From contig JAVJQW010000047.1 of assembly GCA_040218735.1 (NCBI GenBank), positions 1 through 64,000 on the forward strand: DNA of 64,000 nucleotides. The letters are read 5' to 3'. The notes beneath the pieces were generated by a model, which was not told the DNA's origin, ran no database searches, and saw nothing but the letters and a program-made list of their open reading frames with translations. How positions within the stretch are numbered: the first letter of the stretch is position 1; each line of letters begins with the position of its first letter. Positions 1 through 64,000 of this stretch are shown here, one piece after another. The translations under genes and the position numbers were made by a program. The DNA is from Deltaproteobacteria bacterium (GTDB lineage: Bacteria > Myxococcota > Kuafuiibacteriia > Kuafuiibacteriales > Kuafuiibacteriaceae).

Positions 1-77
1 CGTGGAGCTCGTTGAGGCGAAAACCGTCCCTTCAGTCTTCAGGGAGCTTGACGGCGAGCCCTGAGATGATGCGCGAT

Positions 78-143
78 GGCTAACATGATGTTGCAGTCTG
101 ACGGGCGGCTTCGCCGCCCGCAGCTGAACATCGGGTGTTAGAC
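78..143 (+). mobile_element. attC: integron attC site 1 (66 bp)
   Basis: R'' GGCTAAC (78-84) and R' GTTAGAC (137-143) flank an imperfect palindrome with central hairpin gggcggc-ttc-gccgccc. Same layout as three downstream sites. Confidence 0.85.
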
Positions 144-192
144 CGTCCAATCCCAGCACGAATCATCGTTTACACGAGGCTTGGTATCCGCC

Positions 193-1875
193 ATGGTCCC
201 ATCTATGCAGCTAGTGCATTCCATCGAGATTCGTGGTCTGCGATCGCTTCAGCAGGTGGAACTCGACGAGGTCGGGCACTTCACGTCGATCGTCGGAAAG
301 AACTCCGCGGGTAAGTCGAATGTACTCCGCGCGCTGAATCTTTTCTTCCACGGTGAAGTCGGTCCCGGTGAGCCGCTCATGTTCAGCCGGGACACGTTTC
401 GGGCGATTCCGCGAACCCGCAAGAAGAAGATGATTGAGGTAAAGGTTCGCTTCCGACTGCCGACCGCTTTCAACTTCCCCAAGCCTCTAAAGTCCAATCT
501 CGCAAAGCTAGGCAATGACTTCACAATCACGAGACGTTGGACGCTTAACAAGCAAGATCTACCAATCGACGAATTCGTGTTGGTCGGCATGACATCCGTG
601 GGCAATCAGCAGGAACTTGCTCAACAGTTTCTGAATCTTATTACGTTTCGCTACATCCCAAACCGCACGGTACCGGCACTTGTTCTGCGGGACGAAAGCA
701 GATCCCTTGCGAAGTCACTTCAGATTCGGCTCAAAGGTAAGGGCTCCGTCACCGACCTAGTTCAGGAGCTACAAACTGCTGCCGCTGCCTTCCTTCGACC
801 GGCATCCGTGTCGATGTCCGGTACGGGGGCACCACTTTCGGATCCTGCAGTTGCGGCCCCGAAGGAGCTCGGCGAACTCTTCTCCCTGGCGGGATTTCAG
901 GCGCGGGGTCGATCAGGCGACACGATTCGTGACGAGGACTGGGGATCAGGCCATCAGGCATTCTTTCTTTATCAGCTTCTCTACGCGCTGGACACACACT
1001 ACTCACGCTTCTTTGGCTGGAAACAGGCAACGATATGGGGCGTTGAGGAGCCGGAGTCAGGACTCCACCGGGAACTGGAGACGCGTCTAGCCGCGGAGCT
1101 GCGCGCGTGGACTCTCGATAAGCGTTCGAAGCTCCAGGTCCTGCAGACCACTCATTCACCTGTCTTCACCATGGCAGGCGACGCCGGCTATTGGGTTGAA
1201 CTTTCCGGGCCAAGCTCAAAGCTGACACGTAGCCCAATTCCGAGGCTCGTTCGTGACTCGGAGCTTCGCGGGGTTTCTGGATGGATACAGCCGATCCTCG
1301 CCTTCCCGACGAGTCCCGTTGTCCTTGTTGAGGGACCGATAGACGTTGACGTTCTCACCCACGTCGCTGAGACGGTCGGAAGGCCCGATATCAAGTTCCT
1401 TTGTTTGCCGCAGCTAGATCCTGCGGAGAAGGCTGGTGGAAAGGACTCGATCGTCACCTATATGAGGCGGCACGGTGGGCTTCTGGCTTCTCGCGCAGAG
1501 GGAGCGCCCTTGATCGTATTGCTCGACTGGGACGTCTCCGACCAAGAACTGGCAAAGGCACGCTCCGCATACGGTTCGAAGGGTTCGTTCGGCGTTGTCC
1601 GCCAAGACAAAACGATGTGCCACTCGCGGCTGGGCCCCAACTTTCGCGGAATCGAGCGATTCTATCCTCTTGAGGTTGTGCGCGACGCTATCTCAAGAGG
1701 TGAACTCGTGGCGGTCGACAGGCCACCATCGGAGATCTCAGTGGCGGCCGACAAGTTTACGACGGGGAAGAATGCACTGAAGACTCGTGTCTTGCAGCGA
1801 ACGTCATCGACCGGACTGGGCGCGGGATTGACCGGGCTGATAGCTCAGGTCGAAAAGGCATTGAAAGTGGTCTAA
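193..1875 (+). CDS. OLD-family-like ABC ATPase + TOPRIM nuclease (gene cassette 1, putative anti-phage)
   Basis: Walker A GKNSAGKS, GSGHQ signature, Walker B VEEPESGLH, TTHSP switch, TOPRIM LVEGPID and DWD. Stop codon lies inside the R'' box of attC2. Start uncertain (181/193/205). Confidence 0.8.
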   Translation: MVPSMQLVHSIEIRGLRSLQQVELDEVGHFTSIVGKNSAGKSNVLRALNLFFHGEVGPGEPLMFSRDTFRAIPRTRKKKMIEVKVRFRLPTAFNFPKPLKSNLAKLGNDFTITRRWTLNKQDLPIDEFVLVGMTSVGNQQELAQQFLNLITFRYIPNRTVPALVLRDESRSLAKSLQIRLKGKGSVTDLVQELQTAAAAFLRPASVSMSGTGAPLSDPAVAAPKELGELFSLAGFQARGRSGDTIRDEDWGSGHQAFFLYQLLYALDTHYSRFFGWKQATIWGVEEPESGLHRELETRLAAELRAWTLDKRSKLQVLQTTHSPVFTMAGDAGYWVELSGPSSKLTRSPIPRLVRDSELRGVSGWIQPILAFPTSPVVLVEGPIDVDVLTHVAETVGRPDIKFLCLPQLDPAEKAGGKDSIVTYMRRHGGLLASRAEGAPLIVLLDWDVSDQELAKARSAYGSKGSFGVVRQDKTMCHSRLGPNFRGIERFYPLEVVRDAISRGELVAVDRPPSEISVAADKFTTGKNALKTRVLQRTSSTGLGAGLTGLIAQVEKALKVV

Positions 1876-1933
1876 CTCGACGTTGCAGACTGACGGTCGG
1901 CTACGCCGCCGAAAGCAGAACGCCGAGTTGGAC
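1870..1933 (+). mobile_element. attC: integron attC site 2 (64 bp)
   Basis: GTCTAAC (1870-1876) ... GTTGGAC (1927-1933). ggtctaac is the exact complement of gttagacc at the 5' end of the same cassette. Confidence 0.85.
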
Positions 1934-1950
1934 CGGCAGAGGGGGATGAC

Positions 1951-2919
1951 GTGGTAGATCTTGAGAAGCTGAGTGACGAATACCGAGAACTATCGTCGGC
2001 TGCTGAGGCCTTGCGGCTTGAGGTAGTCCGGCAGCTTCAAATGGTCCTCGACAGCGCCGAGGTTTCCCCGGGCTTTCCGATTCAAAGCCGCGTCAAATCC
2101 TGGCCGTCAATCTCCGCGAAGATTGAGAGCGGAACGGTAAAGCTCAAGCGCCTTAGCGAATTACGCGACCTCGTGGGTGTTCGCGCCGTCTTCCTCTACA
2201 AGCGGGACTTGGCGAGAGCACGTACGTACATCAAGGGTGCATTCAGCGTTGAGAAGGAGATTGACACCTCCGACCGACTTCAAACGTCTACCCTTGGATA
2301 CCAGTCCATTCACCTAGTGCTGCGGATTCCAGACTCTTGGACCGACGTACCAAGCCTCACCGGCCTGGCTCGACTTCAGGTCGAGCTTCAGTTGAGGACC
2401 ATGGCTCAGCACATTTGGGCGGAGGCCTCCCGCCGGCTCCAGTACAAAGCCTCGGAGGGGGTTCCGCAGCATCTACAACGCGACATAAACCGAGTTTCAG
2501 CTGTTCTCGAACTGGTGGACCTTGAGTTTGAGCGAGTTCTGGCCGGAAGGGATGCTCATCGTTCGAAGGACCTAGTTGCGGACCCAAGACGACCAATAGA
2601 TGTGGACGTCCTCGAGACGCTGCAACAGGCCATTTGGCCGGAGGAAAACCGATCGTCGTCGGAGACCGAGATGCTCGCTGTACTTTTACAGGAGGTACGC
2701 GCCGAAGGTATCCGAACCGCCGGGGAACTAAAGGCCGTCCTTGAGATGCACAGAGATCGCGTAGTGGCCGAGGACCGCGAATACGCGGGGGAGGTCGCCG
2801 GGTACCGCGAGGTGGACGCCGATACCCGTGCTCGCGCCCGCCGCGGCGTGTACCTCACCCACGCTGGCCTAACGAGATCGGCGCTCAACCTTTACGACAA
2901 CGAGGCTTCGAATGGCTAA
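1951..2919 (+). CDS. RelA/SpoT-domain small alarmone synthetase-like protein (gene cassette 2)
   Basis: SYNTH motifs SRVKSWPSISAK, DLVGVR, GYQSIHLV, ELQLRTMAQHIWAE..LQYK. No HD hydrolase domain. Purine-rich RBS upstream. Confidence 0.85.
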   Translation: MVDLEKLSDEYRELSSAAEALRLEVVRQLQMVLDSAEVSPGFPIQSRVKSWPSISAKIESGTVKLKRLSELRDLVGVRAVFLYKRDLARARTYIKGAFSVEKEIDTSDRLQTSTLGYQSIHLVLRIPDSWTDVPSLTGLARLQVELQLRTMAQHIWAEASRRLQYKASEGVPQHLQRDINRVSAVLELVDLEFERVLAGRDAHRSKDLVADPRRPIDVDVLETLQQAIWPEENRSSSETEMLAVLLQEVRAEGIRTAGELKAVLEMHRDRVVAEDREYAGEVAGYREVDADTRARARRGVYLTHAGLTRSALNLYDNEASNG

Positions 2920-2966
2920 CCCAAGGGTGCTGCCAAATCGGCGGTCTAACTAGACAATGAAGACTG

Positions 2967-4981
2967 GTGCGCCGATGAAAACCGGTGAGAAGTAGCGAAT
3001 GAGAGAGTCGTACGGAAGCGGACGGGCGGTCCGCGTCCGGCCCCGAGTCATGCGTCCACGAGGTAACGACCTGGGCGAAGCGTTGACAGGGGTGCGTGTG
3101 GGCCTGGCTATCGAGCCACGAAATATTGTTAGTTCCGGTGCGCCGACGCAGTCAGTCTATGCGGAAGGCACAACCTCGACGCCGTCAACGCCAGGCGTCG
3201 CGGGACCGGCGGGGTCTAGGAACCAGGGCACGCACGTAGACTTCTTACACGGGAATCGGGAGATCCTCTGTTCGACCACGGCGGATGGCGTCGTGGTCCG
3301 CGTCGGGAACCCAAGTGGGGCACGCCGGCGATGACCGGGCGGAGGAAGTCGGACGGCTTCGTAGTACCGAAGAAGCGCGCGAACAACGAACGTGAGCACG
3401 GCCCCCGGGCCAGCCAGGGCTCGCTCTACACGGGCACGAAGGCGGAAACGCCTGACACCGACAAGAGCGAGCCTACCGCCGCCGGTGCCGCCGCACGGAC
3501 CGCGGAGCGCGTGGAGGGAAGGAAGCCCACCAAGGGGAACGCGGTGGAGTTGAACAGATCCCGGACGCAGCGCCGGGCTGATCTGCAAAGCAAGCTCGAT
3601 CGCGTACGTGCCGTCGCGCGACGCGACAAGGAGGAGAAGTTCACTGCGCTCTGGCACCACGTGTACGACGTCGACCGACTTCGGGAAGCGTACTTCGCGA
3701 TTCGGCGAAGCGCGGCCTCGGGGGTCGACGGCGTGACGTGGTCGGCGTACGGCCAGGACCTCGAGGCGAACCTCGCGGACTTGTCCAAACGCCTTCGACG
3801 CGGAGCGTATCGCGCTCGTCCGGTTCGGCGTGTCCACATCCCAAAGGGGAGCGGGGGCACGCGTCCCATCGGCGTCCCGGTGCTGGAGGACAAGATCGTC
3901 CAGCGCGCGACGTCGGAGGTCCTGAACGCGGTCTACGAGCAAGACTTCCTGGGTTTCTCGTACGGGTTCCGGCCTGGCCGGAAGCCGCACGACGCGCTGG
4001 ACGCGCTGTGGGTAGCGCTCCACGCGAGGAAGGTGAGCTACGTGCTCGACGCGGACATTCGTGGGTTCTTCGATGCCATCGACCACGGCTGTCTGATGCG
4101 ATTCGTCGAGCACCGGATCGGGGACGTCCGCGTGCATCGCCACATCAAGAAGTGGCTGAACGCGGGCGTATTCGAGGAAGATTATGTGAGAAGAGTGAAG
4201 GAAGGCACGCCGCAGGGAGGCTCAGTGAGCCCGCTGCTGGCGAACATCTACCTTCACTACGTGTTCGACCTTTGGATCGAGGACTGGCGTCGTCGACACG
4301 CCCGCGGTGAGGTCATCGTGGTGCGGTACGCCGACGACTTCGTCCTCGGCTTCCAGTATCGGTCGGATGCCGAGCGACTTCTTCGTGCGCTGAAGGAGCG
4401 ACTGGCGCAGTTCGCGCTGGAGCTCCACCCGGACAAGACGCGACTCATTGAGTTCGGCCGCTTCGCGGTACGGACGCGCGAGAAGCGTGGTCACGGAAAG
4501 CCGGAGACGTTCGACTTCCTGGGGTTCACACACTACTGCGGATGGACTCGCAACGGGAAATTCAACGTCAAGCGGCGCACGATTCGCGAACGCGTCCGCT
4601 CGAAACTGCGCGAGGTCAAGACGGAACTCACGCGCCGGATGCACGGGCCCGTCATCGAGATGGCCCGCTGGCTCCGGTCAGTCCTCGAAGGGCACTTCCG
4701 ATACTTCGGCGTGCCCGGTAATCAGCAAGCGATGAGTCGACTTCGGTACGAGGTGGTGCGCCTCTGGCGCCGCTGCCTCCGTCGACGAAGCCAGCGCACG
4801 CGCATGGCTTGGTCGGCGATCTGGAAGCTCGCGGATCGCTGGCTGCCCCTCCCGCGAGCCGTCCATCCCTATCCGTCGCAGAGGCTGCGCGTTGGAACCT
4901 GAGGTAGGAGCCCAGTGCGGGAAATCTGCTCGCTGGGATCTGTGCGGGGGGGCGTGGAGCGACCTACGTTCCTACCGCGAC
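2967..4981 (+). mobile_element. group II intron, full length, probably bacterial class E
   Basis: 5' GTGCG at 2967; EBS1 CAGTCT (3153-3158) complementary to exon AGACTG (2961-2966); domain V GAGCCCAGTGCGGGAAATCTGCTCGCTGGGATC at about 4908-4940; domain VI ending ...cctaccgcgAC at 4981; internal RT ORF. Confidence 0.92.
3331..4902 (+). CDS. ltrA: group II intron reverse transcriptase/maturase, no endonuclease domain
   Basis: IPKGSGGTRPIGVP, FSYGFRPGR, VLDADIRGFFD, GTPQGG, RYADDF, LHPDKTRLIEFGR, FDFLGFTH, maturase X domain. True start may be further downstream (about 3544-3583). Confidence 0.95.
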   Translation: MTGRRKSDGFVVPKKRANNEREHGPRASQGSLYTGTKAETPDTDKSEPTAAGAAARTAERVEGRKPTKGNAVELNRSRTQRRADLQSKLDRVRAVARRDKEEKFTALWHHVYDVDRLREAYFAIRRSAASGVDGVTWSAYGQDLEANLADLSKRLRRGAYRARPVRRVHIPKGSGGTRPIGVPVLEDKIVQRATSEVLNAVYEQDFLGFSYGFRPGRKPHDALDALWVALHARKVSYVLDADIRGFFDAIDHGCLMRFVEHRIGDVRVHRHIKKWLNAGVFEEDYVRRVKEGTPQGGSVSPLLANIYLHYVFDLWIEDWRRRHARGEVIVVRYADDFVLGFQYRSDAERLLRALKERLAQFALELHPDKTRLIEFGRFAVRTREKRGHGKPETFDFLGFTHYCGWTRNGKFNVKRRTIRERVRSKLREVKTELTRRMHGPVIEMARWLRSVLEGHFRYFGVPGNQQAMSRLRYEVVRLWRRCLRRRSQRTRMAWSAIWKLADRWLPLPRAVHPYPSQRLRVGT

Positions 4982-5045
4982 ACGGGGCTTCGCCCCGCAG
5001 CTTATCATCGGGTTGGACGGGCAGGCGGACAACGGGTCATCGTTC

Positions 5046-6158
5046 ATGGCTAATCTCCAAGGATACACCTTCCGCACGTTCTTCTCTTGGGCAAGCGAGC
5101 ACACCGCTACCAATACATCGATCATACGAAAGTCGATTGATCGTGCCCAGAAGAGACTCAAGGAAAGACGGAAAGTTGACTTCATTCGAGACGAGGCCAC
5201 GAGAGACCGTGCTGGCGCGGTCGATATCGTCGGCTCTCTGCTCGAGAAGATCGCGATGGCTGATGTCGTCGTCGCCGATATCACCTTCGCATCCAGAGGA
5301 CGCCCTCCAAACCCCAACGTTCTTTGGGAGCTAGGATATGCTTTCGGTCATCGGGGGCAGGATCGAATCATCACGGTATTCAATGAACACTACGGCTCAG
5401 TAAGCAGACTCCCGTTTGACATCAGAAACCTAAGGCATCTTATTTACAGAAAGTCTCGATTCGGCAGTAGAGACAAGGCTGTCGACGAGCTTGCGAATGG
5501 CCTCTATCTCGCGCTGAAGGCTGTCGTCGACAAGCGGCTTGAGAGGGAAGTGGAGGGATTTTCGAGGGATCTGGCATTGCTGCACAGCATCAAGAGCATT
5601 CCCCAGTCTCATAGATCCTTGAAGCTACTAGGTATTGAGAAGGAACTTCTGCTGAGCAGACTCGATGTGGCTCCGGAGCTCCCGGTATCTCTTACCACAG
5701 GGGCCGGCGCCCCAATGGCTCTTCTGCGTAATCTTATTGCGGCGCATGTCAACGGAGCATTCTCAGACAAGGAGGCCATGCTTCTTTCCAGTCATGCCGC
5801 CGAAACGATAGCGAGGCTGCGGCCGTATCTCCTGACTGGGCGCAGAGAGCGTGCTCTGCGCTCTCTTGAGGACGCTCAATCGATTCTCTACGGCGCGAGT
5901 GTTCTCGCCGCTCAACAAGAAACAAGGCTCGACGAGCAGTCTCTAGAAGGACTCCGGCGTCAGGCGCGGTCGTTCTCAATCTCCATTCTTGAGATCATTG
6001 GGTTGCCAACTGACTTCCTCGGGATTGATGAAGCCAATGAGCTACGGCGCTGCGCGGTCCGCCTCCTCGCTGCTAACGTGATGAGCGAAGAGGAACTACG
6101 GGCCGGCGTCTCAGAATGCATCTACGACGTAGGAATGGTGATGGAGCGCTTCTCTTGA
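5046..6158 (+). CDS. nucleoside 2-deoxyribosyltransferase/TIR-like domain protein (gene cassette 3)
   Basis: N-terminal FFSW..., ADVVVADIT, NPNVLWELGYA, LPFDIR motifs. Helical C-terminal part not recognised. Confidence 0.65.
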   Translation: MANLQGYTFRTFFSWASEHTATNTSIIRKSIDRAQKRLKERRKVDFIRDEATRDRAGAVDIVGSLLEKIAMADVVVADITFASRGRPPNPNVLWELGYAFGHRGQDRIITVFNEHYGSVSRLPFDIRNLRHLIYRKSRFGSRDKAVDELANGLYLALKAVVDKRLEREVEGFSRDLALLHSIKSIPQSHRSLKLLGIEKELLLSRLDVAPELPVSLTTGAGAPMALLRNLIAAHVNGAFSDKEAMLLSSHAAETIARLRPYLLTGRRERALRSLEDAQSILYGASVLAAQQETRLDEQSLEGLRRQARSFSISILEIIGLPTDFLGIDEANELRRCAVRLLAANVMSEEELRAGVSECIYDVGMVMERFS

Positions 6159-6168
6159 CCGGCGAGCC

Positions 6169-6217
6169 GTCCAACAGTCCGGTGAGGCTGACGCCGAGCT
6201 TACCGCAGGTGTTGGAC
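6169..6217 (+). mobile_element. attC: integron attC site 4 (very short, 49 bp)
   Basis: GTCCAAC (6169-6175) ... GTTGGAC (6211-6217); inner arms cggtgaggct / agcttaccg. ccgtccaac complements gttggacgg at the start of cassette 3. Confidence 0.7.
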
Positions 6218-6239
6218 GGACAAAATACGGATTCAGGAT

Positions 6240-6584
6240 TTGCAGGAGGTCGAAAACGAGATCGCTCGCGACCCGACATTCGTGGCGGTGGCGAATGGCG
6301 CAGTGGTTGGCTACGCTCAGGTTGGGGTTCAGTCTGGTGAGATTCTCGCTGTCTATGTTCGACCGAGTCATGTGCGAATGGGCGTAGGAGCCGCCGTACT
6401 GGCCGCGGCGGAGGAGTGTGCAGTGAGCTCCGGAGGAGTTTCCCTGTGGGTGGACGCGTCGCTCACAGCAGAACGGTTTTACGCGGCGCGAGGGTACAAG
6501 CGTCAGCATTCCACGTCGTTCGCTCTTGATTCCGAGGTTGAGTTGCCGTGCGTCAGGATGACTAAAACGCTGCCTTGTCGCTGA
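6240..6584 (+). CDS. GNAT acetyltransferase, apparently N-terminally truncated (last cassette)
   Basis: VYVRPSHVRMGVGAAVL acetyl-CoA motif, ASLTAERFYAARGY. Only 114 aa with a TTG start. Confidence 0.7.
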   Translation: MQEVENEIARDPTFVAVANGAVVGYAQVGVQSGEILAVYVRPSHVRMGVGAAVLAAAEECAVSSGGVSLWVDASLTAERFYAARGYKRQHSTSFALDSEVELPCVRMTKTLPCR

Positions 6585-6667
6585 TCCGCCGGGAGCGACC
6601 TCCTATCGAAACGCCTTCAATATTGAGGCACGCCAGAACTCTTCGAAGAGAGATAGAACGGAAGACG

Positions 6668-7006
6668 GTGCGCGCCCGAGTCCCGCTGCTGCTCGCGATC
6701 GCGAGTCTCCTGCTCGCCGGGTGCGGCGACCCTCCCCTCGAGTCATCCCCCGACTCCGGCTCCGCCGACGTCGAGTGCTGCCCGATTCAGGTTGAGACCA
6801 GCTGCTACCAAACAGGCGGCGCCAAGATGTTCGGCACGTGCTTCGCGTTCTGCGACTGCGGACCGGAAGCCTGGGACTACCAGACGGACCGCTTCGGATG
6901 CCCCGTCGCGATCCCCGACGGGCCACCCGTCTGCGCGACGCGGGACGCCGGACCACAGGAATCGCAAGACGCTGGGGGCGACGCCGGAGCCGACGGCGGC
7001 GACTGA
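6668..7006 (+). CDS. small Cys-rich lipoprotein
   Basis: Signal peptide with lipobox LAGC; 8 further Cys; DAG-repeat tail typical of myxobacterial lipoproteins. Confidence 0.55.
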   Translation: MRARVPLLLAIASLLLAGCGDPPLESSPDSGSADVECCPIQVETSCYQTGGAKMFGTCFAFCDCGPEAWDYQTDRFGCPVAIPDGPPVCATRDAGPQESQDAGGDAGADGGD

Positions 7007-7057
7007 GCGAAACCACGGATCCTCATCACCTTCCGGATCCGTGCTACGAGCGTCCCC

Positions 7058-7981
7058 GTGAACGGCCTCTTCGAGAAGCTCGACGCACGGCGCACCGGGA
7101 TTCGTCTCTACGGCATCGCGCCGCCGAAGCTGTCCACCGCCGCGGAGCGCGTTCGCGATATCGCCGCGCGCCAGGTCGCCCGCCTCCAAGCGCTCGGCCC
7201 CGACGGGCTCGTCGTCTACGACATCCAGGACGAGCCGGGCAGAACCGCGGAGCCACGCCCCTTCCCGTTCCTCCCGACGATCGACCCCGAGCACTACGCA
7301 CAAGAATCGCTCGCCGAGCTCTCAATCCCGAAGATCGTCTACCGCTGCGTGGGCGCCCGCCCCAAGCACGCCTTCTCGGACTGGATCGACCACGTCCAAG
7401 CCACCGCAGACCGCCGGCTCGGCGTCTTCGTCGGCGCCCCCCGCGCCGGGTCGCCCGGCCTCAAACTCACCGAGGCCTACGCGCTCGCGCGCGGCGCGCC
7501 CAACCTCGTCCTCGGCGGGATCGCGATCGCCGAGCGCCACGCCGCGAAGGAGGACGAACACCAACGGATGCTCGCCAAACAAGACCGCGGCTGCCGCTTC
7601 TTCATCACCCAGTCGGTGTACAACGCGGACTCCACGAAGTCGCTGCTCTCCGACTACGCGCTGGAGTCACAGGCCACCGACCGCGAGCCCGTCCCCGTCG
7701 TGCTTACGTTGTCGCCGTGCGGGTCGGTGCGCACGCTGCAATTCATGAAGTGGCTCGGCATCTCGTTCCCACGCTGGCTCGAAAACGAGCTGCGCCACTC
7801 CGCCGACACCCTCGAACGCTCCATCGACCTCTGCGAGAACGTCTTCGCCGACGTACAAGATTACGCGCGCGAGAAACAACTCCCCATCGGCATCAACGTG
7901 GAGAGCATCTCGATCCGTAAGGCGGAGATCGACGCGTCGGTCGAGCTCTACCAAAGACTGACCGCGCGCCTCGCTGACTAG
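7058..7981 (+). CDS. methylenetetrahydrofolate reductase-like FAD-linked oxidoreductase
   Basis: DGLVVYDIQDE, LGGIAIAERH, GCRFFITQSVY, LQFMKWLGI motifs. Confidence 0.7.
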   Translation: MNGLFEKLDARRTGIRLYGIAPPKLSTAAERVRDIAARQVARLQALGPDGLVVYDIQDEPGRTAEPRPFPFLPTIDPEHYAQESLAELSIPKIVYRCVGARPKHAFSDWIDHVQATADRRLGVFVGAPRAGSPGLKLTEAYALARGAPNLVLGGIAIAERHAAKEDEHQRMLAKQDRGCRFFITQSVYNADSTKSLLSDYALESQATDREPVPVVLTLSPCGSVRTLQFMKWLGISFPRWLENELRHSADTLERSIDLCENVFADVQDYAREKQLPIGINVESISIRKAEIDASVELYQRLTARLAD

Positions 7982-8069
7982 CTAGAGACGAACCCCAAAC
8001 GTTTCTCTTTGAAACAACCTCATCCTTGCCTCCCCCACCCGACCGAACGATCCTCCCGACATCGGCTAC

Positions 8070-9279
8070 GTGCAGCTCCTCCGCCGGTACGCCGGCTTCC
8101 GCCGTCTTTGGACCGGCGAGGTCATCAGCTACCTCGGCGATTGGTTCAACACGATCGCGATCTACGCCGCCGTCGAACACATCTCCGACAGCGCGCAGGC
8201 CGTCGCCGCGATCATGGTCGCGAAGAACCTCCCCGTCCTCTTCGTCACGCCGTTCGCCGGACCGCTGATCGATCGCTTCGACCGCAAGTGGATCCTCATC
8301 TGGGCCGACATCGTTCGCCTCGTCTGCGTCGTCGGGCTCCTCGTCGCGCACCACTTCGAGAGCTTCTGGGGCCTCCTCGCCGCCACCATCGTCATGTGCA
8401 TGTGCGCCGGCGTCGTCGCGCCCACGAAGAGCGCCTCGATCCCCATGCTCGTCGAACCCAAGGACGTCGCCGCCGCCAACGCGATGGGCGGCGGGACGTG
8501 GTCCGTCATGCTCGCGATCGGCGCCGCGCTCGGCGGCATCGCCACCGCGTGGCTCGGCGTTCGCGCCGCATTCATCATCGACGGCCTCACCTTCCTCGTC
8601 TCGCTGGTGTTCTTCCTCCGACTCCCCACCCTGAAACCCAAGCAAGACACCCAAGACCTCGAGAAGAACACCTCGCTCGCCGACGGCCTCGCCTACCTCA
8701 AAGCGGATCGCTACGTCCGCGTCCTCGCCGCGCTCAAGCCGCTCATGGCCATCTCCGTCGGCGTATCCGCGCTCATCCCGATCATCGGCCGCTGGTTCCC
8801 CGGGCACGACGGCGCCGACTTCGTCGGATACCTCTTCGCCGCACGCGGCGCCGGCGCGCTCACCGGCTCGATGTTCCTGCGCATGTTCGTCGGCGACGCC
8901 CTCACCACCATCCGTCGCCTCGTGCTCGCCGGCTTCCTCATCGCCGCCGTCGGACAGGCGATGATCGTCTTCGCCCCCGCGTACTGGGTCGTCGTCTTCG
9001 GCCTGTTCTTCTCCGCGATCGGCACCGGCGCCATCTGGGTGAACAGCGGCACACTCATCCAACAGGAAGGCGACGCGAGTTACTTCGGCCGCGTCTTCTC
9101 ACTCGAGTTCGGCGTGACCACCGCGATGGTCGCGCTCGCGAGCTGGGTCGGTAGCTACGCCGTCGACCACGGCGCGTCGCTCTTCGACGTCGCCGCCGCC
9201 TCCGCGACGTACATGCTCTTGCCGGCTGCGATGTGGTGGGTGGTGCTGAAACGCCGCGAGCGCGACGAAGCACTCGAAG

Positions 9280-9299
<20 letters not shown>
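8070..9299 (+). CDS. MFS transporter
   Basis: About 12 hydrophobic segments; motif [11 protein letters not shown]; [18 protein letters not shown]-terminus. Confidence 0.9.
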
Positions 9300-9870
<571 letters not shown>

Positions 9871-9883
9871 GGTCCGCGGTCCC

Positions 9884-10363
9884 TCAGACTGAGAAAAGGT
9901 TGTCGATGTCTTCGTCGGTGATCTCGGCGAACGGAGACTGCTGACCCTGCTGCTCGGAGCGTGTCTTCAACACCTCGAAGATCTGCGTCAGCTCTTCCGC
10001 CGATTTCTTCACCCGCAACCGCACCAACCCCAGGCTGGATCGGTTGTCGAAGATGACGACCAAGATGACCCGGTCGGCGACGACCGAGATGTGAAGATTG
10101 TCCCGCGTGCCCTCGTGGAAGAGCGTCGAGAACTCCTTCTCGCCCATCAGCTTCGCGAGGCCGCCGGTCGCCGCGATCTCACCCGCGACCAACGACGCCA
10201 TCGACGTGCTGTCGAGGTTCGCCGTCTCACCCGCGGAGGCGATGAGCTGACCGTTCTTGTCGATCACGAAGACGACGCGCGCGTTGGCGTCCCGACCGAG
10301 CTTCTGACAAACGGCTTCGATACGACGAAACTCCTCGTCGTACATCACCATCTGGGAGGCCAT
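9884..10363 (-). CDS. mglB: MglB roadblock/LC7 GTPase-activating protein
   Basis: [38 protein letters not shown]-terminal [14 protein letters not shown]; directly upstream of mglA. Confidence 0.96.
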
Positions 10364-10474
10364 GTCAGACCGCTCCGATCGGCTGGAAACTGCCGATTCC
10401 TCTAGAAATTGAACGCACTAGGTCTCCGGAAGGACGGCCATCGTAGCACGGTACGAGGCCCACGCAAGATCCCC

Positions 10475-10870
10475 TCACAGCTCCTCGATCGGCACCATGA
10501 GGGTGATCGGCTCGCCCACGTGCGCAGGGAATCGCGTCTTCTCGAGGACCTGCTCGAGGCACCCGCGCAGCGTCAGCAGGTTCGGGACCGTCTCCTTCAC
10601 CGCCTCCACGTCGGGCTCGGAGCCGTCCGTCGGGATCCACACGCGGAACACGTAGTTCCCCGTCTTCGTGTCCAGGTTGATGCGCTCGCGCCGGTAACAC
10701 GTCGCGACCTGATCTCCCCGGCCTTGGACGATCTTCTCGGCCTCTTCCGGGGTGAGCGGCGTCTGCCGAACACCGCTCGGATCGTACAGGGGCTTCGACG
10801 GCGGCGGGGGCGGCGGCGTGGAACACGCCGCGACCACGAGCGCGACCGCGCACAAGGAGCCTCGACCCAT
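10475..10870 (-). CDS. lipoprotein with AgmX/PglI C-terminal (TonB-C-like) domain
   Basis: Lipobox VAAC, poly-Pro, VATCYRRE...GCLEQVLEKTRFP pattern. Confidence 0.55.
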   Translation of the reverse strand: MGRGSLCAVALVVAACSTPPPPPPSKPLYDPSGVRQTPLTPEEAEKIVQGRGDQVATCYRRERINLDTKTGNYVFRVWIPTDGSEPDVEAVKETVPNLLTLRGCLEQVLEKTRFPAHVGEPITLMVPIEEL

Positions 10871-10901
10871 CACTCGTTTTTCGTCTAACAGGATTCGAGC
10901 C

Positions 10902-12017
10902 GTGGCGAAACGAGCCTCCGCCCCTTTGCTCCGCCAGGCCCTCCTCGCGTGGTACCGCGCCAACCGACGCGACCTCCCCTGGCGCGCGACCTCCGATCCG
11001 TACGCGGTGTGGGTGTCGGAGGTCATGCTCCAACAGACCCGCGTCGACACCGTCATCCCCTACTACCAACGCTTCCTCGAGCGCTGGCCCGACGTCCACG
11101 CGCTCGCCGCCGCCGACGAACAACAGGTGCGCGCCGCATGGTCCGGACTCGGGTACTACCGACGCGCGAGCGCGATGCTCCGCGCGGCGGCGCAGGTCGT
11201 CCGCGACCACGACGGCGTCTTCCCCCGCGGCGTCGACGCCCTGAAGAAGCTCCCGGGCTTCGGTCGCTACACCGCGGGCGCCGTCGCATCGATCGCCCAC
11301 GGCGAGCCCGCGCCCGCCGTCGACGGCAACGTGCAGCGCACGCTCGCGCGGATCTACGGCATCGAAGGCGACGTGACCGCGGGCCCCGGCTCCAAGGCGG
11401 TCTGGAACCACGCCGCCGTGCTCTCCAACTGCGACAGCCCCGGCGACATCAACCAGGCGCTCATCGAGCTCGGCGCGCTGACGTGTAAACCGAAGAACCC
11501 TGCGTGTATGGCGTGCCCGGTGCGCTCGGAGTGTGTCGCAAACGCCGAGGGCAAGCAGTCGACGATCCCCCGGCCTCGCGTACGCGCAAAGCAGAAACGC
11601 GTCGAGCTCACGATGCTCCTCGCGATCCGCGCGGGCCCCGCCGTGTTGCTCGAACGACAGCGCGACGACGGCCTCTTCGGCGGCCTGTGGTGTCTCCCGA
11701 TGCTCGACGGCCGCCTCGAACCGGACGCTGCGCTCGACGAGGCCGGATCCCGGTACGGCTTCGAGCTCGACGCGGGGGAGACCGCCGCCGAATTCGAAGC
11801 ACTCCTTACCCATCGGCGCCTCGTCATCCGCGTCGTGCGGGCGCGGGGTGCCCCTGCGAAGGTCGACGGCGCGCTGCGCTGGGCACCGCTCGAGAACCTC
11901 GCGGACTACGGCATTCCCACGGTCACGGTGCGCGCGCTGAAGAAATCGCTGACCCCGGACGAGCGCGCGGTGGCGACGCTCCGGGATCGGAGCAATGCCG
12001 GGTCTCGCTCGGACTGA
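10902..12017 (+). CDS. mutY: A/G-specific adenine glycosylase MutY
   Basis: RDLPWR, WVSEVMLQQTRV, WSGLGYY, LPGFGRYTAGA, VDGNV, Fe-S motif CKPKNPACMACPVRSEC. Confidence 0.95.
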   Translation: MAKRASAPLLRQALLAWYRANRRDLPWRATSDPYAVWVSEVMLQQTRVDTVIPYYQRFLERWPDVHALAAADEQQVRAAWSGLGYYRRASAMLRAAAQVVRDHDGVFPRGVDALKKLPGFGRYTAGAVASIAHGEPAPAVDGNVQRTLARIYGIEGDVTAGPGSKAVWNHAAVLSNCDSPGDINQALIELGALTCKPKNPACMACPVRSECVANAEGKQSTIPRPRVRAKQKRVELTMLLAIRAGPAVLLERQRDDGLFGGLWCLPMLDGRLEPDAALDEAGSRYGFELDAGETAAEFEALLTHRRLVIRVVRARGAPAKVDGALRWAPLENLADYGIPTVTVRALKKSLTPDERAVATLRDRSNAGSRSD

Positions 12018-12042
12018 CGAAGTGCCCTAGAGTCCGGTTCAA

Positions 12043-13848
12043 GTGCTGACCGGTGGAACGGTCTTCGGCGAGTACAAGCTGCTCAGCCCGCTCGGCCGGG
12101 GCCCAAAAGCGAGTGTGTGGGTCGCGACGCGGATCGACCGCGACGCACGCGTGGCCCTGAAGATCCTCGAGCCCGGCAAGCTGCCCCCCGACAAGATGAA
12201 GCGCCGGCTCGACGCGCTCGTGCGCGCCGTGACCAAGGCGGGGCGCTTCGAACACGCGAACCTCCCGGGCGTGTACGGGACGGCGCTCCGCGACGACGGC
12301 CTGTTCGGGATGGCGTGTGAGTACTTCGACGGCGGCCCGTTCGAGAACATGGGCCGCATCGCGGACCCGCTCGTCCTCGACCGCGTGCTGCAGCTGCTGA
12401 CGCAGCTCGGGACGCTGCTCGCGTGGTTACACGATCACGACGTCGTGCACGGGAACATCAAACCCGCGAACGTGCTCGTCACGCCGGGCGCGTACGGGCC
12501 GACGGTGAAGCTACTGGATCTGTGCTGGTCGATGGCGGGGCTCGGCAGCGCGAACGCGCGCCCGTTCGTGTCGCCGGAGGCAAACGTGCGCGAGCCGATC
12601 ACGCCGCTGACGGATCAGTGGGCGATGGCGAAGCTGCTGCACCAGCTCGCCGTGCACTCGAGCCCCGAGGGATCGTCGCCGACGCAGGCGCTGACGGCGA
12701 TGCCGATCCCCGTGCTCCGCGTCCTCAAGCGCGCGATGGAGAACAGCCCGCGCGCGCGCTTCCAGTCGATGAGCGCGTTCGTGCAGGCGCTCGAGCACGC
12801 GCGGGAGGAGATCCTCGACGGCGAGGAGCGCCCGGTCGCGACGCGCGAGCCGACGGTGCCGATCGCGTTCGAAGAGAAGACGGCGCCGCACCCGATCGTC
12901 GGCAAGGGCGCGGCCGACACCGCGCCAGGGATGCCGCAGGTGCAGCGACCGGACGACGACACCGGCGACTACGAGCCGGTCGACGCGCCGACGGAGTCGG
13001 GCGGTGCCGTGCAGAGACCGACGCTCGACCTCGGGCTCGACCCGACCGACAACCTCGCGCCCGTGAGCCGGCCGCGTGGTCCGGACACGGCGGGGCTCGG
13101 TGCGATCAACCCGTCGGCCGACGCGATGAGCAGCGTGATGGACGACCGTCCGGTGCGGCCGCAGGATCCGACGGATCGTTTCGTCGCCGCGCCGAAGAAG
13201 AAGTCGCGCGCGCCGGTGTTCGTAATTCTCGTGCTCGCGCTCGTGGCGATCGCGGGCGCGGGGTACGTGCTGCTGACGGACCCGCAGTTCCTCGAAGCGC
13301 GCGCGCCGACGGCGTCGGGGACGACCGGGGCGCCGCCCGTGAACACGCCGCCGCCGGTGGAACCCGCGAAGGCGCCGCCCGTCGAGCCGCCGCCCGTGAA
13401 GGCGCCACCCGTCGAAACGCCGCCGCCCGCGAAGGCGCCGCCCGTCGAGCCGCCGCCGTCGAGGCCGGACGTCGATCCCGCGATCGTGGATCTTCAGAAG
13501 AAGTGCGAGGGCGGGTCGAGCCGCGCGTGTGTTTCACTCGGCGAGCGCTTCGAAGACGGACGTGGCATCGCCGCGAGCAAACGCAGCGCGCTGGTGTGGT
13601 TCGAACGCGCCTGCTCGCTGCGGAGCACGAGCGGTTGCTTGAAGTCCGCATCGACGCTCGTCTCACTCGGACAAGCTTCCCGCGCGCGGCGCGTCTACGA
13701 GCGCGCGTGCGACGCGCGCAACGCGACGGCTTGTGAGCAGCTCGCGGATCTTTGGCGCCGCGGCGTGGGCGGCCGGAAGAGCGAACGCACGGCGGATGCG
13801 TTCTCGCGCCGTGCGTGTGAGTTCGGTCTGCGTCGCGCCTGCAAGTAG
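12043..13848 (+). CDS. membrane Ser/Thr kinase-like protein (probable pseudokinase) with Pro-rich linker and Sel1-like repeats
   Basis: VALKIL, HGNIKPANV, DLC in place of DFG, one TM helix, C-terminal Cys-rich Sel1-like repeats. Confidence 0.75.
   Translation: MLTGGTVFGEYKLLSPLGRGPKASVWVATRIDRDARVALKILEPGKLPPDKMKRRLDALVRAVTKAGRFEHANLPGVYGTALRDDGLFGMACEYFDGGPFENMGRIADPLVLDRVLQLLTQLGTLLAWLHDHDVVHGNIKPANVLVTPGAYGPTVKLLDLCWSMAGLGSANARPFVSPEANVREPITPLTDQWAMAKLLHQLAVHSSPEGSSPTQALTAMPIPVLRVLKRAMENSPRARFQSMSAFVQALEHAREEILDGEERPVATREPTVPIAFEEKTAPHPIVGKGAADTAPGMPQVQRPDDDTGDYEPVDAPTESGGAVQRPTLDLGLDPTDNLAPVSRPRGPDTAGLGAINPSADAMSSVMDDRPVRPQDPTDRFVAAPKKKSRAPVFVILVLALVAIAGAGYVLLTDPQFLEARAPTASGTTGAPPVNTPPPVEPAKAPPVEPPPVKAPPVETPPPAKAPPVEPPPSRPDVDPAIVDLQKKCEGGSSRACVSLGERFEDGRGIAASKRSALVWFERACSLRSTSGCLKSASTLVSLGQASRARRVYERACDARNATACEQLADLWRRGVGGRKSERTADAFSRRACEFGLRRACK
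13368..13458 (+). repeat. intragenic tandem repeat, 3 x 30-33 nt, encoding KAPPVE(T)PPP
   Basis: gaaggcgcc(g/a)cccgtcga... repeated three times. Confidence 0.7.
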
Positions 13849-13852
13849 CGCG

Positions 13853-14320
13853 TTACTTCTTCGCCTGCGCGTCCTTCGGCAGCTTCGCGTGCGACATCAT
13901 GTGGTCGCCGATGTACTTCGCCATCAGGTCGGCGGGCATGGGCGTGAGCGTCAGCGGCAGATCGATCTTCTTGCCGTCGCGCTTGATCGTGCAGGTGACC
14001 TTCTTCCCCGGCACCTTGATCTTCGACATCTTCTCCCAGTGCTCCTTGGCGAACGTGATGCCATCGAGGCCAACGAGGATGTCGCCCTTCTTGATGCCCG
14101 CGTTCTCGGCGGCCGTCCCCGGGAACACTTCCGTCACGACGAGGTGATCGGGGCCCTTCGCGTCGTCGAGGTCGACGCCGATGAAGCCGGTCTGCTTCAG
14201 CTTGGACACCATCTCGTTCAGGCAGTCCTGCACAGGCGCCGTGCACTCGTGCCCCTTGCCCGCGAACGCTGCGATGGGCGCGAGAACGATCGTGGTCGTG
14301 ATCAACAGTTTCTTCAGCAT
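13853..14320 (-). CDS. exported PDZ-domain protein
   Basis: Signal peptide; GFIGVDL, VFPGTAAENAGIKKGDILVGLDG. Confidence 0.85.
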   Translation of the reverse strand: MLKKLLITTTIVLAPIAAFAGKGHECTAPVQDCLNEMVSKLKQTGFIGVDLDDAKGPDHLVVTEVFPGTAAENAGIKKGDILVGLDGITFAKEHWEKMSKIKVPGKKVTCTIKRDGKKIDLPLTLTPMPADLMAKYIGDHMMSHAKLPKDAQAKK

Positions 14321-14473
14321 GGTCTTTGTCCCTCCAAGTCCCGTGCATCAGCCTAGGCCATTCGCCCCGCGATCCGCCCGCACGATGTGTAAATGTTGTA
14401 AACGGCGTGTCGGAACGTCAGCTATGGTGGGACAGTTTCGATCCGGGACGTTTCGACCGTGGAGCCGAGTCTC

Positions 14474-16123
14474 ATGAATCGCATCAAGGACCATGCACTG
14501 GCGATCGGCTTCGCCGTCGCGCTGGTCCCGCTCGTCATCCTCCTCTTCTTGCAGGTGGGCTGGTTGCGCGAGCTCGACGAGACCTCCGCCGTCGCGCACC
14601 GCGCTGCGCTCCGGAGCTGGGCGGAGGCGTCCGGAAACGCGGTCGAGAAGCACTACCGCGGAACGGCGGAGCTGCTCCTCGAGGTGCCGGTCGCCTTGCT
14701 CCAGTCACACGATCTCGAACGCATCGGGAAGTTCTGGGCGAGCAAACCGCGCGACGGCGTGCGGACGTTGTTCGTCGTCGACTTCACGGAGTCGACGACC
14801 GGGAGCTTCTACATGTACTCCGACAAGGAGAAGCGCCTGGTCTCCATCCCGGCGTCCGAGGAGTCGCTCGCCATCATCATCGCGACGCTCCCGTGGCAGG
14901 GCTGGGCGCGCAACGCGAGCTCGACCGTCGACAAACTCGGTCTGCAGGCCAACGAGAACGACCCGAACCACCGCCTCGTGTTGCGTCCCGCCGTCGGTGA
15001 CGACGAGCGCGTACGAGGCGTCGTCGGCTTCGTCCCGGATCGCGACTACCTCCTCGAGGTCCTCCTGCCACGTGTCACATCCGAGACGGCGTCGGAGCTC
15101 TTCGGTCCCGAGGCGCAAGAAGACTTGCGCATCCTCGCGCTCGACGGCGCGGGCCACGTCGTATTCGGCGACGCCCGCTCGAACACGGCGCTCGACGCCT
15201 CGGTCCGTATCCCCTTCCTCTTCCACGATCATCGCATCGGCGTCCGGAGCGAGGGCAGCACGCGAGAGCGCTGGTTGGGGGGACGCTTCGTATTCAACAT
15301 GACGCTCGGCCTGCTGTCCGCGGCCGTCCTGCTCGCGGGCCTCGCGCTCGCGCTGTTCTCGGCGCGGCGGTCGATGCGCCTGTCGCAGATGAAGTCGGAC
15401 TTCGTCTCCAACGTGTCCCACGAGCTGCGCACGCCGCTCGCGTCGATTCGGCTCTTCGCAGAATTGTTGCGTTCCGGGCGCGTCCAATCGACCGAACGGG
15501 TCGTCGAGTATGGCGATCACATCGAAGCTGAAACACGCCGACTCTCGCGCCTGATCGACAACATCCTCGATTTCTCCCGAATCGAGTCGGAGCGGAAGGA
15601 GTACCACCCGGAGCCGACGTACGTGCTCGACCTCGTCCGCCCTGCCCTCCGCGCGTTCGACGTTCGCATCGAACAGGGAGGTTTCGAGTTACACACCGAC
15701 TTCCCGGACGCACCGGGTCCCATCGCGATGTTGGATCCAGACGCGATCGGACAGGTGCTTCACAACCTCCTCGACAACGCGATCAAATATTCGAAGACCG
15801 ACGGTGGGGCGATCGACGTATCGGTCGTCGAGCGTGAAGGGAGCGTCGTCATCTCGATCCGGGATGAAGGCGTCGGCATCGCGGCCACGGACCAGAGCAA
15901 GGTGTTCGATCGTTTCCATCGTGTGAGTACGGGCTTGGTGCACGACGTCAAAGGGAGTGGACTCGGGCTCGCGATCGTCGACCACGTAGTGAAGTCGCAC
16001 GGCGGAAAAGTTACGCTGACGAGCGCAGTGGGCGAGGGGAGCACGTTCGCGATCCATCTACCGGTTTGGGTCGCGAACGGAGAAGGGACGAACGATGGTG
16101 CGGCTGCTGATCGTGGAGGATGA
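14474..16123 (+). CDS. membrane sensor histidine kinase
   Basis: Two TM helices; H box FVSNVSHELRTPL; NLLDNAIKYS, DEGVGI, GSGLGL. Confidence 0.93.
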   Translation: MNRIKDHALAIGFAVALVPLVILLFLQVGWLRELDETSAVAHRAALRSWAEASGNAVEKHYRGTAELLLEVPVALLQSHDLERIGKFWASKPRDGVRTLFVVDFTESTTGSFYMYSDKEKRLVSIPASEESLAIIIATLPWQGWARNASSTVDKLGLQANENDPNHRLVLRPAVGDDERVRGVVGFVPDRDYLLEVLLPRVTSETASELFGPEAQEDLRILALDGAGHVVFGDARSNTALDASVRIPFLFHDHRIGVRSEGSTRERWLGGRFVFNMTLGLLSAAVLLAGLALALFSARRSMRLSQMKSDFVSNVSHELRTPLASIRLFAELLRSGRVQSTERVVEYGDHIEAETRRLSRLIDNILDFSRIESERKEYHPEPTYVLDLVRPALRAFDVRIEQGGFELHTDFPDAPGPIAMLDPDAIGQVLHNLLDNAIKYSKTDGGAIDVSVVEREGSVVISIRDEGVGIAATDQSKVFDRFHRVSTGLVHDVKGSGLGLAIVDHVVKSHGGKVTLTSAVGEGSTFAIHLPVWVANGEGTNDGAAADRGG

Positions 16124-16778
16124 CCGCGCGATGGCCATCGCGCTTCGCGACGGCTTCGAGTCGGAGGGCTACGAAGTGACGACCGCGCACGACGGTGCGC
16201 GTGCGCTGCAGCTCGCGACCGACGATCCGCCGGACTTGGTCGTCCTCGATCTGATGCTCCCGAAGATGAGCGGCGACGACGTCTGCGTGCGGCTGCGCTC
16301 CGACGGCGCGACGCTCCCGATCATCATGCTCACCGCGCGCAGCGAAGAGCAGGACAAAATCCGAGGCCTCAAGCTCGGCGCCGACGACTACATCACCAAG
16401 CCGTTCTCCTTCTCCGAGCTGTGTGCGCGCGTCGAAGCCGTCCTTCGCCGCACCGGCCCCGCCGAGCCCGCGGGCGGGCACATCGCCATCGGCGACGTCG
16501 AGGTGGATTTCGCACGAGGCCTCGTCACACGCGGCGACGAACCGATCGATCTCTCCGCGCGCGAGCTCCGCCTCTTGCGGTTCTTCGTCGAGCACAAGAA
16601 CGAGGTGGTCGATCGGGACGCGCTCCTGCAGGCGGTCTGGGACCACGACGACGCCCCGCTCACGCGTACGGTCGACGTCCACGTCTCGAAGCTGAGGAAG
16701 AAGCTCGGCGACGACCCGGCCAACCCGCAGCACCTGCTCACGGTGCACGGCCTCGGGTACAAGCTGCGGCTCCCGTGA
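16095..16778 (+). CDS. OmpR/PhoB-family response regulator
   Basis: LIVEDD, LDLMLP, GADDYITKPF, RTVDVHVSKLRKKL, TVHGLGYK. Confidence 0.95.
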   Translation: MVRLLIVEDDRAMAIALRDGFESEGYEVTTAHDGARALQLATDDPPDLVVLDLMLPKMSGDDVCVRLRSDGATLPIIMLTARSEEQDKIRGLKLGADDYITKPFSFSELCARVEAVLRRTGPAEPAGGHIAIGDVEVDFARGLVTRGDEPIDLSARELRLLRFFVEHKNEVVDRDALLQAVWDHDDAPLTRTVDVHVSKLRKKLGDDPANPQHLLTVHGLGYKLRLP

Positions 16779-16783
16779 TCTCG

Positions 16784-17566
16784 ATGCTCCCCTTCTATTC
16801 GAACGAAGACGGCACCTACGTCCCTTCCACTTCCACGCGCGGTCCGTGGGACGATCGTTTCCAGCACGGCGGTCCCCCCTCCGCACTCCTGCTCCGCGTG
16901 ATGTTCGAGGCGATGCCGTCGGGCTTCGCGGTCGCGCGACTGACCACGGAGTTCTCGCGACCGGTCCCGATCGAACCGCTCACCGTGGACGTGTCGGCGC
17001 CGGCCGGCGGACGGCGCGCGAAGCGCGTGCAAGCCCACTTGCGCGCGGGTGACACGGTGGTGCTCGAAGCAACGGCGCTGTTCCTCGCGGAGAACGACGC
17101 GATCGATCACCCGACGATCACGCGCCCCGGGACCATCGAAGCTCCCTGGCCCGCGCCCGAGTCCCTCGAGCCGTTCGAATTTCCTTTCTTCCGCAGCGAG
17201 GTCGCCTACCACCGCGCGGTGGAGGTGCGGCCGGTCGACGCCCCGTGGGGCACGACGCCGTTTCGGTGCTGGGCACGCCCGCGCGTGGAGCTCGTCGCGG
17301 ACACACCGACGCGCCCGGAGGAGGCGGTCGTGGTGCTCGCCGACGCGGAGAGCGGGATGGGGCCTCCGCTCGATCCAGATGTGTACTCTTACGCGAACCC
17401 GGATCTCACCGTGTACTTCGGGCGTCGCCCTCAGCCCGGTTGGACGGGCTTCGAAATTCGTTCGCGCGCGGACGGTGCGGGGATCGGTTTGGCGGAGAGC
17501 CGAATTCGTGACGCCGAGGGTGTGTTCGGCCAGTGCGCTCAAGCGCTGGTGATCGCCGAGCGCTGA
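16784..17566 (+). CDS. TesB-like thioesterase family protein
   Basis: RGPWDDRFQHGGPPSALL; NPDLTVYF. Confidence 0.8.
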   Translation: MLPFYSNEDGTYVPSTSTRGPWDDRFQHGGPPSALLLRVMFEAMPSGFAVARLTTEFSRPVPIEPLTVDVSAPAGGRRAKRVQAHLRAGDTVVLEATALFLAENDAIDHPTITRPGTIEAPWPAPESLEPFEFPFFRSEVAYHRAVEVRPVDAPWGTTPFRCWARPRVELVADTPTRPEEAVVVLADAESGMGPPLDPDVYSYANPDLTVYFGRRPQPGWTGFEIRSRADGAGIGLAESRIRDAEGVFGQCAQALVIAER

Positions 17567-17578
17567 GCCCTCGCGTCG

Positions 17579-17968
17579 TCAGTGCGTCTCGCCGCGATCG
17601 ATCTCCTCGACGATCGCGATGACGTCTTTCACATCGACGACGCGCAGCGCGTCGTCCCAGGGGATCGGGACGCCGACGTCCTTCGCGAACAATACCCGAG
17701 CCCCCTCCGGGATCCCGGAGACGTTCGTCCCGAGGGAGTCCTCGTCGTCGTCCGGCGCACGCGCGACCTCGATGACCTCACCGTACGCGGCCTTCGCGAC
17801 GGCGTCCTTCGCGCCCGGCGGCAAGAACAGCCCGCCCGACGAGCGGTCCGTCGAAGCGATCATCCGCACGAGCACCCGCGGGCCGAGGGGCATCACGTGG
17901 CGCGTCGTGTTGTCGGGCGGAGCCATCGGGTTCGGCTTCGGCGCGGGCGCCTCGTCGTCGTCGTGCAT
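17579..17968 (-). CDS. groES: GroES/Cpn10-like co-chaperonin (orphan)
   Basis: PLGPRVLVR, SSGGLFLP, GEVIEVA, GARVLFAK, DVIAIVE. Confidence 0.75.
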   Translation of the reverse strand: MHDDDEAPAPKPNPMAPPDNTTRHVMPLGPRVLVRMIASTDRSSGGLFLPPGAKDAVAKAAYGEVIEVARAPDDDEDSLGTNVSGIPEGARVLFAKDVGVPIPWDDALRVVDVKDVIAIVEEIDRGETH

Positions 17969-18058
17969 CGTCGCAACACGCCCTAGCGCCGAAGACCGGG
18001 CGGGGCAACAGGACAGCGAGGGTGGACCGAATCCCGCGTATCGACTAACTCGCCAAGC

Positions 18059-19111
18059 GTGGGTCGGGTGCGTCGCGCCGTCGTGAACGTCGTCGGAGTG
18101 CTCTTCGGCTGCCTCGCGATCTACGTCCTGGTGGAGGGCGGGAGCAGCGCGTTCCTGCTCGCGTGGGACCTCGGCTTCAAGACGACGGGCGGTCTCCGCT
18201 CCGGAAACTACGTCCGCTTCGATCCCGAGCTCGGCTGGAGCAACATTCCGGACACGAAGCTGGTCGACTTCAACGGCCCCGGACAACACGTCACCATCGA
18301 CCCCAACGGGCTCCGCATCACGCCCGCCCGCGAAGCGAGCGACACGATCACCGTGTTGTGCAGCGGCGACTCGTTCACGTTCGGCGTCGGCGCGGGCGAC
18401 GAACAGACGTGGTGTTACCGGCTCGGCGCCGACGCACCCGACATCGCGACGCTCAACGCGGGCGAGGCCGCGTACGGCATCGGCCAGATGTACCTCAAGG
18501 CCCGTCGCCTGAGCGATCGGATCGAGTTCGACGTGCACGTGGTCGCGTTCATCGCCGACGACATCCGACGCATGACCACCAGCGAGTTCGTCGGGCGCAA
18601 CAAACCGCGCTTCGTCCTCGACGGCGGGACCCTTCGCCTCGAACGCGAGACCGTCACGGAGAGCTCCGCGCTGTACGCGTGGATGCGCGCCAACAAACGC
18701 ATCTACGCGAACCTCAGGGTCTTGGAGCTCGGTCGACGCATCGGCAGCAAGTTCTCCGGCCCGCCGCCGGCCGCTCCGGCCGCCGACTCCACAAAGGAGC
18801 TCGTCGGCGCGATCTTCGAAGCCACCGCGAACATGAACGCGGCGCAGGGGCGACGCACCTTGTTCGTGTTCCTGCCGAGCGGTCCGGGCGTCGATCCGAC
18901 GGACATCGCGTGGCGCCCGCGCATCGCGGAAGAATGCACGCGCCGCAAGCTCGACTGCGCCGACCTCGTCGCCCCGTTCCGCGCCCTCGACGAAGCGAAG
19001 CAGATCGAGATGTTCGAACCGGTAACGCATCACTACGACGCAGACGGGAACCGCTGGGTCGCAGAACGGATCGCCGAGCTGGTGCGCACGTCGACGTCGT
19101 CCGCGCCGTGA
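18059..19111 (+). CDS. SGNH/GDSL hydrolase family protein
   Basis: GDSFTFGVG block I, NAGEAAYGIGQ, HYDADGNRWVAE; N-terminal TM. Confidence 0.8.
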   Translation: MGRVRRAVVNVVGVLFGCLAIYVLVEGGSSAFLLAWDLGFKTTGGLRSGNYVRFDPELGWSNIPDTKLVDFNGPGQHVTIDPNGLRITPAREASDTITVLCSGDSFTFGVGAGDEQTWCYRLGADAPDIATLNAGEAAYGIGQMYLKARRLSDRIEFDVHVVAFIADDIRRMTTSEFVGRNKPRFVLDGGTLRLERETVTESSALYAWMRANKRIYANLRVLELGRRIGSKFSGPPPAAPAADSTKELVGAIFEATANMNAAQGRRTLFVFLPSGPGVDPTDIAWRPRIAEECTRRKLDCADLVAPFRALDEAKQIEMFEPVTHHYDADGNRWVAERIAELVRTSTSSAP

Positions 19112-19118
19112 TAATCTC

Positions 19119-19832
19119 GTGCGCGTGCGCGCGCTCGACCACGTCGACTCCATCTGCAACGACCTCGAAGCCTCCGTCGCGTTCTACGAAGCGCTCGGCT
19201 TCAAGATCCTGCAGCGCACGAAGAACCACGGCGGAGCGAACCGCCCGCCGATCGAAACCGTCGAGCTCTACCTCCCCGCGCAACCGTGGTGTGTCCTCGA
19301 GCTGCACGAAGCGCGGTTCTTCGAGATCGTCGGGCTCAACCACATCGCGTTCGTCTGTGACGACGTCGAAGCCCGCGCCGCCGCGTTGAGCGAGCGAGGT
19401 TTCTCGATGGACAACGTCCGCCTCAACCCGGACAACCAGCGCTGGCTCGCGAGCTTCCGCGACCGCGACGGACGCCGGCTCCAGCTCGCGAGCCCTCGGC
19501 ACGACGCCGTCCCGACCGACAGCTCCTCGTCGGGCCCCGTCGAACGCCTCGTGCAAGTCGAGTTGCGGACGCACCATGCGACGGCCATCGCGGAGCAGTA
19601 CGCCATCCTCGGTCTCGCGAGCGACGGCGACGTCCTGCACCCCGAGCAACGCGAACCGAGCCTCCTCGTCGCGGCGCCACGCCCCGGCCAGCGTTGTGGT
19701 TTCGGCGCCCTCGCGTTCGCGGCGCCGGACCTCGACGCGGTCGCAGCCCGGCTCGACGCCCCTCACGAGCGCGTCGACGGCGCGCTCCATACCTGGGATC
19801 CGGACGGCAACGCGGTTCGCATAGGCGGCTGA
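19119..19832 (+). CDS. VOC/glyoxalase family protein (two domains)
   Basis: LDHVDSICNDLEASVAFY, NHIAFVCDDV, DPDGNAV. Confidence 0.8.
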   Translation: MRVRALDHVDSICNDLEASVAFYEALGFKILQRTKNHGGANRPPIETVELYLPAQPWCVLELHEARFFEIVGLNHIAFVCDDVEARAAALSERGFSMDNVRLNPDNQRWLASFRDRDGRRLQLASPRHDAVPTDSSSSGPVERLVQVELRTHHATAIAEQYAILGLASDGDVLHPEQREPSLLVAAPRPGQRCGFGALAFAAPDLDAVAARLDAPHERVDGALHTWDPDGNAVRIGG

Positions 19833-19857
19833 GCCAAACCGCGCTAGTGATGGGCGC

Positions 19858-21507
19858 GTGAAGCGATACGACCTCGAGCGCGTCGACCTCCCCAAAATGT
19901 CGGGCACGAGCCTCGCGATGTTCGCGCGCGCGATCCAGACGCCAATCGTGGGCGCCGCGGCGCTCGACAAACTCGCCGCCGACGCGGGCGTGGGTGTCCT
20001 CGCGGACGCACGGCTCGACGAGCCTCCCCGCCCGCTCCCGCTGGTCCCGGTGCAGATCGCGGACCCCCAGCGGAAGGACCCCGCCGTCGATCTGTCGCCG
20101 ATCGCTGCGGTCACCCGCACGGATCGTTTCACGGCGCGGCAGATCGTCGAGTCGTACGAACGCGGCGAGACGGATCCGGTGAAGCTCACCACGGAGATCT
20201 TCGAGCGCATCGATCGGGCGCAGCTCGGCACCGTGTTCATCAAGAAGCAGCTCGACCACGCGCTCCGCCAGGCGAAGGCGTCGAAGGCCCGGTGGGACGA
20301 AGGCAAACCGCTCGGCCCCCTCGACGGCGTGCCCGTCGCGGTGAAGGACGAGATGGACCTCAAGCCCTACCCCACCACCGTCGGGACGAAGTTCCTCGGA
20401 CGCGAAGCCGCCGCGGACGACGCCACGATCGTGAAGCGCCTCCGCGACGCTGGCGCCGTGTTCCTCGGCAAGGCGAACATGCACGAGATCGGCATCAACC
20501 CGAACTGCGCGAACCCGCACTACGGCCTCGTCCGCAATCCGTACGACCCGAGCCGCGACACCGGCGGCAGCTCCTCCGGCTCCGCCGCCGCGGTCGCCGC
20601 ACGCTTCTGCCCCCTCGCGCTCGGCGCGGACGGCGGCGGATCGATCCGCATCCCCGCCGCGCTCACCGGCACCGTCGGGCTGAAGGCGACCTACGGACGC
20701 ATCAGCGAACACGGCGTCGCGCCGCTGTGCTGGACGGTCGGCCACGTCGGCCCCATCGGCACGAGCGTCGCCGACGTCGCGCTCGGCTACGCGCTCATCG
20801 CCGGACCGGATCCGCTCGACGCCAACTCACTCGTCCAACCTCCGGTCGCACTCGACGGGCTCGGCGAAGACCTCACGGGCCTGCGCATCGGCATCTTCCG
20901 TCCGTGGTTCGAACACGCCGAGGCGTCGATCGTGTCGTGCTGTGACGCGGCGGTCGAACACCTCGTCGCCGCCGGCGCCAAACGCGTCGACGTCGACGTG
21001 CCGCACCTCGACCTCATCCGCGTCGCGCACGCGATCACCATCCTCTCGGAGATGGCGACGTCGATGGACGACCACGCGGAGCACCACGGCGAGCTCGCCC
21101 CCCACGTCCGCGTGAACCTCGCGGTGGCGCGTCGTTTCACCTCCGCCGACTACGTTCGCGCGCAGCGCGTCCGCAACCGCGCGATGGCCGCGCTGGACGA
21201 GGTGTTCGAAGAGATCGATCTCCTCGTCACACCATCCACGGCGATCACCGCGCCGCCCATCCCGGTGACGGATCCGAAGATGGCGTGGTCGGACCTCTCC
21301 ACCGTCACCGAGCTGATGCGCTACGCGTTCCTGCAGAACCTCACCGGACACCCCGCCATCAGCGTCCCCGCTGGATACGACGGCGCCGGGCTCCCCATCG
21401 GCCTGCAGCTCACCGGTCGCCACTGGGAGGAGGCCCTGCTCCTGCGGGCTGCGCTCGTCGTCGAGGCGGCCACCGCGTACCGCCCTGCTCCGGAAAGCGC
21501 CGCGTAA
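19858..21507 (+). CDS. amidase signature family protein (fatty acid amide hydrolase-like)
   Basis: GVPVAVKD, GGSSSGSAAAVAA, GADGGGSIRIPAA, GLKATYGRI. Confidence 0.92.
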   Translation: MKRYDLERVDLPKMSGTSLAMFARAIQTPIVGAAALDKLAADAGVGVLADARLDEPPRPLPLVPVQIADPQRKDPAVDLSPIAAVTRTDRFTARQIVESYERGETDPVKLTTEIFERIDRAQLGTVFIKKQLDHALRQAKASKARWDEGKPLGPLDGVPVAVKDEMDLKPYPTTVGTKFLGREAAADDATIVKRLRDAGAVFLGKANMHEIGINPNCANPHYGLVRNPYDPSRDTGGSSSGSAAAVAARFCPLALGADGGGSIRIPAALTGTVGLKATYGRISEHGVAPLCWTVGHVGPIGTSVADVALGYALIAGPDPLDANSLVQPPVALDGLGEDLTGLRIGIFRPWFEHAEASIVSCCDAAVEHLVAAGAKRVDVDVPHLDLIRVAHAITILSEMATSMDDHAEHHGELAPHVRVNLAVARRFTSADYVRAQRVRNRAMAALDEVFEEIDLLVTPSTAITAPPIPVTDPKMAWSDLSTVTELMRYAFLQNLTGHPAISVPAGYDGAGLPIGLQLTGRHWEEALLLRAALVVEAATAYRPAPESAA

Positions 21508-21543
21508 TCGATCCTGAACCGCCCCTGTCCGACGCTGCACGGC

Positions 21544-21969
21544 ATGGTGCTCCGTCCCGGACTCGACCTCGATCGCGGCTTCGACGCCGCCGGCTACTTC
21601 CGTACGCTGGCCGCGACCCTCGAGCGTCGTGCTCCGGGTGCGGCTCCCGGTGCTTCGAGTGAAAGCGCGGGCGCGCTCGCCTCACCGGCGGAGCGCGCGC
21701 GATGTTTCATGCAGCAGTGGCTCGACCGCACCGCGGCGCGCACGCCGTGGGGTGCGCGACCGACCGCGCTCAGCGTCGACGAAGCCGAAGAGCTCCTCGT
21801 CGTCGTGGAGGAGCTGGGGCGTGACCCGGTGCGTGCGGTGCGCGGGGACTCTCCACAGGCCCTCGAGCTGCGCGCCGCGACGCTCGGTCTCACCGTCGCG
21901 GACCTCGTTCAGCTCGTGACGACCGACATGTTGACGAACACGTCAGGCGGCGCTGCGCCCGCGGTCTGA
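21544..21969 (+). CDS. hypothetical protein
   Basis: ORF fills the gap after the amidase; no motif recognised. Confidence 0.4.
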   Translation: MVLRPGLDLDRGFDAAGYFRTLAATLERRAPGAAPGASSESAGALASPAERARCFMQQWLDRTAARTPWGARPTALSVDEAEELLVVVEELGRDPVRAVRGDSPQALELRAATLGLTVADLVQLVTTDMLTNTSGGAAPAV

Positions 21970-22632
21970 GCCGCCGAGGTAACGATCGATCCACCACACC
22001 GCGAGGTAGATGAGCGGCGTGTCGAGCAACGCGATGATCATCTTCGCGACGTACGCGCTGAGGACCACGACGATCAGATCGCCGACCGTCCCCGTGAAGA
22101 CCGCTTCGTTGTCGTAGAGGAAGACAAACGCGACGGTGAACGAGTCGACGAGCTGCGACGTCATCGTCGACGCGTTGTTCCGGAGCCACAGCCACCGCCC
22201 GCCGGTCCGCTTCTTCACGAAGTGGTAGACGCGCACGTCCACCATCTGCGCGAGCAGGTACGCGAGCATCGACGCGAAGAACAGACGCCAGGTCGGGGAG
22301 AAGACCGACTGATAGGCGGCCTCGAGCTGATACCCCGTCGCCGGAGGGAGTGACAGACCGATCAACACCAGCGCGAGCAACACCAGCGTCATCGAGAACC
22401 CGAGCACGACGAAGTAGCGCGCTTGGCGTTCGCCGAAGATCTCACTCACGACGTCCGTCACCAGGAACGTCAGCGGAAAGCAGAAGATGCTGACCGGCAG
22501 CGTGAGCGGACCGAGCGGGAACAGCTTCGTGCCGACGGTGTTGGTGAGGACGACGAGGCAGACGAAGAGCGCGGTGAGCGTGCCGAAGACGAGCCCGCGC
22601 CGATCGGTTGGGTGTTCGTTCAACGAGCTCAC
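21943..22632 (-). CDS. queuosine precursor transporter (YhhQ/Vut_1 family)
   Basis: FPLTFLVTDVVSEIFG, ASMLAYLLAQMVDV, LWLRNNASTMTSQLVDS. GTG start overlaps the upstream stop. Confidence 0.9.
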   Translation of the reverse strand: MSSLNEHPTDRRGLVFGTLTALFVCLVVLTNTVGTKLFPLGPLTLPVSIFCFPLTFLVTDVVSEIFGERQARYFVVLGFSMTLVLLALVLIGLSLPPATGYQLEAAYQSVFSPTWRLFFASMLAYLLAQMVDVRVYHFVKKRTGGRWLWLRNNASTMTSQLVDSFTVAFVFLYDNEAVFTGTVGDLIVVVLSAYVAKMIIALLDTPLIYLAVWWIDRYLGGSDRGRSAA

Positions 22633-23588
22633 CGCGCTTCGGCGTGGGGCGACTCGAAGAAGTGCACCGACCCCGCCAGCTTCCTGAAGTCGGCCGGTGG
22701 GATGTCGAGCTCGATCACCGCGGTGGCCTGCGTGCGCACCTGGGGGACGACGTCGAAGAACAGCACCTTCGCGGAGTGGTGGATGAGCATCATGCCGATG
22801 CCCGCCCCGCCCCCGCGGGTGTCCATGTCGCCGGACGACAATCCGCGGTGGATGCCGCCGAACACCGCGCGCTTCGGGAGGCGCCCGAAGGGGTCGACCA
22901 CCGAGAGCACGATGCGCTCGCCGTCGGAGCCGTACGCGAAGGTCGGGCGCATCGCGGGTTCGAGCTCGATGCGCTCGTCGCGACGGTGCGCCCAGATCGT
23001 GTTGCCTTCGTCGTCGACCGGCGCGTCGTACATCGCGTTCATCGTGAGCTCGTCCGCGATCTGCGCGCTCGCCTCGGCCTGCCGCTTCGTCTGCTGCTCG
23101 GCGCAGAACTGCCGCACGTCCTCGAGGAGGTCCTCGCGCTCCTCCGAGGTCGAGAGCGTACGCTCCACCCAGGTGTGGCCCCAGCTCAACGGCGCGCACG
23201 CCGGTGCCCCCGCGTTGTCGGCGAGGCGTCGACCGACCTGCAGGAGCTCCCACGCACGCGGGGTCTCGTCGAGCTGCAACCCGACGACGCCCTTCATCTG
23301 CGACACCTTCGACGCCGATCCGAACACCGTCGCGCTCGGCTGCGCGATGAGCGTGAAGACGTCGATCGACGGGCGCTCCTGACAGATCTTCAGCACGTTC
23401 ACCAGGTAGGGCACCGAGACGAACACGGCCGGCCGGCCCTCGTTGCGGTCCATCGCCGGCAACAGATCGTCGGGCCCCGCGAGCACCTCGCACGGCAGGC
23501 CGCTGCGCTTCAGTACGCAACTCACCTTGCGAGCGCGTGCTGGGCCGTCGACGACGACGAGTGCGTATCTTCTTTCTTCGTTGGCCAC
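22629..23588 (-). CDS. RsbW/SpoIIAB-like GHKL protein with degenerate receiver-like N-terminus (paralogue 1)
   Basis: ADELTMNAMYDAP (N box), VVDPFGRL, GGGAGIGM, C-terminal SVHFF. Confidence 0.65.
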   Translation of the reverse strand: MANEERRYALVVVDGPARARKVSCVLKRSGLPCEVLAGPDDLLPAMDRNEGRPAVFVSVPYLVNVLKICQERPSIDVFTLIAQPSATVFGSASKVSQMKGVVGLQLDETPRAWELLQVGRRLADNAGAPACAPLSWGHTWVERTLSTSEEREDLLEDVRQFCAEQQTKRQAEASAQIADELTMNAMYDAPVDDEGNTIWAHRRDERIELEPAMRPTFAYGSDGERIVLSVVDPFGRLPKRAVFGGIHRGLSSGDMDTRGGGAGIGMMLIHHSAKVLFFDVVPQVRTQATAVIELDIPPADFRKLAGSVHFFESPHAEAR

Positions 23589-23592
23589 CGCT

Positions 23593-25470
23593 TCAAGTAC
23601 CCAAGTCGATCGTCTGGTCTCCGGGCTTCGCGACGATCAGTTTGTCGAAGACGACCTCACCATCGACCTCGACGCGCACGTGGTGCTCGCCGGGGTCCAG
23701 CTCGACCGCCTGATCGTGATCGACCGGGACGTCGTCGACGAAGATCGACGCCTCCTGGTCCACGCCCGAGAACGACAGCCTCGAGACGCGCTGCAACGTG
23801 ACGACCTCCTCCGTCCGCCGCGAAGGCGACAGCTGAAGATCCACGACCGCCGACGCGTACCCCTCCTTCTCCAGCCGCACCCGAACGCGACGGTTGGTGG
23901 GGAGCGTCTTCAGGACCGCCGGCGTCACGAGGCCCGAGCTGTGCCCGTCGACCACGATCGTCGCCGACGCGGGGACACTCGAAACGGCGAGCTCGCCGGT
24001 GCCCGCACCGACCAGGATCTGCTTCGTCGGCTCCGGCTCCGCGGTCGTCCGCCCCACGAGCACCGCGACGACCAGGACCAAGAACAGCGCCCCCGCCCCA
24101 GCGCCGACGAAGAGCCAGCGCATCGATAGCTTCTGCGCCTCGGCCGGCGGAACGGTGCGGGTGTCGGAGCCGATGTTCTGCCAATCCGAGTCGCTGAACA
24201 TCGAGACACTCGGGTGGTCGTTGGCGTCCGGAATCGCTCGCGTCGGGTCACTCTCCTCGCCGTCGGAGGAGACGGACCAAGCCGCGCGCGGCAAGGTGCT
24301 GGGCGAGCTCGTCGGCGCGGAGCTCGCACCCTTGTCCGAGATGTCGAGGACCTCGGGGCCACCGGCGGGCGCCTTCGGATCCGACAGCTCCTCCTGCGGT
24401 TCCTCCTCCGGCGGGAGCCACGCCGGGTTGCCCACCGGACGTAACCGGAGCCGCGCTTGGTAGGACGGCAAGATGCCGTTGTCGTCGGCGAGTTTTTCGA
24501 GGCCGCGCCCCTGCGCGATGCGACGCTTGAGGGTCGCCGTCTCGGAGCCGAAGAGCTCCTCGAGCCACTCGCGACGATCGCGCGCGGTGGCGCGCCCGAC
24601 GACGGTGCGCTGCGCTTCCTCGAGCGCGTCCGCGAGGTCTTGGGCGTTCTGCCAACGGTCCTGCGGTTTGCGCGCGAGCGCCTTCATCACGATCTCGTCC
24701 AACTCCGGCGCGACGTCCGGGCGGATCGTTCGAAGCGACGGGACGACCGCCTTCTCGACGGCGTTGATCGTCGCGGCGTCGTTGGAGCGTTTGAAGAGAC
24801 GCTTCAGCGCGATGGTCTCCCACAGCACGATGCCGAGGGCGAAGATGTCCGTGCGTGCGTCGAGGTCCCTGCCGGTCACCTGCTCGGGCGACGCGTAGGC
24901 GAACTTGCCCTTGAAGACTCCGGCGCGTGTCGACGACTCCGAAGACTGCGTCGCCTTCGCGATGCCGAAGTCCGCGAGCTTCGTGACGCCGTGGTAGGTG
25001 ACCAGCACGTTCGAGAGGCTGACGTCGCGGTGGACGAGGCCGATCTTCTTGTCGTCGTCGTCGGCGAGCTCGTGCGCGCAGAACAGCGCTTCGGCGACGC
25101 CCTGCCCGATCGACGCCGCGATGCGGGTCGGGATGTGTTTACCGGCGCGTTTGCAGCGGCGAAGAATCTGCGCGAGATCCTCGCCCGGCAGGTACTCCAT
25201 GCTGATGAAGTGCTGCTCGTCGATCTCACCGAGCTCGTAGATGCGGACGACGTTCGGGTGGTCGAGACGGGCGGCGAGCTGCGCCTCGTTCACGAACATC
25301 CGCAGGAACTCACGCGAGCGGGCATACTGCGGAAGGACACGCTTGAGGGCGACGACTCGCGAGAACCCATCGACGCCGGTCATCACGGCGAGGTCCAGGC
25401 GAGACATTCCACCTGACGCCATCAGGCCGACCAAGCGATAGCGGCCAAACTGATTATCCCGTGCAGCCAT
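23593..25470 (-). CDS. membrane Ser/Thr protein kinase with PEGA domain
   Basis: GGMS, VALKRVL, HRDVSLSNV, DFGIAK, GKFAYASPEQ, TM helix, PEGA-like C-terminus. Confidence 0.92.
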   Translation of the reverse strand: MAARDNQFGRYRLVGLMASGGMSRLDLAVMTGVDGFSRVVALKRVLPQYARSREFLRMFVNEAQLAARLDHPNVVRIYELGEIDEQHFISMEYLPGEDLAQILRRCKRAGKHIPTRIAASIGQGVAEALFCAHELADDDDKKIGLVHRDVSLSNVLVTYHGVTKLADFGIAKATQSSESSTRAGVFKGKFAYASPEQVTGRDLDARTDIFALGIVLWETIALKRLFKRSNDAATINAVEKAVVPSLRTIRPDVAPELDEIVMKALARKPQDRWQNAQDLADALEEAQRTVVGRATARDRREWLEELFGSETATLKRRIAQGRGLEKLADDNGILPSYQARLRLRPVGNPAWLPPEEEPQEELSDPKAPAGGPEVLDISDKGASSAPTSSPSTLPRAAWSVSSDGEESDPTRAIPDANDHPSVSMFSDSDWQNIGSDTRTVPPAEAQKLSMRWLFVGAGAGALFLVLVVAVLVGRTTAEPEPTKQILVGAGTGELAVSSVPASATIVVDGHSSGLVTPAVLKTLPTNRRVRVRLEKEGYASAVVDLQLSPSRRTEEVVTLQRVSRLSFSGVDQEASIFVDDVPVDHDQAVELDPGEHHVRVEVDGEVVFDKLIVAKPGDQTIDLGT

Positions 25471-25642
25471 CAGCCCCGTGTGGGTGGAGCGTAGTAGAGC
25501 ATCCGTCCTAGAACCCCGCAACACGCGGTCGGAGGTGTCACGCGTGACCACAGCGTGTGCACTGTTCGACTTTGGATCGCCGTGCCGGATCCTTGCGCCG
25601 CGCTCTGCCCGCAGCTACTAAACTGTAGGGACCGTTCGGCGC

Positions 25643-27214
25643 ATGAGCTCGATTCGTCAGCTGAAGAAGCGCATCAAGGAGCGCCCCGACGATCCTCACG
25701 CGTGGTACGAGCTCGCGGTCGCGCTCGCCAACGGCGGCAAGATCGAAGAGACCCACGACGCCCTCCGACACGCGCTCGGCTGTCACCCCCCTGCGTCGCT
25801 CGCGTTGTCGATCGGCATGTCGCTGCTCGGGCTGCAAGACGAAGTCGGCGCAGCCGGCGCGTTCCAGCTCGCGTGCACGCTCGACCCCGACTCCGTGCAG
25901 GGCCGGCTCCGCATGGGCGGCCTGCTCCTGAAGTGGGATCGGCCGGAGGAGGCGGTCCGTTGGCTACGCGAGGCGGTGATCGTATCGGACCACGCGGCCG
26001 AGCCGTGTTTCCAGTACGCGGTCGCGTGTGAGCGGTGCGGGCAGATCGCCGAAGCGACGAGTTACTTCTACCTCGCGATCAACAAGGAGCCCGGGAAGAC
26101 CGACGCCTACCGGCACCTCGCGTCGCTCCTCGTGAAGCAGAACCTCCACGCCGGCGCGAACCGCGCGTGGCGGCGCGTCAACGAGCTCGACCCCGGCGAC
26201 CTGCGCGCGAAGACCGCGCTCGGCGTGGGCCTGTCGAACCGCGGCCAGCACCGCAAAGCGGTGGAGCTGCTCACCGAGGTCGCGCGCACGCGACCGGACT
26301 CCGCGGATGCTTTCGCGGATCTCGGGATGGCGTTGTCGCGCGCGAGCTCCCACGACCAGGCGCTGCAGGCGCTTCGCCAGGCGATCTCGCTCAACCCGCA
26401 GTCGGCGCAGGTTCGCCTGAACTACGGTGTCGCGCTGCTGTTGGCGGGGCGGGCGCAGGAGGCGATGGCGTCGTTCTGGGAGGTCGTCTCGATGGCGCCG
26501 GACTGGAGCCTCGCGCACTACAACGTCGGCCTAGCGCTGCGTGAGCTCGGCGACCTGACGCAGGCGCGCAACTCGCTCTTGAAGGCGTCGCAGCTCGACC
26601 CGTCCGACTCGGAGATCGAAGCGGCGCTGCGCGACACGATGCTTCAGCTCGCACGACCGCAGGGGTTGGAGGCGCCCGACCTCGAGTCCTCGGTGAACCC
26701 GCCGCGCGGTGGATCGATCAGCGGCGAGATCCAGACGTTCCCGATCGTCGAGGTGCTCGAGTTCCTGAAGATCAACCACTCGACGGGTGTCCTCGACATC
26801 AAGGCGCCGTCGTTCGCCGGGAACCTGCGCGTCGAGAACGGCGACCTCATCGGCGGCAAGTCACCGTCGACCGACGACATCCTCACCCTCCTCGTGAAGC
26901 TCGAGGCGATCACACGCGAAGACCTCTCGATGATGATCGCCGACGAAGGCGAAGACGCGCTGTCGCTCGGGTTCTCGCTCGTCGAGGACGGCGTCGTGAC
27001 GCCCGCGCTCTTGCAGAAGGCGATGCGCATGCAGATCCGCGTCGCGCTGCTCGAGGTGCTCTCCTGCAAGGAGGGTGCGTTTGCGTTCAACGAGGTCCCC
27101 CCGATCACCAACGGCGACGTCGAAGTCCGGCCCGTCGACACCCGCCACGCGCTGATGGAAGTCATCACGCACCTCGACGAGCAGTCGAAGCAGCAGCCGC
27201 GGAAGAAGGAGTAG
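25643..27214 (+). CDS. TPR-repeat protein with C-terminal DUF4388-like domain
   Basis: Multiple TPR repeats; ISGEIQTFPIVEVLEFLKINHSTGVL...EGAFAF. Confidence 0.8.
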   Translation: MSSIRQLKKRIKERPDDPHAWYELAVALANGGKIEETHDALRHALGCHPPASLALSIGMSLLGLQDEVGAAGAFQLACTLDPDSVQGRLRMGGLLLKWDRPEEAVRWLREAVIVSDHAAEPCFQYAVACERCGQIAEATSYFYLAINKEPGKTDAYRHLASLLVKQNLHAGANRAWRRVNELDPGDLRAKTALGVGLSNRGQHRKAVELLTEVARTRPDSADAFADLGMALSRASSHDQALQALRQAISLNPQSAQVRLNYGVALLLAGRAQEAMASFWEVVSMAPDWSLAHYNVGLALRELGDLTQARNSLLKASQLDPSDSEIEAALRDTMLQLARPQGLEAPDLESSVNPPRGGSISGEIQTFPIVEVLEFLKINHSTGVLDIKAPSFAGNLRVENGDLIGGKSPSTDDILTLLVKLEAITREDLSMMIADEGEDALSLGFSLVEDGVVTPALLQKAMRMQIRVALLEVLSCKEGAFAFNEVPPITNGDVEVRPVDTRHALMEVITHLDEQSKQQPRKKE

Positions 27215-27220
27215 AGTCAC

Positions 27221-27736
27221 GTGGACGATCAGGAAGCCGTCGAAAAGCTCGGACCGGTGTTCATCGACTCGTATTTCGTGGTCGACCGGGACCGCCGCAT
27301 CCTGAACCACAACGGCACGTTCACGCAGATGCTGGAGCTCCGCGGCGCCGATCGCCGCAAGGCGAAGGGATCACCGTGTTACGACCTGCTGCGGCTCGAG
27401 ATCTGCCAGAACGGATGCATCGCGCTGCAGTGTATGGAGAAGAACGCGCCGGTGCGCATGAACGAGATTCGTGGCCGCACCAAGGACGGCCGCGAGCTGG
27501 TCCTGGAGCTGTCCGCGATGCCCATCCGCGACGCCAACGGCCAGACCACGGGCGTCCTCGTCACGCACCGCGACGTCACCGACGAACGCCGCCTCAAGGA
27601 GCGCTACCTGGAGGAGGAGACCGAGCACAAGAAGGAGCGGCTCGGTCTGTTGCGGGTCATCGAGGAACGCGACGTGGAGATCGAGAAGCTCCAGCAGCGG
27701 CTCAACCAACAGTCGCGACGCAAGTCGCAGATCTGA
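27221..27736 (+). CDS. stand-alone PAS-domain protein with coiled-coil tail
   Basis: FVVDRDRRILNHN, Cys cluster CYDLLRLEICQNGC, PIRDANGQTTGVLVTHRDVT. Confidence 0.8.
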   Translation: MDDQEAVEKLGPVFIDSYFVVDRDRRILNHNGTFTQMLELRGADRRKAKGSPCYDLLRLEICQNGCIALQCMEKNAPVRMNEIRGRTKDGRELVLELSAMPIRDANGQTTGVLVTHRDVTDERRLKERYLEEETEHKKERLGLLRVIEERDVEIEKLQQRLNQQSRRKSQI

Positions 27737-29338
27737 TCACTGCTTCAGGGCGCGCGCCGCGCGATCGCGGTACTCGCCGTGGCCGTCCGCCACGCGGCGG
27801 AACAGCACCTTCGCATCACTCGTACGGCCGGCGCTCGCGAGATACTTGGCGTGCCAGAACATCGCGCCGTCGAGGCCCGAGTGCGGTGGGCGCTCGTCCT
27901 CCACCATCTCGATGAAGTTTGCGTAGTGCACCGAGGCCGTCGCGACGTCGTCGAGCGCGCGGTGAACCTCCGCGGTCAGGAACGTCATCTTCGCGTCGAG
28001 CGGGCCGAGCCGCGCGAGGGTCTTCGTGACTTCGAGCGCCTCGTCGTAGCGCTTCCCTTCGTAGTGCGCCTTGGCCTCGGCGAAGAGCTTCGACGCGACC
28101 TCGCTGCGGTCCGTCGCGACGTCGCGCTCGAACGAACGGCGCTGCGCGGTGGGCAACACGTCGGCCGCGAGGAGCGACTCCGAGATCTGCTCCGCCGCAG
28201 AGATTTGTCCGCTGCCGAGCAGCTCGCGGTGACGGGCGAGCGCGCGACCGATGACGTCCTTGTGATACCGCCCGGCGTCGCGCGCGGAGATCGCGCGCTC
28301 GCGCGACGCCGCGGTCACGATCGACGCCGCGTCGGCGTAGGCGCCGTCGTCGAGCTTGCCCTGGAACGACTTCAGCGCGTTGGTGCTGATCTCGTCGCGC
28401 AGCTTGCCCGCGGTCTCGTCGGAGATGGCGTGGCTCTGCTCGAGGTTCTTGACGAGCGTCGCCGCCTCCCCCCAACGGCCGGCTTCGACGTGCCCTTCGT
28501 AGATCTTCCTCGACGACGACGGGAGCTCCGCGGTGGTGCCGCCCGAAGGCCAGATCGCGAGGAGCGCCACGCCGATCACCACCGGCACCGCGAGCCCGAC
28601 GAGCGCGCTGCGGGTGTTGCTCCACTTCGACGGCGCCGATGCCGTCTGCACGCGGGTGTTGGTGTTGAACGAGCCGGTCGTCGAGATCTGCGAGATCGTC
28701 GATCCGGGCTGCGTCGCGATCGACGGGACCGGGAGATCGAAGTCGGAGATCGCAGAGCTCGGACGGTTCGACGGGTGGGGTCCGCTCCCCGTCGAGTTGT
28801 GCGAGCTCTCCCCGGAGAGGTGGCGCAGGAACACGTCGATGTTCGGATCGATCGGTTTGGAGCGCGCGCTCTCGAGCGGGAACATGAAGTAGGAATCGGG
28901 ATCCTCGTCGAACACCATCTTCGCGCTGCACTCGGAGCATGTCGGCTCGGGCAGCTGCACCTCACCCGCGCGAAGATCGATCGACTCTTCGATCTCGTTG
29001 CCGCAGTCGCAGTAGAACGGCGCCTGCACCGAGAGGACCTGCGCAGCGCCGGAGAAGTTGGTGACGAGGTTGAGCTGCGTGACGACGGCCGGCGAGACTT
29101 CCACCCAGTAGACACTCGACACCGACGAGCAGAGCGAGCGCATCGCGTTGGTCCACTCGCGAACGCCGAACGAGCTCAGACGCGAGACACCCGAGAGGTT
29201 GAGGATGACGGTCTGACCTTTGGCTTCCGAGAGAAGCGCCTGAGGATCGAAGCTCTCGTTGATCGTTCCATTCAAACGAACATAGGTGATGCCGCCTTGC
29301 GACGTCCCCTGGATTCGCAGCGCCGAACCGATGCCCAT
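27737..29338 (-). CDS. STAS-like + Zn-ribbon domain, TM helix, C-terminal TPR protein
   Basis: LNLSGVSRLSSFGVREW, QLN, APFYCDC...CSEC, one TM helix, TPR-like helices. Confidence 0.7.
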   Translation of the reverse strand: MGIGSALRIQGTSQGGITYVRLNGTINESFDPQALLSEAKGQTVILNLSGVSRLSSFGVREWTNAMRSLCSSVSSVYWVEVSPAVVTQLNLVTNFSGAAQVLSVQAPFYCDCGNEIEESIDLRAGEVQLPEPTCSECSAKMVFDEDPDSYFMFPLESARSKPIDPNIDVFLRHLSGESSHNSTGSGPHPSNRPSSAISDFDLPVPSIATQPGSTISQISTTGSFNTNTRVQTASAPSKWSNTRSALVGLAVPVVIGVALLAIWPSGGTTAELPSSSRKIYEGHVEAGRWGEAATLVKNLEQSHAISDETAGKLRDEISTNALKSFQGKLDDGAYADAASIVTAASRERAISARDAGRYHKDVIGRALARHRELLGSGQISAAEQISESLLAADVLPTAQRRSFERDVATDRSEVASKLFAEAKAHYEGKRYDEALEVTKTLARLGPLDAKMTFLTAEVHRALDDVATASVHYANFIEMVEDERPPHSGLDGAMFWHAKYLASAGRTSDAKVLFRRVADGHGEYRDRAARALKQ

Positions 29339-29462
29339 GCCTTTCGTATGATGCCGATCACCCTTCAGACGAGCAAGGAAGTGTCTTGCGGTCGTACACT
29401 CACAGAGCACGCCCGGCGCCGAATCTTGTGAGGCCCAAGGTGCTGCGTTATACGAGCGTGGC

Positions 29463-30395
29463 GTGCGCGCTTTGCTCCTTCAGCGTGGCGTGACGATCAA
29501 TCGACGCATCTCGCGGCTGTGGCAGGCGGCTGGGCTTGACCTGATCGTCACTGAGGATCCCGTCCAGGCGCGAGAACACGTCCTCGACGTGGGTTTCATC
29601 GGCGCCGACGAGTTCGATCGGGCCGTGGTCGAACAGGCGCTCGAGGCCAACCCATCGCTCAGGGCCGTTATCTGGACGGCCGAGCCACTCACCCGAACGC
29701 TCCGATTTGCGCGGTCCAACCCACGACTGACCAGTATCCTGGGTCGCGCGAGCTTCGACACCACCCCGTCACCTTGGGAGCTGCTCTACGTCGCGCGGCG
29801 CACCGTCAAACCGCACGAGCCACTCATCCCTATCGAGCAACTCCTGCAGTACGGCGCGAGTGGGTTCGCCATGGACGTATCCTCACGCGCAGATCTCGAT
29901 GCGTGCGTCACACGCTGCGCGGAGCACACCAACGCACTCCAAGTGCCGTCGTGGATCGTCGACCACGTCCAAGAGCTCGCGCACGAGCTGCTGATGAACG
30001 CAGTCTACGACGCACCCGTCGACGCCGACGGTGCGCCTCGCTTCGCGCAAGACCGAAAGGCGGAGGTCGCGTTGTCACCAGACGCATCCCCGCGTCTGAC
30101 GTTTTGCTCCGACGGCCTGCACCTCGCGCTCCGCGTCGTCGATCCGTTCGGGCGTCTCACTCGGGAACATGTGTTCGACGGATTGGAACGCGGACTCAAG
30201 GAAGGCGCCTTGGATACGACTGGAGGAGGAGCGGGGTTGGGCATGGCGGTGTGCCACAACGCCAGTCTGTCGTTGATGTACGACGTCGTGCCCAAAACTC
30301 GGACGTGCGTCACCGCGATGACGGAGCTGGAGGTCACACGCCGCGACTTTAGAAGCCGCGCTCGGTCGGTGCACTTCTTCGAGCGCCCCATCTGA
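29463..30395 (+). CDS. RsbW/SpoIIAB-like GHKL protein (paralogue 2)
   Basis: HELLMNAVYDAP, VVDPFGRL, GGGAGLGM, SVHFF. Confidence 0.65.
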   Translation: MRALLLQRGVTINRRISRLWQAAGLDLIVTEDPVQAREHVLDVGFIGADEFDRAVVEQALEANPSLRAVIWTAEPLTRTLRFARSNPRLTSILGRASFDTTPSPWELLYVARRTVKPHEPLIPIEQLLQYGASGFAMDVSSRADLDACVTRCAEHTNALQVPSWIVDHVQELAHELLMNAVYDAPVDADGAPRFAQDRKAEVALSPDASPRLTFCSDGLHLALRVVDPFGRLTREHVFDGLERGLKEGALDTTGGGAGLGMAVCHNASLSLMYDVVPKTRTCVTAMTELEVTRRDFRSRARSVHFFERPI

Positions 30396-30416
30396 GCTAT
30401 CACTCTTCGAGGACCT

Positions 30417-32498
30417 ATGAGTGTCGCGCGCGCAACCGTCATCGAACCCCCGCCTTCTCACGAGCTGAAGGTCGAGAAGTTCTCCGACGGGAGCCTCACC
30501 TGCATTCGCTTCTCCGGGGTCATCGACGAGCGCTTCGAAGGCAAAAAGACCGCCTCCGGGATCAAGGCCAAGAAGCTGGTGCTCGACCTCGGCCGCGTGG
30601 TCCGCGTCTCGTCGTTCGGCGTGCGCGAGTGGCTCGACTTCATCGCCGCCATCGGGCGCAACGTCGACGACCTGTACCTCATCAACTGCGCGCCGAAGGT
30701 GATGAACCAACTCAACATCGTCTCCGGCTTCACGGGTAACGGACGGGTCGTCAGCTTCTACGCGCCCTACCATTGCGAGTACTGCGACACCGAGAACATC
30801 GTCCTGCTGAACGTCGACCGCGACTTCGACGCGATCTCCAAACTCAAGGCGCCGGACCGCGCGTGTGCGGCGTGTGGCAACCCGGAGACGTTCGACGACG
30901 ACCCCGCGTCGTACTTCGCGTTCGCCGCGAACCAACCGCGGTTCGAGATCGATCCGGTCGTCAGCAACTTCCTGATCACCAAGCTCGGCTACTCGGTCGC
31001 GGATCTCTCCCGTCGCATGCAGGCGGAGAAGATCTTCGAAGGTCGCTTCATCATGCTGAAGCTCGCCGGCAACCTGGACGGCAGCTTCCCCGCCGAGAAA
31101 CTCGCAGAGGGTGTCGAGGGCACCGTGGTCGTCGAGGTGTCGGGCGTGGGTGGCGTCGACCCGGCGGGCGCCGCGCAGTTCCGCAAGTTCCTCAGCTTCC
31201 TCCGCCCGCACGTCGAGCGCGTGTTGTTGGTGGGCTGCGAATCCTCGTTCCTCCAGCAGACCATCCAGCCGGAGGAGCTGAGCGACCGCGTTCAGATCCT
31301 GTCGCTCGGACTGCCGTTCGCGTGCGACAAGTGCCAGAACACGACGACGCACCTCATCGACGTCGAGGCGCACCACGAGGTCCTCAAGATCGCGATGGCG
31401 CCACAGCAGAAGTGCCCCGAGTGTGGAGGCTCGGCGAGCTGCCAACCGCACGACGCGATGCGCGCGCTCCTCCCGTCCTTCCCGAAGCCCACGACGACGC
31501 CGGACCTCCGCGCGTTCATCAAGAAGGGTCAGAAGAAGAAGAAGGAGAAGAAGGCGGACGCTGCGGAAGCCGCTTCCACCAACCGCGCGGTGATGATCCT
31601 CCTCCCGATCATCCTCGTCGCCGTCGCCGGGCTCGGCGCCTTCGTGTGGCAACAGCAGAAGAAGAGCGAGCAGATCGTTGAACGCGCGGTCACCACGCTC
31701 AACCGGGCTGCAAAGACCCGCCCCGCCTGGATCGCGTCGGACACGCCGTTCTCCGGCTACTGCACGGACCTCGCGAACCGCATGTCCTGCGTCGGAATCT
31801 CTTCGTACCTTCCGTCGAAGGAGGCCGCGAAGGCCGAAGCGTCGAACGTGGCGCTGGAGGCGCTCGCCAACGCGATCGCGCTGCGCATCGAGGACGAAGC
31901 GTTCCGCACGCACGTCGCGCCGACGTTCCGCGACGCCCGACAGCTCGCCCTCGGTGACCTCGAGGACGCCCGCATCGCGACCAGCACGCCCGAAGCCCAA
32001 GCGGCGTTCCGAGCAGCGCGGTCGGCGCATCGCAACGTCGCGGCCGCGCTACGTCGCACCGGCGGGACGGCGGTGCCGGCGCAGAGCTCCGATTGGTACT
32101 GGGAGGAGTACGAGCGCCTCAACGGCGACGGCACCGAGTTCCGCGTGTTCGTCCGCTACGACGTGACGCCTGCTTCGATGGACGCGCTGGTTTCGACGTA
32201 CTCGACACCGAAGTCGGTCCTCGGCGTGACGGTGCTGACCTCGTTCCCCTCCGTGGGCTGGGGGCGCCCCGACGGCTCCGTCGGCGCGTTCACCGTGGAC
32301 GTTAAGGGCGGACCGCTGAAGAGCCTCGGCGTGGCCGTGGGGAGTGTCTTCCTCGACGTCGCCGACCAACCCGTCCGCGACGCGTCCGACTTCGCGACGC
32401 GCATTCAGGACGAGTTCGACACGAAGGCTTCGCGCGATGGTGCGCTTCGGTTCGTCCTCATGAACGCGGACGGCGAGAAGCAGAAGATCGGCGACTGA
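30417..32498 (+). CDS. tandem STAS-like/Zn-ribbon protein with TM helix and extracytoplasmic domain
   Basis: LDLGRVVRVSSFGVREW...CEYC...CAAC; second copy VEVSGVGGVDPAG...CDKC...CPEC; TM helix; RPAWI (LPP20-like) region and PDZ-like end. Confidence 0.7.
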   Translation: MSVARATVIEPPPSHELKVEKFSDGSLTCIRFSGVIDERFEGKKTASGIKAKKLVLDLGRVVRVSSFGVREWLDFIAAIGRNVDDLYLINCAPKVMNQLNIVSGFTGNGRVVSFYAPYHCEYCDTENIVLLNVDRDFDAISKLKAPDRACAACGNPETFDDDPASYFAFAANQPRFEIDPVVSNFLITKLGYSVADLSRRMQAEKIFEGRFIMLKLAGNLDGSFPAEKLAEGVEGTVVVEVSGVGGVDPAGAAQFRKFLSFLRPHVERVLLVGCESSFLQQTIQPEELSDRVQILSLGLPFACDKCQNTTTHLIDVEAHHEVLKIAMAPQQKCPECGGSASCQPHDAMRALLPSFPKPTTTPDLRAFIKKGQKKKKEKKADAAEAASTNRAVMILLPIILVAVAGLGAFVWQQQKKSEQIVERAVTTLNRAAKTRPAWIASDTPFSGYCTDLANRMSCVGISSYLPSKEAAKAEASNVALEALANAIALRIEDEAFRTHVAPTFRDARQLALGDLEDARIATSTPEAQAAFRAARSAHRNVAAALRRTGGTAVPAQSSDWYWEEYERLNGDGTEFRVFVRYDVTPASMDALVSTYSTPKSVLGVTVLTSFPSVGWGRPDGSVGAFTVDVKGGPLKSLGVAVGSVFLDVADQPVRDASDFATRIQDEFDTKASRDGALRFVLMNADGEKQKIGD

Positions 32499-32513
32499 GG
32501 CGAGTCGATCCCG

Positions 32514-33755
32514 ATGCGACGTCACGGGCCCGCGGCGCACCTCGCCGCTCCTTGGGCCGCGGCGCTCCTCGCCGTGGTCGCTTGCACGGAGCAACGTCCG
32601 GCCAAGAAGTCGGACGCGCCCGCGTTCGCCGGTTGGTACCGCGCGACGCTGAACGACGGCGACGGGCTCGAGGTGCCGTTCTTCATCTCCCTGCCGGCCG
32701 ACCCCGGCAAACACGAGGCGGTCGTCACCAACGGGCGACAGTGGACCGCGACCGAGCACCGCTGGTCCGGCAAGCGCGTCCACGTGGAGTTCGGCGTCTA
32801 CGCCACCGCCATCGACGCCACCGTCGACGACACCAGCACACTCGTGGGGAAGTGGACGCACAAGTCACGCCAGTGGTCGGGGACTTCGCTCGCGTTCCGC
32901 GCCGAGCGCGTCGAGGAGCCGGACCCGGCTCTGAAGTTCGAGGCGAGCCAGGGGCCGCCCAAGGCCGACTTCGCCGGAACGTGGAAGCTCACGACGACGG
33001 ACGGAAAGATCGCGAAGTTGGAGGTGGACCACGACGGGCCGGCCGTCGTGAACGCGACCATCTGGTTCGCCGACGGGGTGTCCGAGTTCGTGTCCGGAAA
33101 CGTGAGTGGTGCGCAGGCCCAGCTGTCGACCTTCGATGGTGTGGCGCCCTCGCTGCTCACACTGCTGCGCGGCGATGCGGGCGTGAAGGGCATGTGGATC
33201 ACGAACCCCGACCTCGACAAACGCATCGTGTTCACGGGGAAGCGGGTGGAGACGCTCGACCTCCCCGCGCCGGTAAAGGTGAGCGCGGCGGACGGGCGGA
33301 TCGGTCTCCCCGAGCTCGAGCACCCGCGCTACGCCGGGCACCCGGTCATCGTGCAGCTCGTCGGGAGCTGGTGTGCGCACTGCAAGAATGCGGCGCCCGT
33401 CATGACGAAGATCCACGAGACGCTGCGGCCGAAGGGGCTCCAGATGCTCACGATCGACTACGAGTTCACCTCGGACTCCAGCTACAACCTGGAGCGCGCG
33501 GCGCGACTGAAGAAGGAATACGGGATCACTTGGCAGCTGATCACGCGTGACGGCAGCGCCGATGAGTTCTGGAAGATCGTACCCACGGGGCTCAGCGGGC
33601 CCGAGCCGTTCGCGGCGTTCCCGATGACCTTTTTCATCCGCCCCAACGGTAAGGTGCACGCGTACCACGCCGGGTTCGTCGGGGTCGAATCGAAGGAAGC
33701 GCACGCCCAGCTCGTCGCTCGGTTCGAGCGTTGGGCGGGTGAGCTGCTCCAATAA
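32514..33755 (+). CDS. TlpA-family thiol-disulfide oxidoreductase lipoprotein
   Basis: Lipobox VVAC; GSWCAHC; AFPMTFFI cis-Pro motif. Confidence 0.85.
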   Translation: MRRHGPAAHLAAPWAAALLAVVACTEQRPAKKSDAPAFAGWYRATLNDGDGLEVPFFISLPADPGKHEAVVTNGRQWTATEHRWSGKRVHVEFGVYATAIDATVDDTSTLVGKWTHKSRQWSGTSLAFRAERVEEPDPALKFEASQGPPKADFAGTWKLTTTDGKIAKLEVDHDGPAVVNATIWFADGVSEFVSGNVSGAQAQLSTFDGVAPSLLTLLRGDAGVKGMWITNPDLDKRIVFTGKRVETLDLPAPVKVSAADGRIGLPELEHPRYAGHPVIVQLVGSWCAHCKNAAPVMTKIHETLRPKGLQMLTIDYEFTSDSSYNLERAARLKKEYGITWQLITRDGSADEFWKIVPTGLSGPEPFAAFPMTFFIRPNGKVHAYHAGFVGVESKEAHAQLVARFERWAGELLQ

Positions 33756-33848
33756 ACAGCGTATCCGAAACACTTCCGCGGCCTTTCGCGAGCCACCGAC
33801 TCAACTCTGTATCTCGGCTGTCCGATTGGTCACGTCGAGGTACTCGAA

Positions 33849-34304
33849 GTGACGGCCATCCACGCAATCAAGGCTTACACGGTCGACGGCGCCATCACCG
33901 AGGACACGGACTTCTCCGACTACCTCGGCGCCCCCGGCGAGGTGCTGCGGCTCGATTTGTCGGGTGTCGCGCGCATCAACTCCTGCGGAGTCCGGGAGTG
34001 GCTCAACTTCGTACGCGCCGTGGAGGCCTCCGGGGGACGTGTCATCCTGGAACGCTGCTCCAGCGCGATCGTCGGCCAGCTCAACCTCATCTACAACTTC
34101 ACCGGGAAACACGGCGAAGTGTGTTCGGTCCTCGCGCCCTACGCGTGTGACGACTGCGGACACGAAGAAGACCGGCTGATCGAGCTGGAGGCGGGCGCGG
34201 ATGTCGAGGCGCTGACCGGTCCGAGCGACTGCCCAAGCTGCAACGCGCAGATGGAGTTCGCGGACCTGCCCGACTACTACCTCCAGTTCTTCGTCCTCGG
34301 GTAA
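33849..34304 (+). CDS. stand-alone STAS-like + Zn-ribbon protein
   Basis: LDLSGVARINSCGVREW, GQLN, APYACDDC...CPSC, MEFADLPDYYLQF. Confidence 0.75.
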   Translation: MTAIHAIKAYTVDGAITEDTDFSDYLGAPGEVLRLDLSGVARINSCGVREWLNFVRAVEASGGRVILERCSSAIVGQLNLIYNFTGKHGEVCSVLAPYACDDCGHEEDRLIELEAGADVEALTGPSDCPSCNAQMEFADLPDYYLQFFVLG

Positions 34305-34309
34305 CGCGC

Positions 34310-35284
34310 ATGTATCGCTCCAAAGTCCTGGTCCTCGTCGAGTCCACGCCGCTCGTTCGGACGATCCGTCGCGCGCTCTTCGCTGCGGGTTGTGAGACCA
34401 AACGAATCCCGATGGACGTCGACGCGCTCGGCCCAGAGCTGGACGAAGGCTACGACATCTACATCGTCGACGGTGACGCACCGTCGGAGCGCGTGGACCC
34501 CGTGCTCGAGCTCCTTCGCACGCGCGTGGACCCGGCGCGGCTGCTGCTGCTCTCCCAACACCTCGACGAGCGCATCGGCAAGCAGATCGTCGAGGGCGCG
34601 GCGGACAACACCCTCGCGAAGGGCGGCTCGTACGCGGTCGTGCGTGAAGGCCTCGACGAGGCCGAGCTGATCGCCACGTGCCGCAAGATCCTCACCGGAC
34701 GCATCTTCGGGATCCGTCGGTGCCTGCGCCACGGGATGGTCCCGATTCACAAGGAGCGCATCGGCCGCGCCCAAGAGCGTCACGCCGCGCTCGAGACGCT
34801 GCAGGACTACCTCGACAACCTCGATCTCCCGCGGAGCCTGCGTTCGTCGATCCTCACCGTCGCGGACGAGTTGATCATGAACGCGATCTTCAACGCACCG
34901 GCGCGTGACGACGGTACGCCGAAGTACCGCGACCGGCCGCGCTCGGAGGACATCCAGCTCGAGACCGACGAGGAGGTCGAGCTCCGATTTTGCTGCGACG
35001 GTCAGTACCTCTACCTGTCCGTGGAGGATCCGTTCGGCACGCTCGATCGGGACACGATCGTTCGCTACATCGGTTCGGGCCTGATGCGGCGGCGCGGTCA
35101 GATGGAGGAGAAGGAGCAAGGCGCGGGCCTCGGGCTGTTCATGGTGTTCAGCTCGATCAACCAACTGGTCTTCAACGTTCAACGGAAGAAGCGAAGCGAG
35201 ATCATCGCCGGCTTCTACGTGCGCGACGGGCTGCGCGGCTTTCGCGAGGCCGGGCAGTCGCTGAACTTCTTCTTCACGGGGTGA
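34310..35284 (+). CDS. RsbW/SpoIIAB-like GHKL protein with receiver-like N-terminus (paralogue 3)
   Basis: VLVLVES..YDIYIVD (REC-like), ADELIMNAIFNAP, VEDPFGTL, GAGLGLFM, SLNFF. Confidence 0.7.
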   Translation: MYRSKVLVLVESTPLVRTIRRALFAAGCETKRIPMDVDALGPELDEGYDIYIVDGDAPSERVDPVLELLRTRVDPARLLLLSQHLDERIGKQIVEGAADNTLAKGGSYAVVREGLDEAELIATCRKILTGRIFGIRRCLRHGMVPIHKERIGRAQERHAALETLQDYLDNLDLPRSLRSSILTVADELIMNAIFNAPARDDGTPKYRDRPRSEDIQLETDEEVELRFCCDGQYLYLSVEDPFGTLDRDTIVRYIGSGLMRRRGQMEEKEQGAGLGLFMVFSSINQLVFNVQRKKRSEIIAGFYVRDGLRGFREAGQSLNFFFTG

Positions 35285-35288
35285 CGCA

Positions 35289-36929
35289 GTGTCGTTCCGG
35301 TCCATCGCAGTGCAGATCGCGGTCGCGCACATCGACCCGGCGTTGCTCCTCGATCTCGAGGGGCGCGTGCTCGCGTTCAATCGTGCGTTCTGCGAGTTGA
35401 CCGAGCTCCGCCCCCGCCAGCTTCAGCGCCGACTCGACGCCGTGGAGACCGCGTTCGAGCTCGTGGGCGGCGCCGAGGACCATGACCTGTTCCGGGTGGC
35501 CGTCGAACAGGGGCGGTCCGTCAACGCGCAGAAGCGCAACGTACCTTGCGCCGCGAACGAGCTCACGGAGGCCATGACGGGCCTGGTGCCGCTCCGCGAC
35601 GGCGACGGGCCGATCGACTGCGTCCTGTACACCGTCCGCGACCTCTCGGCGGAGGCACGAACGCAAGACAAGTTGCGCGTCATGATCGACCAGGAGCGCG
35701 CGCGCGCCGACGAGCTGGAGGCCCGCGTCCTCGAACGGACCCAAGAGCTGGAGGCCTCGCGCCGAGCAGCGGAGGCCGCAGCGCACAGCAAGAGCGAGTT
35801 CCTGGCGACGATGAGCCACGAGCTGCGGACGCCGATGAACGCGATCATGGGTCTCGTGTCGTTGGTGCTCGACGACGACCACCTGCAGGGGGACTCGCGC
35901 GACTCACTCAAGCTGGTCGAGGCCAGCTCCAAGGCGATGCTCGTGATGCTGAGCGACGTCCTCGACTTCTCGAAGATCGAAGCCGGACGCCTGGAGCTGG
36001 AATCCATCGCGTTCGATCTCCCGCTCCTCACGCGGCAGGTCGGTCGGTTGATGGGCGTGCAGGCGAGCTCGAAGGGGCTCGACTGGGGGGTTCAGATCGA
36101 CGACGCAATCGCGCGACACGTCGTGGGTGATCCGGTGCGGCTCCGGCAGGTCCTCACGAACCTCACGAACAACGCGGTCAAGTTCACGGAGTCCGGCGGC
36201 ATCTACGTGCGAATCGCCGCGGTCGAGGATCGTGTGCGCTTCGAGGTCGAGGACAGCGGCATCGGGATCTCGGCCGAGCACCAGGCGAAGATCTTCGACA
36301 AGTTCACGCAGGCCGAGAGCTCGACCACGCGCCGCTTCGGCGGCACGGGGCTGGGCCTCGCGATCTGTCGTCACCTCGTGGAGCTGATGGGCGGCCAGAT
36401 CCAGGTGAAGAGCGAGATCGGACGAGGCACGACGTTCTACTTCGACATCCCGATGGCCTCCGCCGACGCGCCGACCGAGACCACGCGGAAGGTGGCGCAC
36501 TCCGTCGAACACTTCGACCTCGACGTACTGCTCGTCGAGGACAACCCGGTGAATCAGAAGGTCGCCACGAAGATGCTCGAGCGCCTCGGGTGCCGCGCAC
36601 GAATCGCCGGGAGCGGCTACGAAGCCATCGCGGAGGCGCAGCACCACACCTTCGATCTGATCCTCATGGACTGCCAGATGCCGGGCATGGACGGCCTCGA
36701 GGCGACGCGCGAGATCCGGGCGCTCGGAGGGCGCTGCGCTCGGGTCCCGATCATCGCGCTCACCGCGAACGTGCAGGACGGCGTCCGCGAGCGATGCCTC
36801 GAGGTGGGCATGAACGACTACCTGTCGAAGCCCATCGATCGCGGCGCGCTCCGAACGACGATTCAGACCTGGAGCACGCCCGACGAAGATCGGCGCGCGC
36901 CCGGCGTCAGCGCAGCGGCCCACGAATGA
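35289..36929 (+). CDS. PAS-containing hybrid histidine kinase/response regulator
   Basis: FLATMSHELRTPMN, NAVKFT, GGTGLGL, LLVEDNPVN, MDCQMPGMDG. Confidence 0.95.
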   Translation: MSFRSIAVQIAVAHIDPALLLDLEGRVLAFNRAFCELTELRPRQLQRRLDAVETAFELVGGAEDHDLFRVAVEQGRSVNAQKRNVPCAANELTEAMTGLVPLRDGDGPIDCVLYTVRDLSAEARTQDKLRVMIDQERARADELEARVLERTQELEASRRAAEAAAHSKSEFLATMSHELRTPMNAIMGLVSLVLDDDHLQGDSRDSLKLVEASSKAMLVMLSDVLDFSKIEAGRLELESIAFDLPLLTRQVGRLMGVQASSKGLDWGVQIDDAIARHVVGDPVRLRQVLTNLTNNAVKFTESGGIYVRIAAVEDRVRFEVEDSGIGISAEHQAKIFDKFTQAESSTTRRFGGTGLGLAICRHLVELMGGQIQVKSEIGRGTTFYFDIPMASADAPTETTRKVAHSVEHFDLDVLLVEDNPVNQKVATKMLERLGCRARIAGSGYEAIAEAQHHTFDLILMDCQMPGMDGLEATREIRALGGRCARVPIIALTANVQDGVRERCLEVGMNDYLSKPIDRGALRTTIQTWSTPDEDRRAPGVSAAAHE

Positions 36930-38913
36930 AGCGATGCGGCGCCGTCGCGTCGCGCACACACGCCTCGAGCGCCTCGCCGCTCTTCTTCGCCGCCTGACAG
37001 GCGCGCAGCGCGTGCAGCGCCGTGACCGCGGCGAAGCTCGGCGTGTACGTCCAGCTCGGTGCAAACGTCGTCCGCTCCAGCGGGCCCCACCGCACATCGG
37101 CCTCGCGGTGCGCGACCTCTTCGACGATCCCGAACGCCTGGTCGATCCCCTGCACCGCGTCTCCGCGACGTGCGCCGAGGAAGTAGTCACGCGCCTGACT
37201 TCTTGCGTCGCCGGCGTCGAAGAGGTGCTGCACGAGGAGCTCGACGAAGCGCCGGCGTTCGGCGTGGGTCATGGTGTTGGGCGCCTTCGGCATCTTGTCG
37301 AACGCGACCTGGTCGGCCATCCGCAGGAGGAGCGCACGCGGGAGCTGCTCGGGTCGGAAGTCGAACGGCTTCCCGAGCGAGCGACTCGGATCGAGGTAGG
37401 TGTCCTCGTAGTGGCACTCGATGCAGTGCTCCTTCAGCATCACGCGCAGCGCAGCGGAGACCTCGGTCGTGTCTTCGCTCGGCGGGGGTGCGGGCTTCGA
37501 CGCCAAGGACATCTTCAACGCCGCGGCCAACGCACGCTGAAAGCTGTGCGTCTGTTCGACGACCCGCGTGACCTCCTCGAAGTGGTGCGGCTCCGCGGCG
37601 TCGGCGAGCACGTGTTCGACGATGCGCGTCGCCATACAGCGATCGAACTCTGGCTGCGCGACAGCGAGCTCAGCGAACCCGGCGGGGGTCAGCGGGCCTT
37701 CACCCCGCTTGTCGTCGATGTCCGCCTGATACAGCGGGCCGCGACCGGAACGCGCCGCAGTGGCCGTGTAGTGCAGCGAGGCGCGTGAGTCGGAGTAACC
37801 GAGGAAGAACTGAAAGCCGTAGTCCATTCGCGCGTGACACCCCGTGCAGAACTCCATCGACGCGAGGCGTTTCCAGCTGTCGTGCTCGAACGCGAGGTTG
37901 CCGGAGTGAACGACTTCGAGGACACGCTCCGTCGTCGCGCCGAAGCCCTCCCCGCTCTTGCACCACAGCACCTCGTAGAAGATCCGCTGGCGCTGGCGCC
38001 GATCCGGGACGAGGTGAAGGAGCTGCGGCGCGGTGAGCAGCCCCGCGTGCTGCCCTTCGACGCTCGATGAACGCGGCGCCCACTTGCCAGCGCGAGGCCA
38101 TCGGTCGAGCTCGGCGAGGAGCGGCTGTGCGTCGACGCGCTGTTCACGGCCGATGCGCCGACGGCGATCCAACAGCTCGGCGTCGCGCGTGCGGAACGTC
38201 GTTTCACCGGTGAAGAGGGTCTCGATCGGGAGGTCGTGCTCGAAGACGTGCGCCGTGGTCTTCACGACCTCGTCCTGCAGCGCGGCTCTCAACTCGGAGT
38301 ACTGCGCGTAGTCGCGTGCGCAGCGGATCAGGTTCGGGCCACAACCGCAGACCGAAGCGCGCTCCAGCTCCGGCGATCCGATCTTGCTGTCACACGCGAG
38401 GGGGATGTCGGCGCGGTAGTCCTGCTCTTCGTGCGTCAGCGTCCACTTGTCCGGGCGATGGGCATCGGGGCAGACGCGGATCTTCCGCGACAGGTTCCAC
38501 CATGGCGCGACGGCTTCGGCGTCCTTCGCCTCGCACGGCTCGCGCAGGTAGTAGACGGAGCGTCCGGCACGGTCGGGCTCGGTCTGCGAGAGGACGAAGC
38601 CGAACGGCACCGCGAAGTAACTCGCGGGCTCGAGGTACGGCGCAAACAACAGGCGCGGGAGCACCTTCGATCCGAACCTTGGGTCGCGCGAGAGCTGATC
38701 GGCGAGCGTCGTGATGTCGGCGCCGTTGGCGATCTTCTCGGACCACCGCGCGACGTCCTCGTCGGCGGTGGAGCCGGTGGTCATCCAGAACAAACGCTGC
38801 ACGCGCGGGTCGGGCGGGCGCTCGACGACGGCCGGCGGCGGTGCCTCCTCACACCCTTCACAACCGCCGAGGACGGTCAGCGCGAGCAGCGCCGATATCG
38901 ATCGTGTCCTCAT
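36907..38913 (-). CDS. exported protein with two CxxCH haem-c motifs (DUF1501-operon partner)
   Basis: Lipoprotein-like signal; HAGLLT; CTGCH and CIECH. Confidence 0.6.
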   Translation of the reverse strand: MRTRSISALLALTVLGGCEGCEEAPPPAVVERPPDPRVQRLFWMTTGSTADEDVARWSEKIANGADITTLADQLSRDPRFGSKVLPRLLFAPYLEPASYFAVPFGFVLSQTEPDRAGRSVYYLREPCEAKDAEAVAPWWNLSRKIRVCPDAHRPDKWTLTHEEQDYRADIPLACDSKIGSPELERASVCGCGPNLIRCARDYAQYSELRAALQDEVVKTTAHVFEHDLPIETLFTGETTFRTRDAELLDRRRRIGREQRVDAQPLLAELDRWPRAGKWAPRSSSVEGQHAGLLTAPQLLHLVPDRRQRQRIFYEVLWCKSGEGFGATTERVLEVVHSGNLAFEHDSWKRLASMEFCTGCHARMDYGFQFFLGYSDSRASLHYTATAARSGRGPLYQADIDDKRGEGPLTPAGFAELAVAQPEFDRCMATRIVEHVLADAAEPHHFEEVTRVVEQTHSFQRALAAALKMSLASKPAPPPSEDTTEVSAALRVMLKEHCIECHYEDTYLDPSRSLGKPFDFRPEQLPRALLLRMADQVAFDKMPKAPNTMTHAERRRFVELLVQHLFDAGDARSQARDYFLGARRGDAVQGIDQAFGIVEEVAHREADVRWGPLERTTFAPSWTYTPSFAAVTALHALRACQAAKKSGEALEACVRDATAPHRFIRGPLR

Positions 38914-40157
38914 GTGTCGAAGAGGAAACTCAACCGTCGACCGTTGTAGCCGAAACGCTCCGGCTCCAGGCCGGCGAGGTGGAGGAGGCTCGCGCCGATG
39001 TCATCGAGCACCGGGACCGTGCCGCCCTTCTTCGGGTGGCGTCCGGTGGAGAGCGAGATCGGGAGGCCCTCCATCTGTTGGCCCGTCGCACCGAACACAC
39101 GCCCGCCGCCCACGCCGCGCCCGATCGTGAGGAACGAGGTCTGCGGGAGGTGGTCCTTGCCGAGCATGTCGTTGAGCTGCGGGAAGCGCCCCAGATCCGA
39201 ACCGACGAGGAACAGCGTGTTGTCGAGGAGTGGCCCGTGTCGGTTCTTCTTCGCGCGGAGGGTGTCGAGGAGGCGCGTGAAGTGGCGAACGAACAGCTGC
39301 GTGATGTGCGCTTGGCGAGGGGTGTTGTTGACGTGGGTGTCCCAAGACAGCGGTGCGGCCTCGACGAAGACACACGGCGTGAGGTCGTGTTCGATCAACC
39401 AGGCGGTTCGGTCGAGGTCCTCGCCGAGCGCCTGCGTCGCGTAGTCATCGGAGTGGCGAGTCTTCTTGAACGCGGGAGTCTCGCTGAGCCGTTGGAACCA
39501 CGCGCCCGCCTCCGCCAGGTGCCGCACCGTCCCCTTCGCCGAGGACGAGAGACCGCGCGCCTTCTCACTGCGCGCGTGCTCGGCGAGCGCCTTCGCCATC
39601 ACGCGCTGCTCCTCGGGCGTGGTGGTGTCGCCGACCTCGAGGAGATCGTTCCCCGCGAAGTAGATCTGATCCGTCCCGCCGAAGAAGCTCGGCGTGTAGA
39701 GCGAGCGATGCGACGTCCCGAGGTACACGGCCGGGACCGGCTGCCCATCGCGGTCCGCTCCGATGAGGTCGAGGATCGACGGCATCCGCGGCGAAGCGTT
39801 CGTCTTCAGACGCGCGTACTGCGTGATGCCCGTGTCGTGGTTGGCGGTGGCGACCTGCACGCCGTTGAGGAAGCTGATCCGCGACGCATAGTCCGCGATC
39901 CCCGCGAGGTGCGGACCGATCCGTAGGCCGCCCTTCTCGACGATCGACTCCGCCGACGTGAAGTCGAGCCCCGGTGCGAGCTCGCTCTTGGTCTTCGGAT
40001 CGGTGGTGTACACGGCGTCGTGGCCGCCGCTGAGGAGGACGAGCACGACGTACCGAGGCGCTTCGCGGCGCGTGGCGTAGGCCCGGGACGGCCAGCTCTC
40101 GGTGACGAAGGATGCGCTCGCCAGGCCGGCGACGCGCAGGAAGTCGCGGCGGTCCAT
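38910..40157 (-). CDS. DUF1501 family Tat-exported protein
   Basis: MDRRDFLR Tat motif, LLSGGHD, WDTH, SDLGRFPQLN, GKDH. Confidence 0.85.
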   Translation of the reverse strand: MDRRDFLRVAGLASASFVTESWPSRAYATRREAPRYVVLVLLSGGHDAVYTTDPKTKSELAPGLDFTSAESIVEKGGLRIGPHLAGIADYASRISFLNGVQVATANHDTGITQYARLKTNASPRMPSILDLIGADRDGQPVPAVYLGTSHRSLYTPSFFGGTDQIYFAGNDLLEVGDTTTPEEQRVMAKALAEHARSEKARGLSSSAKGTVRHLAEAGAWFQRLSETPAFKKTRHSDDYATQALGEDLDRTAWLIEHDLTPCVFVEAAPLSWDTHVNNTPRQAHITQLFVRHFTRLLDTLRAKKNRHGPLLDNTLFLVGSDLGRFPQLNDMLGKDHLPQTSFLTIGRGVGGGRVFGATGQQMEGLPISLSTGRHPKKGGTVPVLDDIGASLLHLAGLEPERFGYNGRRLSFLFDT

Positions 40158-40175
40158 GCGAACCGGTGCTGCGGT

Positions 40176-41234
40176 CTACTCGATCACCTCGACGGTCACG
40201 CAGCGGTTTTTCTTGCTCCACTTCGGCGAGAAGACCGGGTTGTTCTCGCCGTCGCTGCGGGTCTCGATGCGGTTGGCGGATACGCCGATCTTCGCGAGCA
40301 CCGACTGCGCCGCCTCGGCGCGGCGCTGACCGAGCGTGAGGTTGTAGTCGGCCGGGCCCGAGCTGTCGGTGTGACCGGTGAGGACGACCGAAGCGCTGGG
40401 GTGATCTTCGAGGTACGACGCGATCTCACTCAGCGCCTTGCGACCGGAGCGACCGACGGAGTTCGAGTTGAAACCGAAGTTGACGAACGCACGCGCGGGG
40501 CGCTCGCCGCCGGACTTCGGGACGTCGAGCGTGCGGACCGCCAGCGTGACCTCCTTGGCCTTCGGCTTCGGCGCCGTCGCGCGGGCGACCTTCACCGGCT
40601 CGCTCTTCTTGGGCGCGGGGGCCGGCGCGACCTTCTTCACCGGCTCGGGCGCGGGCTCGGGCTCGGGCTCCGGCTCGGCGCGCGCTACGACGGGCGCGGG
40701 CTCCGGCTCCGGCTCCGGCGCTTCCTTCACGGGCTCGACCGCGCGCGCCGCCTCGGGCGCACCGCGACCGGCGGCCACGAGCGTGCGATCGCCGTCGCCT
40801 TCCGTCGGGCCGGCGGCCACGGCGACACGCGAGGGTGCTGCCGCGAGGACCGGCCGATCCCCGGCGAGCGCCTGCTCGACCGAAGCGAGGCTCGCGCGCG
40901 GCCGGCTTCGCACCGACACGACCTTCGAGTTCGTGAAGATCGTCTCCGCTTCGCGAACCTTCGAAGGCTCATCGACCATCACGACGCCGTAGCCGCTGTT
41001 CTTCGCGCCGGACAGCGAGTCGACCGTGTCGACCTTGTGACCGGCGCGGCCGAGGATCTTCTCCATCTTCTTCGACGAGTCACCGACGAGGAGGATCCGG
41101 CTCGGGTTCTTGGACGGCGGAATGGGTTTGTTGACCTGCGTCGCCTTGACGGAGAGCTTGAGGCCGCAGGCTTCGGCCTCCGCGTCCACCAGCAAGAGAG
41201 CCAGCGCACCGATCGCGATCACTTTGAACGTCAT
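40176..41234 (-). CDS. OmpA-family peptidoglycan-binding protein
   Basis: Signal peptide, PE-rich linker, GHTDSSGPADYNLTLGQRRAEA. Confidence 0.9.
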   Translation of the reverse strand: MTFKVIAIGALALLLVDAEAEACGLKLSVKATQVNKPIPPSKNPSRILLVGDSSKKMEKILGRAGHKVDTVDSLSGAKNSGYGVVMVDEPSKVREAETIFTNSKVVSVRSRPRASLASVEQALAGDRPVLAAAPSRVAVAAGPTEGDGDRTLVAAGRGAPEAARAVEPVKEAPEPEPEPAPVVARAEPEPEPEPAPEPVKKVAPAPAPKKSEPVKVARATAPKPKAKEVTLAVRTLDVPKSGGERPARAFVNFGFNSNSVGRSGRKALSEIASYLEDHPSASVVLTGHTDSSGPADYNLTLGQRRAEAAQSVLAKIGVSANRIETRSDGENNPVFSPKWSKKNRCVTVEVIE

Positions 41235-41327
41235 CACGTTCAAAGCTCGCTCATTCGGTTGCGATTCGCAAAGGTTGGTCCGACCCACACCGTCGCCCAA
41301 CAGGCGACGGTCACCCACGCGCTACGC

Positions 41328-43250
41328 TCAGAATGCGGCGTCGATTCGCCAGACGCCGACCGTCCCGTCGCACCCGCCCGTCGCGAGCAGCGAAGTCGTG
41401 TTTCCGAATGCGACAGCGCGGACGCCCCCGTCGTGTCCGCGCAGCAGGATCGCTCGGCCCGACGAAAAGTCGATCACCTTCGGCGCGAGTGTATCCAAGG
41501 CCGGCGCCGGCCCGAGCTCCCACCGGCCCTCTGACAACACCTGAGGACGGACGAACCGATACGGCCCCGCGATCGCGAGCCGCGCGCCGGTCCGGTCGAA
41601 CGCCGCGACGCGCAGATCGGTAGCCGGCACCCGCACGAGCTGGAGCGCATCCGGTGCGCCGAACGCCACGTCGAAGGCATCCCCCTTCGCGACGGACACC
41701 GCCGCGACGCGCGCACCGTCTGCCGTGATCGCCGCGGCGACGACGCGCGCCGGCAGCTTCAGTGTTTCACCGCCGACGACCGCCTCGGCACCGCGCCGCT
41801 CGACGAGGACCGCCGGATCGAAGGCGGCCGCAAGCAATGCGTCCGCCTCCGCGCCCTGCGCTTCGCGCGCACCCGACGCGACCGTGACCCGCTCGACTCG
41901 ACGCGCGGCGAGGGTCAGGACCGTCGCGCCATCGGACGCGAAGATCGCGCGCGAAACCTGCGCCGGATGGTTGTGCCGACCACGCTCCTCCCCGCGGTCG
42001 TCGAAGCGCACCAGGGCGCTCTGCGTAACCGCCGCGAAGCCCCCCGGTTCGAACGCCACCGCGAGGACCGGCGTCCGAAACGGTTGCAAGACGAGTTGCG
42101 AGCCCCCGTCCATCACGTGAATCGCGACGCTTCCTTCGGATGACCCCACCACGACGCGACGATCGTCGGGTGAGAACGCGACGGCGGTGACCTCGCCGCG
42201 CAGCCGCTCCTCGGCTCGTTCTTCACCGCTGGCCACGTCGAAGAACCGGAGACGCCCCGAAGCGCCCCCCACCGCATACCGATCGTCCAACCGCAGGACG
42301 GCGCGGAGCTCGAGCCCGACCTCGGAGGCCCACCGCAACTTCCCTTGCAGCGACCACGTCCCGAAGGTCCCCTCGGCCGTCGTCGCGACCAACGCGTCGC
42401 CGTCGAAGACGAGCGACGTGATTCCGCCGCCCGGCGCCTTCCACTGACGGAGCTTCTTGCCCGACTCGGCATCCCACAACGTGACGCGAGACCCGCGCCC
42501 GCCCGTCGCGATCGTACGACCGTCGGGCGAGAACGCGACGGCGAAGAGCGCGTCCGAATGACGGAGCACCCGCGGCGCCGCGTCGGGGGTCGACGTCTCG
42601 TAGACGCGCACCGTCTTGTCCCAGCTCGCGGAGGCGAGGCGGCGACCGTCGGGCGAGAGCGCGAGGTCCTCGACGCGCTCGTCGTGTCCCGCGAGGCGGC
42701 GCGATGTGTTGCCTTCGAACAGCGTCACCGACCCGGACAGACCACCGACCGCGACGCGCTCACCGACCGCGGCGATCGCCAGCAGCGGCGTCGACGCGGT
42801 CGTCCGTACTTCGTAGCTGGCGCCGTTCCAGGCGAGCCAGCGGCCGTCCCAGCCGACGGAGTGCAGGCGGCCGTCTGCGACGACGACATCGCGCGCCCCG
42901 CCCTCGTGGGCGAGGACCTCGACGACGCGTCCCCCGTCGCTCCCCCACACCCGCACGAACCCGTCGGCGTGTGCGGAGGCGAGGTGTCCTTCCGCGGTCG
43001 CGGCGAGCCCGTGCGCGAACGCGACGGCGCGATAGGAACGATCTCCGAGTCGCGCGGCGAGGAGTGAAGGCTTCGGGGTGGTCGTCGTCTCGCTCGAAGG
43101 CGCCGAGGCCTCCGGGGGCGTGATCTCGATCCACGCCGGCTCCTCCTTGTCGCGAAACAGATCCACGAACGGCCCTCGCATCGACGAACACGACGCGAGC
43201 AACACGACGAACGCGACCAGCGCACGTCGACCGACGAAGAGTGATGGCAT
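41328..43250 (-). CDS. WD40-repeat lipoprotein
   Basis: Lipobox LASC; repeats such as LAGHDERVEDLALSPDGRRLASASWDKTVRVY. Confidence 0.88.
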   Translation of the reverse strand: MPSLFVGRRALVAFVVLLASCSSMRGPFVDLFRDKEEPAWIEITPPEASAPSSETTTTPKPSLLAARLGDRSYRAVAFAHGLAATAEGHLASAHADGFVRVWGSDGGRVVEVLAHEGGARDVVVADGRLHSVGWDGRWLAWNGASYEVRTTASTPLLAIAAVGERVAVGGLSGSVTLFEGNTSRRLAGHDERVEDLALSPDGRRLASASWDKTVRVYETSTPDAAPRVLRHSDALFAVAFSPDGRTIATGGRGSRVTLWDAESGKKLRQWKAPGGGITSLVFDGDALVATTAEGTFGTWSLQGKLRWASEVGLELRAVLRLDDRYAVGGASGRLRFFDVASGEERAEERLRGEVTAVAFSPDDRRVVVGSSEGSVAIHVMDGGSQLVLQPFRTPVLAVAFEPGGFAAVTQSALVRFDDRGEERGRHNHPAQVSRAIFASDGATVLTLAARRVERVTVASGAREAQGAEADALLAAAFDPAVLVERRGAEAVVGGETLKLPARVVAAAITADGARVAAVSVAKGDAFDVAFGAPDALQLVRVPATDLRVAAFDRTGARLAIAGPYRFVRPQVLSEGRWELGPAPALDTLAPKVIDFSSGRAILLRGHDGGVRAVAFGNTTSLLATGGCDGTVGVWRIDAAF

Positions 43251-43261
43251 GACGGTCTCCC

Positions 43262-44494
43262 TCAGTCGTCGTCGAAGGGCGGACGACCGGCGTCGATCGT
43301 CACGGTGTGCAGATCCGTGAACTCCCCGGCCTCCGCGATCCGCGCGACGGTCTCGTCATCGACGCCGGTGAACTCGACACCGCAGTACAGCGCGAGCGCT
43401 TGGTAGTAGACCCCCAGCGAGATCAGCGATTCGCGCACGAGCAACGTCCCGAGAAACATGCGCACGTGAACCTGCGACGCGATCTGCGAGCGCATGGCTC
43501 GCACCCGCTCGAGGTCTTCCGCGCTCACTGCATTCATAGCGCGCAAGGTCTGCCCGAACGACAGCCCCTGTTGGACGTCACCCACCGGCAGGCCATCGAA
43601 GAACCCATCCCCGAAGACCGGCGCGACCTCGGTGCAGAGCTGCGAGATGCTCGTGAACGGGCGGTTGTGATACGCCGCCCACGCCCGAAACATGAGGTGC
43701 GGTTTGAGGAGCTCGATGAACGCGACGAGGGTGACGACCGGCCACCCGCACTTCGGGTTCTTGAGCTGGTACTGCGTGTAGCGCTTGTTCCAGGCCACCG
43801 CCTGCGCCAGCTCGTCCTCCGACAGCTCACCCGTGTCGACGAGCGCTCGACGCAAACGAGTGAGCGCCGCGTCCAGCACCGGCGTCGCGGGCCGCGAGGC
43901 GACCGAATCGAAGCGCTTCTTCGCACGACGAATCGGGACGAACGGGTTGTCTTCCTCGATGTCGTCCTCGTCGTCGATGAACGGGAGGTCGCTCGTCATC
44001 CGCGCCCCGTCGGTCGTCGCACCGCGGAGCGTCGCCGGGTCGACGTCGAGGTTGCGCAAGTCGGCTTGACCGAGGTTCGCGCCACGAACCGCCGCACCGT
44101 ACAGCCGTGCGCCTCGCAGGTTGGCCCCCTCGAGGTTGGCGTCGCAGAGGTCGGCGTCGCGTAGGTCGCAGCCGCACAGATTGGCGTCCCTCAGGTCGAT
44201 CCCCCGGAGGAACGCGCCGCGCAGCGAGGCCCCCTGCAGATCCGCTCCGCACGCATGCACCGCATACAGGCGCGCCTTCTCCATCCGCGCCTGACGGAGG
44301 TTGGTGCCGTACATGGTGCTGCCGTCGAGGACCGCCTCGGTGAGGTCGGCGGCGCTGAGGTTGTAGCGGCTGAGTCGGCGCGTTTTCAGCTCGACCCCGG
44401 CGAGATCGATGAGAACGGAGTCTTCCGCCTGCCTCCACGAGTTCCAGTCGTCGACGCCGTTGTCGAGCCGATCCCGATGCTCGTCGTTGGGCAT
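43262..44494 (-). CDS. pentapeptide-repeat protein with unknown C-terminal domain
   Basis: GVDDWNSWR N-terminus followed by A(D/N)Lxx repeats. Confidence 0.85.
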   Translation of the reverse strand: MPNDEHRDRLDNGVDDWNSWRQAEDSVLIDLAGVELKTRRLSRYNLSAADLTEAVLDGSTMYGTNLRQARMEKARLYAVHACGADLQGASLRGAFLRGIDLRDANLCGCDLRDADLCDANLEGANLRGARLYGAAVRGANLGQADLRNLDVDPATLRGATTDGARMTSDLPFIDDEDDIEEDNPFVPIRRAKKRFDSVASRPATPVLDAALTRLRRALVDTGELSEDELAQAVAWNKRYTQYQLKNPKCGWPVVTLVAFIELLKPHLMFRAWAAYHNRPFTSISQLCTEVAPVFGDGFFDGLPVGDVQQGLSFGQTLRAMNAVSAEDLERVRAMRSQIASQVHVRMFLGTLLVRESLISLGVYYQALALYCGVEFTGVDDETVARIAEAGEFTDLHTVTIDAGRPPFDDD

Positions 44495-44646
44495 AACCTC
44501 TGACCCGGGAGGATAACCAAACCCGCCCCCGCAAGCGAACGCCCGCGGGCGTCGATTCTCGGCCGACACACCAGGATACGCTTTGACCAGGATGTCGAGT
44601 CTACAAAGTCGGCAGAGGTTCAAGCAGGTGGTAGGTTTCGGACGGC

Positions 44647-46263
44647 ATGCAGCCCGTGTTCGGGAGACAACCGGGGTACGTCGTCTCGTACTGCCCCGTA
44701 GCCTCGGCACACGGGATGCGGGTGCTCGAGGAGGGCGGCAACGCCGTCGACGCGGCCGTCGCGACCGGCCTCGCGCTCGCCGTCACGTATCCCCAGGCCG
44801 GCAACATCGGCGGCGGTGGCTTCATGCTCATCGCGCCCCACAAGGAGCCGGTGAGTTTCCTCGACTACCGCGAGGTCGCACCGAAGAACATCAACCCGCA
44901 GGACTACCTCGTCGATGGACGTCGCGGCGAAGCGATGGTGCTCGGCGCAAAGTCCGCCGCCGTGCCCGGAACGATCGCCGGGTTTGCAAAGGCGCTCGAA
45001 ACCCACGGGACGATGTCGTGGGATCGCATCGTCGGGCAGATCGTCGACCTCGCCGAAAACGGCGTCATCATCACGTCGCGCCAGGCCGCCTATCTCAACG
45101 CATACCGCGAGACGCTCTCGCGCTTCGAATCCACACGTAAGGTCTTCGGCCGATCGATACTTCCGGCGACGCGCTTCCTTCAGCCGGACCTCGCGCAGAC
45201 GTTCCGCCGCCTCGCAGAACACGGACCACGCGACTTCTACCGCGGTCGACTCGCCGCGCTCCTCCTCGACGAGATCCGTCGCGGCGGCGGACCGATGACC
45301 CTGGACGACCTCGTCGAGTTCGAGGCGAAGTGGCGCGTCCCGTTCACGTGTGAGGCGTTCGGGCGCCGCATATGGACGGCGCCCTTCCCTTCCGGCGGCG
45401 GCCTCGTCGTGCACCTGACCCTGCGTATCCTCGACGGCCTCGGCTACGCTTCGCTCCCCCCACGTTCCCTCGAGCGCTACCAACTGTTGATCCGTGCGTT
45501 CCGCGTCGCGTTCTGGATGCGGCAAACCTACGCCGTCGATCCCGACTTCCTCACCGAAGAGCAGCAGCTGGAGATCGAGACCCTCCTCGAGTGTCCGATC
45601 ACCCGCTCGCAGCTCGAAGAGTGGGAGACAAAACTCCGCCAGGACAAACGGCTGCTCGAGAACGAAGCCGCCTACCTTAGGTCGCAGAACAAGAACACGA
45701 CCCACTTCAGCGTGCTCGACTCTGCAGGAAACGCAGTATCGAACACCTACAGCCTCAACACACTGTTTGGTTCGAAGCTGGTGGTGAACGGCGCCGGTTA
45801 CCTGCTCAACAACACGCTGGATGACTTTGGCGTCGGACGTGGGACGCCCAACTGGTACGGCATCCTGGACGGCGATCGAAACATGCTCACGGGGGGGCGC
45901 CGTCCGGTCGGTTCGATGGCGCCGACGATCGTCGAGGGTGACGGTGTACCAGAGCTCGTCATCGGCGGCTCTGGCGGGCCGACCATCCCCACGATGGTGG
46001 TTCAGACGCTTCTGGGCGTGGTCCTCGACGGCCGCTCGGTCGCGGCCGCCTTGGCCGAGCCCCGCGTGCACCACCAACACTCCAAGGCGGAGCTCCGCTT
46101 GGAGAACGCCGTCGCGCAGAGCATCCGGGATACACTTTTTCTCGACGACGACCCGCGCACTTTTGTCTCGCGAATCGGGATCGGCGCGGCGATTCATCGC
46201 GACCAGGACACGGGTCAGGTGCAGGCCGCGCTCGATCCACGCTTCGGTCTACACGGTCAGTGA
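44647..46263 (+). CDS. ggt: gamma-glutamyltransferase family Ntn hydrolase
   Basis: GGNAVDAAVA, GNIGGGGF, DYRE, nucleophile TTHFSVLD, GGSGG. No signal peptide. Confidence 0.9.
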   Translation: MQPVFGRQPGYVVSYCPVASAHGMRVLEEGGNAVDAAVATGLALAVTYPQAGNIGGGGFMLIAPHKEPVSFLDYREVAPKNINPQDYLVDGRRGEAMVLGAKSAAVPGTIAGFAKALETHGTMSWDRIVGQIVDLAENGVIITSRQAAYLNAYRETLSRFESTRKVFGRSILPATRFLQPDLAQTFRRLAEHGPRDFYRGRLAALLLDEIRRGGGPMTLDDLVEFEAKWRVPFTCEAFGRRIWTAPFPSGGGLVVHLTLRILDGLGYASLPPRSLERYQLLIRAFRVAFWMRQTYAVDPDFLTEEQQLEIETLLECPITRSQLEEWETKLRQDKRLLENEAAYLRSQNKNTTHFSVLDSAGNAVSNTYSLNTLFGSKLVVNGAGYLLNNTLDDFGVGRGTPNWYGILDGDRNMLTGGRRPVGSMAPTIVEGDGVPELVIGGSGGPTIPTMVVQTLLGVVLDGRSVAAALAEPRVHHQHSKAELRLENAVAQSIRDTLFLDDDPRTFVSRIGIGAAIHRDQDTGQVQAALDPRFGLHGQ

Positions 46264-46396
46264 TCAGCGCGGGTGTAGACCAGCGACTACAGGGTCGGCG
46301 TTCGAAAGTGGATCGGTCACACCCATCGCGGGCGGGCCGAAACTCCGTACATTGCGCCAAATATCAGGCTACATCAAAGTCGCCGCGGCCCCACCG

Positions 46397-47719
46397 ATGT
46401 ATGAACTGATGAGTGCGTCGCTCCCCGTCATGGCCGAACGCCCCTCGGCCGTGGCCAGACTTCGCGCGCGACTGGACCGTGAGCCGGGACACGTCGTCGC
46501 GTCGTTCCGCGCGCTACAGGAGCAACAACGTCAACGACGCGTGCTGTTTCGCGACGAGCTCCTCCCAGCTTCAATCGTTCCGCACTTCGTCGACCGAGAG
46601 GTTCACCAAGAGTGGGTACGACAACTCACCCAGTTGTTCGTGGATCTGGAAGCCATTGGCGCAGACTTCCTCGAATCACCGGACCTGTACGACACCCTCG
46701 GACTCCCCGATGCCGCGCGCGCTCTGATCGAAATCGATCCAGGTTACGACAAACTCGCCATCGTCTCGCGACTCGACATGGTGTGGGACGGCGACCGCTC
46801 CTACGTCTACGAGATCAACGTCGACAGCCCGGCGATGATGACGTTCACGGACTACCTCGAGGACATCATCCGCTCGCTCTTCCCGCTGCAGGGGCTCGAG
46901 GACGTCGACCCGATGCCACATCGCCGCACCACGGTGCTGCACGACGCTCTCATCGAGTGTTACCAACAGTGGGGCGGCAACAAGGCCTCGCCGACGATCG
47001 CGATCGTCGATTGGCGCGGCCAGAAGACCGCCGACGAGCTCGTTGCGACCGCCAATGAGTTTACGAAGCTGGGATCACCTTCGTTCGTTTGTGACCCGCG
47101 GGACCTGAAGATCGTCAACCGCAAGCTGACTTGCAACGGGCGCGAGATCGACATCGTTCAGCGCCGTGTGCTGTTCCCTGAGTTCCTGCAACGTCCGAAC
47201 GAAATCGCTACGCTCGTCGAGGCGTACCGACGCGGGCTCATATGTATGGCGAATCCACTTCGCTCGTACCTGCTCGGCAACAAGTGCCTCCTCACGCTCC
47301 TGAGCGACGAGCGCGGACGTTCTGCGGTTGGACGCCAGATCGTGCTTCCGACGGTCCGCGTCACGCCCGACAACGTCAATCGGTTCCGTCAACGCGAAGA
47401 CTGGGTCCTCAAGGGTGCACTCGGCCATGGCGGCCACGAAGTCCTCCTCGGCGTGGAGCAGTCCGACGAAGCGTGGGCCGAAGCGCTCGATATCGCCCAT
47501 CGCTCGTTGTGGGTCGCGCAGCGCTATCACCGACCGCCGAAGCTGACGGTCCCCATCATGACTTCGGACGGTATCCAGGAGCGCCCGTTGTGGGCGAACT
47601 GGAACCCGTTCTTCTTCGGCGGCCGGTTCGCGGGCGGAATGACGCGCGTGAGCTCGGAAGCCATCGTGAGCATCACCGCGAACGGCGCGTTGTTGCCCAC
47701 GCTCACGACGACCCCATGA
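46397..47719 (+). CDS. circularly permuted ATP-grasp ligase (glutathionylspermidine synthase-like)
   Basis: SRLD, YEINVDSPA, IAIVDW, GNKCLL, WVLKGALGHGGHEV, WVAQRY. Start uncertain. Confidence 0.75.
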   Translation: MYELMSASLPVMAERPSAVARLRARLDREPGHVVASFRALQEQQRQRRVLFRDELLPASIVPHFVDREVHQEWVRQLTQLFVDLEAIGADFLESPDLYDTLGLPDAARALIEIDPGYDKLAIVSRLDMVWDGDRSYVYEINVDSPAMMTFTDYLEDIIRSLFPLQGLEDVDPMPHRRTTVLHDALIECYQQWGGNKASPTIAIVDWRGQKTADELVATANEFTKLGSPSFVCDPRDLKIVNRKLTCNGREIDIVQRRVLFPEFLQRPNEIATLVEAYRRGLICMANPLRSYLLGNKCLLTLLSDERGRSAVGRQIVLPTVRVTPDNVNRFRQREDWVLKGALGHGGHEVLLGVEQSDEAWAEALDIAHRSLWVAQRYHRPPKLTVPIMTSDGIQERPLWANWNPFFFGGRFAGGMTRVSSEAIVSITANGALLPTLTTTP

Positions 47720-48852
47720 CCGATAAATCCCCCATCCTGCAGATTCGATATGTCGATCCCGACGAAGGTTGGGAAGGCTACCTCGTCATCGACAGCCTGG
47801 TGAATGGCGTATCGGGTGGCGGTCTTCGCGTCACGAAGACCGTCGACTTCGACGAGGTGCGCGGATTGGCGCGCGCCATGTCGCTGAAGAACCACGTGAT
47901 GGGTTTGCCGCTGGGCGGCGCGAAGTCGGCCGTACGCTACGACCCGGCGGCGCCCGAGCTCCCCGACGTACTCACGAAATTCATGCGGCACATCGGACCG
48001 ATCTGCCAACAGATGTACGGATGGGGCCCGGACATGAACACGCCCCCCGATCTCTGCGACAGCGTCGCGGACCGAGCGGGGATGAAGTCACGTCACATGG
48101 CGCTCGCCGAACGGTCGGAGCACGGGTACGCGGGCGTGGACAACTACAACCGAGCGCTTCGCTTGCAGGTCGGTCCGGTGACGATGACCGAAGCACGCAC
48201 GGCGATCGGCGTCGTCGGCGCCACGGAGTGCGCCGCGAAGCTCCTCGAGCTGGGCGGTCCACTGCGCGTCGCGATTCAGGGGTTCGGATCGGTGGGGAGC
48301 GGCGCGGTCTACTTCCTCGATCAACGCGGTCACCGCATCGTCGGGGTCGCAGACGCGGGCGGCGCATACAAAAAGGCCGACGGCCTGGATTTCGACACGC
48401 TGCTCGCAGCCAAGGGCGACAACCGAGAGATCGACCCGGCGAAGGTCCCCGAAGCACAGCGCGCCGGAGCTCCGGACGCCATCTTCGACGTGGAGTGCGA
48501 CGTGTTGATCCTCGCCGCGCTCTCCGGCGCGCTCACCGAGGAGCGCGCCCGCCGTGTCCGCGCGAAGATGGTGGTCGAGGGCGGAAACCTCGCCGTAACC
48601 GACGCCGGAGCGGCCGTCCTCGCGGAGCGCGGCATCCCGTCCGTGCCCGACTTCATCGTCAATGGTGGCGGCATCGGGATCGTCAGCGGCGTCATCCAGC
48701 TCGGTTGGAAGTGCGACGCGGACTACATCCTCGAGCAGATCGAATCCCGGGTTGCGGCCGCCACGGAGCGAACGGTTCACCACGCCAAGCAGCACGGCGG
48801 CACGCTGCGCGAGGCCGCGTACGCGTTGCTCCCGGAGCGACTGCGCCCCTGA
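47716..48852 (+). CDS. Glu/Leu/Phe/Val dehydrogenase family protein
   Basis: GGLRV, LARAMSLK, GGAKS, GPDMNT, QGFGSVG, EGGN, PDFIVNGGG. Confidence 0.88.
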   Translation: MTDKSPILQIRYVDPDEGWEGYLVIDSLVNGVSGGGLRVTKTVDFDEVRGLARAMSLKNHVMGLPLGGAKSAVRYDPAAPELPDVLTKFMRHIGPICQQMYGWGPDMNTPPDLCDSVADRAGMKSRHMALAERSEHGYAGVDNYNRALRLQVGPVTMTEARTAIGVVGATECAAKLLELGGPLRVAIQGFGSVGSGAVYFLDQRGHRIVGVADAGGAYKKADGLDFDTLLAAKGDNREIDPAKVPEAQRAGAPDAIFDVECDVLILAALSGALTEERARRVRAKMVVEGGNLAVTDAGAAVLAERGIPSVPDFIVNGGGIGIVSGVIQLGWKCDADYILEQIESRVAAATERTVHHAKQHGGTLREAAYALLPERLRP

Positions 48853-48859
48853 GCTCACC

Positions 48860-49600
48860 ATGATGGACATGGTCACGAAGCTGCTGGGGCCCTCGAGCCG
48901 AACCGAGAAGCCGCGAGGGCACGGGATCACGATCCTCCTCGACAAGGGCCTCGGCCCGAATGCCATCGACGACATCGGTACCGTCTGCGGCGCGCACTGT
49001 GACTACGCGAAGATCGCGTGGGGAAGCCTACTCATCTCGGGTGGCTTGGAAGCCAAGATCGCCGCGTACCGACGACACGGAATCGAACCCAAGATCGGTG
49101 GCACCCTCTTCGAGTACGCGTACGCCAACGGCAAGGTCGAGGACCTCCTCGTGCTCGTGCAGGAGTTGAAGATTCACGTCGAGATCTCCGACGGGGTCAT
49201 CAAGCTCCCACGTCAGGAGCGGCTCGCGCTCATCTCCAAGTTCGCCGCGCGGGTGAACGTCTTCTCGGAGCTGGGAGGCAAACTCTCGGCGCACGACCTC
49301 GACTTCGTCGCAGCGGCGAAGGAAGACCTCGCCGCTGGTGCAAAGAAGGTCGTCATCGAAGGCCGTGAAGTGGGTCCGGTCGGCAAACCCATCCGCACGG
49401 ATCTGGTCGACCGCCTCCTCGAAGCGTTGCCCGTCGAGGACATGGTCTTCGAATCACTCGAACGCCCCCAGCAGGTCTTCTTCATCAAACGCGTCGGCGC
49501 AAACGTGAACCTCGGGAACATCCTGCCGAAGGACCTCATGACGGTGGAGTGTTTCCGCCGCGGCCTGAAGGAACACACGTTCCTCGACAAGCCGGTCTGA
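48860..49600 (+). CDS. comA: phosphosulfolactate synthase
   Basis: KPRGHGITILLDKGLG, KIAWGS, GGTLFE, EISDG, IEGRE, NVNLGNI, ECFRRGL. Confidence 0.9.
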   Translation: MMDMVTKLLGPSSRTEKPRGHGITILLDKGLGPNAIDDIGTVCGAHCDYAKIAWGSLLISGGLEAKIAAYRRHGIEPKIGGTLFEYAYANGKVEDLLVLVQELKIHVEISDGVIKLPRQERLALISKFAARVNVFSELGGKLSAHDLDFVAAAKEDLAAGAKKVVIEGREVGPVGKPIRTDLVDRLLEALPVEDMVFESLERPQQVFFIKRVGANVNLGNILPKDLMTVECFRRGLKEHTFLDKPV

Positions 49601-49602
49601 CG

Positions 49603-50289
49603 ATGCACGTCGAGATCGTCCGCCCCCGCGACCTCGACGGTGAAGCCGACGTCGCGGTCGTGATCGACATCTTCCGCGCTACGAGCACCGCGACGACGCT
49701 GCTCGCGGAGCAGACGGACACGATGGCGATCGCAGCGACCCCGGCCGAAGTGCTCGCACACGGTGAAGCCGTCCCGCGCCCCCTGGTGTTCAGCGAGATC
49801 TCACAGCTCGACGTGCCGATGGACCGCGTCGACAACAGCCCCTCGGTGGCCAAGCAGCTGGAGCTCGCGGGCCGTACGCCCGTCCTCGTCACGACCAACG
49901 GCACTCGAACCGTCGACGCCGTCGCAGATCGCGTGAACACGATCCTGCTCGGGTCCTTCCTGAGCCTCTCCGCGCTGGTCCATCACCTTCGCTCGCTCGC
50001 GCCCAGACGGGTATTCGTGGTGCCCGCAGGGAGCTTCTCGCGCAATGCGAGCCACATCGAGGACGACCTCTGCGCCGAAGCCATCCGGACGCTCCTCGCC
50101 GACGGCGAACACGATCCCGAGGAGGTCGTCCGCGCCGTTCGCGCCTCCGAACGCTACGACCGCCGAGTCCGCGGCAACGCCAACTTCGAAGCCGACGCCG
50201 AGATCGCGCTGAGCCACGACATCTACACCGTGGTCCCCGTCGTCCGCCGCGAAAGCGGGTTGTTCTGGGCGACGCCGGCTACGACTTAG
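49603..50289 (+). CDS. comB: 2-phosphosulfolactate phosphatase
   Basis: VVIDIFRATST, NSPS, TTNGT, EDDLCA; directly after comA. Confidence 0.9.
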   Translation: MHVEIVRPRDLDGEADVAVVIDIFRATSTATTLLAEQTDTMAIAATPAEVLAHGEAVPRPLVFSEISQLDVPMDRVDNSPSVAKQLELAGRTPVLVTTNGTRTVDAVADRVNTILLGSFLSLSALVHHLRSLAPRRVFVVPAGSFSRNASHIEDDLCAEAIRTLLADGEHDPEEVVRAVRASERYDRRVRGNANFEADAEIALSHDIYTVVPVVRRESGLFWATPATT

Positions 50290-50656
50290 GTTTCCTGGAG
50301 ACGACCTGCATCCGCCAGCCGTCCGGATCCCGGAAGTTGGCGAGCGTACGGCCCGTGGGCTCGTAGAAGGTCGGCCCCGCCTCCAGCTTCAGTCCGTTGG
50401 CCTCCGCGTGCTCGGCGAAAGCGTCGGCGTCGTCGACCCGGTAGGCGATGTGATTCACACCGACGTTCTCTTCGCCCGCGACCTGGTGCAGCTCGATGAT
50501 GGGCTGGTCGCCGTCGCCGGGGAACTTCAGCTCCGCCGATGCGCCGTGGTGACTCGTCCGGCGAACCAGCTCGAACCCGAGCATCTGGTACCAAGCGATC
50601 TGCTGCTCCAGATCGCGCACGATGATTTCGATGTGATCGATTCCTAGGAATTTCAT
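50279..50656 (-). CDS. VOC/glyoxalase family protein
   Basis: IDHIEIIVRDLE, NHIAYRVDD, FRDPDGWRMQV. Confidence 0.85.
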   Translation of the reverse strand: MKFLGIDHIEIIVRDLEQQIAWYQMLGFELVRRTSHHGASAELKFPGDGDQPIIELHQVAGEENVGVNHIAYRVDDADAFAEHAEANGLKLEAGPTFYEPTGRTLANFRDPDGWRMQVVSRKPKS

Positions 50657-50675
50657 GAGTTCTCTTCCGTGATCT

Positions 50676-52526
50676 CTATCTGTGCCAGGCGCGGAGCCAG
50701 GAAGCGTATAGGTTCGGCGCTTCCTCGGCGCGCACGTCGTCGCGCTCGAAGAGCGGGCCATCCACGGTCCCGTCGGTGCGATCCACGATCCAACCACCCC
50801 GCGTGACCTGGGCGCCACGACGCCAGTCGACGCGCTTCACGAGTTTCTGCGGCACGGAGCGTACGACCGCGTGCAGCGCGGCGGCGTAGTCGGGCACCAC
50901 GACCTCCACGCCACGGTCAATCAACTCATCGACGAGCTCGTAGCGCGCGACCGCCGGGCCGATGACCACGCGAGAGACATCGTCCGGCACCTGCGCGTCG
51001 GGGTCATCGAGGACGAACGTCCCCGCCACCGCATCCGAAGAGAAGCCGTCGTGGAGGCGCCGCTGGAGCCCGGCCCTCGCAGACGCGAACCCACCCGGTC
51101 CGGGACCGGCCGCCGCGACGAGCGCCGAGACCACGACGTCGCCCCAATCGATCGGCCGAAGCTCGACGCCTTCGCGCCCGGCGATCTCCACTCGTACGCC
51201 GGGTGCGACGAAGACGTGGTCGAACGCGTATCCGCGATCGTCGAAGGTGATCTTCGCGACGCCGTCCGCCGCGACGATCGCATAAGCGGCGCCACCGGAG
51301 TGGAGCCACGTCGGCGTCCTCGCCGGCCACGCATCCTGCGGAACCACGATGACGTGCGGCACCGCGTGGTACTTCGCGACCATCGCCCGCGCCTGACGCG
51401 GCACCGTCGTGGGATCGATGGCAACGTTCGACGACGCCTCCGCGGCAAAGTTGTCGACCACCCGATCGAGCCCCTGCGCAGGCGGACGGTTCTTCACGTT
51501 ACCGAGCGCCTCCTCCACCGCCTCCTCCGGGATGCGCAGTCCTTCGAGACCGCCCATCGGTTCGGCGATGCGCGCGACCTCGGGGATGAGGGTGTCGACG
51601 TGCAGCTCGGCGTCGGCCGAAACCGCGTTGAGCTGCCGGAGAGTTCCGGAGTGCACCCGCGCGAGGCCCGTCTCGACGAACGTGGGATCGAAGCCTCGGC
51701 CGATCCACGGACGAACGATGTCGCGTCCGATCGCGTTCACCGCGCGCCGGTCGATCTGAGGTTCGAGACCAAGGCGCCCCTGCATGAGCGCGAGCAGGCG
51801 CTCGGTCTCGGCGTTGCCGGTGGCCCGCCCGAGGCCCTGCAGCGAGGCGTCGACGAGCGTCGCCCCCTCCTGGATAGCCGCGATGCTGTTCGCTGTCGCG
51901 AGGCCGAGGTTGTTGTGCCCGTGGAAGCCTACGCGCGCATCCGTCTTCGCGACGGCGGCCGCGACGTATCGTTTCACTTCGTCGGGCGTCCAACACCCTG
52001 CGGAGTCGACGAGGTAGACCCACGACGCTCCGGCCTCCGCCGCAGCGCGGCACTTGTCCGCCATCTGCTCGGGGGTTCGCAGGTAGCTCCGCATGAAGTT
52101 CACGCTGACGAGCAACCCACGCTTCGCCGCGTACTCGATCGACTTCATCGTCGCTTCGCGGTCGGGGATGCTCTTCGGCGTGCAGGCCATTCGGATGAAG
52201 TCGAGGCCATTGTCGATCGCCTCCTCGAAGATCTCTCTCAACACTGGCTCTTCGAAGACGTTCGCAGCGACGAGGGATCCGATCTTGGCGTTCGGCGCCG
52301 CGCGGCGTGCCGCGCGCATGTAGTCACCGTCGGTCTCGGCGGCGGGGACGCTCCCCGGCCACTGCTGTCCGCGAATGCCCCAGCCGTGTCCGATCTCGAT
52401 GTACTTGAGACCGGCCCGGTCGAGCAGACCGACGAGCAGCGCGAGGTCGGCCTTGGTGAATTGGAAGTCGACCTCGTAGCTGCCGTCACGAATCGTGGTC
52501 TCGAGTAGCTCCGCCTGCATGATCAA
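50676..52526 (-). CDS. DRE-TIM (4-hydroxy-2-oxovalerate aldolase-like) enzyme with long C-terminal extension
   Basis: TTIRDGSY, IEIGHG, YLVDSAG, GFHGHNNLGLA, GLGRATGN. Confidence 0.75.
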   Translation of the reverse strand: MIMQAELLETTIRDGSYEVDFQFTKADLALLVGLLDRAGLKYIEIGHGWGIRGQQWPGSVPAAETDGDYMRAARRAAPNAKIGSLVAANVFEEPVLREIFEEAIDNGLDFIRMACTPKSIPDREATMKSIEYAAKRGLLVSVNFMRSYLRTPEQMADKCRAAAEAGASWVYLVDSAGCWTPDEVKRYVAAAVAKTDARVGFHGHNNLGLATANSIAAIQEGATLVDASLQGLGRATGNAETERLLALMQGRLGLEPQIDRRAVNAIGRDIVRPWIGRGFDPTFVETGLARVHSGTLRQLNAVSADAELHVDTLIPEVARIAEPMGGLEGLRIPEEAVEEALGNVKNRPPAQGLDRVVDNFAAEASSNVAIDPTTVPRQARAMVAKYHAVPHVIVVPQDAWPARTPTWLHSGGAAYAIVAADGVAKITFDDRGYAFDHVFVAPGVRVEIAGREGVELRPIDWGDVVVSALVAAAGPGPGGFASARAGLQRRLHDGFSSDAVAGTFVLDDPDAQVPDDVSRVVIGPAVARYELVDELIDRGVEVVVPDYAAALHAVVRSVPQKLVKRVDWRRGAQVTRGGWIVDRTDGTVDGPLFERDDVRAEEAPNLYASWLRAWHR

Positions 52527-52531
52527 TCTTC

Positions 52532-53722
52532 CTATTGGCCGGCCGCCTCGCGAATCCAGGCGACGACCATCTCATCGGTCAGCAGGCCTTGCTTCGCTTC
52601 GGACTCCGTCTTGATTCGCGCCAGGACGTCGTTGCGCGCCGACGGAGACAGCTCCAGACCGACCTCCTTGGCCGCGAAGTCCACCGAGCTTCCGCCCGAG
52701 TGTTTGCCGAACACCAACTCATGGTGCCGCCCGATCATCGGCGGCGGGTACGGCTGATAACACTCCGGGTTCTTGAGGAGCCCGGAGATGTGAATGCCCG
52801 ACTCGTGGGTGAAACACAGCTTGCCCCCGACGGGTTTGTGCGCCGGCGGCTCGGTCCCCGAAGCGCGATGTACGGCGTTGCACAGGTCATGCAGCTTCGA
52901 GAGATCGATACCGGTGTCGAGCCCGTACTTGACGTGCAGCGCAACCACCAGCTCCTCGAGGCACGCGTTCCCGGTGCGCTCGCCAACGCCGTTGACGGTG
53001 ACCTGCGCCATCTTCGCTCCCGACTCCAGCGCCGCCAGCGTGTTCGCGAGCGCGAGGCCGAGGTCGTTGTGGAAGTGTGTGCCGATCGGAACGTCGAAGA
53101 GCGCGGTGAAGATCTCCACGATCTTCGTCGTCGCGGTGGGCGTGAGTATGCCGACGGTGTCGGCGAATACGAGGTAGTCGACGCCCGCATCGACCCCCGC
53201 CTGGAACAGCTTGATGATTCGACCGAGCGGCGCTCGGGAGCTGTCCTCGAGCCCGAGCGAAACGAGGGCGCCCTGCTCCTTGGCCTTCCGCACGCCCGCT
53301 TGAATTCGCTCGACCGCTTGCTCCTCGGTCCAACGCGTCTTCTCGAAGAGGTGCGTGTCCGAGCAGCCGAGGAACAGCGCGACGAGGTCCACGCCGGACT
53401 CCACCGTCTTCTCGATGTCGGCGTCGAGCATGCGACACAGGCCAGCGAGCTTGATGTCGAGCCCGGCCTTCGCGAGCCGGTTCACGCTGCTGAACTCATG
53501 CGGTGAAGCCGCGGGGAACCCAGCGTTCGTCCACGGGATACCCATCTCGGACATCATCGTCGCGAGCTCGAACTTCTCATCCGAGTTGAAGACGACACCC
53601 GGCGGCTGCTCGCCTTCGCGGAGCGTGTTGTCGTAGATGATCACGTCGCTCGCGATCGGCTTCGAGAACGCACGAGTGAGTACGTTCGCGGAGGAATCGG
53701 ACGGTCGCATGGGGATCTTCAT
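52532..53722 (-). CDS. homocitrate synthase-like acetyl-CoA:2-oxoacid condensing enzyme
   Basis: DNTLREGEQPPG, ADTVG, HFHNDLGLA, GVGERTGN, HESGIH, GKHSG; 396 aa, no LeuA regulatory domain. Confidence 0.85.
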   Translation of the reverse strand: MKIPMRPSDSSANVLTRAFSKPIASDVIIYDNTLREGEQPPGVVFNSDEKFELATMMSEMGIPWTNAGFPAASPHEFSSVNRLAKAGLDIKLAGLCRMLDADIEKTVESGVDLVALFLGCSDTHLFEKTRWTEEQAVERIQAGVRKAKEQGALVSLGLEDSSRAPLGRIIKLFQAGVDAGVDYLVFADTVGILTPTATTKIVEIFTALFDVPIGTHFHNDLGLALANTLAALESGAKMAQVTVNGVGERTGNACLEELVVALHVKYGLDTGIDLSKLHDLCNAVHRASGTEPPAHKPVGGKLCFTHESGIHISGLLKNPECYQPYPPPMIGRHHELVFGKHSGGSSVDFAAKEVGLELSPSARNDVLARIKTESEAKQGLLTDEMVVAWIREAAGQ

Positions 53723-54834
53723 CGGCCTGCCTCCAACCGTCCGACGACGGCGTTGGTGATCTCGACGGTCTTTGCGTCGCCACCCATGTCGCGAGGCTTC
53801 ACCTCCTGGAGCGCCCCGAGGAGCGCATCGATCAGGCGCGAGGCCTCCGCCGAGTAGCCGAGGTAACCCAACATCATCGAAGCCGAGAGGATCGCCGCCG
53901 CCGGGTTCGCGATGCCCTGACCCACGATATCCGGCGCGCTGCCGTGACAAGGTTCGAAGTAGACGACCTTCTCGCCGACGCCCGCGCTCGGCACGAGCGG
54001 CATCCCACCCATGACCTCCGACGCAACGTCGGAGAGGATGTCGCCGAACATGTTCATCGTGACGACGACGTCGAAGCTGTAGGGGCACGCGACCATGCGC
54101 CGCGCAGCCTCGTCGACGAACAACTCATCATAGGTCAGGCCCTGCGCTTCGATCTCCGGGATGCACTTGTCCGCGAAGAACCCACCCACCGTCTTGAGCA
54201 CGTTTCGCTTGTGGACGATCGTCACGTGACCGCGGCCGATGCCGAGCGTTTGGCGGTGTTTCGCGAGGCGCGCGGCGTAGCGCGCGATGCGCGTCGCCGC
54301 GCTCGCCGTACAGATGCGGATCGCGTAGACGCCGTCGTCCTCCGGCAGCGGGCGGCCGAGCGCGTCCTTAGAGTCCGGGTAACGCTCGCGGAGCTCCGCA
54401 AGCGAACCCTCGCGGCCCGGGTACATACCTTCCGTGAGCTCGCGAACGATGACGAGATCCGTGCGCCCCTCCCCCGTGATGCTGTCGATCCCGGGCAGAC
54501 TCGCGGACGGGCGGAGGTTCGCGTAGCACTGGCAGTGATAGCGGATGAAGCGCAGGATCTCGCGCGACTTCGCCTGCACGGCGCCGAACAACACCGCGTC
54601 GGATTCGACGATGTCGGTCTTCACTCGTTCGGGGAACGCGTCGCCGATCTCTTGCTCACCACGCTCCCCGTGGAGCGGCTCGCGAACTTCACAGTCCAGG
54701 CCGGTCGCACGGACACACGCGAGCGCGGACGCGGTGACCTCTGGCCCCACGCCGTCGCCGCCGATCACGGTGATGATCGGGCGCGCGGGTCGCTCGTCGA
54801 TCGGAACGATCCATCGCTCGGGTCCGAGTTTCAT
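53719..54834 (-). CDS. isocitrate/isopropylmalate dehydrogenase family protein
   Basis: GDGVGPEV, ANLRP, IVRELTEGMY, HKRNVL, NMFGDILSD, FEPCHGSAPDI, ANPAAAILS. Confidence 0.9.
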   Translation of the reverse strand: MKLGPERWIVPIDERPARPIITVIGGDGVGPEVTASALACVRATGLDCEVREPLHGERGEQEIGDAFPERVKTDIVESDAVLFGAVQAKSREILRFIRYHCQCYANLRPSASLPGIDSITGEGRTDLVIVRELTEGMYPGREGSLAELRERYPDSKDALGRPLPEDDGVYAIRICTASAATRIARYAARLAKHRQTLGIGRGHVTIVHKRNVLKTVGGFFADKCIPEIEAQGLTYDELFVDEAARRMVACPYSFDVVVTMNMFGDILSDVASEVMGGMPLVPSAGVGEKVVYFEPCHGSAPDIVGQGIANPAAAILSASMMLGYLGYSAEASRLIDALLGALQEVKPRDMGGDAKTVEITNAVVGRLEAGR

Positions 54835-55481
54835 CGCGCCGCCTCCTCGCGATCCAAGGCCCACGGGCGCGCCTTCTTCGCGTTTGCCTCGTAGTCGGCG
54901 ATCTCGTCTGCGTACTGCAGCGTGAGCGCGACGTCGTCGAGCCCGTTCACCAGGCAGTGCTTTCGGAAGTCATCGATCTCGAAGGTGTGCTTCGCGCCGT
55001 CCGGCGCCGTCACGGTTTGGTTCGGCAGGTCCACGTGCACGGTCGCGCCCGGGGAGGCTTCGAGCTGGGCCCGCAACCCGTCGCAGACCTCCTTCGCGAG
55101 GCGCACGGCGAGCACGCCGTTCTTCGAGCAGTTGTTGTAGAAGATGTCGCCGAAGCTCGGCGCGATCACACAACGGAAGCCGACGTGGACGGGTGCGCTC
55201 GTCGTGTCCGCGAGCGCCCACACCGCACTCTCGCGCGACGACCCGCACCCGAAGTTCGTGTCCGCCACGATGATGCGCGCTTCACGGAACGGCGCTTGGT
55301 TGAGCGGGAACTCGGGGCGTTCGTTCCCGGCGTCGTCGTAGCGCATGTCGTGGAACGCAAACTTACCGAGCCCGAACGAGCGCGGCTTGCTCAGGAAACG
55401 CGCGGGAATGATGCGGTCGGTGTCGACGTCGCGGAACCCGAGCGGCGCGGCGACGGCCTCGAGGACTTCGAACTTCTCCAT
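54831..55481 (-). CDS. leuD: 3-isopropylmalate dehydratase small subunit
   Basis: DVDTDRIIPARFL, NFGCGSSRE, SFGDIFYNN, GLDDVALTL. Confidence 0.9.
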   Translation of the reverse strand: MEKFEVLEAVAAPLGFRDVDTDRIIPARFLSKPRSFGLGKFAFHDMRYDDAGNERPEFPLNQAPFREARIIVADTNFGCGSSRESAVWALADTTSAPVHVGFRCVIAPSFGDIFYNNCSKNGVLAVRLAKEVCDGLRAQLEASPGATVHVDLPNQTVTAPDGAKHTFEIDDFRKHCLVNGLDDVALTLQYADEIADYEANAKKARPWALDREEAAR

Positions 55482-55485
55482 GGTC

Positions 55486-56898
55486 TCAGCTCCTCTCCAT
55501 GCCGCGGACGTCCGTCAGGCGCCCGGTGACCGCGGCGGCCGCGGCCATGATCGGGCTGACGAGATGCGTGCGGCCTCCCTTGCCCTGTCGCCCCTCGAAG
55601 TTGCGGTTCGAGGTGGAAGCGCAACGCTCGCCCGCGGAGATCGTGTCGCCGTTGAGGCCGAGACACATCGAACATCCGGAGTCGCGCCACTCGAAACCCG
55701 CCTCCACGAAGACGCGGTCGATACCCTCCGCTTCCGCGGCGACGCGCACGAGCTCGGAGCCCGGGACGATCATCGCGGGGATCCGAGCCTTCTTGCCCTT
55801 CACGATCGAAGCGGCAGCGCGCAGGTCTTCGATACGACCGTTCGTGCAGCTCCCTATGAAGACGCGGTCGACCTTCACATCGGTCAGCGCCGTCCCCGGC
55901 TCGAGACCCATGTAGTCGAGGGCGCGCTGCATTCGCGCGCGGACGCTCGGGTCGTCGGAGCTCGCCGGGTCCGGCACCTTCTCGTCGATGCCGACCGTGT
56001 CCTCGGGGCTCGTCCCCCAAGTCACCGACGGTGCAAGTGAGCTTGCATCGAGCGCGACCTCGCGATCGAACTTCGCGCCTTCGTCGGAGTAGAGCTTCCG
56101 CCACTGGGCGACCGCTGCGTCCCACTGGTCCGGCCCGGGCGCGTACGGACGACCGCGCACGTACTCGAACGTCTTGTCGTCGGGCGCGACCATCCCCATT
56201 CGGCCGCCGCCTTCGATGGTCATGTTGCAGATCGTCATCCGCGCCTCCATCGAGAGCGATCGGATAGTGCTACCCGCGAACTCGATCGCGTGACCCACGC
56301 CTCCCGTCGCGCCGATGTGGCGAATCAAGGCGAGCACGACATCCTTGCCACCGACACCGAACGGGAGGTCGCCGTCGATCGTGATGCGCATGGTGTTGGG
56401 GCGGCGTTGCCACAGCGTTTGCGTGGCGAGCACGTGCCCGACCTCCGACGCGCCGATACCGAACGCGATGGCCCCGAACGCGCCGTGGGTCGACGTGTGT
56501 GAGTCGCCGCAGACGACGGTCATCCCCGGGAGCGTGAGGCCCTGCTCGGGTCCGACCACGTGGACGATGCCCTGGTCGGGGTCGTTCATCCCGAACAAAC
56601 GAATGCCGTGCGCCTTGGAGTTCTCGTGGAGCGCCTCCACCTTCTTGCGGCGGTCGACGTCCGTGATCGTCGAGAGGCCGGCCGCGCGACCCGTGGTGGG
56701 TACGAAGTGGTCCGCGCAGGAGAACGTCTGCTTCGGACGCGCCACCGGACGGTGTGCGACCGCGAGATCCTCGAAGGCGTGGGAGGAACCTTCGTGCAGG
56801 AGGTGGCAGTCGATGTAGAGCAGCGACGCTCCGTCGTCACGGGTCGTGATGACGTGGGCGTTCCACAGCTTCTCGAAGAGTGTCTTCGGTGTCGTCAT
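55486..56898 (-). CDS. leuC: 3-isopropylmalate dehydratase large subunit
   Basis: [54 protein letters not shown]. Confidence 0.92.
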
Positions 56899-56900
56899 GT

Positions 56901-58211
56901 TCAGTTCGCCTCCAGCTCGTGCAGCGTGGACTCGATGGCGTCGAGGCCCTCGTCCAGCTCGTCCGTCGTGATGCAGAGCGGCGGCACCACGAAGAGATTC
57001 GACCAGCGCATCAGCGCGTAGACCCCGCGCTTCTTCAGTCCGCCGACGACCGACTTGGCGGCGGCGCTCAGCGGAGCGCCGACCGGTGACAACGGTGCGT
57101 CGGCCTCGGGATCCTTCAACTCGATCGCGGCGAAGAGCCCCCTGCGGCGTAGCTCGCGGATCGAAGGATGATCGCGTTTCATCGCGTCGACGCGAGCCTC
57201 GAGGTGGTCGCCGACCCTCGCTGCGTTATCCGCGAGCCGTTCGTCGACGATGACTTCCACGTTTGCCTTGGCCACGCCGAGGCAGTACGCGTGCGCGTTG
57301 TAGGTGAGGCCACCCCAGTAGACGTGATCGTCGAAGTGGCGCGCGATGCGTTCGTGAATCGCGACCCCGCCGAGCGGTACGTAGGAGCTCGTGAGGCCCT
57401 TCGCCATCGTGACGAGGTCGGGGACGAAACCTTCGTGCTCGAACGCGAACATCTTCCCGGTGCGCCCGAAGCCGGTCATGACTTCGTCGCAGATCATCAG
57501 GATGCCGTGGCGCTCCAACAGCGCCTTGACCTTCGCAAGGTAGCCGGTCGGCGGCGGAAGTATCCCGTTGGAGCCGGGCACGACCTCGACGATCATCGCG
57601 GCGAAGGTGTTCGGGCCCGCGTTCTCGATCGTGGTCTCCAGCGCGGAGACCGCGCGGTCCACGTAGTCATCGGGTGTACCGCCCGACTCGAAAGAGAGTG
57701 ACCAAGGATCGTCGACGTGCACGACACCGGGCAGCGGCGGTACCCGTTCCCTTCGACTGTCGCCGCTGATCGCGAGCATCCGATGCGTCGCACCGTGGTA
57801 GCTGCGATGACGCGCGAGGATCTTCTGGCGCCCCGTGAACTGGTGCGCCATGCGAATCGCGTTTTCGTTGGCGTCGGCACCCGCGAGCGTGAAGAAGAAG
57901 GTGCCCAGCTCCTCGGGGAGGAGAGTGGCGAGCAGCTCCGAGAGCTCCGCGCGTTGCCGAGTCACCGCGCTCGGCGCGCAATAGACGAGGTCGTTGGTCG
58001 CGGCCCGCATCGCCGCGAGCACGCGCGGGTGTGCGTGCCCGATGTGGACACTCATGAGTTGGCTGTTGAGATCGAGGTACCGCTTTCCGTCTGCGGTCGT
58101 GAAATGCACGCCCTCCGCCCGCTCGATCACCATCGGGTCCAGCGCGCCGCGCGCCGACCAGGAGAACAGCGTTCGCTGCTTGCAGACGTCGCGTATGGCT
58201 TCGGGCGTCAT
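56901..58211 (-). CDS. class III PLP aminotransferase (omega-amino acid/taurine-type)
   Basis: [54 protein letters not shown]. Confidence 0.88.
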
Positions 58212-58939
58212 TCACCCTCCGGCGTGATGCGGCCCTCGACGTACCCACGAACCCATCCGGCCATCGTGCGTACGGCTTCGGTCTTCGACGCCAGGACGTG
58301 CCACCGATCGACGGGCGCGTTGGTGTCCATGCGGCGCCCGACGACCATCCGCTCCACGCCGCAGAACCGCTGCACCGTGGCGGCGTTCGTGCCGGTGGTG
58401 GGATCCGCGTCCTCCACGACGCTCATGCAGACGCCGAGCGTCCGAACGCCTTCGAGCTTCGCGGCGGCGAGCGCCATGATGGCGAGCGTCGCGCCCTGGG
58501 CGTGATCGCGCCCGAGCAACAAGAGCGGCGCGTTCAGGCTCGTCGCGATGGCGAGGTTGGAGTGCTGCCAGGTCAGCGGCGTCGTCACGCCGCCGGCGCC
58601 CTCGACGAGGACGACGTCGGCTTCGTCGGCGGCGCGTTCCATGTCGCCGATCATCTGTGACCAGTCGATCTCGATGCCCTCGACTTGTGCGGCCATCGCA
58701 GGGGAGAGGGACGAACGGAGACGGACGAGCGCTCGCGGCGGCCAGGTTTGCCCCGTCGCAGCGGCGATGAGCTCACCATCCTCTTGGCCCTCGGGGGAAC
58801 GGTCGCACCATCCCTCCACCGCTTTGATCGCGATGACCTTCAGGCCGTCATCGATGAGCGCGCGCGCCAGCGCTCGGATGAGCAACGTCTTTCCGACGTT
58901 CATCCCGGTGCCGCCGATGAAGACGTGTTTCTTGCCCAT
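58208..58939 (-). CDS. bioD: dethiobiotin synthase-like ATP-dependent ligase
   Basis: FIGGTGMNVGKT, SPAMAA, VLVEGAGG. Confidence 0.75.
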   Translation of the reverse strand: MGKKHVFIGGTGMNVGKTLLIRALARALIDDGLKVIAIKAVEGWCDRSPEGQEDGELIAAATGQTWPPRALVRLRSSLSPAMAAQVEGIEIDWSQMIGDMERAADEADVVLVEGAGGVTTPLTWQHSNLAIATSLNAPLLLLGRDHAQGATLAIMALAAAKLEGVRTLGVCMSVVEDADPTTGTNAATVQRFCGVERMVVGRRMDTNAPVDRWHVLASKTEAVRTMAGWVRGYVEGRITPEGE

Positions 58940-58944
58940 GACGC

Positions 58945-59529
58945 TCAGCCCTCCTCGGGGGCGTCGGCGAGCGCCTGCCGAACGTCTGCGCACGACTTGA
59001 AGAGGTGCGGCATCGCCTCGTCAGGGTTGTAGTCGCTGATGATCGGGTGGGTTCGAAGTGTTCCGAATACCGGTCCGGGTTGGGCGATGAGCTCGGGGAA
59101 GCGACCGGCGAACGTGTCGAGATCGTCGAAGTCCTCGGCGACCGAAAAACCGCAGCCCTTGGCGATGGTGGAGAAGGACAAGCCGCCCCGGTTGGGGATG
59201 GGTTGTCCGCCCGTGCCCGCGTAGACGCCGTTCTCGAGTACGAACACGTAGAGGTTCTGCACGCCGCTCCCGACGATCGTCACGAGGCTGCCGAGGTTCA
59301 TCAGGAGGCTGCCGTCCCCATCGAAAACGATGACCTTGCGATCGGGGCGCCCGAGCGCGATGCCGAGTCCGAGGGAGGTGCCCTTGCCCATCGCGCCGCG
59401 GAAGAGGATGTCGAGCTCGGGCCGCTGGCTCACATCGAACCAGGGTTGGCGTGCGGTCTGGCAGGGGATGACGACGGCGTCGCCGCGGTAGCGCTCGACG
59501 ACCTCGAAGGCCGCGCTGACTTCCATCAT
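58945..59529 (-). CDS. comE: sulfopyruvate decarboxylase beta subunit-like (ThDP-binding)
   Basis: GAMGKGTSLGLGIAL, DGDGSLLMNLGSL, ENGVYAGTGGQP. Confidence 0.8.
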   Translation of the reverse strand: MMEVSAAFEVVERYRGDAVVIPCQTARQPWFDVSQRPELDILFRGAMGKGTSLGLGIALGRPDRKVIVFDGDGSLLMNLGSLVTIVGSGVQNLYVFVLENGVYAGTGGQPIPNRGGLSFSTIAKGCGFSVAEDFDDLDTFAGRFPELIAQPGPVFGTLRTHPIISDYNPDEAMPHLFKSCADVRQALADAPEEG

Positions 59530-60062
59530 GACGAGGCTCCTGATGCCTTCGGGACGCTGGCGTCGTCCGGGAGCAGCAGCGCGACGGGGCGCCCGGTCTC
59601 CTCGGCGATCCCGTACGCCTCGGGGATCCGGTCGAGGTCCTCGTCGGTGACCAAGGGTATGGAGGTCGCGCGCCAGGCGTCGAGGATCGGCTGCGTGTAG
59701 ATACCCGCGGAATCTCGCGCTTGTCCGTCGAGAACCCATCCGCGGTATCCGATCATCATCACCAGGGGCAGACGTGCGTAATAAGTGAACCCTCGGATCG
59801 AGTCGCCTGACTCGAACATGCCGGTGTTCTGGATCATGACCATCGGCTTCTTTCCGCCGATGATGAGTCCGGTGGCGATCGCCATTGTCTCACCTTCGCG
59901 ACAGACGGGGACGAGCGTGAGCTCGGGCGCGGCGGTGAGTAGGTTGTGAATCGTGTCACGCTCGGTGCCGGGGAGATACGGAATGTGCGTCACGCCGGCT
60001 TCGACGATCTTGCGAACGACCTTCTCCGGCGTCACGTGAAATGCATGTGTTTTCGATACCAT
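59526..60062 (-). CDS. comD: sulfopyruvate decarboxylase alpha subunit-like
   Basis: VPVCREGETMAIATG, MIQNTG, LPLVMMIGYRG; translationally coupled to comE. Confidence 0.8.
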   Translation of the reverse strand: MVSKTHAFHVTPEKVVRKIVEAGVTHIPYLPGTERDTIHNLLTAAPELTLVPVCREGETMAIATGLIIGGKKPMVMIQNTGMFESGDSIRGFTYYARLPLVMMIGYRGWVLDGQARDSAGIYTQPILDAWRATSIPLVTDEDLDRIPEAYGIAEETGRPVALLLPDDASVPKASGASS

Positions 60063-60111
60063 GGACGAACCGAGCGCATGAGGCCACGCGCCTATGGAGC
60101 GGTCAATGGAG

Positions 60112-61035
60112 TCAGAAGACGTCCAAAGTGAGACCGCCGCCGAAGATGTGGGCGTTGCGTGTGTTGGTTCCACCCACGAACACACGCGCCAGCGCGTAGA
60201 CCGCGAGGTTGTCGAGGATACGGTACGAGGCACCGCCGCCGATGAGAAATACGTTCTCGTTGAGCAGCGAGTCATGAAAATGCTGCACCGCCGTCGCGTT
60301 GTCTTCCCACTCGAGGAAATTCAACCCACCGTGGGTGATGCGAATGTCGGTACCGATGTTCACCTCGAGGTCGGGGATGATGAAGTACCCGACCATCGCG
60401 CTGATATCGCTGTAGTTCTGGTTGATGTCGCTCGTCGCGGCGGAGTCCGTCTTGTACCGCTCGGACAGCGTGAAGTCGTAGCGCGCGTGGAAGTAGAGGT
60501 TCGGGAGGATCGGGTCGAGGAAGCGGCCGACGGACAGTCCGAAGTGCCCGCGGGTCAAACCGCGCCCCGCCGCCGCGAAGCCCTGCGTCTCGTAGCCGTG
60601 CGACGGGATGCTCGCCCCCACCTGCACGGCGAGCGCGATCGGATCCTCGAGGATCGCGTACCGCGCGCCCAACCGGAAGTCCTGCAGGACGAAGTGCAGG
60701 TCTCCGTCGTCGTAGCGACCGTGGGGCGTGAGGAACGCACCGTCCCCAGGGTCGCCGTTGAACTGGACCGCGAGCAACGGCACCGACGCGCTGACCGCGA
60801 GCCCCGGAATGGGGGTCACGTACTCGGCACCGAGCTGAAACGACTGGTGCGTGGTCGGGACGTCGTCGAGCTGCTGCCCGTCGGTTTCGATGATCGCCGA
60901 GGAGGGCGCGAAGTTGTAACCCACCGAGACGGAGAGTGAGTTCGGGGCACCGACCCAGGCTTGCGCGTAGGCGGATCCGCCCGTGCAGAGGGCGAGGAGC
61001 CCGCAGGAGAATGCGGCGAGGTTTCGTGGGTTCAT
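60112..61035 (-). CDS. putative outer-membrane beta-barrel protein
   Basis: Signal peptide AYA-QAW, alternating amphipathic beta pattern, C-terminal Phe. Confidence 0.6.
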   Translation of the reverse strand: MNPRNLAAFSCGLLALCTGGSAYAQAWVGAPNSLSVSVGYNFAPSSAIIETDGQQLDDVPTTHQSFQLGAEYVTPIPGLAVSASVPLLAVQFNGDPGDGAFLTPHGRYDDGDLHFVLQDFRLGARYAILEDPIALAVQVGASIPSHGYETQGFAAAGRGLTRGHFGLSVGRFLDPILPNLYFHARYDFTLSERYKTDSAATSDINQNYSDISAMVGYFIIPDLEVNIGTDIRITHGGLNFLEWEDNATAVQHFHDSLLNENVFLIGGGASYRILDNLAVYALARVFVGGTNTRNAHIFGGGLTLDVF

Positions 61036-61051
61036 ATCCAACTTGGGGCAG

Positions 61052-61093
61052 ACAAAACGCTCCGAGGTACCTCGTGCGGAAGTACCTCGGAGC
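61052..61093 (-). terminator. probable intrinsic terminator or stabilising hairpin
   Basis: Perfect 12-bp inverted repeat gctccgaggtac (61059-61070) / gtacctcggagc (61082-61093), followed by GTTTTGT on the minus strand, 20 nt after the lipoprotein stop. Confidence 0.6.
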
Positions 61094-61113
61094 ATGGGTT
61101 CAATTCGCGAGGC

Positions 61114-62043
61114 TTACTGCGTGCTGATGCCGTAGGCGCGGAGGTGGCACCACAGGCCGAGCATGTCGACGCGTTTGTCCGTCTCGGCGCCGTCCGCATC
61201 GACCATCGGGACGACACGGTGAATCGACTGCGCGTGCAGGAGGAAGCCGCCCGTGGACGTCTCCGTCAGGATGGCCGCCGGGACCGTGATGCTGTTCGAG
61301 CCGATGTCTCCGATGCAGGTGTGCGTCGTGACGCCGTTCTCGTCCGCGAACAGGAGGAACGGGATGATCGCATCGTCGGTCTGCTCCGTCGGCGCGGTCC
61401 AATCGATCGTGAAGTCGAGGCCCGCGGGGATCGACACGAAGTCGGACTCCATGAGCGGCGGCGGATCGTACGCCGCGGGCACGCGGACGGCGCCCTCGAA
61501 CGTGTAGCCACCGAAGTCGGCGTTACCGCCGAGCTTCACGTCGTACTCCGTGCTGGGCGTGATGACCGAAGACACGTTGTCCTGGACGAAGGCCGTGTAG
61601 GCGACGTCGTGCGGTCGGTAGAAGGGATCCACGACATCCATCTGCGGGCTCACCATGGTCGCGGTCGGCGCCCCCTCCAGCGTGACGGTGCCGACGTCGA
61701 GCGCCTCGACCGTCGCCGGGTTCGCGAGCGGCCACGTGTCGTTCTTGTCCTTGTACGTGATGCAGTTGCCCGGCTCCGGCACCGTGAAGTGCGCCGGGTT
61801 CTGGCTCTTGCGGAAGTATGTCGTGAGGCGCGCCGCCTCCGTGCCGCCGGGGAAAGTCATGTACTCCCAGCGAACCTCACCCGCCTCGTCACTCTCGAGG
61901 TTGACGGTCGTGGTGGTGCATCCGTGTCCGGTGCAGGTGTTGTCGTCGTCGCTCCCCGTATCGTCACCGCTGCAACCCACCACGAAGGTGGCGGCCAGGG
62001 GCAGCGTCGCCCATGCAAACTTTCGAATCGTTGTCTTCTTCAT
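61114..62043 (-). CDS. lipoprotein of unknown function
   Basis: MKKTTIRK...VVGC lipobox; acidic, beta-rich, several Cys. Confidence 0.75.
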   Translation of the reverse strand: MKKTTIRKFAWATLPLAATFVVGCSGDDTGSDDDNTCTGHGCTTTTVNLESDEAGEVRWEYMTFPGGTEAARLTTYFRKSQNPAHFTVPEPGNCITYKDKNDTWPLANPATVEALDVGTVTLEGAPTATMVSPQMDVVDPFYRPHDVAYTAFVQDNVSSVITPSTEYDVKLGGNADFGGYTFEGAVRVPAAYDPPPLMESDFVSIPAGLDFTIDWTAPTEQTDDAIIPFLLFADENGVTTHTCIGDIGSNSITVPAAILTETSTGGFLLHAQSIHRVVPMVDADGAETDKRVDMLGLWCHLRAYGISTQ

Positions 62044-62120
62044 AGCGTGTGTAGTGTCCCGTTCTCGACTTTCGGAGCTCGATGACTCCGGTGATCTGAG
62101 CGTGTGATGCGCCTTACACT

Positions 62121-62149
62121 CGTCATATACCAACACCTGCCAAAGTCAA
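62121..62149 (-). promoter_or_regulatory. possible sigma70-like promoter for the minus-strand operon
   Basis: Minus strand TTGACT-N16-TATGAC in an AT-richer intergenic region about 80 nt upstream of the ATG; weak match. Confidence 0.25.
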
Positions 62150-62447
62150 ATTGGGGTCCTGGGATCGCGTGCCCGTACATCGGCGCACAACGAGCGACGC
62201 ACACCACGCATCGCAATACGTGTTGCACTCATGTCGGCAGAGTTTCGGACGCGTTGAAGTCGACGTGTCCGCGTCGCGAATACGGTGATCGGCCAAATCT
62301 GAGAATGCGCACTTCGTGCGACCGCAAGAACACGCTCGAAGTCTCCACCGAACGGTGACTCGAAACGATGCGTTTCGCTCGTTCAGCGTGTAAGAACGAC
62401 GTACACCGCCAAACACGCTCACCCACAGCGACCGTCGACTGTGGATT

Positions 62448-64000
62448 TCAGTTCACAGTCGCGACGCCGCCGTTCCACTCGAGGATCGCAAACGTCCAGT
62501 CGTCGTCCTGGATCTGCTCACCGCGGAGCGCATCGGCTTCGGTGATGATCTGCTCGACCGCACCGACGAGGTCTTGCTCGCGTGACTTCTCGAGGATCCG
62601 CGTGAAGCCGCGCATCCCGAGCATCTTGTCGTTGGGTAGGTTCAACTCAGGTAACCCATCGGTAAAGAGGAAGAGTCTGTCGCCGGGCTCCAAGTTTCCT
62701 TCGATCATTCCCACTTCGAACTCTTCACTCCCGAGCGGCGTACCACGACATGGGTAGAGTTTCGCACGACCACCACCACGTGAGATTCGAATCGCAGGTA
62801 ACCCACCCGCGCTATAAGAACGAAAAGTCCCGGTCGCCTCGTCGAGCTGAACCACGGTCATGGTCATCTGATACTGACCACCCGAAACCGCGAGCACCTG
62901 CTGATTGATAGCCCGCAGCATCCCTTTGACGTCTTCGTTGTTCTTCTCTTCGTGAACGCGGAACGCAGTGGCCGCCGCCGCCGTCACCATCGCCGGCCCC
63001 GGCCCGTGGCCCGTGACGTCACCGACCAGCACGTTGTAAGCCCCACGTCCCGTCGACGCGTGGTACCACCAGTCACCGCTGCACACGTCCGCGGGCCGGT
63101 AGAACCCACGCAGGCGGAGCGCAGCCCCCTCGTAGAGCGGGGTCCGCGGGAGGAAGCCGGTCTGCACCGCGCCCGTGAGCTCGAGGTCGCGCTCCACGGC
63201 CTCCAGCCGGTTCTGACGTCTCAGCTGCTCGAGCCGCCACGACTGGATTCGGGTGTAGACGGCGAGCGCCGCGAGGACCAAGGCACCGTAGATGGAGTAC
63301 GCCCACCACGTCTTCCACGGCGGCGGGTCCTGATGAATCGTCAGCTGGACTTCACCGGCCTCGGGGAACGCCCCCGCCGAGTCGGCCGCCTGCAGCCGGA
63401 GGACGAAGTCACCGCCGCCAAGGTTCGACAGGGTCACGAAGTCACGCGTCGTCTCGATCCACTTCTCCTGCAGCCCATCGATCTTGTAGCGGTAGCGCGC
63501 CGCCTGCCCGGGCGCGCGCCCCAGCGCCGCGAACTCGATCGAGATGACGGACTCCGTGTAGCCCAGCTCCAGCGCCGACGTTCGCCACGGCGCGGTGGGC
63601 AAGTCCATGGGCTGGTCGAAGAGCTGTAGGCCCGTCACCGCGACCGGGTAGGTCACCGGATCGAAGCGCAGCTTCTTGGGATCGAAGTAGTTCACACCCT
63701 CCGAGTTCGTGAAGAAAAGCTCCCCCGTCCGCGCCCGGTAGGCTCCGTTGTAGAAGAACTCGTTCGAGAGCAGCCCGTCCGCGCGTGTGAAGGTGCGCTC
63801 CACCCGCTTGGCCTGCGTGTCGACTACCGCGAGCCCTCGCTCGCTGCTCAGCCAGAGCGCCCCGTCGTCCTCCTGAACGATGCCGTAGACGTTGATCGCC
63901 TCGAGCCCCTCCGCCTCGCCGATGTGCTCGAACACCCCCGCGCTCATGTCGAACCGGTCGAGCCCCGCTCCGTACGTACCGACCCAGAGCGGTCCGCCGC
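62448..64000 (-). CDS. PP2C/SpoIIE (RsbU-like) phosphatase with beta-propeller and Y_Y_Y sensor; 5' end outside the window
   Basis: LWVGTYGAGL propeller repeat, YRYKIDG, PPPWKTWWAY TM, CSGDWW, VGDVTGHGPGPA, LFTDGL, DDWT. Frame open to the window edge. Confidence 0.9.
   Translation of the reverse strand, partial: GGPLWVGTYGAGLDRFDMSAGVFEHIGEAEGLEAINVYGIVQEDDGALWLSSERGLAVVDTQAKRVERTFTRADGLLSNEFFYNGAYRARTGELFFTNSEGVNYFDPKKLRFDPVTYPVAVTGLQLFDQPMDLPTAPWRTSALELGYTESVISIEFAALGRAPGQAARYRYKIDGLQEKWIETTRDFVTLSNLGGGDFVLRLQAADSAGAFPEAGEVQLTIHQDPPPWKTWWAYSIYGALVLAALAVYTRIQSWRLEQLRRQNRLEAVERDLELTGAVQTGFLPRTPLYEGAALRLRGFYRPADVCSGDWWYHASTGRGAYNVLVGDVTGHGPGPAMVTAAAATAFRVHEEKNNEDVKGMLRAINQQVLAVSGGQYQMTMTVVQLDEATGTFRSYSAGGLPAIRISRGGGRAKLYPCRGTPLGSEEFEVGMIEGNLEPGDRLFLFTDGLPELNLPNDKMLGMRGFTRILEKSREQDLVGAVEQIITEADALRGEQIQDDDWTFAILEWNGGVATVN

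Follow-up and report, generated by a model that had tools for sequence, protein, structure and literature searches.

To our knowledge, the introns expected in attC sites have belonged almost entirely to a single lineage, the IIC-attC group II introns. Members such as S.ma.I2 are described as bottom-strand insertions that run antisense to the cassettes and cannot splice out of the cassette transcript; they block transcription from Pc and supply outward promoters (PMC3001079). [quoted passage not shown] 2012, as cited in PMC7923331). Introns of other classes were described by Sonbol and Siam (2021): H.ha.F1 and H.ha.F2 are class E fragments in a CALIN of Halorhodospira halochloris, and UHB.I2 is a full CL1/IIB1 intron that shares the orientation of the cassettes and lies immediately downstream of an attC. 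The same report proposes that the hairpin of the attC top strand may aid target recognition (PMC7923331). According to the accessible part of that report, H.ha.F1 and H.ha.F2 are 5'-truncated and have broken reverse transcriptases (RTs), so they offer no 5' junction, no EBS/IBS pairing and no exact position in attC.

Here we analyzed a window of 64,000 nt, the whole of the stretch shown above (forward strand of contig JAVJQW010000047.1). [quoted passage not shown] With the IIC-attC introns it shares a group II identity without an endonuclease, a location inside attC and the interruption of cassette arrays. Those introns are of class C and occupy the bottom strand, whereas the window intron is class E-like, lies mid-site in the top strand in sense orientation, and uses both EBS1 and EBS2. 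The E. cloacae intron, as cited, has the same strand and cassette orientation but belongs to class C. H.ha.F1, H.ha.F2 and UHB.I2 are likewise non-IIC introns of cassette arrays without an endonuclease domain; in contrast to the two H. halochloris fragments, the window intron is complete, its two junctions are exact, its exon pairing is defined, and a relative is found at the homologous position. It extends the published record of class E fragments and one CL1 intron. The original prediction had cautioned that such introns might already be reported, and the 2021 publication bears this out (PMC7923331). Within a limited literature search, this is the first locus at which the target of a class E intron in attC is exactly defined; the supplement of PMC7923331 may detail more.

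An attC divided by an intron

The features of the locus, in window positions, are as follows.

78..143, + strand: attC1, intact (76.0 bits with attC model R1); AGTCTG at 95-100
181..1875, + strand: cassette ORF 1, OLD/GajA/AriA-like AAA ATPase (Pfam AAA_15 and AAA_21; PADLOC AriA and GajA models)
1870..1933, + strand: attC2, intact and unoccupied (R1, 48.6 bits); AGACTG followed by ACG, the hexamer at 1887-1892 being a perfect IBS1
1951..2919, + strand: cassette ORF 2, RelA/SpoT-domain protein (Pfam RelA_SpoT, E = 1.1e-15; PADLOC PDC-S33)
2944..2966, + strand: 5' half of attC3, with R'' GTCTAAC (2944-2950) and then the L'' arm; end of the 5' exon
2967..4981, + strand: group II intron, class E-like, 2015 nt (Rfam matches, boundary covariation)
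3004..3224, + strand: domain 1 core (Rfam RF02005, group-II-D1D4-6, whole model, 136.8 bits)
3331..4902, + strand: intron-encoded RT/maturase, 523 aa (TIGR04416, Pfam RVT_1, translation)
4906..4981, + strand: domains 5 and 6 (RF00029, 41.7 bits)
4982..5018, + strand: 3' half of attC3, with the terminal hairpin, the L' arm and R' GTTGGAC (5012-5018); start of the 3' exon
5046..6158, + strand: cassette ORF 3, weakly TIR-like (Pfam matches below curated cut-offs; PADLOC TIR effector models, E = 4e-5)
6169..6217, + strand: attC4, short, divergent and last of the array (R1, 32 bits); AGGCTG at 6185-6190

Mobile group II introns are recognized by a 5' GUGYG end, a structured domain 1, a domain 5 (D5) triad, a bulged A in domain 6 (D6), a 3' AY end and an RT/maturase in domain 4. 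All of these sequence features of an ORF-containing group II intron are found at 2967-4981. The intron opens with GTGCG (from 2967) and closes with CGAC (to 4981), where the RF00029 match also terminates, precisely at the proposed 3' end (AC). The domain 1 score is well above the RF02005 gathering score of 49. D5 (4908-4941) has the AGC triad, and its loop, GAAAU, is 5 nt long; D6 carries the bulged A. The RT reading frame is intact and includes YADD; TIGR04416 matches it at 352.3 bits (cut-off 300) over profile positions 3-352 of 353, ending at residue 486 of 523. Pfam gives only RVT_1 in the 523-aa protein, with no endonuclease domain. The ribozyme is small, with 364 nt on the 5' side of the ORF and 79 nt on the 3' side. 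The intron is full-length and apparently functional, with predicted splicing and mobility.

When 2967-4981 is excised, the flanks rejoin into a 60-nt attC. In a script alignment to the attC family of this genome, whose consensus has 24 pairs (seven with compensatory changes), the rejoined attC3 retains 22/24. The insertion point separates the L'' (5') stem arm of attC from its terminal hairpin. The restored site has the hallmarks of attC: R''/R' and L''/L' inverted repeats, extrahelical bases, a terminal hairpin and recurrence after cassette ORFs. Besides the split attC3, the genome contains 31 intact attCs, scoring 32-89 bits with R1 and all on a single strand; the few opposite-strand matches reach at most 27 bits. 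R1 derives from a single attC family, with an effective sequence number of 2.69, and is blind to sites split by an intron.

The + strand is the attC top strand, and the intron is sense to the cassettes. Three observations establish this: the cassette ORFs terminate within R'' or shortly upstream of it (the stop codon of cassette ORF 1 is inside R'' of attC2), the extrahelical bases belong to the 5' arm of the + strand, the one that bears AAC, and the terminal loop is TTC on the + strand, hence GAA on the - strand. The arm with extrahelical bases and a GAA terminal loop are described as marks by which the bottom strand of attC is told (PMC5027507). The original prediction had placed the intron in the top strand in cassette orientation and claimed that its removal would restore a 60-bp attC. 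Both statements hold on the evidence above, as does every coordinate it gave.

The array lies in a draft assembly of 70 contigs. The integrase gene intI (TIGR02249, 455.5 bits) lies at 134263-135204 of contig C28 and is followed by 15 attCs up to the contig end; the four attCs of the window are at the opposite end of the same contig, and may be part of that array or a separate cluster that lacks an integrase. The arrays are spread over several contigs, one of which (C15) is only 2320 nt long, the others being at the ends of C28, C39 and C67.

Class of the intron

Class E (IIE) introns have an α' motif at the tip of the DId3 stem-loop and an extra bulge loop. The reference available for this class was the RT encoded on pRmeGR4b of Sinorhizobium meliloti GR4, which belongs to the class E intron S.me.I4 (PMC5894124) and is disrupted by one in-frame TGA. 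The window RT is 57% identical to it over 312 aa, compared with 33-34% to the class D RTs of RmInt1 and RmInt2 and 36% to an S. meliloti class C RT. The RNA agrees with the protein. Window intron, S.me.I4 (145.4 bits, full length) and the relatives L082 and L108 all match RF02005, whereas the matching models are RF01999 for the class D introns and RF02001 plus RF01998 for the class C intron. S.me.I4 nests within our sample of the family and is 78% identical to its member L065. A 5-nt D5 loop in place of a GNRA tetraloop has been described as an idiosyncrasy of IIE and IIF introns, and the S.me.I4/IIE ribozymes are described as small, with this loop and with both EBS1 and EBS2, all likenesses to the window intron; the accessible text of the same paper reports no integron context for them, in contrast to the array setting here (Nagy et al. 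2013, PMC3753933). Across the family, the D5 loop has 5 nt in 45 of 74 distinct sequences and the AGC triad is present in 74/74. IIB-like exon recognition through EBS1 and EBS2 also fits the window intron, EBS2 being the weaker signal.

On these RT and RNA comparisons the intron is class E-like, without class C identity, a label that rests on one labelled class E reference in a comparison without labelled class F or g1-g4 sequences. This is the outcome that the original prediction had staked on an RT comparison. Its location in attC, its small ribozyme (364 nt plus 79 nt) and its lack of an endonuclease domain are nevertheless what one would expect if the intron belonged to the IIC-attC group, or had branched off from it, and had been assigned to the wrong class. 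That reading has practically no probability in our estimation: the RT shares 36% identity with the class C reference but 57% with that of class E, the RNA is matched by RF02005 and not by RF02001 plus RF01998, EBS1 forms a full 6 bp and is joined by EBS2, the D5 loop has 5 nt, and the insertion is mid-site on the top strand and has the sense orientation. Class C identity is ruled out by the RT identities and the Rfam domain 1 models.

Matches to structures in the PDB were rejected as a guide to class, as IIC, IIB and IIA maturases scored nearly equally (E = 1e-35 to 1e-41). Phylogenies were calculated with FastTree on all rows and with IQ-TREE in quick mode (LG+G4) on 33 chosen rows, leaving out L093, a long and oddly composed sequence. 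In the rooted FastTree phylogeny a long class D branch falls inside the family, a position that we read as a long-branch effect.

Exon recognition and proposed consequences for the array

The elements of exon recognition are as follows.

2961..2966, + strand: IBS1 AGACTG, the last six bases of the 5' exon; exact complement of EBS1, 6/6
3124..3130, + strand: candidate EBS2 UAUUGUU, in an A/U-rich internal loop (family-wide signal)
3153..3158, + strand: EBS1 CAGUCU, in the 9-nt loop of an Rfam-aligned domain 1 hairpin (covariation)

The 6/6 pairing of EBS1 with the exon, as claimed in the original prediction, is supported by covariation among homologous introns. In 52 of 71 distinct combinations the pairing at this register of the loop is 6/6, with 40 of them all Watson-Crick; when EBS1 partners were shuffled 500 times, the mean was 2.3 and the maximum 7. 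The candidate EBS2 forms seven pairs, two of them G-U, with IBS2 GACAAUG (2953-2959). Family-wide, the mean best EBS2/IBS2 score is 3.99, compared with 3.27 after shuffling (maximum 3.54 in 200 shuffles), and near-perfect matches number 14 against a shuffled mean of 3.7. The EBS2 signal is weaker than that of EBS1. Together, EBS1 (6 bp) and EBS2 (7 bp) complement 13-14 nt of the L'' arm directly upstream of the junction, and both support the claim that the exon is recognized by sequence pairing. A δ-δ' pairing beside EBS1 was rejected: nearly every loop has T immediately 5' of EBS1, irrespective of the base with which the 3' exon begins. Because that base does not track the 3' exon, EBS3 must lie elsewhere.

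How common is this target in the genome? In attC1, attC2 and attC4 the hexamer equivalent to IBS1 is in each case followed by ACG and lies 16-17 nt from the beginning of R''. The original prediction had described the motif matched by EBS1 as shared by every attC in the array, and this is true of the four sites in the window. Among the 31 intact attCs, AGACTG occurs 7 times, AGTCTG 4 times and AGGCTG twice; the remaining 18 carry an AGACGG-type hexamer that mismatches EBS1, so the sharing does not extend to the whole genome. A perfect IBS1 with A at +1 is present in seven other attCs, all unoccupied; the perfect empty target noted at 1887-1892 is real. A search of the 11.6-Mb genome returned a single full intron match and one unrelated match at 35%. 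A single copy despite seven perfect IBS1 sites points to an intron of low activity or one that arrived recently, to a need for EBS2 pairing that those sites do not satisfy, or to collapsed repeats.

We propose that the intron arrived by retrohoming, in which a lariat-protein particle would reverse-splice into the top strand between AGACTG and A. As the intron protein lacks an endonuclease, a nascent strand of the replication fork would prime cDNA synthesis, in the manner known from the class D intron RmInt1, the model of endonuclease-independent retrohoming (PMC8914252). RmInt1 likewise has no endonuclease, and reverse splicing into transiently single-stranded DNA at the replication fork is the likely mechanism. 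It differs in class, in its RF01999-type RNA and in its insertion-sequence target; the window RT is 33-34% identical to the class D proteins, and the window intron is found in attC. The GC skew of contig C28 is -0.006, too weak to place the top strand as the lagging-strand template.

Since the intron is sense to the cassettes, it would be transcribed with them and could splice out, so that the RNA would contain an undivided attC. In the DNA, the resident intron puts the two halves of attC3 2 kb apart, and the bottom strand would be unable to fold the recombination hairpin. With this hairpin split, cassettes 2 and 3 and the intron would behave as a single unit, about 4.3 kb long and bounded by attC2 and attC4. 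A sense class E intron could thus leave the cassette mRNA, costing the array little expression, yet divide the recombination hairpin and so freeze or fuse cassettes. The cassettes that flank the intron look like phage-defense genes, and fusing them could alter which defense genes move together. A scan of viral contigs for the intron gave no match.

Relatives and their insertion sites

The nearest relative with a compared insertion site is L082, a metagenome locus whose RT is 68% identical. It is sister to the window intron in both phylogenies, with local support of 95 in FastTree and SH-aLRT of 94 in IQ-TREE, and its intron is likewise 2015 nt long. L082 occupies the homologous position of a homologous attC: its rejoined flanks align in register with the attC family of the window genome and keep 20/24 pairs, all four breaks being within the R box. 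EBS1 of L082 (CCGCUG) pairs with its own IBS1 (CAGCGG), and its EBS2 (UAUGCU) with AGCAUG. Compared with the window intron, both EBS1 and EBS2 have changed, each fitting its own site perfectly or nearly so. The upstream cassette gene encodes a RE_endonuc-domain protein in L082 and a RelA/SpoT protein in the window. The two introns and their sites form a testable natural pair, with which one could ask whether recognition is by sequence alone or also involves the adjacent hairpin.

The same arrangement in an independent assembly also bears on the concern that the intron was mis-joined to the attC halves during assembly. The array is repeat-rich and the draft consists of 70 contigs, with arrays broken over several of them. 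A chimera would, however, produce neither an exon end exactly complementary to EBS1 nor one that also pairs with EBS2, and exact removal of the intron gives an attC in register with 22/24 pairs. We regard an assembly artefact as highly improbable.

The wider family presents a different picture. Nearly all of the about 90 distinct insertion sites of homologues (50-68% RT identity) are unrelated to attC, and the family at RT identity of 64% or less occupies unrelated targets. Homologues in unrelated non-attC targets were an outcome that the original prediction had itself named as refuting, and the result goes against its idea that the lineage homes to attC; what stands of that idea is the location of L082 and L108 in attC. 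L108 is inserted in the R' core of an attC within a cassette array, at a different point from the window intron and L082; that attC also holds a second group II intron, without an ORF, next to L108. A heuristic based on R''/R' and fold, applied to rejoined flanks, flagged 3 of 80 distinct sites and 5 of 400 control windows. The three were the window itself and two long multi-hairpin candidates, L126 and L129. The heuristic missed both L082 and L108 and was rejected as an attC detector, being too strict and unreliable.

These sites raise the question whether the intron is specialized for attC at all. It could have inserted opportunistically, as a class E intron that retargets freely through EBS changes and happened on a matching attC arm, or have been inherited, the likeness of the window intron and L082 reflecting one ancestral insertion that moved and diverged together with its attC and not repeated homing. 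The preponderance of non-attC sites in the family favors opportunism, as do the 54 distinct EBS1 hexamers among the 71 combinations, which show that retargeting is easy, and the one genomic copy despite seven perfect IBS1 sites; and an intron lodged in attC can travel with its cassette. Inheritance is harder to reconcile with the difference in flanking cassette genes (RelA/SpoT versus RE_endonuc), and would need several paired changes in intron and exon, as EBS1 and EBS2 differ yet fit their own sites. Against opportunism, L108 provides a third family member in another attC, at a different point and beside an ORF-less intron. Moreover, attC sites make up a tiny fraction of any genome, and three attC cases among about 90 sites are therefore far above random expectation. 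On balance we consider an opportunistic or inherited insertion without attC specialization unlikely.

Because the wider family sits in non-attC sites, any attC specialization is confined to a small sublineage (n = 2) and one separate case, L108. Whether the window intron and L082 constitute a small attC-adapted class E sublineage is close to an even call with two introns, the changed but fitting EBS1 and EBS2 speaking for it. More tentatively, such an 'IIE-attC' sublineage, a mirror image of the IIC-attC introns, might home to the top-strand junction of L'' and the terminal hairpin, re-tune EBS1 and EBS2 to the attC family of each host, and be expressed and spliced from cassette transcripts. 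By putting the occupied attC out of action it might also join neighboring cassettes into larger mobile units, with which the intron would travel from one integron to another.

Searches at the level of the order (2 of 20 genomes) and the phylum (13 of 401), the window's own genome being counted in both, yielded nothing nearer than L082. The closest protein relatives are P0003 at 89% identity and P0004-P0008 at 67-69%; the insertion sites compared here are those of the homologues at 50-68%. Nine more well-flanked sites from the same phylum look non-attC by eye, and R1 is silent there, which is weak evidence from a model of one family. The best R1 match outside L108 is at L002, 2.2 kb from the intron of that locus and on the other strand (21.6 bits, E = 0.007).

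[quoted passage not shown]

The window begins with four cassette-like ORFs on the + strand, within the first 6.2 kb. Each is followed by an imperfect palindrome of 49–66 nt with RYYYAAC at its start and GTTRRRY at its end. Aligning 10 copies from five contigs places these palindromes in one family, with 24 consensus pairs of which seven show compensatory changes. The third site, attC3, is interrupted between its L'' arm and terminal hairpin by the following element:

2967–4981, + strand, group II intron of 2015 nt, 5' end GTGCG
3331–4902, intron ORF encoding a 523-aa protein

The intron matches the Rfam model RF02005 over the whole model at 3004–3224 (136.8 bits), and the last base of a D5/D6 match (RF00029, 4906–4981) is exactly the proposed 3' end. 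D5 carries an AGC triad and a 5-nt loop. The protein matches the group II RT/maturase equivalog TIGR04416 almost end to end (352.3 bits); RVT_1 is its sole Pfam domain, and a Pfam search for an endonuclease domain gave none. The genome contains one copy of this intron.

Three independent marks identify the + strand as the attC top strand, placing the intron in the top strand and sense to the cassettes, as originally predicted. First, the cassette ORFs lie on the + strand with their stops in or just before R''. Second, in the consensus fold the AAC-bearing 5' arm of the + strand holds the unpaired extra stem bases (G and A), which are therefore opposite AAC on the − strand; extrahelical bases opposite AAC are the arrangement of the recombined bottom strand described by Nivina et al. 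(PMC5027507). Third, the terminal loop is TTC on the + strand, equivalent to GAA on the − strand, the conserved bottom-strand loop in most mobile-integron attCs (PMC5027507).

To classify the intron, we used the introns of Sinorhizobium meliloti GR4, which are listed by class and replicon in PMC5894124. An RT search of three GR4 plasmid records recovered the copy numbers stated there. RmInt1 and RmInt2, both class D, account for two sets of equal-scoring matches, six in one and seven in the other. The remaining full match, on pSymB, was assigned to the class C intron, and a match on pRmeGR4b whose reading frame contains a stop was assigned to S.me.I4, the disrupted class E intron; as the records are almost unannotated, these identities were reached by elimination. 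The window RT shares 57% identity with that of S.me.I4 (312 residues), as against 33–34% with the class D proteins and 36% with the class C one. A full-length RF02005 match is common to S.me.I4, the window intron and two relatives discussed below, L082 and L108; the corresponding models are RF01999 for the class D introns and RF02001 plus RF01998 for the class C intron. A 5-nt D5 loop, a peculiarity of IIE and IIF introns according to Nagy et al. (PMC3753933), occurs in 45 of the family's 74 distinct D5s. Based on RT identity, Rfam matches and the D5 loop, we file the intron on sequence as class E-like, the references comprising one intron labelled class E and none from class F or the g1–g4 groups of Toro and Martinez-Abarca (PMC3552965). 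The expectation of a non-C, class E-like element was thus correct. A second, unrelated group II intron in the genome (L081, C20:286941–288293; RT 35% identical) matches RF02003 and part of RF02005, and joins the class D references in the tree through a long branch.

Exon recognition by EBS1 and a candidate EBS2

EBS1 (CAGUCU, 3153–3158) lies in the nine-base loop of a D1 hairpin and exactly complements AGACTG at 2961–2966, the last six bases of the 5' exon (IBS1). The original observation of an intron within an attC stands. We analyzed the same pairing in two samples of homologues, one drawn from species-representative genomes (79 loci; the best 80 of 165 relatives) and one from metagenomes (80 loci; the best 80 of 555), with intron ends placed by iterated nhmmer profiles. 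The 5' end was usable in 110 introns; 12 had no EBS1 hairpin by our search pattern, and the remainder yielded 71 distinct combinations of EBS1 and exon, in which 54 EBS1 hexamers are represented. For 52 of these 71, the hexamer at the same register of the loop pairs with the exon end at all six positions; 500 shuffles of the partners gave 2.3 such cases on average and never more than 7. One alternative register, 2 nt upstream, was allowed for members whose intron starts with GA-AAGCG. Many relatives, including one of 89% identity (protein cluster P0003), come from contigs of about 1.9–2.4 kb, little more than the length of the intron; short contigs of this kind are what a multi-copy repeat with variable flanks would give on assembly.

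A candidate EBS2, with a weaker family-wide signal than EBS1, is located in an A/U-rich internal loop upstream of the EBS1 hairpin. In the window, UAUUGUU (3124–3130) pairs with GACAAUG (2953–2959). Through both predicted pairings the intron would read 13–14 exon bases, as IIB-type introns do. The L'' arm of attC3 is unusual in that two bases break attC stem pairs 12–53 and 13–52; the same two bases turn two EBS2 G-U pairs into Watson-Crick pairs. This variant may have been chosen by the intron, or the arm may have drifted after insertion.

Insertion sites of related introns

The original prediction proposed a lineage that homes to attC. Eighty distinct insertion sites have 40 nt or more of flank on each side; their sequences vary widely and most are not attC, with small groups of sites sharing motifs of their own. 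In nine further well-flanked sites from 401 same-phylum genomes, no attC was found by eye or with R1, a narrow covariance model built from the ten aligned attC copies and covering that one family only. The exceptions are L082 and L108.

L082, the closest relative among the loci collected (68% identity), is sister to the window intron in both trees (support 95; SH-aLRT 94). It has the same length, 2015 nt, and a + strand ORF on either side; the cassette gene upstream of it has no relation to its counterpart in the window. When joined, its flanks align in register, element by element, with the attC family described here, keeping 20 of the 24 consensus pairs, including all those of the L box and terminal hairpin. 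The four broken pairs are all in the R box, and R' has one extra base. The insertion point is the same, directly after the L'' arm and before the A preceding the terminal hairpin. EBS1 and EBS2 of L082 differ from those of the window intron, and each fits its own site.

L108 (59% identity), on a metagenome contig, branches elsewhere in the clade. Its surroundings are a cassette array, in which two more attCs, 1 and 2 kb downstream, score 35.9 and 23.6 bits. Its EBS1 complements the R' core, and insertion is at GTTCGG|C. The same attC holds a second intron:

L108:551–1180, attC top strand, terminal region, ORF-less group II intron of ~630 nt (D5/D6 match at 1089–1180; the 5' end, 551, is putative, by our own reading)
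L108:1223–3148, attC top strand, R' core, class E intron

With both introns removed, the site has the canonical attC fold, its 5' arm bearing the same extra bases.

The proposal of an attC-homing lineage holds on a smaller scale only. Judged by these sequences, the class E family overall changes targets freely; L082 and the window intron, a sister pair, occupy one structural position in two versions of the same attC family (a possible attC sublineage of n=2 introns), and L108, one more class E member, uses another part of an attC. Among the other homologue loci, L139 and L125 are examples of introns inside another intron's RT gene; L094:1878/1879, L006:4599–4602, L022:2625–2628 and L127:98–101 were singled out with them.

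IIC-attC introns are described in the attC bottom strand, antisense (PMC3001079), whereas the window intron is in the top strand and sense. For a IIC intron, top-strand insertion in an attC was reported in 2012, as cited in PMC7923331. In the latter paper, Sonbol and Siam (2021) describe a complete CL1 intron just past an attC, sense to the cassettes, and two class E fragments in a cassette cluster of Halorhodospira halochloris, so an association of class E with cassette arrays is already published. Those fragments are 5'-truncated, whereas the window intron is complete. In the literature searched, we found nothing closer than these elements. New here are the complete element, its exact junctions inside attC, the L'' arm pairing and the position conserved in L082.

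The cassette arrays and the expected behavior of the intron

The genome comprises 11.6 Mb in 70 contigs, the window being the first 64 kb of contig C28. R1 finds 31 intact attC copies (32–89 bits) and is strand-specific, with few matches on the opposite strand, at no more than 27 bits. The integrase gene is on the same contig:

C28:134263–135204, outside the window, integron integrase (TIGR02249, 455.5 bits; cut-off 265)

Downstream are 15 attCs and short + strand ORFs that terminate at R'' boxes. The integrase ORF is upstream of this array and on the same strand, not divergent (locus L169, C28:133954–143933). Single or paired sites occur on C9 and C59. Further array pieces occupy the start of C39, the end of C67 and the 2320-nt contig C15, and all break at contig ends; one integrase gene thus has three or more array tails. 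The four window attCs may be the far end of the C28 integron or a separate cluster without an integrase.

A perfect IBS1 followed by A is present in seven of the 31 intact sites, all of them unoccupied; attC3 is the one occupied site. In most main-array attCs, a covarying CGG/CCG variant mismatches the window EBS1. This change, at the foot of the terminal hairpin, divides the family into CTG/CAG (13 of 31 sites; the window array and isolated sites) and CGG/CCG (18 of 31; most of the main array).

Having no endonuclease, the intron is expected to rely on replication forks, by analogy with RmInt1, for which such dependence was shown (PMC8914252). Loot et al. [quoted passage not shown] The GC skew of C28 is too weak to indicate replication direction. 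Sense orientation would allow splicing from cassette transcripts. With the attC halves 2 kb apart, the bottom-strand hairpin should be prevented, which would fuse cassettes 2 and 3 and the intron into one unit from attC2 to attC4.

The cassettes around the intron have a defence- or toxin-type look:

181–1875, OLD/GajA/AriA-like ATPase cassette
1951–2919, RelA/SpoT-domain protein cassette, matching the PADLOC candidate PDC-S33
5046–6158, weak TIR-like protein cassette
6240–6584, GNAT acetyltransferase

A second R''-like heptamer, GGCTAAC (2914–2920), overlaps the stop of cassette ORF 2, 24 nt upstream of the attC3 R'', and may be the remnant of an older attC site. The G+C content of the cassettes is 57–58%, well under that of the rest of the window (67%); that of the intron is 65%.

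Follow-up and report, generated by a model that had tools for sequence, protein, structure and literature searches.

ComA joins sulfite to phosphoenolpyruvate (PEP), and ComB then dephosphorylates the product to give (R)-sulfolactate. According to the available portion of a review, characterized members of the ComDE/Ppd decarboxylase family use sulfopyruvate or phosphonopyruvate. For phosphonates, the available text of PMC8942020 describes the elongation of phosphonopyruvate by FrbC, an aconitase, and an IDH, as well as a pathway in which split Ppd and the HMGL-like aldolase RhiG act at the postdecarboxylation stage. For misaugamycin B, the accessible part of PMC9136965 proposes that the 2-sulfoacetyl group comes from a cassette of ComA and a glyoxalase. 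No printed description of a cluster with the gene composition reported below was found in the literature, in agreement with an earlier note on this DNA.

Here, we analyzed a 64,000-nucleotide window (contig JAVJQW010000047.1) from the genome of an uncultured marine myxobacterium, labeled G000. The earlier note had listed 15 genes in two convergent, tightly packed operons at positions 44647 to 60062, and Pfam and NCBIfam profile searches bore out the families and coordinates of all 15 (Table 1). The operons overlap at their stop codons by 11 nt (comB stop, 50287 to 50289, plus strand; VOC stop, 50279 to 50281, minus strand). The minus-strand genes are joined by four ATGA start/stop overlaps, with the remaining junctions measuring 2 to 19 nt. 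An assembly chimera at the convergent junction was ruled out, since contigs of two other public runs bridge it (X12 record, 49914 to 50457; X4 record, 50040 to 50744). The locus is best read as two modules, A on the plus strand and B on the minus strand. NRPS and PKS genes are absent from the locus, as had been claimed. We rate at about even the reading that the locus makes at least one small sulfonated metabolite, with no such assembly line involved, through two functionally linked but evolutionarily separable modules; the metabolite is probably an undescribed small sulfonate.

Table 1. Genes at the locus, in window coordinates, with module assignment and profile evidence
Feature	Coordinates	Strand	Module	Evidence
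Pentapeptide-repeat protein	43262..44710	-		PF00805 88 bits; divergent from GGT
Gamma-glutamyltransferase family (GGT)	44647..46263	+	A	PF01019 419 bits; TIGR00066 372 bits vs cut-off 358
Glutathione-synthetase/GspS-like circularly permuted ATP-grasp amide ligase	46397..47719	+	A	PF03738 GSP_synth 45 bits (GA 29)
Divergent Glu/Leu/Phe/Val-type amino-acid dehydrogenase	47716..48852	+	A	PF00208 121 bits, PF02812 51 bits
ComA-family phosphosulfolactate synthase	48863..49600	+	A	PF02679 201 bits; TIGR03849 179 bits, below cut-off 280
ComB-family 2-phosphosulfolactate phosphatase	49603..50289	+	A	PF04029 105 bits
VOC/glyoxalase-fold protein	50279..50656	-	B	PF00903 61 bits; final module B gene
Long-form DmpG/RhiG-type (HMGL-like) aldolase, 614 aa	50676..52520	-	B	NF006049 214 bits, cut-off 229
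Homocitrate/isopropylmalate-synthase-like 2-oxoacid:acetyl-CoA condensing enzyme (HCS-like)	52532..53722	-	B	PF00682 219 bits, PF22617
Isopropylmalate/homoisocitrate-dehydrogenase-like (IPMDH-like)	53719..54834	-	B	PF00180 247 bits
LeuD-type small subunit, aconitase-family isomerase	54831..55481	-	B	TIGR00171 211 bits vs cut-off 116
LeuC-type large subunit, aconitase-family isomerase	55486..56898	-	B	TIGR00170 690 bits vs cut-off 560
Class III (omega) aminotransferase, taurine-aminotransferase-like	56901..58211	-	B	PF00202 278 bits
BioD-like P-loop ATP-dependent ligase	58208..58939	-	B	PF13500 81 bits; TIGR00347 74 bits, below cut-off 83
Split TPP decarboxylase beta (ComE/RhiF-like)	58945..59529	-	B	TIGR03846 92.2 bits, TIGR03297 91.9 bits, both below cut-off
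Split TPP decarboxylase alpha (ComD/RhiE-like)	59526..60062	-	B	TIGR03845 67 bits vs TIGR03297 45 bits, both below cut-off
Outer-membrane beta-barrel with signal peptide	60112..61095	-	B	PF13505 weak, 23 bits; leader visible in sequence

Both decarboxylase subunits score below the ComDE and Ppd cut-offs, and the beta subunit scores alike on sulfopyruvate decarboxylase beta (TIGR03846) and phosphonopyruvate decarboxylase (TIGR03297), so these scores leave the substrate unfixed. Genome-wide searches found no PEP mutase in G000 or in the related genome G018, and thus the compound on which the sister decarboxylase family usually acts is unavailable. A phosphonate cluster was therefore ruled out in G000, and sulfonate chemistry is the natural reading, which supports the earlier note on this point.

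In module A, ComA and ComB are each encoded once in the genome. The GGT-family protein carries a TTH motif at residue 351 and has neither a signal peptide nor a hydrophobic leader at its N terminus; the enzyme is probably cytoplasmic. Its gene is kept next to ComA in seven other genomes or loci (G006, G018, G212, G342, L042, L045, and L049). The ATP-grasp gene (alternative start, 46409) is linked to the dehydrogenase gene by an ATGA overlap. Its AF2 model (pLDDT 88) has a fold of the glutathione synthetase type: top Foldseek matches were human and yeast glutathione synthetase, homoglutathione synthetase, GspS, YjfC/YgiC, and Cp1B (TM 0.6 to 0.72), and its Atlas neighbors were CP-ATP-grasp/GSP_synth clusters. 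For the dehydrogenase, the best NCBIfam matches were glutamate dehydrogenases at scores far below the cut-off (141 versus 620 bits), and the PDB match was likewise a glutamate dehydrogenase (GluDH, E = 5e-34). Codon-position GC identified the frame given in Table 1 as correct; the longest mechanical ORF (47769 to 48863) was rejected as lying in the wrong frame by the same measure and has no Pfam match. In L041, the ATP-grasp gene is adjoined by homologues of the dehydrogenase (45% identity) and, more weakly, of the pentapeptide-repeat protein (31%). A closer pentapeptide-repeat homologue (47%) lies within module A of G006, and the gene, whose real start is probably downstream of 44710, is a possible accessory gene.

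The outer-membrane barrel gene, which sits 50 bp upstream of comD, probably opens module B. A homologue (48% identity) lies immediately upstream of comD in G018, and in G006, L043, and L049 further homologues are found close to either module A or the genes for elongation. The BioD-like protein matched dethiobiotin synthetases in the PDB (E = 2e-8), and its gene stays paired with the aminotransferase gene in G018; contig C41 carries another AT3-like/BioD-like pair, separate from this one. The best solved relative of the aminotransferase was the taurine:2-oxoglutarate enzyme 6jix (E = 6e-82; runner-up, 3.5e-71), consistent with the taurine-type transamination previously suggested. Residues 4 to 340 of the aldolase matched 4-hydroxy-2-oxovalerate aldolases (4jn6 and 1nvm; E = 1e-34 to 1e-37), and R11, D12, H200, and H202 were invariant among 14 long-form homologues. 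The C-terminal ~270 aa had no family match in Pfam or the Atlas and low model pLDDT. The VOC protein is 61% identical to its counterpart in module B of G018.

The following account of substrates, step order, linkage of the two modules, and product is inferred. Module A would start with (R)-sulfolactate supplied by ComA and ComB. The ATP-grasp ligase and the leaderless GGT-family enzyme may make or trim an amide conjugate of the gamma-glutamyl type, and the amino-acid dehydrogenase, an addition in G000, may convert between a sulfonated 2-oxoacid and the corresponding amino acid, e.g., cysteate or homocysteate. Sulfopyruvate, formed by oxidation of sulfolactate, would enter module B. This route stands in part: the ComA, ComB, and ComDE families are present, but no gene of the ComC/Ldh_2 family, the canonical sulfolactate dehydrogenase, was found in the cluster or elsewhere in G000, and the IPMDH-like protein is a candidate for the oxidation. 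The HCS-like, LeuCD, and IPMDH-like proteins would then lengthen sulfopyruvate by one carbon, giving 2-oxo-4-sulfobutanoate. A sulfonated 2-oxoacid would be converted by the split TPP decarboxylase to a sulfo-aldehyde. The aminotransferase would turn this aldehyde into taurine or homotaurine, the DmpG/RhiG-like aldolase would condense it with pyruvate or oxaloacetate, or both would act. The barrel, BioD-like ligase, and VOC protein may take part in coupling, tailoring, and outer-membrane passage. Homocysteate and homotaurine, which had been named as specific products, are putative; the RhiG-like aldolase following the decarboxylase would provide a second C-C extension route, which had been missed.

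We next consider how the modules are distributed. A sample of 401 genomes of the phylum yielded ComA in 7, and ComA adjoins an ATP-grasp gene, the core of module A, in 10 Myxococcota genomes. Among these 10, ComE occurs in 2 and cluster-type HCS in 4; the two operons are not one conserved unit. Module A clearly works independently. Module B was found in G000 and G018 only, both of which also carry module A; in G018, however, the modules lie on separate contigs, at least ~15 kb apart. That the modules are two unrelated neighbors is a reading we regard as unlikely but the most serious competitor. Module A would yield a sulfolactate-derived conjugate, and module B would act on ordinary, nonsulfonated 2-oxoacids, for example elongating, decarboxylating, and aminating pyruvate or 2-oxoglutarate to yield an unusual amino acid or an amine, and the BioD-like protein would form a ring or amide. 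Consistent with this, in addition to the separate contigs in G018, 8 of the 10 core genomes have module A without ComE; none of the decarboxylase, HCS-like, and IPMDH-like scores reaches an equivalog cut-off that would fix a substrate; and a related LeuC-LeuD-HCS set (HCS, 47 to 48% identity) occurs in G276, which has no ComA match at E ≤ 1e-20. Against it, close ComE was confined to G000 and G018 among the 401 genomes, and both carry the rare ComA. Cluster-type HCS (52 to 60% identity) occurs in G000, G006, G018, and G403, all four with ComA adjoining an ATP-grasp gene (5 to 20 kb from HCS to module A in G006 and ~35 to 45 kb on the same contig in G403), although such counts overstate independence, the surveyed relatives all being kin in one phylum. 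In addition, the decarboxylase family, as far as the available review describes it, acts on sulfo- or phosphonopyruvate; the aminotransferase has a taurine aminotransferase as its closest solved relative; and the conserved barrel gene is found beside both modules.

It is improbable that module B is instead catabolic, taking up and degrading taurine, homotaurine, or sulfolactate-type sulfonates with a degradative aminotransferase and aldolase. The solved taurine:2-oxoglutarate enzyme is degradative, DmpG-type aldolases are classically catabolic, and the barrel could take up a substrate. However, a synthase, isomerase, and dehydrogenase together form a chain-building motif (PMC8942020, in the text available), ComA and ComB are biosynthetic, and no desulfonating enzyme was matched within the locus. 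A large TPP enzyme of G006, the only one examined, was oxalyl-CoA-decarboxylase-like rather than Xsc (424 versus 145 bits).

Slightly less probable still is that the LeuCD, IPMDH-like, and HCS-like genes are host leucine (or citramalate/isoleucine) genes embedded by chance. LeuC and LeuD exceed their equivalog cut-offs and, whereas separate housekeeping copies had been anticipated, are the sole copies in G000; G018 has ilvC, and its sole LeuC is that of the operon, which could still serve leucine synthesis there. This does not refute a separate elongation role, since searches for ilvC and ilvD, both positive in 14 of 14 control genomes, found neither gene in G000 (no ilvC match above cut-off), LeuC was detected in only 15 of 41 relatives, and G006 carries a cluster-type set plus a normal leu operon. 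In a tree, the cluster LeuC grouped with those of G018, G006-C3, G403-C5, and G276 (support, 100/98), apart from 12 leu-operon LeuCs. The HCS-like protein is below all NCBIfam equivalog cut-offs, leuA included (nifV, 353 versus 463 bits), and shares 58 to 60% identity with its orthologues in G018 and G006 but 27 to 38% with leu-operon synthases. The IPMDH-like protein is likewise below its cut-offs (LEU3_arch, 278 versus 410 bits; leuB, 180 versus 353 bits) and is 57 to 58% identical to those of G018 and G006. Start/stop overlaps also tie the set to the genes for the decarboxylase, aminotransferase, and aldolase. Given the missing ilvC and ilvD, the separate LeuC clade, and the two sets in G006, the elongation set is, by sequence, a dedicated paralogous lineage, as the separate role implied.

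Synthesis of coenzyme M by the archaeal route for CoM-dependent metabolism, with or without a coenzyme-B-like chain, is very improbable: ComA, ComB, ComD, and ComE homologues are all present and the IPMDH-like protein has AksF2, a homoisocitrate dehydrogenase of methanogens, as its second-best NCBIfam match (247 bits versus a cut-off of 540), but no ComC/Ldh_2 family gene was found in G000, the search for an MMP16-type CoM synthase gave only scores below cut-off (best, 26 bits), and the taurine-type aminotransferase suggests an amine rather than a thiol.

The reading as a sulfonate cluster with phosphonate-style logic is therefore partly supported. The only close solved relative of the decarboxylase is a split RhiEF-type enzyme (alpha subunit, sole PDB match 9iz3_A, E = 5e-12; beta subunit, 9iz3_B, E = 4e-12). 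As described in the available text of PMC8942020, the phosphonate logic is an exact precedent for both the elongation and the decarboxylase/aldolase routes proposed for this locus.

The locus consists of two convergent operons, here called module A (plus strand) and module B (minus strand), in an uncultured marine Myxococcota genome (G000; 11.6 Mb in 70 contigs, 96.5% complete, ∼67% G+C). At this G+C content, ORFs called mechanically make noisy lists, and reading frames were therefore set by codon-position GC and inspection of start codons. Module B is tightly packed (four ATGA overlaps; remaining genes 2 to 19 nt apart), and the two operons overlap by 11 nt at a convergent junction that is spanned by contigs of two other public runs. 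Family matches, this overlap, and the bridged junction uphold the earlier note's description of two tightly packed convergent operons and their genes. The promoter scan (0 sigma-70-like sites; 2.0 expected) and the terminator-like sites (14; 9.7 expected) were not informative, and no sulfur-related genes were seen in the 10 ORFs scanned, which covered the part upstream of 43 kb and gene 61117-62145. Genes flanking the cluster are syntenic with another Myxococcota genome, G006, indicating that, in two genera, the cluster sits at chromosomal sites that are homologous. None of the 20 public runs listed was an RNA run; those holding this DNA are labeled sponge, aquaculture, biofloc, biofilm, and seawater, labels that carry no evidential weight here.

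Table. Positions of the two operons and of neighboring features in the window
Feature	Position	Strand	Remark
Second VOC-family gene	19116-19493		36% identity to cluster VOC
Flank genes: 697-aa protein without known family, DUF1501 protein, OmpA-family lipoprotein	36910-41318		Syntenic with L023 (G006) positions 1-4177
GGT-family gene	44647-46263	+	
GSP_synth-type ATP-grasp	46397-47719	+	
Glu/Leu/Phe/Val-type amino-acid dehydrogenase	47716-48852	+	Frame differs from longest ORF at site
ComA	48863-49600	+	
ComB	49603-50289	+	
Minus-strand operon	61095 down to 50279	-	Eleven genes, in order: signal-peptide beta-barrel, ComD-like, ComE-like, BioD-like P-loop protein, class III aminotransferase, LeuC, LeuD, isopropylmalate/homoisocitrate-dehydrogenase-like, homocitrate/isopropylmalate-synthase-like, 614-aa DmpG-like aldolase, VOC
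Uncharacterized 340-aa ORF	61114-62136		Flanks cluster
SpoIIE/PP2C phosphatase with Y_Y_Y sensor domain	62448-63947		Downstream of cluster, same strand

Judged from gene content and distribution, the locus appears to join sulfonate entry chemistry to an extension logic of the phosphonate type. We favor a sulfonate because of the ComA and ComB families, a decarboxylase of the ComDE/phosphonopyruvate decarboxylase (Ppd) family, the failure to find PEP mutase, and a taurine-type aminotransferase.

By their distribution, the two operons are not one unit. An alignment-based scan with the ATP-grasp protein over 185,579 species genomes recovered 11 loci, all in Myxococcota MAGs, with ComA inside the locus in 7, GGT in 5, and ComB in 5 (4 by tblastn, 1 by Pfam); at L043 and L044, two of these loci, a HAD hydrolase and an MFS transporter replace ComB. 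Two further genomes from the phylum sample (G212 and G342) carry the four-gene set ComA-GGT-ComB-ATP-grasp. ComA adjoins the ATP-grasp gene in 10 genomes, the window's own counted, of which only two (G000 and G018) have a ComE homologue and only four (G000, G006, G018, and G403) a cluster-type homocitrate/isopropylmalate-synthase-like (HCS-like) protein at at least 52% identity. Across 401 phylum-sampled genomes, ComA occurred in 7, HCS at E ≤ 1e-90 in 5, and a close ComE in 2, with six more holding only 34 to 42%-identical homologues. Since the ComA/ATP-grasp core mostly occurs without ComE or the cluster HCS, module A is an autonomous cassette; ComA, ComB, GGT, and the glutathione-synthetase-like ligase are conserved on their own in at least 8 genomes. 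Companions of the core were a RimK-like ATP-grasp, a phosphodiesterase, and an MscS channel at locus L045, and three Haem_oxygenase_2-like iron enzymes, a sigma-54 activator, and a GSA-aminomutase-like class III aminotransferase at locus L049.

Module B is rare and has so far always been found in a genome with module A. It is complete in G018 (48 to 65% identity), where its gene order is almost unchanged (barrel-ComD-ComE-LeuC-LeuD-IPMDH-HCS-aldolase-VOC-BioD-like-aminotransferase) and where it and module A are on separate contigs; the elongation set (HCS-like, LeuCD, and isopropylmalate dehydrogenase [IPMDH]-like) occurs close to module A in two more genomes; the genomes compared are kin, and these co-occurrence counts are not independent events. 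A sulfolactate cassette placed by chance beside a 2-oxoacid pathway that handles no sulfonate would fit the autonomy of module A and fits less well with the confinement of module B to genomes that have it; we judge such a juxtaposition unlikely, if still a serious contender.

The variant locus of G006 (L009 and L023; G006:C3:752000-791800) starts with ComA-GGT-ComB-pentapeptide repeat-ATP-grasp-class I/II aminotransferase, continues ∼5 to 20 kb on with genes for IPMDH-like, LeuC, LeuD, EthD-domain, LutB-like Fe-S, FAD enzyme, and HCS-like proteins, and after the HCS-like gene encodes a family III CoA-transferase, an oxalyl-CoA-decarboxylase-like TPP enzyme, and the same outer-membrane barrel. 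ComDE is absent from this locus, and its makeup suggests that a shared scaffold here carries another kind of downstream chemistry. That module B serves sulfonate catabolism seems very unlikely. Xsc-type desulfonation was considered for G006 and rejected, the large TPP enzyme there being oxalyl-CoA-decarboxylase-like or 2-hydroxyacyl-CoA-lyase-like instead.

The cluster LeuC and LeuD are the only copies in the G000 genome (TIGR00170, 690 versus 560 bits; TIGR00171, 211 versus 116 bits), a finding that the earlier note would have counted against itself. The HCS-like and IPMDH-like proteins fall under all leuA, leuB, nifV, and Aks cut-offs (leuA_bact, 253 versus 599 bits, and leuB, 180 versus 353 bits, respectively). 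In G000, ilvC reached at best 23 bits versus 226 and ilvD gave no match, with 14 of 14 control genomes positive for each. LeuC was found in only 15 of 41 relatives; 13 of the 14 LeuC neighborhoods examined in relatives are leu-type operons (44 to 56% identity to the window LeuC), and the remaining one (G006 contig C3; 63% identity) adjoins ComA-module genes in a genome whose contig C10 also carries an ordinary leu operon. When 18 LeuCs were placed in a maximum-likelihood tree, that of the window grouped with those of G018, G006 (C3), G403 (C5), and G276 at 100/98 support, and the 12 leu-operon LeuCs fell outside this clade. Taken together, the IlvC/IlvD negatives, the rarity of LeuC, the operon contexts, the LeuC tree, and the sub-cut-off HCS and IPMDH scores argue that the elongation set is a dedicated paralogous lineage. 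Thus, although LeuCD are literally the sole copies, a housekeeping role is largely rejected by the lack of ilvD and of any ilvC above cut-off, the LeuC clade, the contexts in relatives, and the double set of G006, and plain leucine genes appear very unlikely indeed. G018 does have ilvC, yet its operon LeuC is its sole LeuC, so a dual role is possible there. The related LeuCD-HCS set of G276 has uninformative neighbors (chemotaxis genes, SDRs, an amidohydrolase, and an EamA transporter). In G403, cluster-type HCS adjoins LeuC-LeuD (L147; G403:C5:148000-167900) and aligns as two overlapping pieces (residues 9 to 154 and 112 to 394), suggesting a frameshift or broken gene.

For sulfonate entry, ComA matched PF02679 at 201 bits (GA, 25) and the archaeal equivalog TIGR03849 at 179 bits without reaching its cut-off of 280; ComB matched PF04029 at 105 bits (GA, 26) and stayed under every NCBIfam equivalog cut-off. 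The two families convert PEP and sulfite to sulfolactate. A search of the 96.5%-complete genome for ComC/Ldh_2 (PF02615) gave no match, with five control genomes positive. The IPMDH-like enzyme is a candidate for oxidizing sulfolactate to sulfopyruvate, proposed because its family acts on (2R)-hydroxyacids. With ComC not found and CoM synthase (methanogenesis marker 16, TIGR03287) at best at 26 bits versus a cut-off of 364 in G000, archaeal-type coenzyme M synthesis, which ComA and ComB might otherwise bring to mind, is highly improbable. PEP mutase (TIGR02320) had no match in the G000 or G018 genome, and a phosphonate cluster in disguise was rejected on that ground.

The split TPP decarboxylase scored under the ComDE-type cut-offs (alpha subunit, 67 bits versus 148; beta subunit, 92 bits versus 221, with the phosphonopyruvate decarboxylase profile scoring equally). 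By sequence, it belongs to the ComDE/phosphonopyruvate decarboxylase family, the profile scores not separating the two; among solved structures, only the RhiEF-type enzyme 9iz3 is closely related to it. The best solved relative of the aminotransferase is taurine:2-oxoglutarate aminotransferase (E = 6e-82); a 48%-identical paralogue lies elsewhere in the genome (C42:335306-336595). The aldolase, with its TIM-barrel domain, matched DmpG-type aldolases in the PDB (E = 1e-34 to 1e-37), and D12, H200, and H202, which we take to be metal ligands, are invariant in 14 homologues. Long forms of 566 to 692 aa made up ∼14 of 53 matches in a search of 5.8 billion proteins, with homologues at 89% (P0002) and 48% (P0003) identity; the C-terminal ∼270 residues had no Pfam or Atlas match, and their structure model is of low confidence. 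In the 80 metagenome loci kept out of 524 confirmed, DmpG-like genes were only 35 to 44% identical to the cluster aldolase and none neighbored ComD, ComE, or LeuCD; a VOC gene and a class III aminotransferase were each seen in 1 of the 80.

GGT passed its equivalog (TIGR00066, 372 bits versus 358) and carries a TTH motif at residue 351, whose Thr is presumably the N-terminal nucleophile. It has no leader peptide, as would suit a cytoplasmic enzyme of biosynthesis. The ATP-grasp matched PF03738 (45 bits; GA, 29) and had no sequence-level match in the PDB; its predicted model matched glutathione synthetases and GspS in Foldseek with probability 1.00 (TM, 0.6 to 0.72) at only 12 to 19% sequence identity. 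The predicted fold is thus glutathione-synthetase/GspS/Cp1B-like, Cp1B being, as we understand it, the ligase that joins epoxysuccinic acid to an amino acid in E-64. The amino-acid dehydrogenase is a very divergent relative of glutamate dehydrogenase (141 bits versus 620), and the BioD-like protein reached 74 bits against TIGR00347, under the equivalog cut-off of 83. A second class III aminotransferase/BioD-like pair in the genome (C41:15615-17425) is probably the real bioA-bioD. Any role assigned to the BioD-like, VOC, barrel, or pentapeptide-repeat protein is a guess.

At its most ambitious, the sulfonate reading casts the locus as the first sulfonate equivalent of a phosphonate antimetabolite pathway, complete with Trojan-horse amide, barrel export, and possible pentapeptide immunity, a proposal that we advance tentatively and consider doubtful. 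PEP and sulfite would replace PEP mutase, and sulfopyruvate would be both elongated as in FR-900098 and decarboxylated and aldol-extended as in rhizocticin, yielding an analogue of glutamate, GABA, or phosphohomoserine that carries a sulfonate. The glutathione-synthetase-like ligase, the GGT-type enzyme, and the BioD-like ligase would build a small "Trojan-horse" amide, and the dedicated outer-membrane barrel would release it from the cell; an accessory or immunity function may fall to the pentapeptide-repeat protein. To our knowledge, few natural products are C-sulfonates, and the clusters that make them escape miners keyed to NRPS/PKS genes; this cluster has neither NRPS nor PKS. If true, ComA/ComB entry combined with the phosphonate playbook would provide a signature by which sulfonate metabolites could be searched for, would mark uncultured marine Myxococcota as a possible source of new antimetabolites of glutamate, GABA, or amino acids, and would supply enzymes with which to make sulfonated building blocks, namely a synthase, a decarboxylase, an aldolase, and ligases that accept sulfonates. 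The four-gene cassette of module A is an uncharacterized unit in its own right.

As the earlier note had supposed, full-text searches of the literature (main texts) turned up no cluster described as bringing together ComA/ComB, a decarboxylase of the ComDE type, and a set of synthase, LeuCD, and dehydrogenase. The locus shares with the archaeal coenzyme M pathway enzymes of the ComA and ComB families and a TPP decarboxylase in two subunits that belongs to the ComDE/Ppd family; it differs in its myxobacterial host, ComC not found, sub-cut-off CoM synthase, decarboxylase scores under ComDE cut-offs, and the aminotransferase, elongation set, aldolase, and ligases alongside. In FR-900098-type clusters, according to PMC8942020, a homocitrate-synthase homologue of the FrbC type, aconitase, and isocitrate dehydrogenase convert phosphonopyruvate to 2-oxo-4-phosphonobutyrate. 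The likeness, by published gene logic, lies in a synthase, an aconitase-family isomerase, and a beta-decarboxylating dehydrogenase, and by analogy the elongation set could turn an anionic pyruvate analogue into a 2-oxoglutarate analogue; here, however, PEP mutase was not found, ComA/ComB replace the C-P-forming step, and the isomerase is of the split LeuCD type. For rhizocticin, the same source describes a split Ppd and the HMGL-like aldolase RhiG acting from phosphonoacetaldehyde to 2-keto-4-hydroxy-5-phosphonopentanoate (PMC8942020). The split decarboxylase of that cluster is RhiEF, and ATP-grasp ligases accompany it. Our locus likewise has a split TPP decarboxylase (best solved match, 9iz3), a same-operon HMGL-like aldolase, and an ATP-grasp nearby, but PEP mutase was not found and the aldolase, likened to RhiG by that published logic, is a 614-aa long form. 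The ATP-grasp resembles glutathione synthetase/glutathionylspermidine synthetase/Cp1B-type ligases in predicted fold and GSP_synth match and departs from them in sequence. E-64, according to a paper that also names Cp1B, is built from epoxysuccinic acid without an NRPS. Finally, the misaugamycin cassette misNOPQ (ACP, acyl-CoA ligase, ComA homologue, and glyoxalase), whose ComA and glyoxalase are proposed as the source of the 2-sulfoacetyl group of misaugamycin B, likewise recruits a ComA homologue and a glyoxalase/VOC protein to secondary metabolism for a sulfonated building block (PMC9136965). Whereas misNOPQ feeds an NRPS glycopeptide via an ACP, the present cluster has neither ACP nor NRPS and adds ComB, a decarboxylase, the elongation set, and ligases.
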